Assembly: GCA_963666055.2 (NCBI GenBank)
Contig: CAXWPH010000007.1
Location: forward strand, 1-64,000
Origin: Acidobacteriota bacterium
Lineage (GTDB): Bacteria > Acidobacteriota > UBA890 > WLXD01
Direction of reading: 5' to 3'
Length of the DNA: 64,000 nucleotides
Shown: positions 1-64,000 of the stretch, one piece after another
Layout of the letters: every line of letters starts with the position of its first letter
Position numbering within the stretch: the first letter of the stretch is position 1
Position numbers and translations under genes: made by a program
Notes under the pieces: generated by a model
What the model saw: the letters and a program-made list of their open reading frames with translations, nothing else
The model's database searches: none
Told to the model about the DNA's origin: nothing

Positions 1-1
1 G

Positions 2-529
2 GGAGCTGCGGAGGAACTCGCAGCGCGCTTCGGATTGCTCTTCATCAACGGCTATGCTCTGGATGCGGAGACCGGAGCGGGGGGGATGACGTTTCGTCGA
101 TCCGACGGTTCGCTGCGGAGCCACGCAATCACGAACGGAAGGAGGCCCGAGGAGCGGATCGAGAGCGTGAGGACGTTCGTGGGACAAGCGTTTCGCAGCA
201 ATCCCGGTACCTCAATCGAGCCACTACTAGTCTTAAGAGACGGTACCGAGGTGGTTCTGCCCGAAGTTGCCGGGCAATTCTCGGAGGGAACACCGCGAGT
301 CGCCGCAGTGGGCTGGTTGCAAGGTGCGGTGCTCCGGCACGGTTCCGGTCGGGTCGCTGCATTCGGTGAGGCGGCAATGTTCTCGGCTCAAGTCTCAGGC
401 TCGGGGGAGCAACGATTCCTGATGGGAATGAACAATCCCAACGCCTCCGAAAACCCGCAGTTTCTCCTCAATGTGATGCACTGGCTCTCGGGTCGCCTAG
501 ATGAATCCGGTGGGGGCAGGCAGCCGTAG
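2..529 (+). CDS. DUF4350/GATase-like domain protein, 5' partial
   Basis: Frame is open from the window edge. The C-terminal GRVAAFGEAAMFSAQ...GMN...NPQFLLNVMHWL pattern is typical of this family. Confidence 0.55.
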   Translation, partial: GAAEELAARFGLLFINGYALDAETGAGGMTFRRSDGSLRSHAITNGRRPEERIESVRTFVGQAFRSNPGTSIEPLLVLRDGTEVVLPEVAGQFSEGTPRVAAVGWLQGAVLRHGSGRVAAFGEAAMFSAQVSGSGEQRFLMGMNNPNASENPQFLLNVMHWLSGRLDESGGGRQP

Positions 530-748
530 GCTACTCAGAAGATCTGCCGAACTCCCCCGTCTCCCCTCTGTAGCTCTCGGCCCTCCGTAGCTACAATCCT
601 CGTGCACCCTTCAAGGTAGCGGACCGCTCGGAGGCCCAATGGTCGGTCGGCAAGGGCGGTATGGAGGAGGTCTGTCGAGCCACCATGTTGAGCATTGTGG
701 TCAGGCTGAAACGTCGCTGTCGCGAGGTGGAGTAAACAGGAGGTACTG

Positions 749-2569
749 GTGACCGGGACGCTCAGACTTGCGATGTTCATCACCTTTCTGGGACTTCCGG
801 CAGCTTTGCCTTCCGGCGCTCAGGAACCGGTCACAGCCGGTGCGATCGGGGAGAGGGTGGCGGGGCAATGGTTGGGCGCGATTTCGCCCGACGGAACCTT
901 CCTTACCTATACCGATTGGAGCAGCGGCGACCTCGCGGTCCACGACCTCGAGACCGGCAAGAGCCGGCGTCTCACACACAAGGGCTCTTGGGTGACACCC
1001 GAGTCTGCGGTGGGGGTGCACGCTATCTCGCCCGACAGTACGCTCGTCGCCTATTGCTGGCGGATGGAGTCGTCCTCCGAATTGCGTGTGGTCGACCTTG
1101 AGGGCTCAGAGCCCCGCATTCTCTACCACGACGAACTCGTGCCCCAAGACTGGTCACCGGACGGTCGGCATCTTCTGGCCACGTTCGCCAGAAGGGACGG
1201 CACGAGCCAGATGGTGTTGGTCTCCGTGGCCGATGGCTCGGCGCGGGTGCTGAAAACGTTCGCTGCGGCAAGCGAATGGGACGAGGGTCACATCATGGCC
1301 TTCTCACCGGACGGGCATTTCGTGGTGTACGACTCCCAGTTCAACGCGGAGTCCCCTGAACGCGATATCTACATCCTGTCGGTCGACGGGAGTCGCGACT
1401 CTCCTCTGGTAGAGCATGCGGCCAACGACTATGTGCTCGGGTGGGCACCCCAGGGGAACATCGTGCTCTTCGCAAGTGACCGGGCTGGCACGCTGGGGGC
1501 ATGGGCTATCCAGGTTGCCGATGGCAGGTCTCGGGGAGTCCCGACCCTGGTCGCATCCGAGATGCCGCCCGTGGGGAACGGTGGGTTTTCCGACGACGGC
1601 TCGTACTACTACGCTCGATCCGCATGGGTGAATGACCTCTACATTGCGACCATCGACCCGCTGAGCGGTAGGGCCCAGCAACCCGAAAAACTGGTCGACC
1701 ACGTCAGCTACGAGTCCTCGGCCGAGTTCTCGCCTGACGGACGCTACCTTGCATACGCCTCGGGATTGGGACGCTACCCTGACCCCTTCGTCCTCGGGAT
1801 CCGCTCTCTCGAGACCGGTGAAGAGCTTCGCCATCTGCTCAACATGAGGCGGCTCGGGGGCCACGCCTTTCAGCCTCAGTGGTCCCCCGACGGTGAGGCT
1901 CTTTTCGGTTCGGGTCGGCGCGGCATCGTTCAGATAGATGTCAACAGCGGGGAAACTAAAGTCCTGGTGGAATGCGAGAGCTGTATCGAGTGGCCAGTCT
2001 GGAGCTCCGATGGCAAAGCAATCTTTACCTCTTTTACCGAGGACGCACCGCGAAGCATCGTGGTGCGAGACCTCGAAACCGGCCGGGAGAATGAGATCCA
2101 TCGGGTCGAGCCTCCCGCCGCCGTATCTCAGCTCAGCGTCTCGCCCAATGGCCAGCATTTGGCCTTCGTCTGGTCTGAGATGGCGACCGGAACCAGCGCA
2201 CTGAAAGTCATAGCCACGACTGTCGGCGGTGAGCCGCGGGAGCTTGTTCGCGTGCCGCGGCCCAAGGGAGATGTCGCGTTCGACCCTCGCTGGGGGGCGA
2301 TTCTCCGGCCAGCGTGGAGCCCAGATGGGCGATACGTGCTCTTCGCTCGCATCGGAGCTGGAAGCCAAGGTCAAGGGTTCGAGCTGTGGCGAGTTTCGTC
2401 TGGCGGAGGAGAGCCGGAGAGCCTGGGACTGGTGATGGAAGGGCTGAGGCCCTACGGGTTGAGCGTTCATCGCGATGGTCGGCGCATCGCCTTCACCGCC
2501 GGAACGCCAAACCGGACAGAAACGTGGGTGATGAAGGGACTCCTTACGGCACATGAGACCGCCCGCTGA
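749..2569 (+). CDS. Secreted TolB-like (PD40/WD40) beta-propeller protein
   Basis: GGAGG RBS before GTG, signal peptide, many (W/F)SPDG repeats. Confidence 0.85.
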   Translation: MTGTLRLAMFITFLGLPAALPSGAQEPVTAGAIGERVAGQWLGAISPDGTFLTYTDWSSGDLAVHDLETGKSRRLTHKGSWVTPESAVGVHAISPDSTLVAYCWRMESSSELRVVDLEGSEPRILYHDELVPQDWSPDGRHLLATFARRDGTSQMVLVSVADGSARVLKTFAAASEWDEGHIMAFSPDGHFVVYDSQFNAESPERDIYILSVDGSRDSPLVEHAANDYVLGWAPQGNIVLFASDRAGTLGAWAIQVADGRSRGVPTLVASEMPPVGNGGFSDDGSYYYARSAWVNDLYIATIDPLSGRAQQPEKLVDHVSYESSAEFSPDGRYLAYASGLGRYPDPFVLGIRSLETGEELRHLLNMRRLGGHAFQPQWSPDGEALFGSGRRGIVQIDVNSGETKVLVECESCIEWPVWSSDGKAIFTSFTEDAPRSIVVRDLETGRENEIHRVEPPAAVSQLSVSPNGQHLAFVWSEMATGTSALKVIATTVGGEPRELVRVPRPKGDVAFDPRWGAILRPAWSPDGRYVLFARIGAGSQGQGFELWRVSSGGGEPESLGLVMEGLRPYGLSVHRDGRRIAFTAGTPNRTETWVMKGLLTAHETAR

Positions 2570-2617
2570 CCGATCACGAGAGTTGAACACTCCGGAGCGC
2601 AGTCCAGAAGCGGCTCG

Positions 2618-2650
2618 GAGGAGTTGAAGCGTCTGGTCCCACCGGACCTG
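2618..2650 (+). repeat. Degenerate kinase-PD40 3'-tail repeat (EELKRLVPPD)
   Basis: gaggagttgaagcgtctggtcccaccggac resembles the copies at 6331, 12349, 12875, 17140, 41690 and 42920. Confidence 0.65.
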
Positions 2651-2803
2651 CGGCGTGTCGCCTTTCTCGGCGGAAGGCGACAGGGATAATCGGGGTTCTA
2701 GGCAGGTAGACAATCTGAAGCCGGAGAGGCGCAGCTTACCGTGGAACCTCGCACGCTCGGGCGATAGTCTTCAGGCGCTCACCTACCCTGTTTCGGGAGC
2801 GCC

Positions 2804-2845
2804 ATGGAACCCGGCACCAAACTAGGCCACTACGAGATCCTCTCG
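2804..2845 (+). pseudogene. 5'-head remnant of Ser/Thr kinase (MEPGTKLGHYEILS)
   Basis: GGAG RBS plus ATG and the kinase N-terminal motif; cut off at the 107-bp repeat. Confidence 0.7.
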
Positions 2846-2850
2846 AGGTT

Positions 2851-2957
2851 TAGTCAAGAGGTGTGGAAATAGATTCAGGCAGCATTGCTTGCCGAGTGCT
2901 CCCAGTCGGCACAGGTATACGCCAATTGGATTTTCTTGGCCGACGCTAGGTTCCTTG
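2851..2957. repeat. 107-bp dispersed repeat, copy 1 (IS-end-like)
   Basis: tagtcaagaggtgtggaaatagattcaggcagcattgcttgccgag...aggttccttg also occurs at 8749-8855, with a partial copy at 12203-12255. Confidence 0.85.
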
Positions 2958-3016
2958 CTCGGAGCTATCGGGGTCGTTAGGGTTTCGCCCGAACAAGGTG
3001 AACGTGGACGACCGCT

Positions 3017-6000
3017 TTATTGGCCGGAACTTGTAAGCGCTTTTCGCTGCAGCTCCTCCGGATCGAACACCCAACCGCCTTTGATCACCCGCCAGATGGT
3101 CTGCGTGTTCTTGATGTCTTCCAGGGGGTTGGCGTCGAGCAGCACGATGTCGGCGAGCTTGCCGACCTCCAGCGTGCCGAGGTGTTCTTCCGCACCAACG
3201 GCCGCCGCTCCCTCCTGGGTGGCGATACGAAGCACCTCAAGTGGCGCCAGCCCGGCCTGGACAAGATGTTCCAGCTCCCAGTGCAGCTGCACCGGCCCCA
3301 GGGGTGTGACGTGGCCGCCCGCCAGGAGCCTGACACCGCGGCGATGCGCGGCGCGAATGCTCGCAAGCGTTTCCACCCAATACCCCCGTGCCGCCACTGC
3401 CCTGTTCATATCTCCACTAGTTACCCCTTCCCGGCGGATGCGCCACTCCGGGGTAAAAGCCCGAAACTTGGTGCCCGCCAGGCGTTCGGGCTCATCGCGG
3501 AGCAACAAGCCGAGGCCGTATCTGGTCGCCACCGTGGGGTCCCAGCGGGTGCCGGCCAGCGCCAGCATCTGGAGCACGTCGTCAGAGGGGGGTGGGGAAA
3601 GCGTGTGCTCGAGGCTCGCATACCCCAGGGTTACGCTCTTGGTAACTCGTTCTAGATAGTCGCTGTGGCCTACCACAGGTAACCCCAGCCGGCGAGCTTC
3701 CTCGGCCACCGCACGCTGCAACTGCCACGAAAGGGGTGGATAGACCTTGATGAAGTGCGCCCCACGCTGCTTCCACCGGCGCACATAGGTTCGGGCGTCC
3801 TCCTTGTTGCGAATGTCCAACCTAGTCCCGCGGCCCGCGCCAAAGATCCCACCCGAGAAGAAGTGGCGGGGCACGGGGTCGCTAGTAGCCTCGCCACGGT
3901 CCGCCAAAGCGTTCAGCCAGGTGAACCTGCCGCCGACGTCGCGCACCGAGGTGACGCCATAGGCCAGGAAGGCCTCCTGGTTGGCTGCAAAAAAGTTGGT
4001 GGTGCTGTGGCCGTGCATATCCAATAGCCCGGGAATGGCGAAGCGGCCACCCGCATCGACCGTGACGGTCTGGCGCGGCGGCAGCCGCCCACGTTCGGAG
4101 CCAGTCCAGCGGATGCGCCCCTGCTCGATGAAGAGAGAAGTCTCTGGACCAAAGGCACCAGTGTCGAAATCGAGCACCCGTACCCGCCGCACCAGCAGCG
4201 GTGGCGGCGTCGGGCGGGCCAGTTCCAACCGGATCGGTATCTCCTCCCGCTCACTACCTGCCAGCGGGTGTAGCCAGACGCGGTTGCCGGCAGCATAGAT
4301 TACCGCCGAGGAGTCCGGCGTGAACGCGAAACTGAAGTCCCCTTCCGGGCTGAGCTGGCGGAAATCTTCCTCTGGAACCGGGTCTTTGTTCAGCCCTGAA
4401 CCATCCGGTGCAGGCCCCAGCGACGCCACCCAGATTTCTGTGTCGCGCCGGAAGGCCACCCATTTCCCATCGGGGGAGACGTGTGCGCCGGCGTTGCGGG
4501 TCGGCAGTTGAGCGACCGCCTCCGGCTCGGCCTCCCCGTTGAGCGGCAACCGATAGAGCGTCTGGGTACCTGTGAGATCAGCGGAGAAGTAGAGCGACTG
4601 GCCATCAGGGGAGAAATCCAGGCGTGATGGCGACCGCGCGCCGAGCTCAGGGAGTTTCTCCTTTTTGCCGTCGCTGACGTTCACGGCCACCACGCGGTAG
4701 CGGCCGGGGTCATTCACCGCAAAGACCAGGCGCTGCCCGTCGGGACTCCAGCTGAGGCCCGTATTAGTCAGCCCAGAAGCCAGCGTACGCATCTGCCGAT
4801 TTTCAAAGTCGAATACCCGAACTTCTTCCTTGCCATACGCGCCGTGTACAAACGCCAGCTGCCGCCCATCCGGGGAAAACGCCGGGGCCCGCTCGAACGC
4901 GCTGCCTTCAAACAGCCGCTCGGCCTCGCCGCCATCGAGGGGTTGTTGCCAGAGATAGTCGGCTGCCCCAAACACCAGGCTTCGCCCGTCCGGCGACAGC
5001 CTGGGCGACAGCACGGTGCGCGGCGGAGCCGAGCTGCCAAGCGCGGCCGGAGTCCATGTAGGTGGCGGCGTCGGGGCCTGAACTTCCAGCCTGACGCGGG
5101 CGCGGAAGGCGAGGTGTTGGCGGCGCCCACTGGGCAGTTCAATCTTCCAGAGTCGCCCGTCCTGGCCGAGGTAGAGGCTCTTGTTGTCGGCGGCCACGGC
5201 GAACTGCGGCTCATTGAAATAGAAGCGGTGCGACAAGAGGATAATTTGTCGCGCGGCGCCCTCGGGGAGTGGCACGAACAACAGGTTTTTCGCCTCCGAA
5301 ATCGGTTCCTCCGGCTAACCCTGGCTCGCGGTGGCGCCAGTAGAGCCCATCACCCGCGGGACTTGGCACCGCCCGATCCGCGTAGCCGCTCATCGTGCGC
5401 ACGGTAGACACCACTCCCTCCGGGCTCATGACCTCAATCCGCGTCGTATGGGGCGAACTAGGTCCCTCACGCTCGACCATCGTCCAGGCCAAGCGTCCAT
5501 CTTGCAGGTAGAACACCGAGCGGAACAGCCGCGCTGGAGCACTGAGGGTTTCCGGCTCTCCCCCGTCCAGGGAAACCCGGCGCACCAGAGCGGGTGACAG
5601 ATTTGTCGAGCCACCCGGCGCACCCGTGAAGGGCAGATAGACGATCGCCTGGCCATCCGGAGTCCAGGTCAGTCGGATGGATTGCGCATGAGATTTGCGC
5701 GTGACCTGCGTAATCCGGCTGGTCGCCAGCTCCAGCACAAACACGTTGTCCTCGCCGCCGTCCCGATCGGAGACGAAGGCCACCTGTGTGCCATCGGGGG
5801 AGAAGGCGGGATCGCTAGCGTAGTAGGGCCCGAACGTGAGCTGTTCGGCGGTACCACCCTCGACCGGCAATCGGAACAGGTGCCCCAGCATGGTGAAGAT
5901 CAGCCACTGGCCGTCGGGTGAGAGCGCGATATGTGGCTGGGTGACCTCGGTGGTTTCGAACTCGATGGTGCGTGTTGCCGCCGGGCTGACGTTGCGGACC

Positions 6001-6107
6001 TCGAGGGGACCGGCGAGGGCATCACGACTGGAGGGCGACGCCATGCCGCCGGTGGCCGGGACCAACGCGAGAGACAGTAGCGTTACTGCGCTCAGCCGGT
6101 GTCTCAT
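3017..6107 (-). pseudogene. Secreted PD40-repeat amidohydrolase, frameshifted near 5281-5315
   Basis: ORFs 5211-6107 (signal peptide, SPDG repeats) and 3017-5281 (PGLLDMHGH, GTLEVGKLAD) join as one gene. Confidence 0.8.
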
Positions 6108-6330
6108 GGGAGCAGCCTCCTTTTTGACCGGATAGGGTGCTGCCAATGTTCTAAGTCCCAGCCAGGCGCACAAGAGAGAACCTGGAAGATCCTATCCTCA
6201 GCTGCTGCGATCTTGCTGAGCGGTTTTCTGTTGGGGCAGACCCGTCAGCCTGTCCGCCCCGGAGTGGGTGCCACTTATTAGCGCTTCTAATCGGTTCTGA
6301 CAAGGGGCTGCTGGAGCGGCCGCAATTACG

Positions 6331-6387
6331 ACACTCGTCATCAACTGGTTCGAGGAGCTGAAGCGGCTCGTGCCGACGGACCCGTAG
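6331..6387 (+). repeat. Kinase-PD40 3'-tail repeat (TLVINWFEELKRLVPTDP*)
   Basis: Isolated intergenic tail with no upstream gene body. Confidence 0.9.
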
Positions 6388-6998
6388 CTTCGTCTGCCGC
6401 CAGCACGCCGCCCGGATGCTCGGCTCGCATCTCCTATTCCTTGTCTGCGGCTTCAAGCTCGCTCTTGGTCGCATCGAGCGTGTCGTCGGAGAGCACCGAC
6501 AGGTCGAAACGTCTCGCCTCAACCTCGATCCGGACGGCTTTCTTCGGCCCGCACCCAGATCGATCCAGCACTAGCGCCGATATGTTCAGACGGGAAGGGT
6601 GACCCCGATGGTGCGTGAACCGCGGGGTGTTGTCATCTCAGGCGGGCACGCGTTATCCCCGGAGGACTGGAAGCCGGTAGTCCCGTGGAACCCCACGAAC
6701 GATCCAGTCGTGGTCACGCAGCTCGACGACGCGCTGCGAGTCACACTAACGGACGGCACGAGGAATCCTCGCGGCTATCCAAGGGGCGGCCTCGTTCGAC
6801 GAAGTGGCCCGATTCGCGGGCCCTGGGGGTAGGCTGGTAGCGGGGGGAGGCGCTTGCTGGCGGCCTGGCGCAGACCCGGCACCCGGAAGTCCCGCCTAGC
6901 AGGGTCCCCCAGCCGCAGGGTCGACAACGTAACGAGGTCACTCCAATGAGAATCTCTTTAAAAATGGAAATCCCAGTTATATCTCGGGAGGTTTCGAC

Positions 6999-8648
6999 AT
7001 GACTCTTTCTGTCCTCGTCGGCTCCGTCGGCGCTCGCCCGCGGCCGCCGGGGCGCGTCGCTCACTGGCGCGTCGCGCTCACCGTCGCGCTCGGGCTGTGG
7101 CTCTCTCCCACGGCGTCGGCGCAGACGCTCGACGTCACGGCGGCCACCATCGAAGAGCTCAACCAGGCGTTCGATGCCGGCACCCTCACCTCGGAGCAAC
7201 TCGTCGAACGCTATCTTGCCCGCATCGAGGCGTACGACCAGACCGGACCGACGCTCAACGCCGTCATCACTTTGAATCCCAGGGCGCTGGAGCGGGCGCG
7301 CGCGCTCGATGCCGAGCGGCAGATCCGGGGTCCCCGCTCCCCGGTGCACGGCATCCCGCTGGTCTTGAAGGACAACATCGACACGGCAGACCTCCCGACC
7401 ACGGCTGGCTCCATCATGCTGAAGGGGTCGATGCCCCCGGACGACGCCTTCATCGTGGAGAAGCTGCGTGACGCCGGGGCGATTGTGCTCGCGAAGGTCA
7501 ACTTGGGCGAGTTCGCGACTGGCATACGGAGCTCGCTCGGTGGGCTGACGCGCAACCCCCACGACCCCGCGCGCTCCCCCGCGGGGTCGTCCGCCGGGAC
7601 CGGGGCCGCCATCGCCGCGGCCTACGCGCAGTTCGGGCTCGGTACGGATACCGGCGGCTCGCTGCGCGGTCCCTCGACGGCCAACGGCATCGTCGGGCTC
7701 AAACCGACCCACGGCCTGATGAGCCGTGATGGCATCATCCCGAACGCGCTCTCGTTCGACACGGCCGGTCCGATGGCACGAAGCGTCTACGATGTCGCGG
7801 CCGCGCTCGGCGTGATGACCGGGATCGATGCCGCCGACGACGCCACGCGGAAGAGCGAGGGACGGTTCGACACGGACTACACGCAGTACCTCGACGCCAG
7901 CGCGCTGGAGGGCGCGCGCATCGGCATCGCACGCGATTTTCTCGGGCAGGATGGCGAGGTCGACTGGATCATCGAAGCGTCACTGGAAGTCATGCGCGGC
8001 GCCGGTGCGACAGTCGTCGACGTCCGCTTCCCGCAGTGGCTGCTCGAGGTGAGCAACCGTTTCTGGGACACGGTTTTTCGTCGGGAGTTTCGCGCCCAGC
8101 TTCCCGACTATCTCGCCACGCTGGCGCCCGGCTTTCCGAAGACCCTTGCCGATCTCGTCGAGCAGTCGGTGCGACTGACGGCGCCGAGGGATGGCGGCTG
8201 GCCGAACCCGAGGCGGTGGCGGCGGATACAACGCGTGGAAGAAAGGGGTGAGCTCTTCGATTCCGAGTATCGCGCCCTCCAGGAGTATGGCTTGCCGCTG
8301 GTGCGGGCGATCATCGAGGGCCTGTTCGAGACGGAGAACCTGGACGCGATCGTCTATCCGACCCGGTCCCGCCGTCCGCCGCGGATCGATGCCGATCCCA
8401 ATCCGTTCGGGGCCGCTCGACCCTATGCGGCGGCCGGCTACGCCAACCTGACCGGGTTCCCGGACCTCGTCGTGCCGGCCGGCTTCACCTCGAACGGGCT
8501 CCCGGTGGGGATATCGTTCCTCGGCCAGGCGTTCAGCGAGCCCCGGCTCCTCGCGCTCGGCTACGCGTTCGAGCAGGTGACGAAGGTCCGCCGGCTGCCG
8601 GTCAACACGCCGGTGCTGACGGCCGAGGCGATCCGTTCGCTGAAGTGA
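6999..8648 (+). CDS. Secreted amidase-signature family protein
   Basis: KDNIDT, AGSSAGTG and GTDTGGSLRGPS motifs; GGAGG RBS. Confidence 0.92.
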   Translation: MTLSVLVGSVGARPRPPGRVAHWRVALTVALGLWLSPTASAQTLDVTAATIEELNQAFDAGTLTSEQLVERYLARIEAYDQTGPTLNAVITLNPRALERARALDAERQIRGPRSPVHGIPLVLKDNIDTADLPTTAGSIMLKGSMPPDDAFIVEKLRDAGAIVLAKVNLGEFATGIRSSLGGLTRNPHDPARSPAGSSAGTGAAIAAAYAQFGLGTDTGGSLRGPSTANGIVGLKPTHGLMSRDGIIPNALSFDTAGPMARSVYDVAAALGVMTGIDAADDATRKSEGRFDTDYTQYLDASALEGARIGIARDFLGQDGEVDWIIEASLEVMRGAGATVVDVRFPQWLLEVSNRFWDTVFRREFRAQLPDYLATLAPGFPKTLADLVEQSVRLTAPRDGGWPNPRRWRRIQRVEERGELFDSEYRALQEYGLPLVRAIIEGLFETENLDAIVYPTRSRRPPRIDADPNPFGAARPYAAAGYANLTGFPDLVVPAGFTSNGLPVGISFLGQAFSEPRLLALGYAFEQVTKVRRLPVNTPVLTAEAIRSLK

Positions 8649-8748
8649 GTCGAGGTGTTCAGACAATAGCCCGTGGTTCAAGGCATTAGGGTCCTCGCCC
8701 ATCCAGATTGTCCCCGAAACTGTCCCTTATCGACCTTGGAACGAGGGG

Positions 8749-8855
8749 TAGTCAAGAGGTGTGGAAATAGATTCAGGCAGCATTGCTTGCCGAGCGATCC
8801 CATTCGTCACAGGTATGCGCCAGTTGGAGTTTCTTAGGCGACGATAGGTTCCTTG
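8749..8855. repeat. 107-bp dispersed repeat, copy 2
   Basis: Matches 2851-2957. Confidence 0.85.
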
Positions 8856-8963
8856 GACGCTGCAAGCAGGATAGAGAGTCGATGCGTACTCATCGTTCGC
8901 CTCCGCGAGGGATTGAGGGCCACGCCAGATCTTGGCACCTGCGACGCGTCCATCCCTAACGTG

Positions 8964-11210
8964 TCACGGCTTCAGGTGCTCCTGGAAGTAGCGGCGAATG
9001 GCTTCCTGCATGTATCTGAAACTGACAGGCGTCCACTTAGAAGTAGCGTGGGGCTGCTCGGGAAACACCAGCAGGTCGTAAGGTCTGCCCGCCCGGATGA
9101 ACGCCTCCACCATCTTCATGCTCTCCGCGAAACTAGGGCCGTTGATGTCGCTGGTGCCGATTATCAGGAGCAGCTTGCCTTTGAGGTTACCCGCCACCCG
9201 GAGGTTGGAGGAGTACTCGTACCCTTGTTTATTGTTTTGGGGCAGGCCCATCTTGCTCTCCGCCCATACCTGACTGGACGGGGAACCTGCAATACCGACG
9301 TGATACACATCGGAGGCCAGCAACATGGCGCGGAGCGTATTAGTACCGCCTCGGGAGTAGCCGTAGATACCCACCCGGCTCAGATCCATATAGGGGCGGT
9401 TTGCCCCCAACTGCTTGAGTGTAGCCACGTGGTCGGGAATCTCGCGGCCGACGTTTCCATAGAACACGTCTAGCGCCGCTTTACCCAGGTGGCCGTCCAC
9501 GATGAATGTAATGAAGCCCAACTGTGCGAGCGCCTGCGCCTGTACAACCATCCAGTAGCGGGCCGTGAAGGTGCGCTGCACATGTCTACTGTCCGCGCCA
9601 CCATAGATGTACTCGATCACCGGGTACCTTTTGTCGGGGTCGAAATCGTAGGGTTTGTAGAGCACCCCGTAGAGGTCGGTCTGCCCATCGGCGGCCTTGA
9701 CCACGAACTCTTCCGGTGGACTCCACTTGAGCTCCTCCCGAAGCGCGTCAATGTTGGCTTGGGACAGGGTTTGTAGCAGCGTGCCATCCGCGCGCCGGAA
9801 CTCCACCGTCGGCGGCCGGTCCACGCTGGAGTGCGTGTCCAGGAAGAACTCCCTTGAGGGCGCAAGGTCGACGGCGTGTTGGCCGCTCGCTTCGGTCAGC
9901 CGTGTGAAGTTTTTGCCCTCCAGGTTCACCCGGTAGAGGTGGGTGTCGTAGGGCCGTTGCTGATCACCTTGAGCAATGAAATAAACCCAGCCGACCTGCT
10001 CGTCCACAGCGATCACCCGGACGACAGGGAAGGCTCCTTCTGTCAATCGCTGGATCAGCGTCCCGTCCAGGTCGTAGAGGTAGAAGTGCCTCCACCCATC
10101 CCTTTCTGACATCCAGATAAATCTTTTCCCATCGCCCAGCAGTGTGAAGCGGGGTGTTCGGACCCAAGTGTTCTCGGTTTCGGTGAGGACGAGACGGGAG
10201 GAGCCAGTGGCGCCATCGGCGGCCATCAGGTCGTACTTTTTGAACTCGCGGTCTCTTCGGAGGAAAAGCAACTCAGAACCATCGGGCCGCCACCCGAGGA
10301 TATCAATGAACTGGTCCGGCTCCTCCCCGATGTCCACATGTACCTGGCGCTTGGAGAGGATATCCACGATGAAGAGTTCGGTCTGGTATGTGGGGCCGCC
10401 GTTCCGCGAGGCGCGTGGGGGGTAGTGTTCCCATTCCACCTCCTCCACCGGTTTCAACCAGTGAACGACAAGGGTCTTGGGAACGTTGCGCCAGTCCTCC
10501 TTCTTTAAGGCCAGCTTGAAGCCGTCCGGCGACCACCAGGCCCATCGTTGGTTGTATCCGCCCCACTTGTAGTCTTCGATGCCGTCGGTGGTCAGCTGCA
10601 CGCTGCGGCCGTCGTAGGTGGAACGCAGCCAGAGGTTGTACTCCTTGAGGCCGGCAAACCAGCGGCCGTCAGGAGAGAGCACCTCCATCAGGTCGGGCGC
10701 GCTCCGGGGAAAGACCTTCCAGACGATCTGTGGGACCAGCCGGCTTTTCTCCGCCTCGGCCAGCGGAGGGATTGGAGTGATCTTGTAGTTGTCGAGCTGG
10801 AGGATAAATTCCTTGTCCTCCACGGTGAACTTGACGGCCTGCTCGCCCTCGTCCAGGAAAGTGAATCGGTCGAAGGGCAGTCCCTGGTAAGGTGCCTCGT
10901 GCCTCAGCAATGGCGTGAGCGCCAGGCGCAGACGGGCGGTGTCGAACAGGGGTGTCTTGGTGTTGGCCCTGGGATCAACCTTGTAGATGACGATGCTGGC
11001 CGGAGCCCCCTCGGCGTACCAGAAGCTGCTGCCGTCGGCCATCCAGTGGGGCTCAATGGAGCCGCCTCTGACGTAGGAGGCAAACTCCATGTAACGGTAG
11101 TACATCGCCTCCCGCTCGGATTGCTCGGCTTCCTGAGCGCGAACCAGCGAGCCGCTAACCACTAAAACGACGACCAGAAAACCAAGCAGTGCCAATTTTG
11201 AGCTAGACAT
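8964..11210 (-). CDS. Dipeptidyl peptidase IV-like S9 family peptidase
   Basis: Signal peptide, DPPIV_N propeller, GYSRGG nucleophile motif, C-terminal Asp/His. Confidence 0.9.
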   Translation of the reverse strand: MSSSKLALLGFLVVVLVVSGSLVRAQEAEQSEREAMYYRYMEFASYVRGGSIEPHWMADGSSFWYAEGAPASIVIYKVDPRANTKTPLFDTARLRLALTPLLRHEAPYQGLPFDRFTFLDEGEQAVKFTVEDKEFILQLDNYKITPIPPLAEAEKSRLVPQIVWKVFPRSAPDLMEVLSPDGRWFAGLKEYNLWLRSTYDGRSVQLTTDGIEDYKWGGYNQRWAWWSPDGFKLALKKEDWRNVPKTLVVHWLKPVEEVEWEHYPPRASRNGGPTYQTELFIVDILSKRQVHVDIGEEPDQFIDILGWRPDGSELLFLRRDREFKKYDLMAADGATGSSRLVLTETENTWVRTPRFTLLGDGKRFIWMSERDGWRHFYLYDLDGTLIQRLTEGAFPVVRVIAVDEQVGWVYFIAQGDQQRPYDTHLYRVNLEGKNFTRLTEASGQHAVDLAPSREFFLDTHSSVDRPPTVEFRRADGTLLQTLSQANIDALREELKWSPPEEFVVKAADGQTDLYGVLYKPYDFDPDKRYPVIEYIYGGADSRHVQRTFTARYWMVVQAQALAQLGFITFIVDGHLGKAALDVFYGNVGREIPDHVATLKQLGANRPYMDLSRVGIYGYSRGGTNTLRAMLLASDVYHVGIAGSPSSQVWAESKMGLPQNNKQGYEYSSNLRVAGNLKGKLLLIIGTSDINGPSFAESMKMVEAFIRAGRPYDLLVFPEQPHATSKWTPVSFRYMQEAIRRYFQEHLKP

Positions 11211-11359
11211 TCTTGCCTCCGTTTTGCTGCTGCTGCCTACAGAAGGCAGCTTCCGATTGGCAATCCCTACTACAGGTACACCTCGCCCATACCGCCAGCG
11301 CCTAGCTGCTCTATGATCTTGTCGTAGTCATTGTCTTGGGGTAGCGGGTATTAGCCAGA

Positions 11360-11986
11360 TCACTGCAGCCCCAATGCGGCAATGACCCCGTTGAGGACCA
11401 CCGAGAGGACAACAGCGGCAATGCTCAGCGGCACCAAGGCTCCAACCGAGATGAGTCCTTTCCGCCACGGACTCCACTCACGGTGACGCACGATCAGAAT
11501 CCAGGCGAGCGGCGCTAAGCACATGAGCACGAACCAGCCGACAAAATTGAGCAGGGGGATGCCGTAGTAGACCGTGCCTTCCACAAACCAGACCCAGTAG
11601 CCGGAAGCGACGGCCGGGTCAATGAACAGATCCATCGCCACAGCAATGACGCCGGTTAGCACCGGCACCTGCCACCACAGCCGAGGCTGGGTGAGCATAT
11701 CCTGGCCGGGACGGGCGAGGATGCCCTCGGCGACGAACAAACAGGTGCCACACATCCCGATCCACCCGAACAGAATAAAGGTGAACACCCACAGCATTGA
11801 CTGGCCCGGATACTCATAGTTGCGCACGACAAACGATGAGATCAGATCCATGATGGCCGTGAACCCGCCAGAGACGATGATAAAGACGAATGTGTCCGCT
11901 CCACCAAACCGCCACCACACAAAGGCCAACACGGGGAGAGCAAACAGAATGCCGCCCAGCAGGACCATGGTGAAATCGGGTGTCAT
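11360..11986 (-). CDS. DUF422/CruF-like carotenoid biosynthesis membrane protein
   Basis: DLFIDP...GYWVW...YYGIPLLNFVGW motif and multiple TM helices; ATG overlaps the upstream TGA. Confidence 0.7.
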   Translation of the reverse strand: MTPDFTMVLLGGILFALPVLAFVWWRFGGADTFVFIIVSGGFTAIMDLISSFVVRNYEYPGQSMLWVFTFILFGWIGMCGTCLFVAEGILARPGQDMLTQPRLWWQVPVLTGVIAVAMDLFIDPAVASGYWVWFVEGTVYYGIPLLNFVGWFVLMCLAPLAWILIVRHREWSPWRKGLISVGALVPLSIAAVVLSVVLNGVIAALGLQ

Positions 11987-12177
11987 GCCACTGTCCTGTG
12001 GGACCGCCACAGATACAGTCCCAACGCGGGCACCGCGAAGAGCGCTAGCCAGAGCAGATCCCCGCGCCCTGCCTCGGTGGCCGTGATGATCCAGAGGAGA
12101 AGGTTGACGGAATACAACGCCACCGGCACCCGCCGGCCGAGAAGCGTTTCCCGCTTGCTGGCATGATCGTCATGCAT
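11983..12177 (-). CDS. Small 2-TM membrane protein
   Basis: Hydrophobic ORF, ATGA-coupled to the DUF422 gene. Confidence 0.5.
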   Translation of the reverse strand: MHDDHASKRETLLGRRVPVALYSVNLLLWIITATEAGRGDLLWLALFAVPALGLYLWRSHRTVA

Positions 12178-12323
12178 GATCGAAGCCCTTTCAGTTTCAG
12201 CCAGCATTTGCTTGCCGAGTGCTCCTAGTCGCGACACACGTATGCGCCAGTTGGGGCGGTAATGTCAAGTTGGTAGTAGCCGCAACCGTCGCGATTTCGA
12301 ACACCACACTGAATACGTGGCGT

Positions 12324-12394
12324 GGCTCGCGAGACTCGGCTAGGAACGCTACGGGTCCGTCGGCACGAGCCGCTTCAGCTCGTCGAACCAGTTG
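12324..12394 (-). repeat. Kinase-PD40 3'-tail repeat with downstream flank, inverted copy
   Basis: Reverse complement reads NWFDELKRLVPTDP* then cgttcctagccgagtctcgcgagcc, matching 12875-12944. Confidence 0.9.
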
Positions 12395-12514
12395 AAGTGA
12401 CCGAGGGAGGTGCCGGTCATCTGCGAGTGTCCGTGGAGCCGTTCGTTAGGAGAGCTTGCGGCTACGCCGCGGTCGCCATCGTGACCATCGCGATCGGGTA
12501 CCGCGACCCAGCGC

Positions 12515-12919
12515 GAGCCACGGTTCTCTCCCGACGGCCGTTACCTGCTCTATTCGTCGGACGAGACAGGAGATACGGAAGTGTTCGTTCGACGCTATCC
12601 AGGCCCGGGCGGTGCAGAGCAGATCTCAAACGAGGGCGGTTACGACGCGCTCTGGTCACCGGACGGTACGGAGATCTTCTACCGGAACGGGCGTCGGATC
12701 ATGGTGGTCGATGTCCAGACGGATGGCAACATCAAGGTCGGTAGACCGAGGCTACTTTTCGACGGGCCCAACCTCGGCAACGCCAAGTTCTATCGGGCCT
12801 GGGACGTCATGCCCGATGGTCAGCGTTTCATCGCCGTGGAGCGGGCTCCCGTATCGACCTTGAACGTGATTCTCAACTGGTTCGACGAGCTGAAGCGGCT
12901 CGTGCCGACGGACCCGTAG
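12515..12919 (+). pseudogene. C-terminal fragment of kinase-PD40 family protein
   Basis: FSPDGRYLLYSSDETG...WSPDG...LNWFDELKRLVPTDP*; no 5' part. Confidence 0.8.
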
Positions 12920-13070
12920 CGCGCTTAGCAGAGTCTTGCGAGCCTGCTTGGAGTGCGCTTTTCTCAGGGTGCCACCCTAGGTGCCACTCTATGCAACTCC
13001 CGGCACTTGCACAGAGTTGCATGGCCCGTAAACGTTGGGGTTATTGGGGTTACGGAAGGCCCCAATAAAA

Positions 13071-13113
13071 CTCATAACCCGAAGGTCGTAGGTTCGAATC
13101 CTACCCCCGCTAC
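13071..13113 (+). mobile_element. att-like 3' half of tRNA-fMet(CAT)
   Basis: CTCATAACCCGAAGGTCGTAGGTTCGAATCCTACCCCCGCTAC with no 5' half; preceded by a tandem ggtgccac pair at about 12968-12988. Confidence 0.85.
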
Positions 13114-13118
13114 TTAGG

Positions 13119-13170
13119 TAAGTCCCGGTGGCTCAGCAACTTACATCCCCGTGCTGGCCACCGGGACTTA
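13119..13170. terminator. Stem-loop after the tRNA-fMet fragment
   Basis: taagtcccggtggc...gccaccgggactta inverted repeat. Confidence 0.5.
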
Positions 13171-13579
13171 CTGCATCTGGCCGAAATGCCACGTACATGC
13201 CGCGATTCGGCTCCTCTCGGGAACGGGCCTCGCAGTCTCGACGCTCCCTGCTTCACGGGAAGCGCCAGCGTCATTCATTCGTACAGGGACCTGCCGATGG
13301 ATCGGTAGCGTCGTAGCTCAGTCTCACGAAACGGCATCGTCCGTGGACCCTCACCCGCCCTGACGGTACGCTTCAGGCGCTCACCCTCCCTGCTTCGCCG
13401 CGCTCCAATCCGCGAACAGATGCGGCTCACGCACGTCTACCAACCAGTGATCCTGCGAGCACTCATCAAGTGCAGCGACGTGGTCGCTCAACGACGTCGC
13501 CGACGCGGTCGGCTGTCGATGTCGTCAGTGATCGTCAAGACACTTCCATTGTGTGCACATCTGCCTCGCGACCGACGCG

Positions 13580-16272
13580 TCAGCGCAGCGGTTGGGGTCG
13601 CTCGAGCATCCAGATCTCGGCCCGTCTAGTCTCCACCGGAACGATGAGGGCGTCCCGGCCGACGGCGAACTTGGTGAGGGTATCGACCATCGGCAGGCCT
13701 CCCCGTGCGCTCCCCAGGTAAGTGACCTGAGTCACCGTTCCTTCCTGACTACGCATCCAGATCTCGTACTGTCCGCTTGCCTTCGACGCGTAGTACAGGC
13801 GCGAGCCGTCCACCGACCAGACCGCCCAACCCTCGTTACCGGGCCCTTGGACGAAGGGGCGGGAATTCGATCCGTCTGCGTTGATGATCCAAACGTCGGC
13901 CTCTCCCTCCTGAGTCGAGAGAAACGCGATGCGGCTCCCGTCAGGAGACCAGGACGGGAACTCCTCCAGCCCTGGGAGGAAGGTGAGCTGTTTGGGGTCC
14001 CCGCCCCCGCCGGCGATGTCGAAAAGCCAGAGGTCTGCGCTCCCTTCGCGGGTCGAGCTGAACACGATCTGGTTGCCGTCGGGAGAGACCGCAGGATTGA
14101 GGTCGTACGCGGGTTCTTGCACCTGCGTCAGGGGCAAGCCAACACAGTCCTCGCACTGGATCCACCAGATCCGGTACCCCCCCCTCGGTCGAGCTGTAGA
14201 CGACCGACTCTGCATCGGGTGACACGAAGTCAGCACCGATCTCTCGCGCAGACAGCTCCCACAAAGGCGTGAGTTTCTCCTCGTCCGTGGTCCCGACATC
14301 TCGCTGGTAGATGAAGCCGGCTCCCCGCCGATGCGCCGTCCAGGCGAGCTTACGCCCATCACGTGAGAGCACCGGATAGTAATTGATGTCGGCTTGAGAG
14401 GTCAGCCGCTCCGGTACTCGCCCCTGCACCTGTAAGCCCGAGATAGGATCGATCGACACGGAGTAGAGATGACGCTCGATGTGGCCGGCGACGAAGGCGA
14501 TCCTCGACCCGTCGGTGGAAACTGTTACATCGGTGTTATCGGTCAGCGGAAAGGTGAGGCGGACCGGCTGCCCGACGACCGCTCCCGAGTCAGCGTGCAG
14601 CGGTACAAACCACAGGCTCTTGTTCCCACCGAACTGACCTCTGGCGAGGATCAATCCCTCCCCGTTGCCCTGCACAGCCATCCCGACGACTTCCTCACCG
14701 GAGGGCACCAATCCAAGGGGTTGCGAAGAGCCGCCGCCGATGGGAACGCGGAGGACATCCAAATGACTCTCGCTCCAGACGAAGAGCGCGGTTCCTTCCG
14801 GGCTCCAGACCGGATGGGCATCGCCGCCGAGGTTTTCGATGACCGTGACAGGATTCCCCACGGCGTAGACAGGCACCACCGCGACGGTGCCGCGCCATTC
14901 GAAGGCAATCGAACTCCCGTCCGGGGACCACGACGGTCGCAGCCCCTGTTCGCGCAGAAGCGTGCTATTGCCGCCGTCCGCGGCGACGAGATAGATGCCT
15001 GCGCTGCTACCCGACTCGACGCAGTACGCGATGGTTTGCCCGTCCGGTGACCAAGCAGGGGCCACCTCGGCCTCCGGGGTGTCGGTCAGCCGCACGGAGG
15101 CCCCGCCATCTATTTGCAATTTCCAGAGGTCACGCTGTCCGTCGATCTCCGCCGCGTAGACGACCTCGAGTCCACTGGGAGAGAAGGTCGGACCGGCGGG
15201 CATGATCACATGGGAGGCCACCAGCGGCGTGATCTCAAAGTTGGCGCGCGTCGCGATCACAGTGAGCTTAGCTCCCGGAAATGCACTTCGGAGGGCGACA
15301 ACACCGCCTCCCCCGATCGCGGCACCGATGATCAGGAGCGCGGCCGCACGACCGAGCAGCGTCTTGGGCGAGCGGCTCTCCTCGGTCGCCGCCCCGTCCT
15401 GAGCGTCACCCTCCGCCCGCAACGACTCCAGGGCATTGCGGAGGTCAAGTACGTCCTGGTAGCGGCGCGACGGGTCCTTGGCGAGACAACCGTCGAGGAT
15501 GCGCTGCAACTGGTTCGGCAATCCCGTGCGATAGACCCGGACGGGCTTGGGGTCGGTGAGCAGGATCGCCGACATCACCGACACTGGGGAGTCTCCCACG
15601 AACGGTTGCCGTCCCGTGATCATCTCGTACAGGGTCACCCCGAGTGAGAACACGTCCGACCTGGCATCGGCCGGCCGGCCCCGTGTCTGCTCCGGAGACA
15701 TGTACGCGACAGTTCCCACGATCTGGCCATGACCGGTGGCGAACTCGGTAATCTGTCCGGAATCGGAGTCACCTGACATCGCGGCGAGCGGGGCCATTTT
15801 GGCCAGACCGAAGTCCGTCCAGGACTTTGACGCTTCCGTCTTGGGACACCATGACGTTGGCGGGTTTGAGATCCCGGTGCGTGATCACCTCCGAATGCGC
15901 CGCCGCGATCGCTTCGACGAGCGGGAGCGCCAATCGGAAGAACTGGTCCAGTGGCAGACCGGCCCGGGGAATTACATCGGAAAGTGATCGACCAACGACC
16001 AGCTCCATGACGAGGAACCGCGTATCGTTGCATCGGTCCACGCCGTAAAGCGTGACAACGTTCGGGTGGTTTAGCGACGCGGCGACACGAGCTTCCCGCT
16101 CGAAGCGACGCAGCCAGTCGCGGTCGTTGGCCAGGTCATCGGGAAGAACTTTGAGGGCGACGCGTCGTCCCAGAGTGGTGTCCTCGGCGGAGTAGACGGC
16201 ACCCATGCCGCCTTCACCGATCTTCTCCACGATGCTGTACTGGTTGAGCATCGTGCCGGTCCGGATCTTCAT
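13580..16272 (-). pseudogene. Ser/Thr protein kinase with TM helix and PD40 propeller, two frameshifts
   Basis: IGEGGMGAVY, VALK, HRDLKPAN, D|FG and YMSPE motifs. Breaks at a GGAC duplication (15813-15820) and a G8 tract (14177-14184). Confidence 0.9.
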
Positions 16273-16356
16273 GGTCGCGAACGCCTCATTGGGCCGATCC
16301 GTCCATCGGACAGTATCGTCGCGGCGGGCAGTCTCGACCGGCGTTCGTCCCAGTAC

Positions 16357-17187
16357 TTGGACCTCTCGCCGAATGACCAGCGCATCGCGCTTGAAATCGT
16401 CGGGGATGACGGGGACATTGACATCTGGATCTACGAGATCGAACGAGGGGGCAGCGGGGTGCGGCTGACCACGGAGGGCAATAACCGATATCCTGTTTGG
16501 TCGCCCGATGGAGAGTGGGTTTTCTTCGCGTCGGATCGGGGTGGCAACTACGACATCTTCAAGCGCCAGGCTGACCGGAGTTTCGACGCCGAGCTGGTCT
16601 TGGATACAGAGGCTGACGTGTGGCCGACGTCGATTTCGGCGGACGGTGAGATGCTGCTGTTTGACAGCGGGGCCTTGCCGAATCGCGACGTGGGGATGCT
16701 TGCTCTCGATACAGGTGATATGGAAATGCTCGTCGATACCGCCGCCCTTGAGATTTGGGGCAGCTTCTCGCCGGACGGTCGCTTCTTCGCCTTCGTGTCG
16801 AACGAGACCGGGCAAAATGAGGTGGTCGTGCGGGAGGTATCGAGCGGTCGGACATTTCCGGTCTCTACGAGTACCCGTGGTGGGTGGTTCCCTCGCTGGT
16901 CGCGGGATGGAAGGGAGATTTACTACCGCTCCGTCACGAGCCCAGGCATCCTCGTTGCGGAAGTGGATTTGGAGTCGTTTTCCGCATCCGCCCCTGTCGA
17001 ACTCTCGGACATCGGCATGCGTTCCTTTAGCAACTTCGATGCCACCGCCGATGGCCAGAAGTTCCTGGTGACGGTGCCCGTTGGTAGTGATGAGACTGGG
17101 GGCGACGCGGCACCCGGTCCACGACTCAACGTCGTGCTCAACTGGTTCGAGGAACTGAACCGGCTCGTGCCGACGGACGGCTCCTGA
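16357..17187 (+). pseudogene. C-terminal PD40 part of kinase-family protein, 5' truncated
   Basis: SPDG repeats, ends LNWFEELNRLVPTDGS*; no signal peptide or kinase domain upstream. Confidence 0.8.
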
Positions 17188-17255
17188 TGATCGGCAAGAC
17201 GCTCGGCCACTACGAGATCCTGGAGCCGCTGGGCGCAGGCGGTATGGGTGAGGTG
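17187..17255 (+). pseudogene. 5'-head remnant of kinase (MIGKTLGHYEILEPLGAGGMGEV)
   Basis: TGATG-coupled to the preceding tail; similarity is lost after the Gly-rich loop. Confidence 0.85.
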
Positions 17256-17299
17256 CCGACGCCATGACGCGCAAGCTCACGGCGAGCGAGGAGGGTTCA

Positions 17300-17749
17300 A
17301 TGAGATCGACTGCGGAAAGTGTCGTGATGGTGAGGCCGACAGTACGGTTGTTGGCCATGGCGCTCGTCGCCGCCGTCGCCTGGTCCCCCACCGCCGTCGC
17401 ACAGTCTGGCACGAGAGCTTTGGCCATCGACGATTACGAGCGCTGGCGAAGCATCGAGTTCCACCGCTCCGCGGCGATCTCCAGCGACGGCGCCTGGGTC
17501 GCGTACGTGTTCCGCTATCCCGACGCCCTCGACCAACGTCCGGTGCTGCACGTCAGGAGCCTCGACTCCGAGATCGACCACGAGATCCCGAACGCCACGG
17601 GGCCCGTCTTCTCGGACGATTCGAGGTGGGTCACCGCCTTCGTCGAGCCGCCGTACGAAGAGGCCAAGGCCCTGCGCGACGAGAGCAAGCCGGTGCCGCG
17701 ACAGGGGTTGCTGCTGGATCTCCAGACGGGCGCGCGCGGGACCTGGGAG
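17300..17749 (+). pseudogene. N-terminal fragment of secreted S9-type peptidase, truncated by IS6
   Basis: Signal peptide then ALAIDDYERWRSI...AISSDGAWVAY; ends at the IS inverted repeat. Confidence 0.65.
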
Positions 17750-18554
17750 GGCACTGTCAAGTTAAGGACGCGACGCTCGGCTCCGGGCGAGCTGCGGCCT
17801 AGAGCCGCCTTGCCTCAGGCGGTGACTACCTCGCCCCAGGTCCCAAAGGCCCGCCCTCGAAGCATCCGATAGTTCACGCATCGTAATCGATGCCGGCTCA
17901 GGCTGAAGAGGTTCCGGATAGCGCCGTGCACGGACAGAAACCGCTGAGCTTGAGCAGCGGATTTAAACCCGCGCATCTGCCTCTCCCTTTGCCGGGTCGG
18001 CTGATGCGAGACCTCTGCTCGGTTGTTCGCGTAGCACGCTGTGACATGCTCCACCGAAGGCATCACACTCCTGTGCGCCGCCCCGTAGCTTCCGAGCTTG
18101 TCGGTGATCAACCATCGAGGTTCGCTCCCCTGCCCCTTCAACAGCTTCCGAAAGAAACGCTTGGCAGCGTAAGCGTTGCGACGTCGTTGGACCAAGATGT
18201 CGATCACGTCGCCGTCTTGATCGACTGCACGCCACAGATAGTGGCGTTCCCCGCGGATCGTGACGAACACCTCGTCCAGAAACCACGTGTCACCCAACCG
18301 GCCCTGCCGACGCCGTAGCCTTAGCCGCATACTTGAGCCCGAACTTGACGCACCAGCACCGGATTGCCTCGTGCGAGACCGTCACACCTCGCTTCGCCAA
18401 GAGATCCTCGACGTCGCGGAGGCTCAGGTTGAAGCGGTGATATAGCCACACGGCGTGGCTGATGATCTCTGGCGGAAAGCGATGTCGATGGTAGCGCTGC
18501 CGGTCTTTGCTCATCGCCGGACTGTGCCAGGCTGCCGGTTAACTTGACAGTACC
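17750..18554 (-). mobile_element. IS6-family element, transposase 17815-18514 frameshifted near 18322
   Basis: IRs GGCACTGTCAAGTT / AACTTGACAGTACC; HRFPPEII, WFLDEVF, YLWRAVDQ and NNRAE motifs. Confidence 0.93.
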
Positions 18555-18699
18555 CCACCGAAGACGATATGCGCGACGCACTCGGCGCGGTTGCTGCCCG
18601 TACAAGGGCGAAACAAGGGCGATCGGTGGGAACAGCCGGCGAGGCCCGTCGTGGCGAAGACTCGTAACACCGTGCCGCGAAAGCGCTTATACTTCCGGC

Positions 18700-18772
18700 G
18701 GGCCGTTAGCTCAGTCGGCAGAGCACCGGCCTTTTAAGCCGGGTGTCCAGGGTTCGATCCCCTGACGGCCCA
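18700..18772 (+). tRNA. tRNA-Lys(TTT)
   Basis: Full cloverleaf; CCGGC-CTTTTAA-GCCGG anticodon arm; GGTTCGATCC. Confidence 0.95.
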
Positions 18773-18810
18773 CACTTCAACCCGGCTTCCGCGCAGCGGC
18801 GTTTCAGGGT

Positions 18811-18884
<74 letters not shown>

Positions 18885-19178
18885 CTACCTTTTTTTGATC
18901 ATCCGAGGGAGCTTCCGTAACTCTTCCGTAACTTCGTCCTGAGACCAGCGCCCGAGTACGATGGCAAGCTGCGTCACGACAAGGGCGGACTACAGCCGTC
19001 CTTTCCACACTCGCCCCTGGCCTTCCCCTCGGAAATCAACGACCTATAGCGTTAGATTGTTTACGAGGATTCCGAGCAGATAGCTCGGTTCAGGGACAAG
19101 AAAGGGACAATTAGGGGACAGTCCGCACGTCTCAAGTCGGGTCGGATGACGGCAGCCCCACGGGGACGCTAGGCGCTG

Positions 19179-19226
19179 GCTGATTCGTAATCAGCAGGTC
19201 CGCGGTTCGAATCCGCGCGCCGGCTC
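19179..19226 (+). mobile_element. att-like 3' part of tRNA-Thr(CGT)
   Basis: GCTGA-TTCGTAA-TCAGC arm plus GGTTCGAATCC, no D-arm; flanked by gggaca x3 and ggggtcc x2. Confidence 0.8.
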
Positions 19227-20195
19227 TTTATCTTCAATAATTTAGCATGACATCTAGAGCCAAGAATGGTTATGGGGGTCCTCTTAGGGGTCCAGGCTCA
19301 CTAAAATACGCGCTTCTTGCAACGGCACCGGGGTCCACAGCTTGCCGTGGTGTGCCGCAAAGGGTCCAGCCTCGCTTCTAACGCGAGTCCAGGAGTCCAC
19401 ACCGTGCCGAAGAGCCTGTCCGGAGTCACGCCGCGGATCCGTGGTGTCTGCCCTCTGGGTGTTGATTGTTGTCCTCGGAGCCGCCGTCCTGCTCAGCGAG
19501 CAGGTGGCGGCTGGTGTAGGCAACCCTCGCTTCCCCGAGCTGGTTGGGGCTACGGGACCCCGTGAAACCTCGCCGTCCCGGCAGCCGGAGCGCAAGGGTC
19601 CCAGTCGGACTCCCCCTCGAACTCTCGTTCGGTCCACGGGCGATCTAGCTCCACGGTAGTTACACGAATGCACACACCTAGACTCCGCCGTAGCACGGCT
19701 GCGGGGCCGCCAACGCCCTGCTGTGGCCGCAACCCTGGAGCCACAGGCCGGGCGTTGGAGACCGACGGGCCCCCCACAACAAGCCTGCCGACCGTCTCCG
19801 GTGCCAGACGGGTGACCAGGTCATTGAGTGTGCGTTCCGCGCACGCAGTCGTTGAGACACCGACAGGGCACCGCCCGCACCCGCCCACTAGGTTCAGGAC
19901 CTAGTGGGTGCAAGCCCGTGGGGGTTCAAGTCCTCTCTTGGGCACTACACGCAAACTACTCTGTACAAAGGAGATCCAACCGACAAAAGGCCGGATCTCG
20001 GCGCTCACGTTCCGAGCTGAATGTTCAGCGATCTAACATCTATCTAACATTTCGTCGCTGGTCCGCTGTCAACAGGGCTGAGTCCGGATGAGATTCTCCG
20101 AGGCAATCCTGTTCCGTCGACGGTTCCCGCCTTCTTTCTGGCAGGGTTGCTCCGGGGGATTTCGCTCCAGGACGCGTTGCCCTTCGCGCGTTCGC

Positions 20196-20850
20196 CTACC
20201 TCACCTTGGAGCGGACCGACTCGCTGGCCGCCTGCAGATCGCCGTCCGTCGGCGTCACGGTGCACTCTAGGCGGTCGCCCTTGGTGAACAGGTCGGTGGC
20301 GAGGGCGTCGGAGTGCGCTGCGATGGTGATGTCGCGCACGACCCTGCCGTCGACCTTCCATACGTACCGGTACGAGACGACGTCGTAGTCCGGGTCGTCG
20401 GTCACCAGCGGGTGCTTGATCTCGCACAACGGCACTCTGCGGGCCTTCGGCTTGTTGCGAAACTTGACCCTCTTGAGCGCCACCGGCGCCCGGTTCAGTT
20501 CGGGATCCCGCTTGGTCATGACCTCGTAGGGCATCGTGGCGAGCTTCTTGCCGTTGACGTGCAACTCGAGCTTCCAGGTGCCGGTGAACACGCGCATGCC
20601 GTTGACGATCCAGCGCTGCCTCCACCAGCTGTAGTGGAGAGAATCGATGTTGCCGAGCTCACGCGCGCCAGTGTCCAACGCGACGGAGTTATTGGGCCGC
20701 CGGAACACCACCCGCTGGGTACTGTTGGCCGGTAGGTTCTGCAGCAGGAACCAGATGTAGAGCCATTCATCGTCGGTCTGAAACTGGCCCGACGAGGGCA
20801 ATTGCTCGGGCGGTAGCTTGTCCTCGGCCAGCGTGCGGAGCTCTTCGTGG
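20196..20850 (-). pseudogene. C-terminal fragment of a beta-rich, probably extracellular protein
   Basis: Coding-like composition (DDPDYDVVSYRYVWKVDG...LECTVTPTDG); no credible start. Confidence 0.45.
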
Positions 20851-20906
20851 GCGGGAGACCTGGACCGCGCTTCCGGGAGGGCTGCGCCCGTCAAGCGATC
20901 TGCCCG

Positions 20907-21115
20907 ATGCTGGCACACGCCAGCTATCTGGTGAACCTGGCCTCGAGCGATGCGGAGCTGCGGCCAGCTTGCGGCTCGACCGCCACGCCGCCGGCATCGA
21001 CGAGGGCACCATCGGCAGCCGTGGATTTCGGGCGCCCCTGGCGGGACGAGCGGATCCGCCAGCTACCGGGGGGTGTTTTGGAGACGCCGAAAGGGCCGGA
21101 CAACGTCCTGGACTG
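20907..21115 (+). pseudogene. nfo: Endonuclease IV remnant, internally deleted
   Basis: HASYLVNLAS and VLETPKG motifs lie only about 150 bp apart. Confidence 0.55.
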
Positions 21116-22105
21116 TCGCACCGGGCACGGCATCACGCCCTGGCCGCCGGCAAGCGCATGCCGCGAAGCGTCCCTGGATGATATCGATTGTGCCCCAGCA
21201 AACGCGCGTCCTGAACCTGGGTCTGGAACCTGTACCGATGGAAAGCGAGTGGCCGCAGCTACCTCGGATGTCTCGATACGGACACCCCGACTAGCAGCGC
21301 CTCGCGGGTGATTTTACGGTTGCCCCGGCGCTCGCGGAGCTGCGGCGTGGTCGGGCTCAAAAACGGCGTCGAAGAGGCCGTCGAAGTAGATCACCGCCTC
21401 CATGTTGCAGAACTCATCGATGCTCAGCATACGGCCCGTCGGTGTCCTGTCCGGGGTGCTTTTTCACCGGATGTACCGGTCCCCGGCCATGAAGTAACGA
21501 GGTGTCGAGGCCGCGAGTGTCGATCGACGACAACGGCCCGTTGAGCTTGAGCCGGGTGCTGATGCGCTCGCCGCCGAATATCGGGCGGCTGGTTTGCGAC
21601 TCCGGCAATGAGTACAGGCCCCGCATGGCGCTAGAGACAGGGGACCCGGCGCTGCGCCCTGTGCACCTTGGCCGTTACCGACCGGGGCAACGGGACGAGT
21701 GAGCAGCCGATAGGTACCCGCAAGCGGCAGGTTGCTGCGCTAACGGGCGAGGTGAGTGATGGATCTTGAGCGGCGAGTCGAGCGGCTAGAGCGGGAGAAC
21801 CGGCGGCTGAAGATCTCGGGCTGTGCCGTGGTGTCCATCTTCATAGCGGTGGCACTAATGGGAACAGTCCAGCTACCAGCCTCAGCACTAGCCGGACTTC
21901 TTGCTGCTGTCAGCGTCGTACGGGGCACCCGCATAGACCAGGTATGCCCGGAAGCCGCTCAAGTCGAAACCCCTCGACATCGAGTTCAACTGGAGGGCGA
22001 ACAGGCGTCAGAACGGACCGCAGTAAAGCCTTGGTCAGCCTTCATCGCCAAGTCGCTGTTCGACGAACAGGTCGGAGAATCTGCGTCCAACCGCAGGAGG
22101 GCTTG

Positions 22106-22822
22106 TCATGCTGCGCATCTTGCCATCAGGTCCTGCAATTCATCTGTCATTTTCGACTTCGGAACTTTCCTCATTGATTTGTAGATTACAATGCCACGTT
22201 CCCGCATCTCTCGCTCGTTCATTTCGATGAGAGACACCGCCACGCAATGTAGCAACTTAACTTCGTACAACTTCACTTCCCACTTCAACGTAGAGCGGGC
22301 TTTGTTGTCTAATCCGAAGTACCGAAAGCTGGAATATGACGAATCGTGTTTCTGGAAACACTTTCTTATGTCCCCATCGGCGATGGAATCCATGCCTAAA
22401 GAACCACTGTGAGCGTTCAAGCGATTAACTATTTCGCGTCGTAATCCATCGCTGCTGCTCTTGTTCAAGACAGTCTTGTACAGCCAGAAGATGTTATGCA
22501 CTGGGTAAATGACCGAATAATTCATAAGTAGAATCAATCGTAAGGATTGCTCAATTGAAAGAAGAAGCAATTCAAAAGAAACGAATGGGAAAAACAGTCC
22601 ATCCACACTAGGCATGGTAGCCTTAGGGTTGTCGAGACAATGTAGCGACGCACGCTGATGCGCTTCTGCTCCAGCCATCATTCTTGGTGCTGCCGCCCTA
22701 ATTTCTTGCTGAGTTAATTCTGCCTGTGAGGGATGGCGCCGTCTTTTATCAGCCACCTTTATGGTCCTCCTCCCTGATAGTCGTCGCGTGGTACGTGGAA
22801 CTGATCCCGCCCCCACCGACAA
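22106..22822 (-). CDS. AT-rich hypothetical protein, HEPN-like pattern (start uncertain)
   Basis: SIEQSLR...HNIFWLY...FRY pattern; composition differs from the flanks. Confidence 0.5.
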   Translation of the reverse strand: MSVGAGSVPRTTRRLSGRRTIKVADKRRRHPSQAELTQQEIRAAAPRMMAGAEAHQRASLHCLDNPKATMPSVDGLFFPFVSFELLLLSIEQSLRLILLMNYSVIYPVHNIFWLYKTVLNKSSSDGLRREIVNRLNAHSGSLGMDSIADGDIRKCFQKHDSSYSSFRYFGLDNKARSTLKWEVKLYEVKLLHCVAVSLIEMNEREMRERGIVIYKSMRKVPKSKMTDELQDLMARCAA

Positions 22823-23134
22823 ATCCGTCCCGGCGCGATTGGAAGTCCACTCGAGGGAACCGACCCGAGGTCCTGAGACCTCGGGAATATGGCCGGCGGC
22901 CGAAGGCCGATGTTATCGTGAGGGCCCCGAACCCGCTGCGGTCCCTTGGATCAGGTAGGTTGGCCTCCCCGAATGTCCGCGAATCGCCCCGGGATTTCCG
23001 GAGACCGAACCACGAGGAGTATGGGGTCGGTGATATGCGGACTGCGTGGGCGCCGAGATAGAAGTGAGGAAGGTGGTGGGGCCTCTCGCGTTCAGGGATG
23101 TTGGCACGACCTCCGTTAGTGACCTGAGGATACG

Positions 23135-23644
23135 ATGTTCAGATTGCGGCCGAAGAGCGGGAGTCTCACAGCACTCGCTGGCAGGTACGACGATCGGAAC
23201 AACGATGCGGAGCTGCTGCGACGACAGCGTTCGGTGAGGAGGCGCGGGCACCTGACACTGGGAGACCTCAAGGCCGTGGGTCAGTGGAAGTCACCGCGCA
23301 GTGCAGGTCGTATGCAAGCCAACTCCGATCGGTTCGTTACCGAGATAAGCGGATTCGCCCTGAGTGCGCGGGGCGAGCGATCACGAATCGAATCGCTGAA
23401 CGCCTTGAGCGGCGTGTCGTGGCCGACTTCTTCAGTGATCCTGCACTTCTTTCACACAGACGCCTACCCGATTATGGATTTCCGTGCGCTTTGGTCACTG
23501 GGCGCCACCGCACCCTCGCACTACGCGTTCGATTTCTGGTGGAGCTACGTGGAGTACACGCGTGATCTCGCGAACCGTGCTGGGCTGAACATGAGGACGC
23601 TCGACAAGGCTCTGTGGCAGTACTCAAAGGAGCGCCAAGGCTAG
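23135..23644 (+). CDS. Small HhH-GPD-like (DNA glycosylase fold) protein
   Basis: WKSPR, LSGVSWPTSSVILHF, YPIMDFRA and RTLDKALW motifs; GAGG RBS. Confidence 0.6.
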   Translation: MFRLRPKSGSLTALAGRYDDRNNDAELLRRQRSVRRRGHLTLGDLKAVGQWKSPRSAGRMQANSDRFVTEISGFALSARGERSRIESLNALSGVSWPTSSVILHFFHTDAYPIMDFRALWSLGATAPSHYAFDFWWSYVEYTRDLANRAGLNMRTLDKALWQYSKERQG

Positions 23645-23741
23645 GACAGACAGAGTCGCCCAGAGCCGATTCTGTTCTCCAGGCTAGAGGTTAGCGTTCA
23701 AGCCGTTCTTGCCGACCGAGTTCGTGGCTCGAACCCAGGCG

Positions 23742-23840
23742 GATGCGGCCCCACCTACATCTTCAGCGAGCCCCGGGTCGGGTACCGCTTCATCAAGCCG
23801 GTCAGTGGCTGAGGGGCTGTGCCTCCGCAAGCCTGACCGG
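23742..23840 (+). repeat. OmpR/KdpE-type regulator 3'-tail repeat, copy 1
   Basis: PTYIFSEPRVGYRFIKP plus a downstream caagcctgaccgg, matching 26389-26513. Confidence 0.8.
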
Positions 23841-23930
23841 CAAGACCCAACGCAAGCGAAGCCAAACGGATCTGCTGTCACGGGGTGTGGGAGCTTTCAG
23901 GACTTCGCAGATTTCTCTGCCGCCGGCTCC

Positions 23931-24360
23931 TCAGGGATCGCCCGGTACCTCACGCGTCCCTTCGTCTTGCGCCCTCTTGGCCTTGCCTGCGTCTACGAGC
24001 TTCTCCAGCCCGTATACGATCGTCTGGTGGGCGAACTCCTGGCCCTGTTTGCTGAGGCTACGCCGAACTTCGGCCACCGTCATCGACTCGCTGCTGCTGC
24101 TCAGCAATTCGAGCGCGAGCTCGTAGCTCCGTCCCCGTTTCGGATGCTGACGCCCCTTTGCGCGCCTTCTTCCTGGCCGGCGCCTTCTTCTTCGCCGGCA
24201 ACGTCGCCTTGGCCGACGTGCCCGGGTACTGTAGCGTCGCCTCTTTCATGGATCCGACGGCGGCTTCCAGTGAACGCAGCACCTCCTGTCCGTGATGCAC
24301 AAACGACTCCCAGCGTTGGATCGTTGTCTCCAGCGCTTCAATCTCCTCATGAGGCATCAT
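23931..24360 (-). pseudogene. Helical N-terminus, basic linker and winged-HTH protein, frameshifted near 24135
   Basis: PAKKKAPARKKARK linker; the alternate frame reads YELALELL...MTVAEVRRSL...TIVYGLEKLVDAGKAKR. Confidence 0.5.
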
Positions 24361-24690
24361 TTCGGATATCTCCCGTTACGCCCTCGCCCTTCGACGCGAC
24401 TGACGAACCCGTCCCAAACCGCGATCACCTCGGGCACTGGTGCAGAGGCCTCCTGCTCGTGGCCGCCAAGGCTATTGGCGTCCGCTGCGTCCCACCTCGA
24501 CTCGGGCGTTAGGTCGGTTGTATTGGATCGTTGTCCGGGCCATGACAGTCTTGACGGCGAGATCATGAACCGGGCAGGCATTGCCGAACACTATGCGAGA
24601 CAAGCCTTCCTTGACTTCAAGTGCAAGTGGCCGCTGTACTCACAATTTAGAATGTGGCCATAACTGCTCGGCGGAGGACCCACCGTGTAG

Positions 24691-25065
24691 ATGGATATCT
24701 CCCTGCTCATACTCGACTACTTGGCGGTCCTGCTGTCGATTCCGGTCGCCGTCGTCGTGATCATCCTCATCTTTCACACGGACATACGGCAACTGATGGC
24801 TCGCGTCGCGCACATCAGACTACCCGGTGGTAGCGAGGTCAGTGTTTCGCAACGTCGGAGATCAGAGGAGGCGCCCACCATAGCAGACACGCCACCAGAC
24901 CTATCAAACGCGGAGGACCTAGAACTGCCAGGCGGCCTGTCACTGCCCCGAGAACAGGAAGATCAGTTAGCGCAGTTGATCCGGTCGGAGAGATCACATG
25001 CGGCCCTATGGGAATACCGCTATTTGAATCTGTTCCGGCCGTTGCACTCATACCAGCGGCGCTGA
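24691..25065 (+). CDS. Membrane-anchored hypothetical protein, probably 3' truncated
   Basis: GGAGG upstream; N-terminal TM helix. Confidence 0.5.
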   Translation: MDISLLILDYLAVLLSIPVAVVVIILIFHTDIRQLMARVAHIRLPGGSEVSVSQRRRSEEAPTIADTPPDLSNAEDLELPGGLSLPREQEDQLAQLIRSERSHAALWEYRYLNLFRPLHSYQRR

Positions 25066-25371
25066 CTCATCCGGTATTCGCGCCGGACGATCTTGTCGTT
25101 CTCGCCGAGCTCAGGAGTGCCGCGGTTGAGCCGGGTACGCTCGCCAGCAGTCGAGGTCCGGACCACCGTACCCGCCGGAGTTCCGGCGGCAGATCATCCT
25201 ATCGATGGCGGCGCGAGGCCGGCGGGCTGAAGCTGCACCAAGCCAAGCGTCTCAGGCAGGTCTTGCACGAGATTGCGGCCGACCTCGTCCGCGGTTGCGT
25301 AAGTGTCGTCGCGTCCGCAAGTATGAGCCGGCAAGAAGAGACCCAGCGCTGCCAAGTCCGGAGACCTCCAA

Positions 25372-26256
25372 ATGGCTGAAATCACTAAGAAACGTAATGG
25401 CGAGCTGGTTCGGGGGGTGTTCGAGATTCTGTTGGAACACCCCGAAGGTCTAGCGGCCAAAGACGTGCTGGCGCGCATGGCGAGGCAAGTGCCCCCGACC
25501 GAGTTCGAGAACTCAACATACTCGAAGCACCCGACAGTCCGGAGATACGAGAAGATCATTAGGTTCGCCACCATCGGGCCGGTGAAAGCCGGTTGGCTCG
25601 TCAAGGACCGTGGCGATTGGTCCCTGACCAAGGAAGGGCGTCGCGCACTTCGCGAGCACCCCGACCCTGAAGGGTTTACAGAGGAAGCAGGTCGGCTGTA
25701 TCGAAAATGGGCGCAGGACCGCCCCGACTTTCCGACTGAGGACGAGTCAGACGATACGGTTGTGGAATCCGCGTCGCTCGAAGAGGCCGAGGAGTCGGCT
25801 TGGTCGGACATTGAGAGCCATCTGGCTGAGATGGACCCGTACGACTTGCAGGACCTGGTCGCTGCGTTGTTGCGAGCGATGGGCTATCACGTGGCGTGGA
25901 TCGCTCCGCCCGGGCCGGACAAGGGCATCGACATAATTGCGCACTCTGACCCGCTCGGGATCGACGGACCCCGCATCAAGGTTCAAGTCAAACGCCTCAC
26001 TGCCCGCGTGCCGGTGGACGGCATCCGCGCTTTTCTCGCCGTTCTAGCACCTACAGACGTTGGGCTCTTTGTCAGCACCGGCGGATTCACCAAGGATGCG
26101 CAGCTCGAGGCACGGAGCCAGGAGACGCGTCGGATCATGCTGGTCGACCTGCGGCGGCTCTTCGACCTGTGGGTCGAACACTATGGACGGGTGGCCGAAC
26201 AGCAGCGGAGACTACTTCCGCTGCGGCCCGTCTACTTCCTGGAGCCGGCGGATTGA
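25372..26256 (+). CDS. mrr: Mrr type IV restriction endonuclease
   Basis: Mrr_N wHTH followed by DKGIDIIA...KVQVKR and GLFVSTGGFT. Confidence 0.92.
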   Translation: MAEITKKRNGELVRGVFEILLEHPEGLAAKDVLARMARQVPPTEFENSTYSKHPTVRRYEKIIRFATIGPVKAGWLVKDRGDWSLTKEGRRALREHPDPEGFTEEAGRLYRKWAQDRPDFPTEDESDDTVVESASLEEAEESAWSDIESHLAEMDPYDLQDLVAALLRAMGYHVAWIAPPGPDKGIDIIAHSDPLGIDGPRIKVQVKRLTARVPVDGIRAFLAVLAPTDVGLFVSTGGFTKDAQLEARSQETRRIMLVDLRRLFDLWVEHYGRVAEQQRRLLPLRPVYFLEPAD

Positions 26257-26340
26257 GCCGGATAACGGAAGTATGGAAGGCGAGGTCTTCGCGTGGTCCT
26301 GAACGAGCGAATGTGGCGCTCACGCAGCTCCGGCAACCCC

Positions 26341-26513
26341 CGGCTAGTGCGTGCCTTCATCAAGAAGCGCCGCCGCAAGCTCGGCGACGATGCCGCCAGT
26401 CCTACCTACATCTTCACCGAGCCCCGGGTCGGGTACCGCTTCGTCAAGCCGGACAACGACTGAGGGGTTCTTTCCTCCGTAGTCGAAGAGGCTCCTCGAA
26501 CAAGCCTGACCGG
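26341..26513 (+). repeat. OmpR/KdpE-type regulator 3'-tail repeat, copy 2
   Basis: RLVRAFIKKRRRKLGDDAASPTYIFTEPRVGYRFVKPDND* with no gene body. Confidence 0.8.
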
Positions 26514-26629
26514 AAAAATAGTTCGCGCTCGCAGGGACCCGGCCGACCTACCGGAGGTGCGTGGAGAGAGGCCACGGCACCGGCGTACTTGCCCGCGTCA
26601 CCGCGCCCTCGAACGCGACCCGCCGCGTG

Positions 26630-26789
26630 CGATGTCCAACTGTTGTGGTCGATGTGCTCTGCGACGACCGTGAAGCCCGTTTCGGCGCAGGGACGGCACA
26701 ACGGCTAAAGGCTCGCTCCGGAGGATCGCGGCTCGCCACCGCTGATAGCGCCTGCTCGAGCGCATCCGGCGGATGACTTCGGGGTCCAT
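26630..26789 (-). pseudogene. Phage-type HNH endonuclease, frameshifted and truncated
   Basis: RWRAAILRSEPL|CRPCAETGFTVVAEHIDH; paralog of 33924-34310. Confidence 0.75.
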
Positions 26790-26844
26790 CGGCGGGTTCT
26801 CGGCGGTTGCTCACTTTCGTGGCCATATCTTATGCCTTCCGAAT

Positions 26845-26916
26845 CGTTTTGCTTACAGATGTCAGGTCACTGAGCGGTATCCGGGTGAGGGCCCTAGTTT
26901 ACTTTGGTGGCCCCCC
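26845..26916. repeat. 72-bp conserved non-coding block upstream of HNH (candidate cos region), copy 1
   Basis: Near-identical to 34340-34411. Confidence 0.8.
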
Positions 26917-27390
26917 GTAAAATCCTTATTCCATTGATGTTAAGGCCTGGTGCAAGTGGCTGCATGCGTGTGGTCCTCGAGGGCTCGAAATCGCGTGACG
27001 AGCGCTCGAGCTCGAGAGTGGGGGCTCTATCTATGTTCGGTCAGCCCCCGACGCAGCGCACCGCGTAGCACGTCGCGGCTGACACCGTACTTGGCGGCGA
27101 GCGCGCGCTGACTCATGCCGGCGTCGTGATGGCGCACCAGGTCGACGGCCTGGCTGTCGTCGGGCTTTGTGAGCACCAGGGCCAGGTCATTACCGAACGA
27201 GGGCGTGCGTGTTTGTGAAACCGTGTGCGGCGCGTTAGCTCGCGCGCGAGTTGCGACGAGCCATCACCACGACGTACTCCGATGCCGGGCTCCCGGAAAG
27301 CGTCGAGGATGCCGCGCTGGAAGGGCCGCCAGTCGGTGCGCCACCGGTTGCCCGCCTGACTGCGCCCGTCACCACTACAACCAGCACCGA

Positions 27391-27432
27391 GTTACTGAGA
27401 TAAGACGTGGTACTAACCGTGGGGTCAGGTCA
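27391..27432 (+). mobile_element. Solo IS3-family right end
   Basis: Reverse complement of 30438-30479; ends GGTCAGGTCA. Confidence 0.8.
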
Positions 27433-28260
27433 GCGCTTATGCAGAAGAAGTGGCGGGCCCCGATGGCGGACAAGATCGCGGCGGGTCGGATGGCGAAGAA
27501 AAGCTACAACAACCTCCACACGCTACTGCGAGCGATCCTGACCTGGGCTCGTGAGCCCGCCCAGCGCTACCTGGCCCATGATCCGCTCGTTGGCCAGAAG
27601 CGCCTGAAGCTCAAGCGCGGCAATGCGGATTTCCTTCAGGAGGATGACATCAAGGCCCTCCTGGAGGCGGCGGCAGGTGTGCCCACCGAGAATGCTGTCG
27701 TGCACCTAGGTTTGTTTGCCGGGTTACGCCGAGGGGAGATCTTCGCCCTACGCTGGGCCGACATCGAGTGGGGCGACGGCAAGATCGGCGGCCGCGTCCA
27801 CGTTCGGCGAAGCATCTACCGTGGCATCGTCACCTCCCCCAAGTCGACGAAGTCCGAACGTCTCGTGGACGTTCCGCAGAGGGTGCTGGATGTCCTGGCG
27901 GATCATCGGGTCTCATGCCCAGCGCCAGGCACCGGATACGTCTTTCGCACCGGGACCGGAACCCCGCTGGACCCTGGTTCCTGGTACAAGCGGACCTTCC
28001 GACAGCTCTGCAAGCTAGCTGGCCTGCGCGGCTCCATCAACCTCCACTCGCTACGGCACACCTACGCTTCTCTGCTGCTGCGACAGGGCGAGAGTCTGAA
28101 ATACGTCAGCGATCAGCTCGGGCATGCCAGTATCCAGACGACCTGCGACGTATACGGCCACGTGCTGGAGTCGCAAAGCCAGGATGCGATGGCGCGGCTT
28201 AACCGACTCATCCCCGTTGCTGGAGCGCGCCGAGAACTTCGAGTCGTCCGTTCCATCTAA
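27433..28260 (+). pseudogene. int: Tyrosine integrase, N-terminus removed at the IS3 end
   Basis: GLRRGE, HSLRH and LGHASIQTTCDVYGH catalytic motifs. Confidence 0.88.
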
Positions 28261-28945
28261 CAGCTATCTAACAGAACGAACGAGAATCAGCTGGAATCAG
28301 CTGCAGCCACACCAGCGGCCTCGTCCCGTAAGTCAAACTAAAATAGAGGGTTACGGACTGTCGAGGAGTGAACGAAAATGAGCCGAAAATGGCCGGATAG
28401 ATTTCAGGACCTAGTGGGTGCAAGCCCGTGGTGGGTCAAGTCCATCCTTTGGCACTTCCCGCAACCCATTGATATAAAAGAAGATTCGAGAATTGACGGA
28501 ACGTTTCAACGGAATAGGAGCCGTAGAGTGAGAGTTAATGGAACGCTGGCTTTTAGCCTCGGAACGCCGCCGAGGCCGGCCTGTTCAGCGCTCCCGCCAA
28601 GTGCCCCAAAGAGGTGTTCCGACCCTGTGAAGTTCACGAGGCCTCTTGTTGTGAAGCCGAGCTAGAGGAGGGTCGCCATGTCATGTTCGTAGTAGGTGAA
28701 GTACGGGTCCCTCAAATCGGCCAAAAAACTGCTTCAGATCGTCCTCGCTAGGCGTCCCCGTGCGCATCCAAGCCGGTCGAAGCGAGGATCTGGCCGAGGA
28801 TCTTCTTCAAGAGGTTTCCGTCCACCAACCGAGGCGGGACATGCCTGCGAGATGTCCGCCGTGTTCGATAAGGAACCGCACGGATTCAACGAAGAGCGCA
28901 GGCGATTCGCCTCACTCGATGCGACAGTTTCATCGCGGCGCCTCG

Positions 28946-30166
28946 CTAGTTGTCGTTTGAATCCTCCGGAGGCAAGACTTCGCATGCGTCTCTCGGTAAG
29001 TACCCGAGTAGCGGGCTGGACGGAAGCGAATCGTCAAAATGGATGACGTTGGCGTATTCGCAACCATCGAAGCCCGTGACGAACTGGGCGACCTTGACCA
29101 CGTCTCCCTCCCGTAGCTGCTCACCGAGACTGGAATCCAGTTCGGCTCTGTACAAGAGGCAATGGTCACGCTGCAAACGCACCGACGGCCACAATTCCGG
29201 CCCGCCAGGATGTTGTCTGCTCAGCAGATGCTTCCATTTCTTTGCGATGAGCGCTGCGGTAGCGCTTAGGTAGTAGCTGGTGGTCCGCACGTTCGGCCGC
29301 GTTTCGAGTGCTGTTAGCCACGCGTATGCCCACTCTCCATTCGTGAGGAGGACGGCATCAGGCGTATTCAGTTTAATGTTCTCGAACTCGCGAATGGATG
29401 CTCCCCACTCGAGCAGATCGCCGCGCAGTCGATCCATGTCAATCTGAACGTACTGCGCAGGATGCTTGATCATGGTTCGAATCCACTTGGACTTCTTGGT
29501 GTGGGCCGGTGCCTTCGATCCTCTTGCGCCGCAGTCAATCGTCTTGTCGGGGTCAACGTTCTCGTTGGTATCAACGCTGTATTCGACAAGGACCTCGACA
29601 AACAAGGCTTGCGCTACCCCGGTAAGCGCAGCTTTGACACCACCTTCTGCCAAGGCCTGACTCGCTTCCTCAAGGTACAGTCGACCTGGACAGTCACGCG
29701 GGAGTAGGTCGAGGAGGGTGATCTGTGTGAGAGATTGGCCGTAGACAGCACGGAGTACACCTTCCGTCATCTCTTCTGCGGCACGAAGAAAGCTTTGGAC
29801 AGTCTCCGGTGCCGCGATATGTCCGTAGTGCTTTACCTGAACGCGTTGTTTATTCAAGTTGAGAATCGTCATCAACCTTGGGACGTCTACCTTCTTTCGG
29901 ACGAAGCCCAGCAACTTGTTGAACTCGCCCCACTGTCGACCGCTCCCGTGATCAATTCCGAGCTGTAGCGCGGCCCCGTGTAGCACTAGCTCAACAGCGT
30001 CGTGCAGCAGGACAAGCCCTGCGGACGCATCATGAGAGTCCTCCGCAGAACAGAGAGGCCGGGCCTGATCTAGAATCCGTCGGGCGATGATAAGCGTGCG
30101 AAGGGCGCTTTCCCTTGGCTGTGTAGTTGGGAGCTCTTGGCTGATGTCAGAATCTTGGGACGACAT
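28946..30166 (-). CDS. Hypothetical protein with N-terminal HEPN-like domain
   Basis: LHDAVELVL and R-x4-H (RVQVKH) in an intact ~406-aa ORF. Confidence 0.55.
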   Translation of the reverse strand: MSSQDSDISQELPTTQPRESALRTLIIARRILDQARPLCSAEDSHDASAGLVLLHDAVELVLHGAALQLGIDHGSGRQWGEFNKLLGFVRKKVDVPRLMTILNLNKQRVQVKHYGHIAAPETVQSFLRAAEEMTEGVLRAVYGQSLTQITLLDLLPRDCPGRLYLEEASQALAEGGVKAALTGVAQALFVEVLVEYSVDTNENVDPDKTIDCGARGSKAPAHTKKSKWIRTMIKHPAQYVQIDMDRLRGDLLEWGASIREFENIKLNTPDAVLLTNGEWAYAWLTALETRPNVRTTSYYLSATAALIAKKWKHLLSRQHPGGPELWPSVRLQRDHCLLYRAELDSSLGEQLREGDVVKVAQFVTGFDGCEYANVIHFDDSLPSSPLLGYLPRDACEVLPPEDSNDN

Positions 30167-30437
30167 GTTCGTGGGAGCGGCAGGTTCCGTGCTTGGTAGC
30201 ACTATTCCTGGATTCCGTAGATGCGCGAGGGTCGCTGCGTGTCGCGCGAATGCAAGAAGAGACCGACGCTACAGAGAGCATCAGGATACGGTTATCAACA
30301 GGGCCTAGTCCTCGAGACAGGTCGCGAGTGTACCTCTTGAGCCCTTTGACAGCATCGGCGAGCGGCCTTGGCATTGCCTCGGCAACCTTCGGGTCGAGCT
30401 GTTCGCATTCGTGTCGCACTCCGTTGAGGCAGCCTTG

Positions 30438-30975
30438 TGACCTGACCCCGCGGTTAGTACCACGTCTTATCTCAGTAACACGGTGCCGACAGCGCCTTAG
30501 GGGCCGGTGGTCGATAGCCCAGCGAGCTGTGCGGTCGAACTCGGTTGTACTGCTGCCACCACCTCTCGATCAGAACCCTTGCCTCCTGGAGCGTGTAGAA
30601 GATCTCCCGGTCCAGCAGCTCGTCGCGTAGCTTGCCGTTGAAGCTCTCCACATAGCCGTTTTCCCACGGCGAGCCGGGCTCGATGAACAACGTCTTCACA
30701 CCAACCCGCTCGAGCCAGCCACGCACTACCGGAGAAGTGAACTCCGGTCCGTTGTCGGAGCGGATGTGGTCGGGAACACCACGGTTCACGAACAGCTCAG
30801 CGAGTCGCTCCAGCACATCCTCGGAGTTGAGCCTGCGTGCCACATCGATCGCCAAGCACTCCCTGGTGTACTCATCCACGATCGTCAGCAGACGAACCGC
30901 TCGCCCGTCGTGTTCTCGTTCGTGCACGAAGTCATAGGCCCACACGTGATCTTTCCTTTCCGGCCTCAGCCGCAC
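30438..30975 (-). mobile_element. IS3-family remnant (3' orfB plus right IR)
   Basis: WAYDF, RSDNGPEF, SPWENGYVESFNG and RPHSSLGY motifs; TGACCTGACCCC end. Confidence 0.9.
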
Positions 30976-31184
30976 GCGTGGATGAGCCGGCTGAGGGTTG
31001 GCGAGGCGGCCGGCACGGTCGTGGGACCACGTTCAAACAGGTAGCCGTCGACCTGATGGCTGCCCACAACGCCGCCGACGCGGGCGGATTGCTCGACCAG
31101 CCTCACCGCGGCGCCGGCCTCCTTCAGGCGCCACGCCGCGGACAGGCCGGCGAGACCTCCGCCGATAACAACTACCGATTGCAT
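30976..31184 (-). pseudogene. Protoporphyrinogen oxidase (HemY-like) N-terminal fragment
   Basis: VVVIGGGLAGLSAAW...VGG...GYLFERGP; cut by the IS3 remnant. Confidence 0.65.
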
Positions 31185-31224
31185 TGCGGCACCGTACTGG
31201 CTCCCGCTGAACCCGACCCCAGGC

Positions 31225-32586
31225 TCAGTGAATCAGGAATATCTCCTCGTTCGGTGGCTGAATGAACTCGACGCCCCGGCTGGAGATGAGCTGCGGGTTG
31301 GAGATATTGAAGGCCAGTGGGTAGCCGGGACGCTCGTCGATCTTCATGTGGACCATGTACTCGAACGCGAACATGTGATTGTTCTGGATCCGCAAGTGGT
31401 GCGTGTTGGAGCGGAACGCCGCCATCGAGGGGCCCATGTCGCCATAGTTGCCGAACGCGTGGTTGTCGATCGAGAAGCCGGGCTTGTCGGTGCTGGCCAG
31501 CGCCTCCTGGATCATCGCGTAGTCCTCGGTGCCGATGTCGCGGAAGGGCGTGTAGAAGTAGCCGGCGGCCTCCATGGCCGCGACCATCGCGTCGAGCGAT
31601 TCCTTGGCGGTCATTCCGACCTTCATGTGATCGCGCATGATCCACTGCCCGGCAATGGCCTTGTCGAACACCTCCTGCAAGAAGTCGGGAACCCTGGTCT
31701 CGCCCTCACGCAGGATGTACGCGTGGATCTTGGTGTCGACGCCGAATCCCATGTACTCGCCGCCCGGGCCGCCGCCACCGCCTACAAACAGGTCGCCTCG
31801 CTGCAGGATGTACTCGGGGTTATGGATGAACCAGCGCACGTCGGGCGGAGAGGTCGGAACGGTCATGTCGGGGGTGTTGACAGCGGAGTAGTACACCCGG
31901 GCGTTGATGTCGGCGATGGTCGTGAGGCCCGGGACGACCTGCGACAGGCGCTGCTTGGCGCGCTGGCGAGCGAGCGCCAGCACTTCGACCTGTGCGGCGA
32001 CCTCGCGGGCGGTACGACGCAGGATGAAATCGCGGATCACGCCCTCCGCCGAGACAATGCGGCTGCTGTACTCGGACCCGAGGATACGCTCGAGCTTGAG
32101 GTACTCGGAGTGGGAGATCCCGTCGGCGACAGCTTCCATCTCGGAGGTGTTGACGGCGATGGTCTGCGGATCGCGCTGCGCCACGAAGCGGGTGATCTCC
32201 TCGTACACGCCGGGCTTGTGGTCATAGCCCGAAATCGCCAGGCCGAGCTCGAGCGAGCCGCGCACGTCGATCTTCTCGACCGCGCCGCCGCGGCCGAACA
32301 CGGCGCGCTCGATGCCATCGCCGAGGTCGGTGAAGATCAAGTAGCCGGCCGTACGCCCGAACTGCAGCGCCATCGGATCGGGTACCCCTGGACGGGTGAC
32401 GTGGATCCACATGTCGACGCCGTTGTCGCGCATGGCTCCAGGCAAGATGAGGTCGAGCTTGTCGTTCCTCATCAGGCGCAACGCCTCGGCATCCGTGTCG
32501 GCCGTCCGCGCCGGTAACTGAGCGTTCGCGGTGGATACAGCCGTCAAGGCGACAACGACGAGCAGCATCAAGCGTGGCTTCATCAT
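31225..32586 (-). CDS. Secreted M24 (Xaa-Pro aminopeptidase-like) protein
   Basis: Signal peptide; LPGAMRDNGVDMWI, AYILREGET and FAFEY motifs. Confidence 0.75.
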   Translation of the reverse strand: MMKPRLMLLVVVALTAVSTANAQLPARTADTDAEALRLMRNDKLDLILPGAMRDNGVDMWIHVTRPGVPDPMALQFGRTAGYLIFTDLGDGIERAVFGRGGAVEKIDVRGSLELGLAISGYDHKPGVYEEITRFVAQRDPQTIAVNTSEMEAVADGISHSEYLKLERILGSEYSSRIVSAEGVIRDFILRRTAREVAAQVEVLALARQRAKQRLSQVVPGLTTIADINARVYYSAVNTPDMTVPTSPPDVRWFIHNPEYILQRGDLFVGGGGGPGGEYMGFGVDTKIHAYILREGETRVPDFLQEVFDKAIAGQWIMRDHMKVGMTAKESLDAMVAAMEAAGYFYTPFRDIGTEDYAMIQEALASTDKPGFSIDNHAFGNYGDMGPSMAAFRSNTHHLRIQNNHMFAFEYMVHMKIDERPGYPLAFNISNPQLISSRGVEFIQPPNEEIFLIH

Positions 32587-32652
32587 CTCTCCGTCAGCGT
32601 CCGGGATCTCCGAACGATCGAGTCCGGGTTAGTGGCAAACAGTCGTTTTCTT

Positions 32653-33923
32653 TGACCTGCCCCAAGTGTTGAGGCCACTTCATAACTCATAGAATCGGTG
32701 CTGGCAAGAGGATGTTGAGGTCGGCGAAGCGGAGCGTAGCCGGCTTCAACAACATCGCTTCGGGTGCGGGCGGCCGATAGCCCAGCGAGCTGTGCGGTCG
32801 CATGCGGTTGTACTGCTGTCTCCATCTCTCGATCAGAACCTTTGCCTCCTTGAGCGTGTAGAAGATCTCTCCATCTAGCAGTTCGTCTCTGAGCTTGCCG
32901 TTGAAGCTCTCCACGTAGCCGTTCTCCCACGGCGAGCCCGGCTCGATGAACAGCGTCCCCACGCCGAGCCTACCGAGCCAGTCGCGAACCGCCTGGGCAG
33001 TGAACTCCGGTCCGTTATCCGACCGGATGTGCTCAGGTATGCCTCGGTGCACGAACAACCACCCGAGCCGCTCTAGCACGTCCTCACAGTTGAGCTTCCG
33101 CGCCACGTCGATCGCCAGGCTTTCTCGCGTGTACTCATCGACGATCGTCAGCAGCCTCATAGCTCGACCGTCGTGCCTCCAGTGGTGCAGGAAGTCGTAC
33201 GCCCTGACGTGATCTCGGTGCTGTGGAGGCAGCTGGATGCACGAGCCATCGTTGAGCCATAGCCGGGCTCGTTCGGGCTGCTTTCTCGGTACCTTCAGCC
33301 CTTCGCGCCGCCAGATACGCTGCACTCGTTTGTGGTTCACATACCAGCCCTCCATGCGCAGCAACGCTGTTACCCTCCGATACCCGTAGCGCCCGTACTG
33401 CCGGGCTAGATCCACGATCCGCTCCGTCAGCATCTGCTCCTGTTGCGGCCCTCTTGGCACGCACCTCTGCCTCGTGCGTGGTTGTTTCAGTACCCGACAT
33501 GCCCGCCTCTCCGATACGCTCACCTGCCCCCGCACGTGCGCCACCGCCTCGCGCCGGCGCGCCGGGCTCAGAAGTTTCCCGACGACACCTCTTTGAGGAT
33601 GGCGTTGTCGAGCATCGTCTCCGCCAGCAGCTTCTTGAGCCGCCCGTTCTCGCGCTCCAGCTCCTTGAGTCGCCGTGCCTGATCCACCCTCAGCCCGCCG
33701 TACTCCTTACGCCACCGGTAGTACGTGTTCTCGCTGATGCCCAGCTTCCGGCACGCCTGTGGCGTCTTGGCTCCTTGCGCCAGCTCGATCTCTGCCTCCC
33801 TGAGCTTGGCGATGATCTGCTCTACCGTGTATCGCTTCCGGGCCATTTCTCCCCCTTCCCGAGCCTTCCTGAGTGCCTCAATTCCTAACTCTCAATCTGG
33901 CCCGATTATTGGGGGGCAGGTCA
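32653..33923 (-). mobile_element. IS3-family (IS407-group-like) element: orfA 33568-33846, orfB 32687-33571
   Basis: TGACCTGCCCC IRs, GGGAAAC -1 frameshift site, DDE motifs. Confidence 0.95.
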
Positions 33924-34310
33924 AACTCGATGATGCACCCGCGCGCGGGATCGGGAGCCGGAGCGCCAGCTCGAGGATCTGGTGCAAAGCTCCGGCAGCG
34001 GCGCTCGAGGGGCGGTCAGCGGATCGGCCACGGTGGTGGAGCCAGGCCTCGCGCGCCCGGACCTGCTCGAGCGTGAGGCGATCGCCAGCGTGCTTGCGCT
34101 CGTGGCAGTCCCGGCAGATCGGCTGGATGTTGTTGCGGTCCCAGAAGCGCTCCGGAGACAGGTGCACAGGCTCGATGTGGTCGATGTGCTCGGCGGCCGA
34201 CTGTGAAGCCCGCTTCGCCGCAGGGACGGCACAACGGCTCGTCTCGGAGGATTCCGGTGCGCCACCGTCGATAGCGGCGGCTCCAGCGCCAACGCCGGAT
34301 GACTTCGGAA
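33924..34310 (-). pseudogene. Phage-type HNH endonuclease, frameshift near 34200, 3' end cut by IS3
   Basis: EPLCRPC...|EHIDHIEP...NIQPICRDCHERKH. Confidence 0.85.
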
Positions 34311-34339
34311 TCTATTGTCGCTTCGATTATGCGGCAAAC

Positions 34340-34411
34340 CGTTTTGCTTACAAATGTCAGGGCACTGAGCGGTATCCGCGTGAGGGCCCTCGTTTACTTT
34401 CGGAGCCCCCC
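34340..34411. repeat. 72-bp conserved block (candidate cos region), copy 2
   Basis: Matches 26845-26916; lies between the TerS-like and HNH genes. Confidence 0.8.
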
Positions 34412-34881
34412 TAAGTCATTGTTGAAAATGGGGTTATTGTGGTCTCGTACCACGTGTACTACGTGCGCTCGTTTTGGACATAAAACGCACGAGAGCACAT
34501 AGCGTGTGCGCATGATGAGTGCGCTCAAACCACGTCGAGGGGCCTCGCCCAACGGGTGCGGTCACACGTCGAACACGTTTGACGGTCACACGGGGGAGCC
34601 TCGAGCTCGTGTCATGGGCCCGTACGTGGGCGGAGATCTCGAGCTCGCCTGTGGTGTTGCGGTTACGCGTCGATCACGATGACCGGCAGTCACCCCACAT
34701 ACGCTCGGGTTTGATCCACCCTCAGACTCGCCCACAACGCGCCGCGTTCACCACGTGGAGCGGGCACGCGTCGTGTGCCAATCGCAGAAATCCGACACCC
34801 GATAGTCCGGTGGCAGCCGATAGACCTCGCGCCAGGACGACGCAAGGCTCGCGATCGGAGAGTGGAAGCATGGTTTCTCGC

Positions 34882-36045
34882 TCACGCCTTGACCTTCCGG
34901 ATCGTCTTTCGTTTCGCCGCCCGTTTACGACTACGCCCGACCCGAACACCCGACCGCTTCGCGTTCCGTTTCACCCGGCGTTTCGACCGTGCACGCGATG
35001 AGGTCTTTTCGGTCACCAGCGGATCGTCGTTGCCGTCGGCGAGTTCCTCGAGCACTTGCCGGATCAGCGCGTCGAGCGCGCCCGTCGTCTTGGCGTCGAT
35101 GTCCAGCATCGACGGAATCGCCACCAGCTTCGTCCGCACCGCTGCCGCGTGTCCGCTCCACTCCGCTATCACTTCGTCCTTCGCGACGAGGTCCCCGGCC
35201 CGAACCTTGAGCGTCTGCTCGGCAAGATGCCTCTGCGCCCGCTCCTTGAGCGCCCGCTCACGCACCGCGTCGAAAAACTCGCCCGGCTGCATCGTCTCGT
35301 CTCGCGCCGCGAGCCACGCCTCTACGTCCTCGAGCCTGTAACCATGTGGTGCCCCACGAGCCCCACGCCGCGCCACTGGCATCCCTGCATCGACGAGCTT
35401 GTTGATTTGCTTGGCACTCCGCCCGATCGCCGCCGCGAGCTCCGCGCGCCGCATCAACTTCTCGACGCCGAGAATCTCGTCGGTATGTGCACGCCCCAGG
35501 AAAGAGCCACCCTCGAACGCCTCGCCCGGCCGTTGCAGCTCCCACAGCTCTTCCACCGCCACGAGGTACTGGCCGGGCAGATCACCACCGGCAAAGAGGG
35601 TGAAATTCTCGAGGCGTTTGTTGGCGTTCAGGTTCGCCGAAGTTGTATAGAGCACGTCGATCTTTCCGCTGAGCACGAGCACAAACTTCGCGTGACTGTT
35701 CCAAACCCGCAGCGCTTGATCGCCGAACAAGTGGCGGGCGCGGCCACAGTAGCGCGGCTGCCTTGACTCAAACGACCGGTCGACGAGCAGACGGAGCGTC
35801 TTGATCCGCCCGTCCTGCAGCAGCCCCTCCGCCCGCTCGATATCCGCGTTCGCCGCGGTCCAAGTCGACACCGTGACGTCGCTCGGGCCGCACCGGTCGA
35901 GCAGCTCTTCGATACCGTCGATCAGCGACCACGTACCGTCAGAGAGGCCATGGATCGAGCAACCGTCCGCGAGCCCTTCGAAGGCTTCCGACGGGCCTTT
36001 GCTGTTGCGACCGACCCACGCCGTACGCGCTGGCCGGCTCACCAC
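34882..36045 (-). CDS. PLD-like domain fused to Nu1-type terminase small subunit
   Basis: N-terminal HAKF...TSANL; from ATG 35454 MRRAELAAAIGRS...GMPV...WL, coiled coil, GDLV...RTKLVAIP; basic tail. Confidence 0.7.
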   Translation of the reverse strand: MVSRPARTAWVGRNSKGPSEAFEGLADGCSIHGLSDGTWSLIDGIEELLDRCGPSDVTVSTWTAANADIERAEGLLQDGRIKTLRLLVDRSFESRQPRYCGRARHLFGDQALRVWNSHAKFVLVLSGKIDVLYTTSANLNANKRLENFTLFAGGDLPGQYLVAVEELWELQRPGEAFEGGSFLGRAHTDEILGVEKLMRRAELAAAIGRSAKQINKLVDAGMPVARRGARGAPHGYRLEDVEAWLAARDETMQPGEFFDAVRERALKERAQRHLAEQTLKVRAGDLVAKDEVIAEWSGHAAAVRTKLVAIPSMLDIDAKTTGALDALIRQVLEELADGNDDPLVTEKTSSRARSKRRVKRNAKRSGVRVGRSRKRAAKRKTIRKVKA

Positions 36046-36569
36046 TTCGCGAACTCCTTACGTAGCTCGCCCAACAACTCCCGCGTGACGTGGCCGCGCC
36101 GAGCCTGGACGCAACGGAGCGAGCCCCCATCGAGACCCCGGGAACGAATTCTCTCGTCCCGTTCAGCCGAAAGCGTCTGTCCCCAAATGTGTCGAGAGAC
36201 AATGTTCAGGTCGCACAACGACACCCCAAGACGGCGCGCCGCTTTCGCCTCTGTTTCGCCAGAAGCATCGACCTTACGACGCACAGACATTTCACCATCG
36301 GTCATCGCATAAAGGAAATCTCTAGCTCCATCGGTCATAGGTACGAGAGTAACCGGGAACGGCCCATCCTCGAATTGAATCAGGTACAGGAACTCCCGGA
36401 GGGATACTTGACGCGCGCCGCGCTCAATGGCGTGGACGGTCGACCGCGCCCAAGACAGGCCCGCTCTTTGCGTCATGTTGGCGACGTCATACTGGCGAAG
36501 GTTGGACGCCCTTCGCCACTCTTTCATGCGCTCCGCGACAACGCCGACGTCCGCTTGACCTTTAGACAA
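36039..36569 (-). CDS. XRE-like HTH protein
   Basis: RMKEWRRASNLRQYDVA...RSTVHAIERGARQVSL. Confidence 0.75.
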   Translation of the reverse strand: MSKGQADVGVVAERMKEWRRASNLRQYDVANMTQRAGLSWARSTVHAIERGARQVSLREFLYLIQFEDGPFPVTLVPMTDGARDFLYAMTDGEMSVRRKVDASGETEAKAARRLGVSLCDLNIVSRHIWGQTLSAERDERIRSRGLDGGSLRCVQARRGHVTRELLGELRKEFAKW

Positions 36570-36955
36570 CCCTTAACCCCCTAGGGGCGCACAAAAAACT
36601 TACGTTATTCTGCGCCGATAACACCCGTTAACGGAAAGCCCCGGAAGAACCTACAGCCCCCCCTCACCGGGCGCCGCTTCACCCTAGCGATCCTCTAGTT
36701 CTTCGTCATCCGCAGCTCTCATCGCACGCCATTGCTCGCACTTCGTCTGCGTGAGCGGCGCTCACGATCCACTCCGCGGCGGTCAGCGTCTCGAGGTCCC
36801 GGCCCCACCATTGCCGGAGATTCTCGAGTGCCTTGTCCTCTGGCCAGCGCTCACCGTCGAAGTCCGCCACCAGGGCCACAGCACCGAAGAACTCCTGCCG
36901 TGAGCGGTCCAGCCCGTACAACTCCGCAAACTCGTAATCCACCGGAAGAGGGCGC

Positions 36956-37195
36956 TGTCGCACGGTTGTCGCAGTGATGGGCGCGGCCGTCGTACCCTCC
37001 TGTCGCACGGTTGTCGCAGGATTCGTCGCAGGCTCGGGGACAGCGGAATTCCGCTGCAACACCCGTAGTGCCGCCTCTTTCGCCCTCACGCCGCTGTTTC
37101 CCTTGTCGCAGGGTTGTCGCATCGCTTGTCGCACCGACACGCACCGTCTGTCGCACAGTCGCACCCCCCTAAGGGGGTGCCGACTGCGACACGTG
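36956..37195. repeat. TGTCGCA iteron-like cluster (candidate origin)
   Basis: Copies at 36956, 36967, 37001, 37012, 37104, 37115, 37127 and 37149, plus variants, directly downstream of the helicase gene. Confidence 0.75.
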
Positions 37196-37215
37196 CAACG
37201 GCGCGACGGAATGCC

Positions 37216-38598
37216 CTATTCCTCATCGAAGCTTCCCTCGGCGATCGCTGCGTTCCGGTGCCGGTACACGGTCGATCGATGGATACCCAGCTCAGATGCC
37301 ACAGCGTCCGGAGGCATACCAGCTTCCAGGAGGTCGACGACTCGGTGTCGGGTCCGGCCCTCGACGATCCAGGTCGCGCAGCCGTTCTCGTCAGTCGCGA
37401 GTTGCGCTTCGAATGGGGCCACGTCAGCACCAATGAGTCCCCGAGCTTTCTCGAAGCGAACCTCGAACCGGGCGCCATTCTCAGCCCGGTACTCGCCCGG
37501 GCGCTGCAGCTTTATCACCGTGTCGAGGACATCCTCCCGGCGAGAGGTACCGCGCTGAGCACCGCTCTTGCCGGCGTGGTGCACGAGGAGGACAGCGACT
37601 CCTCGCCTCCTCAACCCCAGTAGAAGGTCCTGAGCGGGTCCCCATGCTTCGGCCTCGTTCTCCGGACCGGCTCCGAACAGCGTGGAAATATTGTCGAAGA
37701 CCACGAGCTTGGCGTCCCCAAGGATCGCGTCGAGGAGGCGCTTCCCCTCCGGGCTATCGAGCGCAGGCACCGGGACCTCCTGGGCGTCCGCGGCGAGGAT
37801 TCGAAAGGGGATTTCTGAGGTGTCGAGGTCCGGGTCTAGCCCGGCGAGTAGCGAGCTCGTTCGCGACTGGAGGGTCTCCACGGGCATCTCACCATCCACG
37901 AAAAGAACGGGCGCCCTGGCAGGCGCCTCCCAGCCCAAGGCCGACGTCCCCGTAGCGACACCGAGCGCGATACTGAGCGCGACCCACGTCTTGCCGTCCC
38001 CGCGATTCGCGTACAGCATCGCCAGGTCTTTCTCGTTGAACCAAGGCGACAGGAGGGGTTGGCGTGGGGGCAGACGAAGTTCGAGATATTCTGCGAGTTC
38101 ATATACTCGGACCCGTTCCGCGGCACGGCCCGCACCGTTTGCGATCGCCGCGATGGCCTGCTGGGCTCCCACGAGGACTACCTCGGGATCCGCGCCCGGG
38201 TCCATCGCCATGTTGCGGATAGTCTCTGCCTCGGCGATGGCGTCGCGCAGGATCGCTTTGTCCTTGATGGTCCTGGCGTACTGCTCGACGTTGGCCGCCA
38301 CTGGGATACCGTCGATGAGGCCGGAGATGTACGCCGCGCCGCCGACGCGCTCGAGCGCGTCGCGGCGGGTCAGCTCCTCGCGCAGGGTCACTGTATCGAT
38401 GGCCTCGGAGCGCTCCGTCAGCCCCGTCATCGCCTCGAAGGTCAGCCGATTGGCATCGTTGAAGAAGTCATCCGGCGATAGGATCTGCGCCGCGGCGATC
38501 AACGCCTGGTTGTCCAGCAGCACGGCGCCGAGGATCGCGCGCTCGGTCTGGGTGGCCGCGGGCAGGGCTCGCTCCGCCATCGCGGGCGCTGCGCTCAC
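37216..38598 (-). CDS. DnaB N-terminal domain, AAA_25/RepA-like helicase and C-terminal HTH
   Basis: ERAILGAVLLDN...AANVEQYARTI; ANRGDGKT, LVVFDN, HHAGK...RGTS; VASELGIHRSTVYR. Confidence 0.85.
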   Translation of the reverse strand: MSAAPAMAERALPAATQTERAILGAVLLDNQALIAAAQILSPDDFFNDANRLTFEAMTGLTERSEAIDTVTLREELTRRDALERVGGAAYISGLIDGIPVAANVEQYARTIKDKAILRDAIAEAETIRNMAMDPGADPEVVLVGAQQAIAAIANGAGRAAERVRVYELAEYLELRLPPRQPLLSPWFNEKDLAMLYANRGDGKTWVALSIALGVATGTSALGWEAPARAPVLFVDGEMPVETLQSRTSSLLAGLDPDLDTSEIPFRILAADAQEVPVPALDSPEGKRLLDAILGDAKLVVFDNISTLFGAGPENEAEAWGPAQDLLLGLRRRGVAVLLVHHAGKSGAQRGTSRREDVLDTVIKLQRPGEYRAENGARFEVRFEKARGLIGADVAPFEAQLATDENGCATWIVEGRTRHRVVDLLEAGMPPDAVASELGIHRSTVYRHRNAAIAEGSFDEE

Positions 38599-38795
38599 GC
38601 CGCGGCCTCGCGTCGAGCCAACCATTCCTCCAGCGCGACGCGACGCACCAACCGGCGACGGCCGATTCTCAATGTTGCTGGCCCCTGCCCCTCCCGGATT
38701 AGCTGCCAAAGAGTCGCCCGGCCGATACCGATCAGGCGCGCGGTCTCCTCAACGCTGTACGCTGCGCGATCGCCCGCTTTAGTCGTCCCTGCCAT
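38595..38795 (-). CDS. Excisionase/AlpA-like HTH protein
   Basis: YSVEETARLIGIGRATLWQLIREG...RIGRRRLV; GGAG RBS. Confidence 0.85.
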   Translation of the reverse strand: MAGTTKAGDRAAYSVEETARLIGIGRATLWQLIREGQGPATLRIGRRRLVRRVALEEWLARREAAA

Positions 38796-38928
38796 GCTCC
38801 CCCCATCCGCCTGTGTCCGTGGAGCACCGTGTGGCGCTACCTTCGAATACGTAGAGCACGCAACCGGTATGCGTTTTGTCACACGAGCTGTGGGTCGCCT
38901 CGGCGGGAAACCGCGAGGACGGCGGCCG

Positions 38929-39768
38929 TTACTGAGGGCGAGAGCGGTACGCCCGTTGCCGGCAGGTTCGGGGCCGGTCGCAGTATTTGCGGAGCCTACC
39001 GGTGGCAGACGACGTTGGTAGGAATCGACCGCACGCGGGGCACCGCCCCTGAACGCGGCGGCGCCCGCCAAGGTTCCGCGCACAGATCTGCCGCTCTACC
39101 GACCGGAACTCACGGTCGAGGCGATCATCTCCACGCGGATAGTCTAAATCCATCGCGGCCACAGCCACCAACTGCCACCGTCGGTCCGCAGGAGAACCAG
39201 GCTCCGCGCTGAGGTCTCCGAGCAGGTCGGTGGGCGCGAGCCCCCGCATCGCGTCTCGGATACGCCGTTGCCGGTCCGGGCTGAGTTGCAGAACGCTCCG
39301 CCGTTTCACCGCGTCGCGCGCCTCCACGAAACGCTCCGCCTCCTGTCGAAGATCCGTCATTCGACGCTCGACCTGGTCTGGGGATATCTCCAGACGCTCG
39401 GCAGTGACAGCGACGGTGAAGCCCCGCAGACGACAATCTATGATCTCCCAATCGCGCGGGTCCCGGAGCCGGTCCAGGTAGGCCTCCCGCGCCTCCCACA
39501 GCGCCCGTAGCGGTTCTGCTGGAGGAGGCTCAGGCAACGAGGCTCCTGCCGACGCTCCTTCAAGGTAGTATTGAGCGGGCCCCGCATGCACCTCCGCCAG
39601 TCCGTCGCGCTGCAGACGGCGCTCCAACTCGGCACACTCGCTACAGCGTTCGGCGAGAGAGTGCCTCTCAACGCTCGTCGCTGCTGGAAACGCCGCAAGT
39701 GCGGCTTCGCGACCCAGCGCGGTTCGCTGGCAACCGCGGATCTCGCAACGCGAGCCGTTTGCCGTCAC
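38929..39768 (-). CDS. Putative regulator with HTH and Cys-rich Zn-binding motifs
   Basis: GTGA-coupled to int; GFTVAVTAERLEISPDQVERR; CPACG...YCDRPRTCRQRAYR. Confidence 0.6.
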   Translation of the reverse strand: MTANGSRCEIRGCQRTALGREAALAAFPAATSVERHSLAERCSECAELERRLQRDGLAEVHAGPAQYYLEGASAGASLPEPPPAEPLRALWEAREAYLDRLRDPRDWEIIDCRLRGFTVAVTAERLEISPDQVERRMTDLRQEAERFVEARDAVKRRSVLQLSPDRQRRIRDAMRGLAPTDLLGDLSAEPGSPADRRWQLVAVAAMDLDYPRGDDRLDREFRSVERQICARNLGGRRRVQGRCPACGRFLPTSSATGRLRKYCDRPRTCRQRAYRSRPQ

Positions 39769-41042
39769 GGTTGCCGGTTCTCCTTGAGACGCCGCACCTT
39801 GGCCCGGCGTCCCACGTCGAGCTTCGGCGCGAATTTGCGTGCCCGTTCCGCCCGCCACGTGTCGGCGAGGTGTCCGTAGTGCTTCTCCACCATCCGCGTG
39901 GTCGTGTGGCCGAGCTGGGCGGCTAGGTCCGGCAAACCACCGCCGGCCATCAGATAGAGGCTCGCGTAGGTGTGTCGAAGCTCGTGGAAGACAATCCTTG
40001 GTTTGATCGTCGCGTTCTTACACGCTTCCCGCATGCGCCGTTGCTGAGTATTCGGATACCACTCCGAGCCGTCGGAGTGAGTGAAGATGCGACCCTCCGC
40101 GACGCGACCTGCCGTCAACTCGTCGAACGCCGCAACTCCCTCTTCGTTGAGGTAAATACGACGCGGGTTGCCGCTCTTGGCCTTCGCAATGAAGACAGTG
40201 CCTGTCTCCGGGTCGAAGTCCCGAGCCTCAAGTGACGTAAGCTCCGCAAATCGAGCGCCGGTATGTAATGCGCCCCTGACCAAGACCCGTAGATCGCGCT
40301 CACACGCATTCAGCAGTCGACGGATCTCCTCATGATCCAGGTATCGCGTTCGACTCGCCTCGACTTGTCGAAACGGCTCGACGCGGCGCCAGACGTCATC
40401 GCTCGCGACGAGACCATCCTTGTATGCCCGGGTGAGAGCGGCCTTGAGTACGGCCAGTACGCGGTTCGCCGTGGACTTTCGCGCCCGGCGGTCGTTCTTG
40501 GTGACGGCCTTGCGCTGATTCTTGGGCTCGCCGGGTCGGGACCGTAGATGCGCTGGCTTCTCCGCGAGCGCCTGGTGCCAGCGTCGAAGGCGGTCAGTGG
40601 TCAGGTCGGCGAGCGGCATATGACCGAGTTCGGGGAGTACGTGCGCCTCCAGGCTACAACTGACGCGATACCAGCTCCGCCGATGCTCTTTGTACCAATC
40701 CATGTAACGGGTAACGGCGCCGGCCACCGTGACAGGGCCTCCCTTGAGTACACCCAGGTCGTCATCGGGGGTCCACGCAACCGCGAGCTCGTGGGCTCGC
40801 GCATAATTCAGCACGTCCACGCCGTCAGCTACCGCGTGGGGCAGGTCGTCGGCGGCCCCCAGCGCTTTCCATCTATACGGAGACGCTCCCCGGGCCTTTC
40901 CCACATAGGCGCGGACGTACCACGTGCCGGGGCCATCCTCGGTCCGGCGGTAACCAAGCGCGCGACCACGAGCTACCCGCACCCAGTGTGGGCCATGCTG
41001 GCTCGGCAATCGTCGCCGAACCGTTCGCGTGGTGAGATCCAC
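39765..41042 (-). CDS. int: Tyrosine integrase
   Basis: TGARFAEL, FHELRH and LGHTTTRMVEKHYGH motifs; GGAGG RBS; adjacent to the tRNA-Glu repeat. Confidence 0.93.
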   Translation of the reverse strand: MDLTTRTVRRRLPSQHGPHWVRVARGRALGYRRTEDGPGTWYVRAYVGKARGASPYRWKALGAADDLPHAVADGVDVLNYARAHELAVAWTPDDDLGVLKGGPVTVAGAVTRYMDWYKEHRRSWYRVSCSLEAHVLPELGHMPLADLTTDRLRRWHQALAEKPAHLRSRPGEPKNQRKAVTKNDRRARKSTANRVLAVLKAALTRAYKDGLVASDDVWRRVEPFRQVEASRTRYLDHEEIRRLLNACERDLRVLVRGALHTGARFAELTSLEARDFDPETGTVFIAKAKSGNPRRIYLNEEGVAAFDELTAGRVAEGRIFTHSDGSEWYPNTQQRRMREACKNATIKPRIVFHELRHTYASLYLMAGGGLPDLAAQLGHTTTRMVEKHYGHLADTWRAERARKFAPKLDVGRRAKVRRLKENRQP

Positions 41043-41192
41043 GCCCCCTCCATTTGAGTCCTTCCGTAACTCCTCCGTAACTATGGCCGGTAGACTCGCC
41101 TGGACTCGAATGGCCACCGACAGCTTAATTCATTGTATCAAAAGGGATTCCAGAGTCCAATAGAGTCCAGTGAAGTCCAGCTTGCCCCACTT

Positions 41193-41410
<218 letters not shown>

Positions 41411-41689
41411 CGGCCCGCGAAACGATGAACGCCGGCTCGATCTGAGGATCTTGGAGTCTCCGCAGTTCCCGCTCGACCTCACTCCTACGACGGACGCCAA
41501 TGCCGCGGCGCACGAGAGCCTCAGACAGGCTCTTGAAGGTCAGTCCAGGCTCCTGATCGAGGGGGTCGAGAGGGCACGATCAAGAAGCTACGGCTGATCA
41601 GATTGCCGAGAACATGGTTCGCCTCATCGAAGCATCGAGGGAGCGAATCGGCAAAGCGCTACTTGCTCTATAGATGGTAGATGGTCAAT

Positions 41690-41800
41690 CGGCTCGCGCC
41701 GACGGACCCGTAGCGGGGTCAGCCGAGCCCTCGCGAACCCAGCCGCGTGAACGCTACTCCCAAGCTTGGGTAGCACTCGTTACCCGTCTACGAGCGCAAA
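41690..41800 (+). repeat. Kinase tail (RLAPTDP*) with cttgggtagcact flank
   Basis: Imperfect direct repeat of 42954-42976 plus 45545-45650. Confidence 0.75.
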
Positions 41801-41877
41801 CCATCAAGGCGCTGGATATCGGCACACGTTGAACCGGGGCCCGCATGGGCAGCCTCGGATCTCCGTGTAGCTTCTAT

Positions 41878-42705
41878 CTACTGAACGGTCCCGCAGATGG
41901 CATGGGCTCTGATGTCGATGGAGGTACCGGCTACATTGAGCAGCGTGCACTCCCAGGTGTCGTCGTCCAGTGGGCGGGCCCTTCTCCAAACCGCTACGCC
42001 CGTCGCGTTGTCCGAGGTGCACCCGCCGCCAAGCAGCTTCTTCCCCACAGTACAGTCCTGAGTTGCTGTGCCTATAGTGCCGTCGGCGACGGTTATTACC
42101 CCCGATTCGAGTCTCTCCCAATTGGATACGCCCGGATCACCCTTCGCGCCGTTCGCTCCGGCCGGACCTTGAGCCCCCGTCGGTCCGGCAGGCCCCGTCG
42201 CTCCTGTAGGTCCAGTCGCTCCAGTCACTCCAGTCACTCCAGTAGGTCTATCGGCTCCGTCTGCCCAATCCGCCCCGTCTGCGCCCCGGGATCCCCTCGG
42301 GCCAGGCGGGCCAGCATCTCCCAGGACCGCGCCTCCGCTGCCGATGAACACGTACCCTAAGAGGCGATTACCACGGCTGTCGACACCGCACTCGACCGAC
42401 AGCCGGTGGCCTGCCGGAACCAAGTTGTCGGGTAGGTCCGCGACGATCAGCTCGGGGTCGCGCAACTGGACTGAGTCGATGTCCAGTTTGATGATGGAGA
42501 GCTTCGCAACTGGATTGCGGCAGAAATTCTCGCCGTAGATGAACATCTGCGTCTCATCGTCGCTGATGTCCACTCTGCGGATGACCGGCGAACCCGCAGA
42601 GCCCGATGCAGCTTCCGCCAACACGGGTAGCTCGAACTGCGCCAGCAGCAGGAGCGAGACTGCCATAGTGAGCAGTGCCAGAAATGTGGTGATGTACCGC
42701 TTCAT
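41878..42705 (-). CDS. Secreted collagen-like (Gly-X-Y) protein
   Basis: GGAGG RBS, signal peptide, about 20 GXY triplets, C-terminal C...GGGC...AIC domain. Confidence 0.85.
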
Positions 42706-42919
42706 GGCCGGACCTCCCCAGGTTGATAGCGGCACATGCTGAGGCTCCAGCGGACGCACGCACAACTCCATGAGAGCGACACGCGATTGCCGGTTTGAGT
42801 GCCGCGAGCGTCAGTATACGACCCACGAGCACAACCTATCCGTGTCTACGGAGCACTAGAGAGAAAGCCGTAAAGAACTGTCAAGCGGCGCGGGCGATAA
42901 CGGCCAAAGCGACAGCGAC

Positions 42920-42976
42920 CACGTGACGCTGGTCACGGGTTCGACGAGCTGAAGCGGCTCGTGCCGACGGACCCGT
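42920..42976 (+). repeat. Kinase tail repeat (FDELKRLVPTDP) interrupted by IS21
   Basis: The sequence resumes after 45544. Confidence 0.85.
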
Positions 42977-43118
42977 TGGTAGCGGCAGACTGAAAAGGGA
43001 CCCTGCGGCGGGTTGAAAAGGGACCCCCTGGTGACCGATGGACTGGGCCCCGCTGGTGGGGTACCGAGACGGAAGCAGAAGCCGTATCGGATACGCCGAT
43101 CCAGGAGGACCCGAGGAG

Positions 43119-44580
43119 GTGATCAGAGTGTCTCAGTGGGCCGAGATCCGCCACATGCACGTCGTAGATGGAATCGCCAAGAAGGAGATAGCGCGACGGC
43201 TGGAGGTAAACATCAAGACGGTGCGTCGGGCGCTGGACAAAGACGAGCCGCCGCTTGAGCGTGCCACGCCCCGGCGAGGTCGGCGGCTAGATGCGTGGCG
43301 GGAGCAGATCGAGGGCTGGTTGAAGGCCGATCCACGGATCAGTGCGAAGCGGATCGGGCGTTTGCTGATGCCGATGGCGGGAGCGGTTCCGGGACGGACG
43401 GTGAGGGAGTACGTGGCGGAGTCGCGTGGCGAGCTGTATCCGAAGGAAGCGTACGTGCATCGGAGCCAGGCGCCGGGGCAGACGATGGAGGTGGACTTCG
43501 GTGAGACGTGGGCGCTGATGGAGCGACGGCCCCGGAAGCTGAAGTTCTTCGTGGCGACACTGCCGTATAGCAACGTGTACTTCGCCAAGGCGTACGCGCT
43601 CGAGAGGCTGGAGTGCCTGCTGGACGGGATACAGAAGGCGTTCGAGTACTTCGGCGGGGTGACGGGGCGGGTGGTGTTGGACAACACGTCGCTGGCGGTG
43701 AAGCGGGTGCTCCGGGGTCGAGATCGGGAACAGACGGATGCCTTCAACGGCTTCCGTGGGTCGTATCCGTTCGCGGCGGAGTTCTGCGCGCCGGGCAAGG
43801 GTGGAGGGCGGCGTGAAGTACGTGCGCAACAACGTGTTCCGCCCGATGCCAAGTATCGACAGCTTCGAGCAGCTCAACGAGCTGATGGTGCAGGAGCTCG
43901 AGGCGGATCTGGACAACCGCCGGTTAGCGGATGGCCGCACGGTCAGAGAAGCGTGGCAAGCGGAGCGCCAGCATCTGCGTGCGCTACCGCCGCATCCGCC
44001 GGCAAGCTGCCGGACACTGGCCCGGGTGGTGGACAAGTTCGGGCACGTACGGGTGGACGGGGCGCACTACTCGGTGCCGATCCGACACGCCTACCGGCCA
44101 GCGTGGGTGAAGCTGTACCACGACCGCGTGGAGGTGGCGGTGGCCGATGAAGTGGTGGCCAAGCACGCCCGCTCGTTCCGACAGGGAGCCAAGGTGCTGG
44201 AGCCGCTACACGTGCTGCCGTTGCTTCAGCGCAAGCACCGGGCGGTGGGTGAGGCGACGGCGCTGCGGGGCTGGGAGCTGCCCGAGGCGTTCCGTGAGCT
44301 CAGAAGGAAACTGCATCAGTGCACCCGCAAGCCGGACCGGGAATGGGTGAAGGTGCTGCGGCTGTTGGAGGAGCACGAGCAGCCCGAGGTGGAAGCCGCG
44401 GTCCAGGATGCGTTACGTAGCGGATCGCCCCGCTACGAGACCGTGCGCTTGTTGCTACGTCGAGCCGAGCAGGCGGGTATGCCCGAGGTACGCCCCGTGC
44501 CGGTACGCGCTGAGTTGGCGGCGATGGAGGTAGCGGAGCCGGTGCTCGAAGCGTACGACGTGCTCTGGAGGACAAGCTGA
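43119..44580 (+). pseudogene. istA: IS21 transposase, frameshift/deletion near 43800
   Basis: EVDFG, VLDN and APGKG|VEGGV motifs. Confidence 0.9.
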
Positions 44581-45365
44581 TGGCGGTGGCCAAGATCCAA
44601 GAACCGCCGCATCTGGTGGAGGATCTGCGGACCCTGTACCTGACGAGCATGGTCTCGCAGTGGCGAACGGTGACCGAGCAGGCGCGCCGCCAGCGGCAGC
44701 CTTATGCGGAGTACCTGGCCGATCTGGCGAGGCTCGAGGTGACCGGCCGGCGGGAGCGACGCATCCAGCGCCGCATCAAGGAGGCACGCTTCCCGATGCT
44801 CAAGACGCTGGATGCCTTCCGGTTCGAGGCGCAGCCAACGCTGGACCGTGACGAGGTGCTGGAGTTGTTCCGCTGCGAGTGGGTCGGAGAGGCGGCCAAC
44901 GTGGTGTTCGTCGGCTCCGTCGGTACCGGCAAGACGCACCTGGCGATCGCCCTCGGGATGGCCTGCTGCCAGCAGGACTACCGGGTGAAGTTCACCACCG
45001 CTGCCGAGCTCACCAACTTGCTCGTGGAGGCCAAGCAGGACGGGCGGCTCTCCAGAAAGCTCGAGCAGATGGCGCGTTACGACGTGGTCATCCTCGATGA
45101 GCTCGGCTACGTGCCGTTCGACAAGCAAGGAGCCGATCTGCTGTTCGGCTTCATCACCCGGGTGTACGAGCGCCGCTCGGTGGTGGTCACTACGAACCTG
45201 CCGTTCGCCAAGTGGTCCGAAGTGTTCTTGGATGCCACGGCGGCCGCTGCAGTGATCGACCGGATCGTGCACCACGCTACCGTGCTCAAGACCGAAGGCA
45301 ACAGCTACCGACTCAAGGCCGCCAAGGACAAGCGCCGCGGCCAACGCCGAAAGGGAGGACGATAA
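44580..45365 (+). CDS. istB: IS21 helper ATPase
   Basis: GSVGTGKTH, ILDELGY and IDRIVHH motifs. Confidence 0.95.
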   Translation: MAVAKIQEPPHLVEDLRTLYLTSMVSQWRTVTEQARRQRQPYAEYLADLARLEVTGRRERRIQRRIKEARFPMLKTLDAFRFEAQPTLDRDEVLELFRCEWVGEAANVVFVGSVGTGKTHLAIALGMACCQQDYRVKFTTAAELTNLLVEAKQDGRLSRKLEQMARYDVVILDELGYVPFDKQGADLLFGFITRVYERRSVVVTTNLPFAKWSEVFLDATAAAAVIDRIVHHATVLKTEGNSYRLKAAKDKRRGQRRKGGR

Positions 45366-45766
45366 CGCTGCAGGACCCCGCGGCCGTGGAAACTGCCGTG
45401 TCCGTGGAAACCGCAACGCGGTTCCCACCGCCACTTGGAGGACGCTCCGCGTACTCCACAGTTCGCACCGCTTCTACGACTACATAGGGGGTCCCTTTTT
45501 AACCCGCCGCAAAGGTCCCTTTACGACTTGCCATTACCACCCGTAGCGGCGTCAGCCGACCCGTCCGAATCAGGCGCCAACCGGGATCGCTGCGTCCCGA
45601 TCTTGGGTAGCACTTTGGGTAGCACTCGGTACCGACTATGGGTGCAAACGAGTACAAACGTGTCACCTAGTGCGAGAGCCAACAAACCCTACGATACAAG
45701 GGCGAAACGGCTATTCCGTGTCGTCATCGGGGGTTACGGCAAGGGGTCGGAACCGGGCGCATGCTC

Positions 45767-45805
45767 TTTTAAGTCCGCCGCGTCTGCCAATTCCGCCACC
45801 CCGGC
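45767..45805 (-). mobile_element. att-like 5' half of tRNA-Leu(TAA)
   Basis: GCCGGGGTGGCGGAATTGGCAGACGCGGCGGACTTAAAA, stopping at the anticodon loop. Confidence 0.85.
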
Positions 45806-45848
45806 AAGTCATTTAATAGCAATCACTTACAGTGATTTCGGAGACCAT

Positions 45849-46190
45849 TTAGAGCCTCCGGAAACCCCTTGGTCTCCACATAGGTGTCCATCTGAGAGAC
45901 GAATTCTGCGCTTCAAACACCGAATACGGCCTCTTGACGCCACCCCCGAGTCGCCGCCCTGCGTACCCCGCCGTGACGTTCTCACTCCGCGCTCCTTCGG
46001 ACACACGGTCCGGCTTTCTAACCGCGTCGAGCCGATGCCCCGGGCTCAGATGAGCGTACCGCAGTACCATTGCCAGTGATGAGTGTCCGAGCAACTCTTT
46101 CACGGTCACGAGGTCAGCGCCTGCCATTACCAAGCGGCTACAGAACGTGTGGCGCAGGGTGTGAAAGACCGCTCGCTGACGAGGTTGTAC
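45849..46190 (-). pseudogene. Tyrosine integrase C-terminal fragment
   Basis: FHTLRHTF...[17 protein letters not shown]. Confidence 0.85.
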
Positions 46191-46218
46191 AGGGTGCCCA
46201 TCGCGTAGCCGGTGTACT

Positions 46219-46341
46219 GGGCCGCCTGCACCCGAAGCGATGTTGTTGGAGCCGGCTACGCTCCCTTCGCCGGCTCCAACAACCTCTTGCCAGCACCGAT
46301 TCTATGAGTTACGAAGTGGCCCAAACACCTGGGGCAGGTCA
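46219..46341 (+). mobile_element. IS3 right-end remnant
   Basis: Diverged reverse complement of 32653-32775. Confidence 0.85.
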
Positions 46342-46417
46342 CTGGCAGTTGAACCGGCGCGCTGCCAGCAGGTAGGTTTGCGGTGATGTGTGAGGTGCCC
46401 TTGGGCGCAGGAGATCT

Positions 46418-48687
46418 TTGGTGAAAGAGCGTGAGCACGCAATTCGGTTCTTCGGCTTCGTCCTGGCGTTGACCGTCACCGGGCTACCGGTTGCGAGTGC
46501 CGGCGCGGTGGCCGGCGCGAGCTGGAGTGCGGCGTCTTTCGTAATGCTGGCTCAGGAGGCGCTGCCGGCGCAGATGCCGACGTTTCGGTCCGCGGTTACG
46601 CGCGTGCGTGTCGACGCCATCGTTGCCGACAAGGACGGCAACTTCATCGACGACTTGAAGGCGGACGACTTCCGGGTCTTCGAGGATGGGGTCGAGCAGG
46701 AGATCTTGAACGTCCAGTTCGTCAGCCTGACAAGAGGACAGGTCACCAACGTGGCCTCTCACGACGAAACGGTCACGGCGCGCGAGGAATCGCTCGCTGT
46801 GCCGGCGGAGCCCACACCCATCCGGCGAAGCCCTGCAAGTCTCGGGGCTGTTGTCTATCTCGTCGACCTGCCGAGCCTGGATCGAAGGAACAAGCAACGG
46901 CTAACCAGGACTCTCGAGAGTTTGTTCGAAGGGGAGGGTGACCTGCAGGTGCCGCGCAGCATGTTCATGATCGATAGCACGGGCACTGTTCGGGAGATGG
47001 CCCCGTTGACGACCGATCGTGAAGTGCTTCGCGATGCGGCGGCGTCGGTGACGGCGGAAGGGCTGACGAGCACGTCTATTTTCGCCCGCATGGAGCAGGA
47101 GTATCAGCCGATCATGCAGGTGGCGATCGACGCGGCGAATTCGCCGTCAGCGGGGGGAACCCCGACGATTTGAACCCGATCATGGTGCGCCAGATTCTCG
47201 AGAACCTCGATCGAAAGGCCGAGGTAGATGGCGAGCTCCAGCGTCTGCGCGGCGAGCAGACGCTTCGGACACTTCTTTACTTCACCAACGCCTTGTCGGC
47301 AATGGAGGGCCGTACTGCCCTCGTGTGGATCTCCTCCGGTGCGATGATCACCAAGGGGGGACCCTACTCGGCTTTCTCAGCAGCGGTGCGTGAGGCGGTC
47401 GACGCTCCGATGGGAACTTCGACTCTGGACGGGTTGGAACTCAGCCAGCCCATCCTCGACTTGATGGAGGAGGTGTTCGAAACCGCGAACACGGGCAACG
47501 TGAGCATTTACACGGTCGATCCGCGCCCGACCTCGGAGCTCAACAGCCTCGGCAAGAGTGCCACCGTCGGCAGCGGCGTGCTTTCCAGAGCCATGCGACG
47601 CTATGTGCGGCAAGCCTATCGCGATCTCACCATACCGCTCGTGGACCTGGCGGCCAAAACTGGCGGCCGGGCGTTCATCGGCTGGAGCGATCTCGACCGA
47701 GCGTTCGAAGAGCAGTACAACGACTCGACGCGATTCTACTTGATCTTCTATGAGCCACCGGCGCCACACGAGGATGGCGAGTACCACGAGATCGAGGTGC
47801 AGGTGAGCTACCCGGAGGCGGAGGTGCGAGCCCGCGCAGGCTATCGAGAGCTGCCGGATTCGGAGCTCAGGGCTCGCAAGTTCGCCGCAGCCTTGGCGCT
47901 ACCGGGCTCAGTTATGGGACGCCCGGTGCCCGCCGCCGCGTTCCACCGCTTTGAGCCCGACGGCGCGCCCAAGATCCTACTGGTTGCCGGGTTACCGCGG
48001 CCCGCAGAGACGATCACCGGTAGCTGGGCGCCCGCGTTCGGGGGAGTCGATCCCGCCGAGGATATCCCCGAGGAGCTGATCGACGTGCTCGGCATCCCGT
48101 ACTTCCTCGTGCATGCCATCGTGTTGGATCGTGCGGGCGAGATCAGCGGCGAGACTCACTCGTTGGTTCGGCCACGCGCCGATCTGGCCGAGTACGCACC
48201 CGGTGCTGCGTTCCGACACTTCCGGTACACGACGGAGTGGTCAGTCGAGCCGGGAACCTACGATATCCGGCTGCTGATCGCTGAAGGCGGCGGCGACCGA
48301 TTCGGCACGTCGAGGCTACAGGTGCAGGTTCCGTCAAGCGACGGGTGGACGATGGCGGATCCGATGCTCGGCATTCTGGACGCCGATGCCTCGTTCAGAC
48401 CCGTGGTAGACCAGGACATATCCGAGGGCATCCCGATCGCCGCGAGCGTTCAGGTCAGCGACGCGACGGACCCCTACGTTTCTGCTTCGATCTTCCATCG
48501 CGCCACGCGACGTACCATCGTCGAAGTGCCGGCCCATCCATTGCGGCCCGAGGGTCCGGGCGTATACGGCGGGGTTCTGCCGCTGCCGTATCTCGCCCCC
48601 GGCGAGTACGTGGTCGAGCTGCAAGTAGCGGATACGACCGCCGAGGCGGTCCGGCTGATGCCGCTGCGCGTGGTGGAAGGCCACTAG
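46418..48687 (+). pseudogene. Acidobacterial-type VWA domain protein, frameshift near 47150-47170
   Basis: PTFRS..VRVDAIV.DKDG..DLKADDF.VFEDG; LAAKTGGRA; Y.I.Y.P...DG.YH.I.V...VRAR.GY. Confidence 0.85.
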
Positions 48688-48779
48688 CCGGGCGAACTGC
48701 CCGCCGGAGATGAACCGGGGCGGACTCGTCGGTGGCTCACGGCGCAGCGGAATTCCGCGTCGCGCAGGACTCGGGTGAC

Positions 48780-48910
48780 TGGTACGACCTCGTGATGCAG
48801 AACGACGAGGTCATGGTGCACGGCGACTGGGGGTACGCGCTCGGCACATACTCCGGCAACGACAAGTACCTCAGTTTGGTTCGCCGAGAGGCGGATGGCG
48901 GATGGCGAAT
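48780..48910 (+). pseudogene. DUF4440/NTF2-like fragment
   Basis: GDWGYALGTY...KYLSLVRREADGGWR. Confidence 0.5.
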
Positions 48911-48977
48911 GGCGAATGGCGCATCGCACGGGAGATCTAGAACCGCGCACCCGACGAGGAATAGGCGGCGAGAACAG

Positions 48978-49030
48978 GACGAGACCGGGCAATACGAGGT
49001 GTATGTGCGGGAGGTATCGAGCGGACGGAC
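48978..49030 (+). repeat. Internal shard of the kinase-PD40 family (DETGQYEVYVREVSSGRT)
   Basis: Matches 16801-16853. Confidence 0.75.
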
Positions 49031-49050
49031 CGGTAGCGTCGTTAGCCAGC

Positions 49051-49329
49051 CTAGCAGGCCGTGGTGAAAGTGTGGTGGGTCTGGTTACGGCGAGTTGGGG
49101 CCAGATGCAAGGCAGCCTGACACAGGCGATGCCCTAGCCATCGTCGAGGAAGGCCAACGCTGCAAATGGCCCCGAATCGCCGTAACCCTTCTGGCGACAG
49201 GGGGTTGCGCGCGTATGCTGCGTCGTTCCTCGTCAACGATGGGGTATCCATCGCCTCCTCCTCTCTCCTTGCCTCCACTTCGCAAGTCCCTGTCGCCAGA
49301 CCCACCACACTTTCACCACCGCCTGCTAG
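49051..49329. mobile_element. 279-bp MITE copy 1 (CTAG-flanked)
   Basis: ~34-bp terminal IRs ctagcaggccgtggtgaaagtgtggtgggtctgg. Confidence 0.9.
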
Positions 49330-49333
49330 TGGT

Positions 49334-50614
49334 TCAAGATGGACCCTGACGAACGATCACGCCGTCTTTCATAACAAAGAACACGCGCTTCAGTTCCTGG
49401 ATGTCATCAAGGGGATTACGCGGTGTCGCAATGAGGTCTGCCGCCATTCCCGGAGCAATCGTTCCGCGCACCCCGGCCACGCCCAATAGTTCCGCGGCCG
49501 CTGTCGTCATGGAACGGAGTAGGTGAACGGGCGTCATCCCTGCCTCCGTAAACATGTCGATGCGGCTCATGGCCAGAGTCCCACGCGTATGCCCGGGTAG
49601 CTCAGTGACGGCATCGGAGCCGAAGACCATCGGAATCCCGATCCTCAGGGCACTGCTGATGCGGTCTATCTGCTGAGCATGCACTCTAGCCATTTCCTCA
49701 GCCGTGGGCCTCCGGTAGTCCTGCTGGCAGCAGGCCATCCACTCCTCGTCCGGGAACGGGGTGAACACAGCAGTGACACCATTTGTTTTTGCCAATTCGA
49801 GGTCAGCATCCTCGATCGCCCACAGATGCTCCATCGAGGTAACCCCGGCTTCAGCCGCATTGTGAGCGCCCTTGGCTGTCCAGGCATGCGCGGCCAACCG
49901 CCGACCGGCGCGAGCCGCCTCCTCTTTCATAAACCTAATGTCATCAGGCGAGTAAATGTAGTCCTGATCATCGACCACGATCTTGATCACCATCGCGCCG
50001 TAATGGACGTTTTCGCGGATGGCTTTGACCATTTCGTCCCGCGTATCGGCGAAGAAATACTCGGGCTCACCGAGATTTGGCCTGTCTGGCTGGAGGCTGA
50101 ACTGCCCTCCAAACGGGGCGATGATCCGGCCGGCATTGATCATGGTGGGGCCAACAATACGCCCCGCTTCAATGACACGGCGCAACTCAGTGCACGCGTA
50201 CGCCCCCTCATTGCCGACGTCACGAACGGTGGTGAAGCCTGCATTGAGCATCGACCGGCCGTTGATTACACCATCGAGTGCCCGCGCTGCATCGGAATCC
50301 TGCAGAGTGGTGAAGTAGTAATTGCCCGCGTCGCGTCCGGGACGAACGTTCATGCAAAGGTGCGTATGGGCATCGAATAGTCCCGGGAGGACGGTCGAGG
50401 TCGAGAGGTCCACAAGCTCCGCACCGTCAGGGATTGGAAGACCCGGGCCGACTGCCGTTACGACGCCAGACTCCACGATGATGATTTGGTTTGCCGCAGT
50501 AGTGCCAGACTCGGTATTCACCACCTGCCCTGCTCTGATCGCGATAACCTGGCTGGACGCTGGAGTCGCGTGGAGCCATATCGCGACGAGGCCCAAAGCA
50601 ATTCGACGCACCAT
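49334..50614 (-). CDS. Secreted amidohydrolase (imidazolonepropionase/prolidase-like)
   Basis: PGLFDAHTH, GFTTVRDVG, AAHA, EH and FGSD motifs. Confidence 0.9.
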   Translation of the reverse strand: MVRRIALGLVAIWLHATPASSQVIAIRAGQVVNTESGTTAANQIIIVESGVVTAVGPGLPIPDGAELVDLSTSTVLPGLFDAHTHLCMNVRPGRDAGNYYFTTLQDSDAARALDGVINGRSMLNAGFTTVRDVGNEGAYACTELRRVIEAGRIVGPTMINAGRIIAPFGGQFSLQPDRPNLGEPEYFFADTRDEMVKAIRENVHYGAMVIKIVVDDQDYIYSPDDIRFMKEEAARAGRRLAAHAWTAKGAHNAAEAGVTSMEHLWAIEDADLELAKTNGVTAVFTPFPDEEWMACCQQDYRRPTAEEMARVHAQQIDRISSALRIGIPMVFGSDAVTELPGHTRGTLAMSRIDMFTEAGMTPVHLLRSMTTAAAELLGVAGVRGTIAPGMAADLIATPRNPLDDIQELKRVFFVMKDGVIVRQGPS

Positions 50615-50743
50615 TTGGAGTCCTCCAAGAGGTACTGTTTAACTCGAAATCGGCGAGAAACGCGTGATCCGTGAACCCAAGGCCCTTGTCCTGCGGGCGT
50701 TTCACGTCCGGCCAAGACGCCTCCTGCAGCCCACATCGAGTTT

Positions 50744-50757
50744 AACTTGACAGTACC
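50744..50757. mobile_element. Solo IS6-type inverted repeat
   Basis: AACTTGACAGTACC, identical to 18541-18554. Confidence 0.6.
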
Positions 50758-50835
50758 CATCAAGGTGCTGCCTGCCGAACTTGCCTCTGACCCGGAGCAC
50801 CTCGCTCGCTTCTCCGAAGGGGCACGGCGCCGATC

Positions 50836-52473
50836 TCAGCCCCTTCCCTCGTGAACGACGCGACCCCCTACAACCGTGGTCTCTACCTGCAAGTCTTTTA
50901 ACGCATCCACCGGAATCTCGAAGGGATCCTCCGAGAGAACGATCAAATCCGCCAGCTTGCCGGTCTCGAGCGATCCTTTGCTGGCTTCCTCGAAACCCGC
51001 GTAGGCAGAGTACGTCGTATAGAGGCGAATCGCCTCCAACACGTCGAGGCCTTCTTCGGGGCAGATCGAACGACCACTTCGGGTTTTTCGCGCCACGACA
51101 CACCAGATGCTCCACCACGGATTCAACGCCTCGGGCTCCGTTCCCATACAGTCGGAGTTGCCCGGCGGCATGAAGCCCTCATCCAACAACGATCGATACG
51201 GGACGACCTTTTGACCCGGCGGGGCGGAGTCGAGCCAGGCATCCCCGTACCATCCCCAGGAGCTGTACGGAGTCGGAACCGGAATAATTCCCGACTTCTT
51301 CAAACGCGCCAGGCCCTCGGGCCAATAGTCGCCGGCGAAATGCTCGATGCGGTGACGATGATCCGATTTCGGGAAATCGCGCAGTGCGGCCTCGATGGCG
51401 CAGATCGCCATCTCCTGACCTTCGCGCGATGTCGCGTGCATCATCACGCGGATGCCGGCACGGTGGGCGCCGGCAACGAGGGCATCGAGCCGATCCTGCC
51501 CAATTCGAGGCCATTCTTGTGCGACGCCGTTCTCGTCACGCCCTTCGCCATCGACGAAGATCTTTGCGCTTCCGAATTTGATCCAGTCGTTGCCAAAACC
51601 GGTCTGCAAGCCAAGGTTCAACAGGGAGTCCATCTCCAGCGTATGCTGCAAGCCCCAAACGCAGGGGCAGAGCTGGACACGCAGGGGCAAATCTCCATCT
51701 CTGTAGAGTTCCTGATAAACGCGCGCGCTATCGGGCCAACTCACGAACTCGTGGATACCCGTCACGCCGAAACGACTGGCTTCTTCGCAGGTTTGGCGAA
51801 TGGCGCGACGCAGCTCGTCGTATTTCCAGGGGCTACTCCGCGGAAAGATCCAATCGATGCATTCGTTCACCACACCGGTCGGTTCACCGGTCGCAGAATC
51901 TCGGCGTACTCTTGCCCGCGGAGCGACTTCGTCTAACTCTTCTTGCGTCGGACGATCTCGGGTAATGCCCACGAGCTGAAGCGCCTTGCTGTTGAGCAGC
52001 TGTGAATGCGCGCTGTAGCGGATCATGACGGGGTGGCGCGGAGCAATTGCGTCGAGTTGATCCTTGCTGGGTGAGCTTCCGTCGACTTCGAGCGTGAACC
52101 GCCCCTGGCCGATGATCCACTCGCCGGCGTGAGTTTCCAGCGCCGCCTGCTTGACGAAATTCAAGATGGCTTCCTTGGACCCAGTGGTACCGAGAACTTC
52201 GACGTAGTCGACGGGTGGGATGTGGCAACTGGTAGCGAGTTTCGTATTGACGGCCGCACAGTCCACGTGAACGTGGGTATCGATGAACCCGGGAAGAACG
52301 ACGCGGCCCTCTAGATCGATCGTTCGAGTGTTCTTGCCGCACAGGGATTCGACATCGGTATTCGTGCCAACCGCAATGAATCGATCGCCGCCGACCGCCA
52401 GCGCCTGGACGGCAGAGCCCGCAGCGTCCATCGTGACGATCTTGCCGTTCAATAGGACCAGGTCCGCTTGCAT
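50836..52473 (-). CDS. Amidohydrolase 3 (YtcJ-like)
   Basis: PGFIDTHVH, KIFVDG, RHRIEH and GSLETGKLAD motifs. Confidence 0.92.
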   Translation of the reverse strand: MQADLVLLNGKIVTMDAAGSAVQALAVGGDRFIAVGTNTDVESLCGKNTRTIDLEGRVVLPGFIDTHVHVDCAAVNTKLATSCHIPPVDYVEVLGTTGSKEAILNFVKQAALETHAGEWIIGQGRFTLEVDGSSPSKDQLDAIAPRHPVMIRYSAHSQLLNSKALQLVGITRDRPTQEELDEVAPRARVRRDSATGEPTGVVNECIDWIFPRSSPWKYDELRRAIRQTCEEASRFGVTGIHEFVSWPDSARVYQELYRDGDLPLRVQLCPCVWGLQHTLEMDSLLNLGLQTGFGNDWIKFGSAKIFVDGEGRDENGVAQEWPRIGQDRLDALVAGAHRAGIRVMMHATSREGQEMAICAIEAALRDFPKSDHRHRIEHFAGDYWPEGLARLKKSGIIPVPTPYSSWGWYGDAWLDSAPPGQKVVPYRSLLDEGFMPPGNSDCMGTEPEALNPWWSIWCVVARKTRSGRSICPEEGLDVLEAIRLYTTYSAYAGFEEASKGSLETGKLADLIVLSEDPFEIPVDALKDLQVETTVVGGRVVHEGRG

Positions 52474-52488
52474 CCTCTAACTCATTCT

Positions 52489-52767
52489 CTAGCAGGCCGT
52501 GGTGAAAGTGTGGTGGGTCTGGTTGCGGCGAGTTGGGGCCAGATGGAAGGCGGCCTGACACAGGCGATGCCCTAGCCATCGTCGAGGAAGGCCAACGCCA
52601 CAGATGGCCCCAAATCGCCGTAACCCTTCGGGCGATAGGGGGTTGCGCGCGTATGCTGCGTCGTTCCTCGTCAACGATGGGGTAACCATCGCCTCCTCCT
52701 CTCTCCTTGCCTCCACTTCGCAAGTCCCTGTCGCCAGACCCACCACACTTTCACCACGGCCTGCTAG
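52489..52767. mobile_element. 279-bp MITE copy 2
   Basis: Near-identical to 49051-49329, same orientation. Confidence 0.9.
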
Positions 52768-53210
52768 GTCACCTTATCGAGCCGCGGAACGCCGCTGCGC
52801 GGCGATGACATGTAGTAGAAGAACTTGCCCGGTGAGCTCCCGGTGTTCTTCACTTTGTACTTCCAGCCCGTGGGATAATATGCGCAGTCGCCCTCTTTGA
52901 GCTCGTAGAATTCGTCCAGATTGGCGGCGTCTTTTCCCCACCAAACCGTAAACTCGCCATACAGGATGTAGTAGAACTCGTCACAGGCGCCATAGTGGTG
53001 CGGCGCCGTTCCATCGTCTTCTTCTTCGAGTGCGAATACGCACGTTTCATCACCCGGTTCCATGTAACAGACACCGAGGCGGCCCACGTTCTCCACCTCG
53101 AAGAGTTTCTTGATGGGAACGGAGATGTAGTGGCTGGCGTCGTGGCCGGGCCCCACCATCTTCACGTCGCCTTCCCTCACGACCTGCGGCTTGACTTCAC
53201 TTTCGGTCAT
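52764..53210 (-). CDS. Cupin domain protein
   Basis: HHYGACDEFYYILYG...LKEGDCAYYP; stop codon lies in the MITE CTAG. Confidence 0.8.
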   Translation of the reverse strand: MTESEVKPQVVREGDVKMVGPGHDASHYISVPIKKLFEVENVGRLGVCYMEPGDETCVFALEEEDDGTAPHHYGACDEFYYILYGEFTVWWGKDAANLDEFYELKEGDCAYYPTGWKYKVKNTGSSPGKFFYYMSSPRSGVPRLDKVT

Positions 53211-53584
53211 GGCGTTGGCTCCTCTGCGGGCCCGATGATTGCGGTATCTGACCTGACGAAGACCTCGGCGGCAGGCTGTTCCCAACCCTGCCAGCGGATC
53301 TCTTCGGTTTGATGGCAAGTGCCTTGGGTTTGCTGATAGCAACCCCGCTCACCCAGGGTGTCGACCCGCCATGGCCGCTACGCGATGCAGAGGGCAACGT
53401 CGTGCCGTTGCATGATCGGCTCGGGATTCTCAACCCGTTTGCTCGTGCCGCACCGCAGAAACGCTGAAGGTGCGCTCACCGAGCCCCCCTGGTTGCGCCA
53501 TGGAAACCGGCACGCGAATAGGGCTCCTACGATCCTCGTCCCCGGTCGCACTATGACGGCTGGGCGGCGCAATACAACGACGAC

Positions 53585-53692
53585 TTGCTCAACGATTACG
53601 GCTACACCGCCCACAAGATCGCATCGGTCGCTTTCGCTCACATCGTCGCGGATAGGCAAAGCCGGATCATCGACGTCGGCTGCGGTACCGGT
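53585..53692 (+). pseudogene. SAM methyltransferase fragment
   Basis: DYGY...IIDVGCGTG motif I. Confidence 0.55.
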
Positions 53693-53802
53693 CGACCGGC
53701 CCGGCAAACTCATCATCGCCCGCCGCAGCGGCTAGAGTGGAAGCGGACACCCTATGACACAGGCAGATATCGCCCGCGCCTAGCGCCGCCCACGGGCGAT
53801 CA

Positions 53803-53840
53803 ATGATCGGTAAGATGCTCGGCGCGCCGCCACTACCAGA
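53803..53840 (+). repeat. Degenerate kinase head remnant
   Basis: atgatcggtaagatgctcggc...cactac resembles 17187. Confidence 0.5.
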
Positions 53841-53926
53841 CCCTTCTTCCCTGTCAGCACCAGTGCTACGCGCGTGGATCTGTTCAAACTTCGTACAAAA
53901 GGCGCTTGCTTGCTTTTCCTGTCGAG

Positions 53927-55173
53927 CTACTCTCCCACAACAATGAGATCCAGCGGCGACTCTAGCGGCTGATACGCGGTATCCGCTTTGAACATCAGTG
54001 TATCGACGTAATAGGTGATTCCCGACATGCCGGGCGAGAAAAACTGGCTCTCGAAATTAACCACCGTCCCCGGCTCAAGAATCCTATCCGTCTCGGTATC
54101 CGTCATCTCGTAGACGTAATTGCCGACCCAATCGGGCGGAAACGCGAGGCCGAGCTCATACCCGCCGACCCAGGCGGCATCGGACCAAATGCCGACCTCG
54201 TCGTAATAGGCCCTGGTCTTGGTCACGAGCTCTGCAACCGGCAGGTTCGGACGCAGCATCTCGGCGATCACATCGAAAACACCCGTGGACCGCCGCTGAT
54301 AGTCCATCACGTCCTTGGTGGGTTCGCCGACGTGAAATGACCGTCCGGCATTGCAGTGATAGCGGTTGAACACGCCACTGACATCGACGTTGACTTGTTC
54401 GCCCGCCTTGATCACCTTTCGGCTGGCCAGCGAATGGCCGCAATTGGCTTTCAGCCCCGAATTCACCGGCAACGTGATTCCCGGGTTCTCTCCGCCTGCC
54501 TTCGCCATGGCACAGGCGATCTCGCCGTAAACGTCGAGCTCCGTGACACCCGGCCGGATGGCATTCTTCGCCGCCTGCAGACCGATGTCGGTGATTGCCG
54601 CGGCCTTTTCGATACAAGCGATCTCGGCCTCCGATTTGACCCAACGAATATCGCGTAAGATATCGCTCCCGTCGGTCACGGTCATATCAGTGCTCGCGAA
54701 AGCGTCACGAAACCGTTTGCTGATGGCGGGATTGGGCCGATAGCTGTGAAATTCCATTCCCACCGTGCCAGAAGACATCCAGCCCTGAGATTTCAGTTCG
54801 CCGACAATGAATGAAATCCCATCCCGACGCCCCCCCCCAGGGGGAAGATCCGGATGTCCTTAGCGCACGTCACGAAGCGACACATAATACCTTCGCTGGG
54901 CGTGTCGAACAGGATGAAGTCCTCACCGTCCTTGTGAATTGCAATTCCGCTTGTGGCGGGCCATTGTTTGGGGCCTTGCGCCTGATACCAGATGCATTTG
55001 TAGCCGCTCACATAGTAAAGGCTCTCAGGGGCCATGAGCCACAAGACATCAATGCCATTGTCATCCATGCGCGCCCGGATGCGCTGAAGGCGGTGTTGAA
55101 ACTCTTCCATGCTGAACGCCAACTCCACCTCGGGCTGGCACTCCTCAAGGGCACGGTCGCGATTGATTCCCAC
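53927..55173 (-). pseudogene. M24 creatinase/Xaa-Pro peptidase-like protein, frameshift at G9 tract (54830-54838)
   Basis: EFQHRLQRIRARM, RWVKSEAEI, RPGVTE and LEPGTVVNFE motifs. Confidence 0.85.
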
Positions 55174-55352
55174 TGACCCTCTCCTTCCTTGCCATGCTTT
55201 CTTCCCTTGACCCGGCAGTCTACGGCCTCGCAGTCACATCATGTCCGGAACGGATTTGTAACTAACCGTATGATCCCTGCCGCTTTGACCCTGCCACCTA
55301 GCTTACTCTCATCGACGAGAGCGGCCACTCATGACGACAACAGGAGCGTCCG

Positions 55353-55667
55353 GTGTATGACATCGATCCTTTGAGAACGGACCTCGCGGAAGAGTTTCGC
55401 AGCAACCCCGGCGGACCCCATAGCCCCGAGCTCACACTCGTTGTGAACCGGTTGCGAATCATGCCAATGGCTGATCTCCATATTCTCGTTTGCACGCAGC
55501 GCGGCCGCGAATGGATACTCGCCAGAATGCCATCGACACGCGGCACCAGACTGGAACTCTTCGAAGACCATGTCTTTGACGACTACTATGACGGTGTATG
55601 GGAGGTTTTCAAGAGACGTTGGCGTACGGTGACAGGCACAGACCTATCAGGAATGGATCGCCAGTGA
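55353..55667 (+). CDS. N,N-dimethylformamidase small subunit-like protein
   Basis: EF..NP.GPHS.EL..V.NRLR...WEVFKRRW; directly upstream of the large subunit. Confidence 0.65.
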   Translation: MYDIDPLRTDLAEEFRSNPGGPHSPELTLVVNRLRIMPMADLHILVCTQRGREWILARMPSTRGTRLELFEDHVFDDYYDGVWEVFKRRWRTVTGTDLSGMDRQ

Positions 55668-55683
55668 CCGTGGAGCTGGTTGC

Positions 55684-57915
55684 GTGAAAACGATACTGGG
55701 ATACGCAAACGTGTGGGGGATCGCACCGGGAGAGACGCTCAACGTCATGGTGAGCACGTACGGTCCTGAGCGCTATCGAGCCGATCTGGTTCGCATCATC
55801 TGCGGTGACGACAACCCCGACCATGATATCTATCGTGAAGAAGAACTTGATGCACCTTTCAGCGGTGAGTATCCGGGCCGGTTGCAGCCGATCGACTGCG
55901 GATCCTATGCAGTGGTACCCATTTCCCTTGAACTTGACGCCCTAGACAGCTTCACCGTTTTGGCGTGGATATGGCCGACCACGCCACATAAGGGAGAGCA
56001 AGGCCTCATTGCCCGGTGGCAGGACGATCCAGCCCTCGGGTTTGCTCTGCTGATCGACGACACTGGCGCGCTTGCCATGCGGGTGGCCGACGGCGGCGGA
56101 AAGGTGGCTGAGATCAGCACGGGCGAGCCGCTGGCGATGCGGCGCTGGTATCTGGTAAGCGGCTCGTATGATGCGCTGGCGGGCAAACTCAGCGTCTGCC
56201 AGGAACCCGTCAATGTCGACCATGAAAGTCTCAAGGTCGCCAACACAACGAGCCGGGTTGAACTCAACGCCGTGGCCAAATCGGATTCACCGCTCATGTT
56301 TGCGGCATTACCCATGACGCTAGCGACAGGGAAACCTGGATCTCGATGTCACTACAATGGCAAGATCGACCGGCCGCGCCTGACTGCCCGGGCGTTGTCT
56401 GCCGCGGAACGTTCAGCGTTGGCCCGGGATGCACTACCCCATGAACGAAGCACTGACGTGATTGGTGCCTGGGATTTCTCACGCGACATTGGTGGTGCCG
56501 CCATAAGTGATGTTGGTCCTAACGGCCTTCACGGGAATACCGTCAACCTGCCATCACGCGGTTGCAAAGGTTACAACTGGAGCGGCACGGAGCAGAACTG
56601 GGGTCACGCACCACAGGAATATGGCGCTATCCATTTCCACGACGATGACCTCTATGACGTCGGATGGAAGGCGGATTTCGAATACGTCGTGCCCGATGAT
56701 CTGCGAAGTGGTGTTTACGCGGTACGGCTGAAAACCGACGACGACGAATCGTACGTTACCTTCTTCGTACGACCATCTCGGGGCACCACCACCTCAAAAC
56801 TCGCCTTCCTGGTTTCGACAGTAACCTACATGGCGTATTCGAACTATCACTGGTTATTCCATGAACGCTTTTGCGAAGTGACCGAGGCCTTGTGGACCAC
56901 GTTGGACAAAGGCGACGTTTTCCTGCAGGAACACAACGAACTCGGGTTATCGACCTACGACACCCATTCTGACGGCAGCGGTGTGCGCTATGCGTCACGA
57001 TTACGTCCGGTGCTCAATATGGCACCAAAGACCCCTTTGTGGAGTTTCAATGCCGATACCCACATTCTGGGTTGGCTGGACGCTCAGGGTATTGAATACG
57101 ATGTCATCACTGATGAGCACCTTCACGAGGAAGGTGCCGCGTTACTTGATGAATACCAGGCCGTACTGACGGGTACCCATCCTGAGTATTACACCACACC
57201 CATGTGGGACGGATTACGCGCCTATCTCGCACGAGCGGGTCGTTTAGTCTATCTAGGCGGCAACGGTTTCATATGGCGCTGCGCCCTTTCATCCGAAATG
57301 CCCGGCGTAGTCGAGTTGCGCCGGCCAGAGGACGGTATTCGGTACCGTGACGAGGAACCCGGTGAGTACTATCTGGGATTCACCGGAGAATATGGTGGTT
57401 TGTGGCGACGCCTCGGTATGGCACCACAGGCTTTGGTCGGCGTAGGCACGGTCGCCGTCGGGTTTGATGCTTCCGGTTATTACAAGCGTAGGGAGGCGAG
57501 CTTCGATCCTCGCGTGAGTTTCATATTCGAGGGCATCGGTGATGACGAAGTGATCGGCGATTTCGGTATTCGCGGCGGCGGTGCCAGTGGCTCTGAAATC
57601 GATGCTGCGGACCCGATGCTGGGAACACCGTCCCATGCCTTAGTCGTTGCTAGTTCCGAAGGCCATACTGAACATACCTACTTGGTGCCAGACGAGACTG
57701 GCTTTCATCATAGCGCCATGGATGGGGTTCAGAACCCACGCATTCGAGCGGATATGACGTTCTTTGAAACACCTGGAGGAGGTGCGGTATTCTCCGTTGG
57801 ATCTATCGCGTGGAGTGCGAGCCTTCCGCACAATGGTTATGACAACAACGTGTCCAGAATTTCGGCGAACGTGGTCCGGCGCTTCCTGGATGATAGGCCG
57901 TTTGCCATGCCGTAA
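55684..57915 (+). CDS. N,N-dimethylformamidase large subunit family protein
   Basis: LamG-like insert; TYMAYSN, LSTYDTHSDG, HPEYYT, YLGGNGF and GAVFSVGSI motifs. Confidence 0.9.
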   Translation: MKTILGYANVWGIAPGETLNVMVSTYGPERYRADLVRIICGDDNPDHDIYREEELDAPFSGEYPGRLQPIDCGSYAVVPISLELDALDSFTVLAWIWPTTPHKGEQGLIARWQDDPALGFALLIDDTGALAMRVADGGGKVAEISTGEPLAMRRWYLVSGSYDALAGKLSVCQEPVNVDHESLKVANTTSRVELNAVAKSDSPLMFAALPMTLATGKPGSRCHYNGKIDRPRLTARALSAAERSALARDALPHERSTDVIGAWDFSRDIGGAAISDVGPNGLHGNTVNLPSRGCKGYNWSGTEQNWGHAPQEYGAIHFHDDDLYDVGWKADFEYVVPDDLRSGVYAVRLKTDDDESYVTFFVRPSRGTTTSKLAFLVSTVTYMAYSNYHWLFHERFCEVTEALWTTLDKGDVFLQEHNELGLSTYDTHSDGSGVRYASRLRPVLNMAPKTPLWSFNADTHILGWLDAQGIEYDVITDEHLHEEGAALLDEYQAVLTGTHPEYYTTPMWDGLRAYLARAGRLVYLGGNGFIWRCALSSEMPGVVELRRPEDGIRYRDEEPGEYYLGFTGEYGGLWRRLGMAPQALVGVGTVAVGFDASGYYKRREASFDPRVSFIFEGIGDDEVIGDFGIRGGGASGSEIDAADPMLGTPSHALVVASSEGHTEHTYLVPDETGFHHSAMDGVQNPRIRADMTFFETPGGGAVFSVGSIAWSASLPHNGYDNNVSRISANVVRRFLDDRPFAMP

Positions 57916-57959
57916 TGATACGGTCCTGATCGCCATCCCACGATGGGGTCATGTAGACT

Positions 57960-59355
57960 TCATCTCCTCATGTTCAGTGCGGCGAACACAACGATTGAGA
58001 CCACGAGCCCCGGCCACAGCGGGTCGACCGAAAACACGTCGAGGTCGCTGAGAAACGAACCGACGTACAGAGTCAGCACCGTAGTCAGAGACAGCGTGAT
58101 GCTCCAGAAGGCGGCGTCTTTGCTGACGCCAGACATGTACACCATCGCTAGGGTCGGAATGAATAGGCCGGCAGAATTGACCGTAAAGGCGAGCAACAAG
58201 ATGTCGATGACGTCTCGCATGCCCCAGGCCATCAGAGTGGCCAGCGTGCCGATGACAAGCGACGCGCCCATGCTCATACGGAGCAGCTGTTTCGTTGCGA
58301 CCCCCGGATTCACATACCGCTTGTAGATATCGCAGGTGATATTCGCCGATGCAGTAAGAACGCAGATGTCGGCGCTCGACATCAGCGCAGCGAGAACCCC
58401 GACGAGCGCCAGGCCTTTCAGCCCTGTCGGGAACTCTTGCAGGATGAAGGTGGAGAGGATGCCGCTGCTCTCCGCGCCTGCAAACAGAATTGCAGATGTC
58501 ATGCCGAGCCAGACCGCGGCGATGGCAAACGGCACGAGAAAGGCCGCCGCAAGCAGGACGCCACGACGTGCCGCCGTTTCGCTTCTCGCGGAGAAGGTCC
58601 GAGTGAAGCTGTCCATGGCCACGAAAAAAGCTCAGTGGAATCGAAACAGCCATGCAGAGAATGGTTGGCCATCCCCAGCTACCAAGATCGAAAAAGGCAT
58701 CAGGCAGATCCGCCGTGAACGCCGCCCAGGTGCCCCCGCTGCTGATGGCGACCGGGATACCGACAAACACCACGCCGACGAACAGCAGCAGGAGCTGTAC
58801 CCAGTCGGTGTAGGTGACGGCGAGAAATCCGCCGGTGGCCGTGTACACGACGATGATGCCACTGGCCAGCAGCAAGGCAGCGGCGTAATCCCAACCCAGT
58901 AGGGTTTGGAGGATCGTTGCGGCTGCCGCCAGCTGCCCTGCGGAGAATCCGACATACGCGACGATGGTGGTGATCGTTGCGACGATACGTGTGCGGCTGT
59001 CGTATCGCGATTCGATGAAGTCGGGATACGTCAGCATCTTCTCCTGTAGCCCGGCTCGCTTCACTTGTTTGGCGAAGAACAACCCGAACAGCAGGCAACC
59101 GATAACGATCGACATGTTGAACCAGCCTGCCGAGATGCCGAACTCGAAGGCCTTGGCCGTACCGCCAACGATGGCTGCACCGCCTACCCAAGCGCCAATC
59201 CACAGGCAGGCGATAGAGAACGTGCCTGTTCTCCGGCCGCCAATGAAATAGTCTTCGATGCTCTCCTGCTGACGGCTGGCATAGATGCCGATGGCAAGCA
59301 GCAGTAAGAAGTACGCGAAGATGATGCCGGTATCCAGGCTACCCAGTTCGGTCAT
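57960..59355 (-). pseudogene. Sodium:solute symporter, frameshift at T6 tract (58624-58629)
   Basis: DYFIGGR, YTATGGFLAVTYTD and LAALMSSAD motifs. Confidence 0.88.
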
Positions 59356-59589
59356 TCTTTGCGGCCCTGTTCCAAGACTCAGCCCAGCGTGAATCGTTGA
59401 GTTCGCAGAGGTTGGGCTAACCGCTCGCTGCCCAGCTCCACGTTGGGGCCAGAGTCATGACCACATCCAAGCCAGGACCAGGCGGGCAGTAATACCCAAC
59501 GCCGCGATGGCAAGCCATACCCACGCCGGTGTTGCTTTGCTATCACTCTTGTGCAGGGGTTCGGATTGCTTTTCCATCTTCTGCCTTCG

Positions 59590-59983
59590 CTAGCAGGCCG
59601 TGGTGGGAGTGTGGCGGGCCTGGTTGCGGCGAGTTGGGGCCGGATGCAAGGCGGCCTGACGCAAGCGATGCCCTAGCAGGCCGTGGTGGAAGTGTGGCGG
59701 GCCTGGTTGCGGCGAGTTGGGGCCAGATGCAAGGCGGCCTGACACTGGCGATGCCCTAGCCATCGTCGAGGAAGGGCAACGCTGCAGATGGCCCCAAATC
59801 ACCGTAACCCTTCGGGCGACAGGGGGTTGCGCGCGTATGCTGCGTCGTTCCTCGTCAACGATGGGGTAACCATCGCCTCCTCCTCTTCTCCTTGCCTCCA
59901 CCTCGGCCTGATCCGTGCGCGCACCGAGCGCGGCCGCAAGACCCTGTCGCCAGGCCCGCCTCACTTCCACCACGGCCTGCTAG
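59590..59983. mobile_element. MITE copy 3 (59673-59983) joined to a partial copy (59590-59676)
   Basis: Two left ends; the junction is at the internal CTAG of the element. Confidence 0.85.
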
Positions 59984-60065
59984 CTGCTCGCTTGTCGGCG
60001 CCCTTCCTTAGCGTAACTGCGCTTCGTCCGCGTGTACGCATACCTCGATCTCGTTCCGTTCAGCT

Positions 60066-61049
60066 TCATGACGAATCGTTCCAGTACTCGAGAAACGCCA
60101 TCAGCGTCTGCGCCGAGTTGTCTGCGGCGAGGCTCTGGAACACGCTGAGATTGCTGACATCGTTGCCACCGGCGAGGTCCGACAGCGAGCGGAAGGCCAG
60201 GAACGGGATCCGGTTCACGTAGGCAACGTGGGCGACCGCGGTGCTTTCCATGTCGAGGGCGTCGGCCTGGAACGTCTTCCACACCCACTGCCTGTAGGCG
60301 GCGTTCTCGACGAACGTTGCACCGCTAACCCCGTTGCCACCGACCACGACTCTCGGCACTGCCTCCAGGCAGTCGCCCATCCGATCGCAGCGCGCCAGCT
60401 TCACGTCCGACGCAACGCGGGTCGCCAGTTCGAGCATGGCCGGGTCGGCGGGAAACCAGAAGCGCGTTTCCTCGACCTCAGGCTCGGGCTCGGGCTCGCC
60501 GTCTTTCCGTGTGACCCGCTGGGAGCGCGGGAACATCATGCCGTAGTTGCCGAACTCCACCGGGCGGCCGCCGACATCCCACCCATCGGGCGTCTGGCGC
60601 GCGAACAAATGCTCTTGGTATTGCCCCCACAGGGCAGGCACGGCGACGTCGCCGATCGACAGCGTCGGATTCACACCACCCGCAACACCCGAGAAGATGA
60701 TCGCTCGCACCGAGAAGTGGTCAACTAGCGCCTGCGTCAGCATCGCGGCGTTGATCATGCCGCGGCCGCTGAGCACCAGCACCACGTCGACGCCGCGAAG
60801 CGCCCCGACGTGATGGGTGCGGCCGATGATGGCCCGCGTGGACTCGACGTCGGCCTCCGCCAGCAGCTGGTCCAGCTCCAGCGGCACGGCGGACACGATC
60901 GCCACACGTGCTGTCCGTTCGGCAATGACCGACTGGCCCGTCGCGGCCAGCGGTGCGCTGAGCGCCAACGGCGTGACCGCGAGCAGCAGAGCGAGTGCAC
61001 GCACTGCTCTACGGAATCCGTACTGCAAGCGACCACTCAATCGATGCAT
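60066..61049 (-). CDS. Secreted MTA/SAH nucleosidase (PNP_UDP_1) family protein
   Basis: SGVAGG, LDMESTA and FRSLSDLAGG motifs. Confidence 0.88.
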   Translation of the reverse strand: MHRLSGRLQYGFRRAVRALALLLAVTPLALSAPLAATGQSVIAERTARVAIVSAVPLELDQLLAEADVESTRAIIGRTHHVGALRGVDVVLVLSGRGMINAAMLTQALVDHFSVRAIIFSGVAGGVNPTLSIGDVAVPALWGQYQEHLFARQTPDGWDVGGRPVEFGNYGMMFPRSQRVTRKDGEPEPEPEVEETRFWFPADPAMLELATRVASDVKLARCDRMGDCLEAVPRVVVGGNGVSGATFVENAAYRQWVWKTFQADALDMESTAVAHVAYVNRIPFLAFRSLSDLAGGNDVSNLSVFQSLAADNSAQTLMAFLEYWNDSS

Positions 61050-61262
61050 GTCGGCCTCCCTCTCGACCGCTGGGCATAATCATTACCATACCGCCAAGTC
61101 TGGAGGGTCAGCCGGACGTGCGCGCCGCACCCCCTTCCGGGTGGTGCGCGACGAGATCAGTGTGCTGTAGCGGCCGCAATTTGGGGTTTCTGGCGATGGG
61201 TCCCCCCGTGCTAGCGTCGGTACAGGCGAGCGTTCGGAATAGCTAGCCTCGGAGGATCCGCC

Positions 61263-61487
61263 GTGTCGGAGTACCGGTTGCATCAAGTCTCGTTCGCTTG
61301 CCTGAACTGCGGCTACGACTTTCAGCAGTCGATCGCTGGGCTCACGGCGGCAATGAAGTTCAACTGCAAAGGGTGCGGGTACGCCAACAAGCTCGATACG
61401 AAACAGACCCGTCAGGTTCTCCAACAAGTGCTCGAGAATGGCGGAGACGAGCTGCGGCAAGCGATGCGTAGGTTCGTCGATCGTTGA
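61263..61487 (+). CDS. Small Zn-ribbon protein
   Basis: GGAGG RBS; CLNC...CKGC. Confidence 0.55.
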   Translation: MSEYRLHQVSFACLNCGYDFQQSIAGLTAAMKFNCKGCGYANKLDTKQTRQVLQQVLENGGDELRQAMRRFVDR

Positions 61488-61548
61488 AGCGCCTCAGACG
61501 CGTAGAAAGCATCGAGCCGCGCCTGGCTGGCCGCCCGTCGGTTGCACA

Positions 61549-61567
61549 CTTCACCACGGCCTGCTAG
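61549..61567. repeat. Solo MITE right end
   Basis: cttcaccacggcctgctag. Confidence 0.6.
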
Positions 61568-61599
61568 ATAATCGCTCCGACACCCACCCGGAGTCGTCC

Positions 61600-63156
61600 G
61601 TGAACCAGGCATGGGAAACGCGTTCCGCGCCAGTCGCGGCCCTGCTGCTCGTTGTCATTTTGTCGGCTTGTGGCTCGGGCTCCGAGACGCCCGCCCCTTT
61701 GTCGTGCCCCGATTTGGTCGAGTGGGTCGGTGCCGGCATCGCTGTCACCAGCGTCGAGGACAGCCCATCTACGGACAACCTTCCACCGCATTGTAAAGTC
61801 GCGGGTACGATCGACGGCTCGATTCAGTTCGAGCTCCTCTTGCCGGCGGCCGAGGATTGGAACGAGCGTTTCGTAATGGGCGGTGGCGGCGGCTTCGTTG
61901 GCTCGATTCAGAACTCGGCACTCGCACCGTCCCCGGGTGGCAATGCCCTCGAACGAGGCTTCGCCACCGTCGGTACAGACACCGGCCACACCGGCACGGG
62001 GATCGACGGCAGCTGGGCCCTCGACAACGATGAGGCCGAGATCGACTTCGCCCACCGCGCGGTGCACCGCACGACCGAAGTGGCCAAAGAGATCATCGAG
62101 GGCTACTACGCTCGATCGATCGAGTACTCCTACTTCATCGGCTGCTCTCGCGGCGGCGGCCAGGCGATGATCGAGGCGCAGCGTTATCCGGTCGACTATG
62201 ACGGCATCGTCGCGATGGCGCCGGCGTTCAGCTGGCCGCGGCTCGCCACCGGATTCCTGCAGAACGAGCAACGCATCTACCCGGACCCGGAAGACCTGTC
62301 GGAGCCCGTCATCACGGCAGAGAATCGCGCCCTGCTGGAGCGAGAGATCCTGAGCCGATGCGACGCATCGGATGGCGTCGAGGATGGGCTGCTCACCGAT
62401 CCACGCACCTGCAACTTCGATCCCGCCGAGCTCGAATGTTCGGCAGAGCCCACCTCCTCGTGCCTCACAACGGAGCAACTCGAGGCGGTGCAGATGGTCT
62501 ATTCGGGGCCGGTCGTCGAAGGTCGCAAGGTCTTCGCGGGCTTTCCGTTTGGCGGCGAGAACGATGCGGGCGGATGGGACGCCTGGATCACCGGAGGCCA
62601 GGATGCTTCCGTCTCCGGAGTTCCGAACCTGCACTGGGCCTTCGGCACCGAGATATTCAAGTACCTGATCTTCGACGATCCGGAGTTCGACTACAGCCGC
62701 TACGACTTCGCAAACTGGGACGAGGACATTGCGGCCGCCGACCAGCTCTTGAGCGCCACCGACACGGATCTGAGCGGACTGCGCGATGCGGGCGGCAAGC
62801 TGCTCTTCTGGCACGGATGGTCGGACCCGGCGCTGACCGCTCTCGGCATGATCGACTACTACGAGTCTGTCGAAGCCGACGATCCGGAGGTGAGGGACTA
62901 CTCCCGTCTGTTTCTCGCGCCCGGCGTCCTTCACTGCGCCGGCGGGCCTGGCCCTGATCGAGTCGACTTTCTCTCAGCGATCAGCGCCTGGGTCGAGGAA
63001 GACCAGGCACCAGACCAGCTACTGGCTCAGAAGCTCGACGACGAAGGCCGGGTAACCCTGTCGCGACCTCTGTGTCCCTATCCGCAGATCGCTGTGTACA
63101 GCGGCACGGGGGACACCAGCGAAGCCGCGAGCTTTAGTTGCCAGGCGCCGCAATAG
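61600..63156 (+). CDS. Tannase/feruloyl esterase family lipoprotein
   Basis: LSAC lipobox; GCSRGG, HGWSD, PGVLHC and RPLCPYP motifs. Confidence 0.92.
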   Translation: MNQAWETRSAPVAALLLVVILSACGSGSETPAPLSCPDLVEWVGAGIAVTSVEDSPSTDNLPPHCKVAGTIDGSIQFELLLPAAEDWNERFVMGGGGGFVGSIQNSALAPSPGGNALERGFATVGTDTGHTGTGIDGSWALDNDEAEIDFAHRAVHRTTEVAKEIIEGYYARSIEYSYFIGCSRGGGQAMIEAQRYPVDYDGIVAMAPAFSWPRLATGFLQNEQRIYPDPEDLSEPVITAENRALLEREILSRCDASDGVEDGLLTDPRTCNFDPAELECSAEPTSSCLTTEQLEAVQMVYSGPVVEGRKVFAGFPFGGENDAGGWDAWITGGQDASVSGVPNLHWAFGTEIFKYLIFDDPEFDYSRYDFANWDEDIAAADQLLSATDTDLSGLRDAGGKLLFWHGWSDPALTALGMIDYYESVEADDPEVRDYSRLFLAPGVLHCAGGPGPDRVDFLSAISAWVEEDQAPDQLLAQKLDDEGRVTLSRPLCPYPQIAVYSGTGDTSEAASFSCQAPQ

Positions 63157-63232
63157 ACAGACGTACCGTTTCTGTCAACCACGCGCAACGCTGAGATCGC
63201 CCGCAACTGCCCATCTGTCCGCAGGATGGCGG

Positions 63233-63874
63233 CTACTCCTCGATCAGCACGGCGCGCGCCGGTGCGCCGTCGCTGCCAACGATCTTCAGCGGCAGACACA
63301 CGAGCCGGTACCGACCCGCCCCGACGCCCGATAGATCCAGTCCCTCTACGATCACAACACTGGATCGGAGCAGGATTTCATGCGTATCGGGTGGATCGTC
63401 GAAACGCTGAACCGAGAGGTAGTCGACACCGATGAGGCGAATGCCTCTATCCACCACCCCGCGGGCGGCATCGGCGTCCAACGCCACGTAGTCGCGCTTG
63501 AAGTCAGCTCGGGCGTCTTGCCATGACTCCGAGTTCTTCGTTCGCAGTAACAAGCGCTCCGTCTTCGGGGCCACGCCCGCCGCGACGAGCACCTCCGGGG
63601 TAACGACGCCGGCGTCGCCCAGATCTACGACCGTCGCAGGACCGATGAGGGTGGACAGATCGAGTGCCTCGACAGTGCTGCCCTCGTCAACGAAATGCCA
63701 GGGCGCATCGACGTGAGTCGCAGCGTGCGCGCTCATGCGAATGCTCGTCACGTTGCACTCGTCACCGGCGGAGATGCGCATCTCGCTACGCATCTCGAAA
63801 TCCGCGTCGCCCGGCCATGTGGTCACGCCCGGTTGCAGCGGTATCGAGACGTCGTGGATGACAGGTACACGCAT
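63233..63874 (-). CDS. Cyclase family / kynurenine formamidase-like protein
   Basis: HAATHVDAPWHF, GVDYLS and DGAPARA motifs. Confidence 0.9.
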   Translation of the reverse strand: MRVPVIHDVSIPLQPGVTTWPGDADFEMRSEMRISAGDECNVTSIRMSAHAATHVDAPWHFVDEGSTVEALDLSTLIGPATVVDLGDAGVVTPEVLVAAGVAPKTERLLLRTKNSESWQDARADFKRDYVALDADAARGVVDRGIRLIGVDYLSVQRFDDPPDTHEILLRSSVVIVEGLDLSGVGAGRYRLVCLPLKIVGSDGAPARAVLIEE

Positions 63875-64000
63875 GATCGTCGAAGGCTCCTGCTGGTTTG
63901 GTCGGCCTCGGGACGGGGATCGTCGGCGACATTGTAGTCACCCAGAATCGCCCCAGCGATGGTACCCAGACAGCTCACCAGATAGCCTGCCAGCCCGGCG

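Follow-up and report, generated by a model that had tools for sequence, protein, structure and literature searches.

Results

The window is the whole stretch of DNA that we analysed, 64,000 nucleotides of a contig from an Acidobacteriota bacterium. It contains recurrent ends of a family of Ser/Thr kinase–propeller (sensor-kinase) genes, lying among other genes, insertion sequences and tRNA fragments. We refer to the last 48 bp of these genes as the tail, to the roughly 110 bp at their start as the head, and to either end as an anchor. The studied genome (G000) was compared with a same-genus genome (G002) and with two others (G003 and G004). The features, in order, are:

749-2569: unrelated PD40 gene, about 40 bp before the solo tail at 2618
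2618..2648, plus strand: degenerate solo tail
2739..2845, plus: head unit, with a promoter-like conserved leader (2739-2803), then the first kinase codons, then a break
3017..6173, minus: cargo, PD40-amidohydrolase in two overlapping ORFs, between the head stub and a tail stub
6331..6388, plus: solo tail
6999..12010: cargo block of amidase (plus), S9/DPP IV peptidase (minus) and carotenoid-biosynthesis protein (minus)
11273-11325, minus: head-derived fragment inside this cargo block
12324..12395, minus: solo tail and its 3' flank, in the opposite orientation to the other tails
12467..12944, plus: family gene reduced to its 3' part, including tail and flank
13071..13113, plus: 3' fragment of tRNA-Met, an att-like remnant 150 bp past the tail
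13299..13397, plus: eroded tail and flank, then a head leader without start codon
13580..16257, minus: kinase-PD40 gene spread over three ORFs, a divergent and distant relative without the family ends
16334..17255, plus: 3' part of a family gene, joined through TGATG to a 68-bp head stub
17748..41231: mobile-element zone with IS6- and IS3-type elements, tRNA-Lys/Glu, two tyrosine integrases, and fragments of tRNA-Leu and tRNA-Glu
41687..41740, plus: solo tail, 5'-truncated, with flank; left end of a block shared with G002
41878..42771, minus: cargo, protein with collagen repeats and a likely signal peptide
42890..42976, plus: short remnant with tail, where the block shared with G002 has its right end
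42977..45539, plus: IS21-family element within the tail, with a 5-bp target duplication (42972-42976 / 45540-45544)
45540..45570, plus: remainder of the split tail, comprising the stop codon and flank
46342..48701, plus: cargo, VWA-domain gene with copies on contigs C2 (98%), C14 (90%) and C10 (86%)
48977..49050, plus: internally deleted remnant, a propeller fragment fused to the tail end; then a CTAG MITE
50753..50812, plus: internal kinase fragment adjoining a 125-bp inverted-repeat element
53803..53840, plus: degenerate head stub; synteny with G002, G003 and G004 breaks within the 470-bp interval that contains it

All seven tails listed in the preliminary description were recovered, at 2618, 6341, 12395-12348 (minus strand), 12873, 17138, 41687 and 42935; the first is degenerate and that at 41687 is 5'-truncated. 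Measured from the tail end, family sequence extends for 58 bp (6388), 54 bp (12348), 423 bp (12920), 876 bp (17185), 20 bp (41714) and 89 bp (42979), and by these lengths five tails, 2618 included, have essentially no gene body, as had been proposed. The shared non-coding flank is common to 12349, 12875, 41690 and 45540, the last being the far half of the 42935 tail. Among the three reported heads, those at 2804 and 17187 are clear, the latter with its TGATG overlap with the tail, but that at 53803 is degenerate, with about 20 nt. Four remnants had been missed earlier, at about 11273-11325 (head, minus), about 13299-13397, 48977-49050 and 50753-50812.

The statement that unrelated cargo lies between the ends does not apply at 17.7-41.3 kb, which is mostly IS, tRNA and integrase DNA; this zone consists of mobile elements and is not cargo bounded by anchors. 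The cargo proteins are predicted to be mostly secreted, judging by eye from their N-terminal sequences. The remnant at 12467..12944 shares ~260 bp of downstream sequence with C15:481070, where the upstream side is different, and the IS21 element is single-copy in the genome except for about 100 bp. A public sequencing run of a separate study matches 41372-42967 and 42947-45796 with 0 differences, and runs X1-X7 suggest that the species is a recurrent one.

Three side observations concern the window. The PD40-amidohydrolase gene has an apparent frameshift, either real or an assembly error. The joint of the remnant at 48977..49050 shows, by eye, 7 bp of microhomology. C10 was considered as an alternative haplotype of the window and rejected: a 521-bp tRNA cluster, a single cargo gene and repeats are common to both, but the arrangement is not.

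Gene ends recur throughout the genome

Mapping of the family ends by blastn and tblastn confirmed that their recurrence is real and genome-wide, with 94 tail copies, 33 of them without a gene body, and about 90 heads. The 48-nt tail used as a query gave 98 genome matches at E<=1e-3; the reversed string, a control for chance, gave 0. Remnants shorter than 150 bp do not sample the gene evenly and favour its ends (40 tail-only, 29 head-only, 1 with both, 19 internal), in a search biased toward well-conserved stubs. Thirty clusters hold at least 3 anchors, and of 61 pairs of adjacent tails 49 have the same orientation. Where two co-oriented anchors enclose cargo, the intervals are head-head (27), head-tail (20), tail-tail (17) and, in only 9 cases, tail-head; cargo therefore seldom occupies an old intergenic slot. 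The cargo is a single gene in most head-tail (14/20) and tail-tail (12/17) intervals. Cargo orientation is about random: 30/52 genes downstream of short tail remnants and 30/53 upstream are co-oriented with them, so that cassette-like co-orientation is absent. Heads start sharply at a promoter-like -35/-10 pair, and a sigma-70 scan of the head leader gave no call. The genome carries ComEC and DprA, as do 10 of 14 control genomes.

The conservation of these ends extends to the DNA level. Synonymous identity, scored as the same codon given the same residue in the 80 of 91 paralog pairs with divergent propellers, was 0.76 in the tail and 0.70 in the head, compared with 0.42 in the propeller and an expectation of about 0.4. 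Homogenisation in the kinase catalytic motifs equals that of the tail. Solo and gene-attached tails lie equally near the majority sequence (median 1 mismatch in 24 nt), with zero mismatches in 14/35 solo and 7/16 attached tails. By pairwise identity, paralogs are mosaics: a kinase identity of 0.93 occurs with propeller values of 0.47/0.44, and one of 0.61 with 0.84/0.82. A unit of head stub, gene and tail (907 bp) is 93-99% identical between C6 and C14, where upstream paralogs are 48-96% identical, and just beyond the tail identity drops to 57%. Five tails are three-way mosaics: the copy that shares their left flank is not the one that shares their right flank.

Shared blocks often end at tails

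Cargo is not syntenic in the related genomes; with the end-biased remnants and the excess synonymous identity of the tails, this means that none of the three outcomes named beforehand as refuting the preliminary reading occurred. The tail–gene–tail block at 41692-42979 is 97% identical in G002, where it lies, tail to tail, at a different chromosomal locus. When a G002 block overlapped a G000 tail, the chain ended within 35 bp of the tail in 8/10 cases, compared with 17/60 gene 3' ends before long spacers (p=0.003), in a sample of n=10 from one genome pair, at loci chosen mostly for their tails and with two blocks contributing two ends each. As a second comparison, chain ends fell in 346 of 2005 overlapping non-coding windows. 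The G004 comparison carries no weight, with 2/2 tails at block ends over a background of 35%. The G002 block ends support that part of the preliminary description which saw the tails as recombination anchors, but not its portrayal of them as att-like targets on a cassette platform.

Shared tails account for only 8/155 chain ends in the G002 comparison. Neighbours were kept across 2/17 anchor spacers and 10/38 long island spacers (p=0.30), or 17/55 spacers when distant ones were added (p=0.21), so anchor spacers are not significantly more often broken. Among 132 non-collinear block ends, family sequence was present in both genomes at 14 and in one at 24, another repeat at 19, and none at 75, where "none" means that neither genome has family sequence there and that the G002 side lacks any other repeat. 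These 75 breaks share no convincing 4-6-mer (CTAG, 19 vs 9 expected). Enrichment of family sequence at block ends on the G000 side was small, 21% vs 12.8%. Heads seldom mark shared breaks: of 20 informative cases 2 did so, and in 15 the head was in G002 only. Most long island spacers differ between the two close genomes at breaks that carry no repeat, and the stubs do not account for this.

Two earlier counts were set aside. An initial synteny control (1/21 tails collinear vs 61/145 gene ends, p=0.0005) was dropped because its controls held short operon junctions and the tails at loci L023 and L025, scored as broken, are collinear on inspection. A pair count (both flanks shared in 1/36 pairs) had the same flaw and used non-independent pairs.

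No fixed recombination site was seen at the tails

Integrons are marked by an intact integrase, an attI site with a cassette promoter, attC sites with a bottom-strand hairpin after the cassettes, and co-oriented single-gene units. The arrays here resemble them in that a short repeat, starting near a stop codon, separates units of one gene each; unlike integrons, they show no intact IntI, no attC pattern at tails in the regions scanned, no fixed crossover and no co-orientation, and their repeat derives from coding sequence. No match in the genome exceeded the TIGR02249 cut-off for an integron integrase, the best being a stop-containing C-terminal fragment on C10. A crude scan for the attC pattern (RYYYAAC...GTTRRRY) over the window and C10:30-70 kb found none at tails and one weak site within a gene.

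Identity between flank-sharing copies stops at various points, some before the tail and others as far as 32 bp beyond it, and the junctions, as far as near-identical tails allow them to be resolved, spread over tail and flank with no fixed crossover base. MITE- or REP-type fixed ends are likewise not seen: the 5' ends are ragged, and flank positions are mostly 33-62% conserved. No consistent fold was common to 7 tail-plus-flank sequences. Circle junctions were sought in assembled contigs, which drop rare forms; a joint that "goes back 1247" (runs X8 and X15) was rejected as a circle junction, its letters fitting a longer upstream tail of the G002 allele.

Discussion

We favour, with somewhat better than even confidence, a reading in which the homogenised paralog ends serve as short homology arms through which ordinary, non-site-specific recombination moves single genes between islands. 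Likely no dedicated gene-capture machine is at work, and ordinary homologous recombination takes its place. Protein constraint would first keep the ends similar, with recombination between copies then homogenising their DNA. Illegitimate joints could next set foreign genes beside a head or tail stub, replacing the gene body. Crossovers in head, tail or flank might then copy stub-bounded units among co-oriented arrays, whether inside one genome or with incoming DNA. Dead body sequence would decay, while each exchange would renew the stub. The 48-bp tail is longer than the RecA threshold of roughly 30 bp quoted in PMC2884548. At the level of sequence, the stub/cargo junctions are compatible with homology-facilitated illegitimate recombination, in assemblies that do not reveal single events. 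End-mediated exchange is one of several turnover routes and accounts for a minority of breakpoints; the islands are very fluid and are also reshuffled by transposons, MITEs and integrases.

A bolder version, which we regard as possible but doubtful, is that any intact kinase–propeller gene body in the ~30 islands can be replaced by a stub-flanked gene through a double crossover. Cargo would then retain its stubs because stub-flanked genes spread better, and, no less tentatively, the whole might amount to an integrase-free cassette system born of a signalling gene family. Among the 40 loci examined, none came to notice at which one genome has an intact family gene and another a stub-cargo-stub arrangement between the same outer flanks. 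A rival explanation, which we consider unlikely, is passive debris: family genes decayed in islands reshuffled by other means, tail crossovers were incidental, and the ends persist because they abut or serve neighbours, as promoter or ribosome-binding region, and are easiest to detect. The near-equal breakage of long island spacers without anchors fits such decay. So do the promoter-like head starts, with a co-oriented gene downstream of 18/25 short heads (p=0.04), and the locus C15:1042741, whose neighbours are kept in three genomes around a remnant of variable length (G000, about 260 bp; G004, 26 bp) and where a gene likely starts ~10 nt past the tail. But internal deletion predicts joined head-tail stubs, and only 9 of these (<2 kb) exist beside 49 tail-only and 55 head-only ones; block ends within 35 bp of tails, three-way flank mosaics and undrifted solo tails would also go unexplained.

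Carriage of the cargo by transposons, MITEs and tRNA-targeting integrative elements, with stubs hitch-hiking at their edges, we think improbable as the main cause. The window does hold IS6, IS3 and IS21 elements, two integrases and att-like tRNA fragments, and in the 600 bp downstream of tails a tRNA gene or fragment occurs in 9/75 cases, compared with 1/75 upstream and 2.3% at random island positions. In G002 a CTAG site unoccupied in G000 holds an insert that runs from a MITE end to a tail, and other repeats mark the 19 block ends given above. However, neither the 41692-42979 block nor the 907-bp C6/C14 units have IS or MITE boundary ends, and arm-like direct repeats follow 17/75 tails vs 20% at random, no excess. 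Least probable, and already largely refuted, is the idea that the tail is the cryptic att core of a site-specific recombinase in an integron-like cassette system. By eye, the tail does contain apparent inverted arms of 6 bp separated by a 7-bp spacer, on which a single fold-back inversion at C2:361837 is centred, and the genome has about 20 tyrosine-recombinase matches. Yet the upstream junctions of solo tails are scattered, several deleting the left arm of the repeat, and the variable identity ends, equally homogenised kinase motifs, randomly oriented cargo and missing IntI, attC and common fold all count against it; the 75 repeat-free block ends further weaken the platform claim.

Recombination through short homology arms has its closest likeness in the Staphylococcus aureus lpl cluster on nuSa-alpha (Tsuru and Kobayashi 2008, PMC2568036). 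In the parts of that paper drawn on here, a DNA-conserved stretch within variable paralogs is the site of homologous crossover, yielding mosaic ORFs, deletions, substitutions and inter-genome translocations. The present family resembles it in a stretch conserved in DNA among divergent paralogs, in mosaic ORFs with incongruent halves, and in inter-genome rearrangements that stop in the conserved stretch (here 8/10, a small n). The lpl stretch, as described there, is central, and paralog halves are shuffled in one cluster, whereas here two terminal stretches outlive the gene, in 30 clusters, beside unrelated cargo that moves between loci. For effector-immunity arrays of the Vibrio cholerae T6SS, homology-facilitated illegitimate recombination has been proposed (Kirchberger et al. 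2017, PMC5361080): in the sections cited, a conserved anchor is combined with an illegitimate far end, the resident gene is partly displaced, remnants collect in a growing array, and the process is rare. By that account the T6SS anchor is upstream and the cargo of one functional class; here both gene ends persist, and the cargo comprises enzymes and exported proteins in either orientation. A 2017 study (PMC5635113, in the portion used) describes fast gene turnover focused in hotspots, with entry via homologous recombination. Those hotspots, on the same portion, have single-copy core genes as flanks; in our case the homology is an internal, multicopy paralog end of 50-110 bp, and the islands are rich in mobile elements. 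Like the present genome, that of the acidobacterium Ca. Solibacter usitatus has an expanded family of Ser/Thr kinases (PMC3174227); neither "gene conversion" nor "pseudogenes" occurs in the main text of that paper.

What would set the present case apart from lpl-type recombination is the carriage of foreign cargo between paralog ends. Assemblies and pangenomes of these Acidobacteriota call for caution, since they break or mis-join at ~50-bp coding stubs that annotation misses. If our reading is true, a repeat resembling a recombination site can emerge from the protein-coding ends of a gene family with no dedicated enzyme needed, and this would offer a testable route for the entry of genes into hotspots.

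Results

The source genome (5.73 Mb in 15 contigs, contig C7 beginning with the 64-kb window) contains 98 matches to the 48-nt tail that ends the Ser/Thr kinase-PD40 propeller genes, and none to the reversed string. Subtracting four in an inverted duplicate on contig C8 leaves 94 tails, 75 plain and 19 joined via TGATG to a following head, the ~110-bp 5′ end of the family. Heads comprise 66 of the MEPG type and 24 matches to the MIGK-type pattern, one of which is probably false. The 16 unbroken genes that we aligned (~900 residues) encode a kinase, a hydrophobic segment, a divergent PD40 propeller and a conserved C-terminal motif. A gene body of >1.5 kb is attached to 28 tails; some frameshifts may be assembly errors, given the few single-base gaps seen against short-read contigs. 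Of the 31 genomes searched, 19 had a tail match, among them all four others of the genus and none of the five from other orders. The C8 duplication (29538–42541 and 53958–66961; 13 kb, inverted, 99.9%) extends to the contig end and is possibly an assembly artefact; its second copy was excluded from anchor (head and tail) counts. The promoter-like leader of the head begins sharply at a TTGGAT/GTGGAC – 17–18 nt – TAGGCT-like pair (window 2739–2803, most of the 66 genome heads), and DNA upstream of it is unrelated from copy to copy.

In the window, the seven tails and three heads (2804, 17187, 53803) of the preliminary description are present, and we detected several further remnants. The nearest named records to its propeller remnant are Acidobacteriota MAGs at 75–79% identity. 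The tail at 42935 is interrupted by an IS21 insertion flanked by a 5-bp target duplication, and contigs from a second study match 41372–45796 with 0 differences. One third of the span of the described pattern, 17.7–41.3 kb, consists of IS, tRNA and integrase DNA. Other elements of the window are as follows.

49051–49329, 52489–52767, 59590–59983: CTAG-inserting 280-bp MITE, with many copies in the genome
50630–50752: second inverted-repeat element (125 bp), whose end motif reappears at several island breakpoints
18709–19229: tRNA-Lys/Glu/Thr-like cluster, a 99.6% duplicate of C10:20561–21081 on another contig in different surroundings; the Thr call lacks Rfam support and may be an att-rebuilt pseudo-tRNA
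45767–45805, 19891–19945, 28403–28455, 41190–41231: fragments of tRNA-Leu and tRNA-Glu, which mark where integrative elements have their att ends

Gene parts have survived unevenly. Loci covering the head number 104 and the tail 92, against 53 for the kinase interior, where leave-one-out detection was complete. Family sequence at the 94 tails measured ≤70 bp in 37, 71–300 bp in 20, 301–1500 bp in nine and longer in 28; a more sensitive profile found a body behind four of the 37 shortest, leaving 33 solo tails. Remnants under 150 bp were mostly ends (40 tail-only, 29 head-only, one with both), the 19 internal ones being a lower bound because detection is less sensitive for divergent propeller fragments.

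The proposed excess of DNA-level conservation in the tail held in that it goes beyond protein need; it is not unique to the tail. Same-codon rates among paralog pairs, which are not independent, were 0.76 for the tail, 0.70 for the head and 0.42 for the propeller, where codon bias predicts about 0.4, and reached 0.64–0.77 in windows covering kinase motifs. Solo tails have drifted no more than attached ones, and intact paralogs are mosaics combining different kinase and propeller types. Such a pattern is expected from recombination at any stretch of high identity rather than at a single special site.

An att-like role for the tails was not borne out. The first base of solo tails varies, with scattered positions, and identity between flank-sharing copies stops upstream of the tail, inside it, or ≤32 bp beyond. 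Anchors are co-oriented in 49 of 61 cases, cargo with anchors in only 30 of 52. As had been stated, no integron is evident: not one integron-integrase match exceeds the TIGR02249 cut-off, and a crude scan of the window and C10:30–70 kb revealed no attC pattern at tails. The lone integron-integrase fragment (C-terminal; C10:50422–50736) has an internal stop and adjoins a toxin-antitoxin-like gene pair; no attC was found near it. An apparent circle junction in two sequencing runs was rejected, as it equals the allele of the same-genus genome G002. At C2:361837–361875 lies a perfect fold-back inversion centred on a 6-bp inverted repeat within the tail.

We compared forty 20-kb loci from two same-genus genomes (G002 and G004) with the source genome, most picked for tails and six for window cargo; between them the loci contain 27 of the 29 tails among the pattern-search matches listed for G002. 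Cargo is not syntenic among relatives, and blocks of one or two genes make up mosaic islands. G002, G003 and G004 each have the window's right-hand cargo genes distributed over three distinct loci. The block between tails 41687 and 42976 has a 97% identical, tail-bounded copy at a different chromosomal place in G002, and a head-stub/gene/tail unit of ~1 kb, also found in G002, is 93–99% identical at two loci of the source genome that differ in their paralogs upstream and their flanks downstream. For five tails, the flank on one side is shared with one copy and that on the other side with a different copy. Cargo follows heads or precedes tails in 64 cases, against nine in an old tail-to-head gap, and is usually a single gene where counted. 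The blocks of the G002 and G004 islands (L011–L050) are mostly 85–99% identical to scattered places in the source genome.

In eight of the ten source-genome tails overlapped by a G002 block, the chain end lay ≤35 bp from the tail; the figure for comparable gene ends was 17 of 60 (p = 0.003). Tails account for eight of 155 chain ends. In this test G004 was too diverged to help. Family sequence lies near 21% of block ends (12.8% expected), while 75 of 132 non-collinear G002 block ends carry neither family sequence nor another repeat on the G002 side, nor any shared motif. Heads marked shared breaks in only two of 20 informative cases. Because the background is so fluid, anchor-bearing spacers were not significantly more broken than other long spacers (neighbours kept in 2/17 versus 10/38; p = 0.30).

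Discussion

On balance we favour homologous recombination on short homogenised ends as the likely mechanism. What the data show is the number of copies, their homogenisation, the bias of remnants toward ends, the mosaic paralogs and the blocks that stop at tails. Illegitimate joints would first have placed cargo beside stubs; crossovers within stubs would then shift stub-bounded units, and repeated exchange would stop solo stubs drifting. PMC2884548 quotes a threshold of ~30 bp for RecA-dependent recombination, and the tail is longer. ComEC and DprA, common genes generally, are found in the genome.

That the stubs are passive debris of a decayed family seems rather unlikely; it is favoured by one orthologous site, where neighbours persist while the remnant erodes toward the tail and a likely gene start lies ~10 nt further on. 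We think it improbable that mobile elements carry cargo and stubs together, though tRNA genes or fragments lie downstream of nine of 75 tails and one MITE-linked insert terminates in a tail. This G002 insert (L032:9839–13173), at a CTAG site empty in the source genome, comprises a MITE end, a stretch resembling a group II intron 3′ end, cargo and the tail. A cryptic att site in the tail is very improbable given the scattered junctions.

The proposed recombination between family ends resembles the working of the lpl cluster (PMC2568036) and the anchor model put forward for effector-immunity arrays in V. cholerae (PMC5361080), and the ends sit in hotspots like those that PMC5635113 describes. 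Unlike in those three systems, the homology here is both ends of a signalling gene, retained without the gene, and unrelated cargo is flanked in 30 clusters of at least three anchors. The open-access main texts searched yielded no description of this family's ends. What the cross-genome comparison newly adds is that tails are likely, though minor, crossover points.
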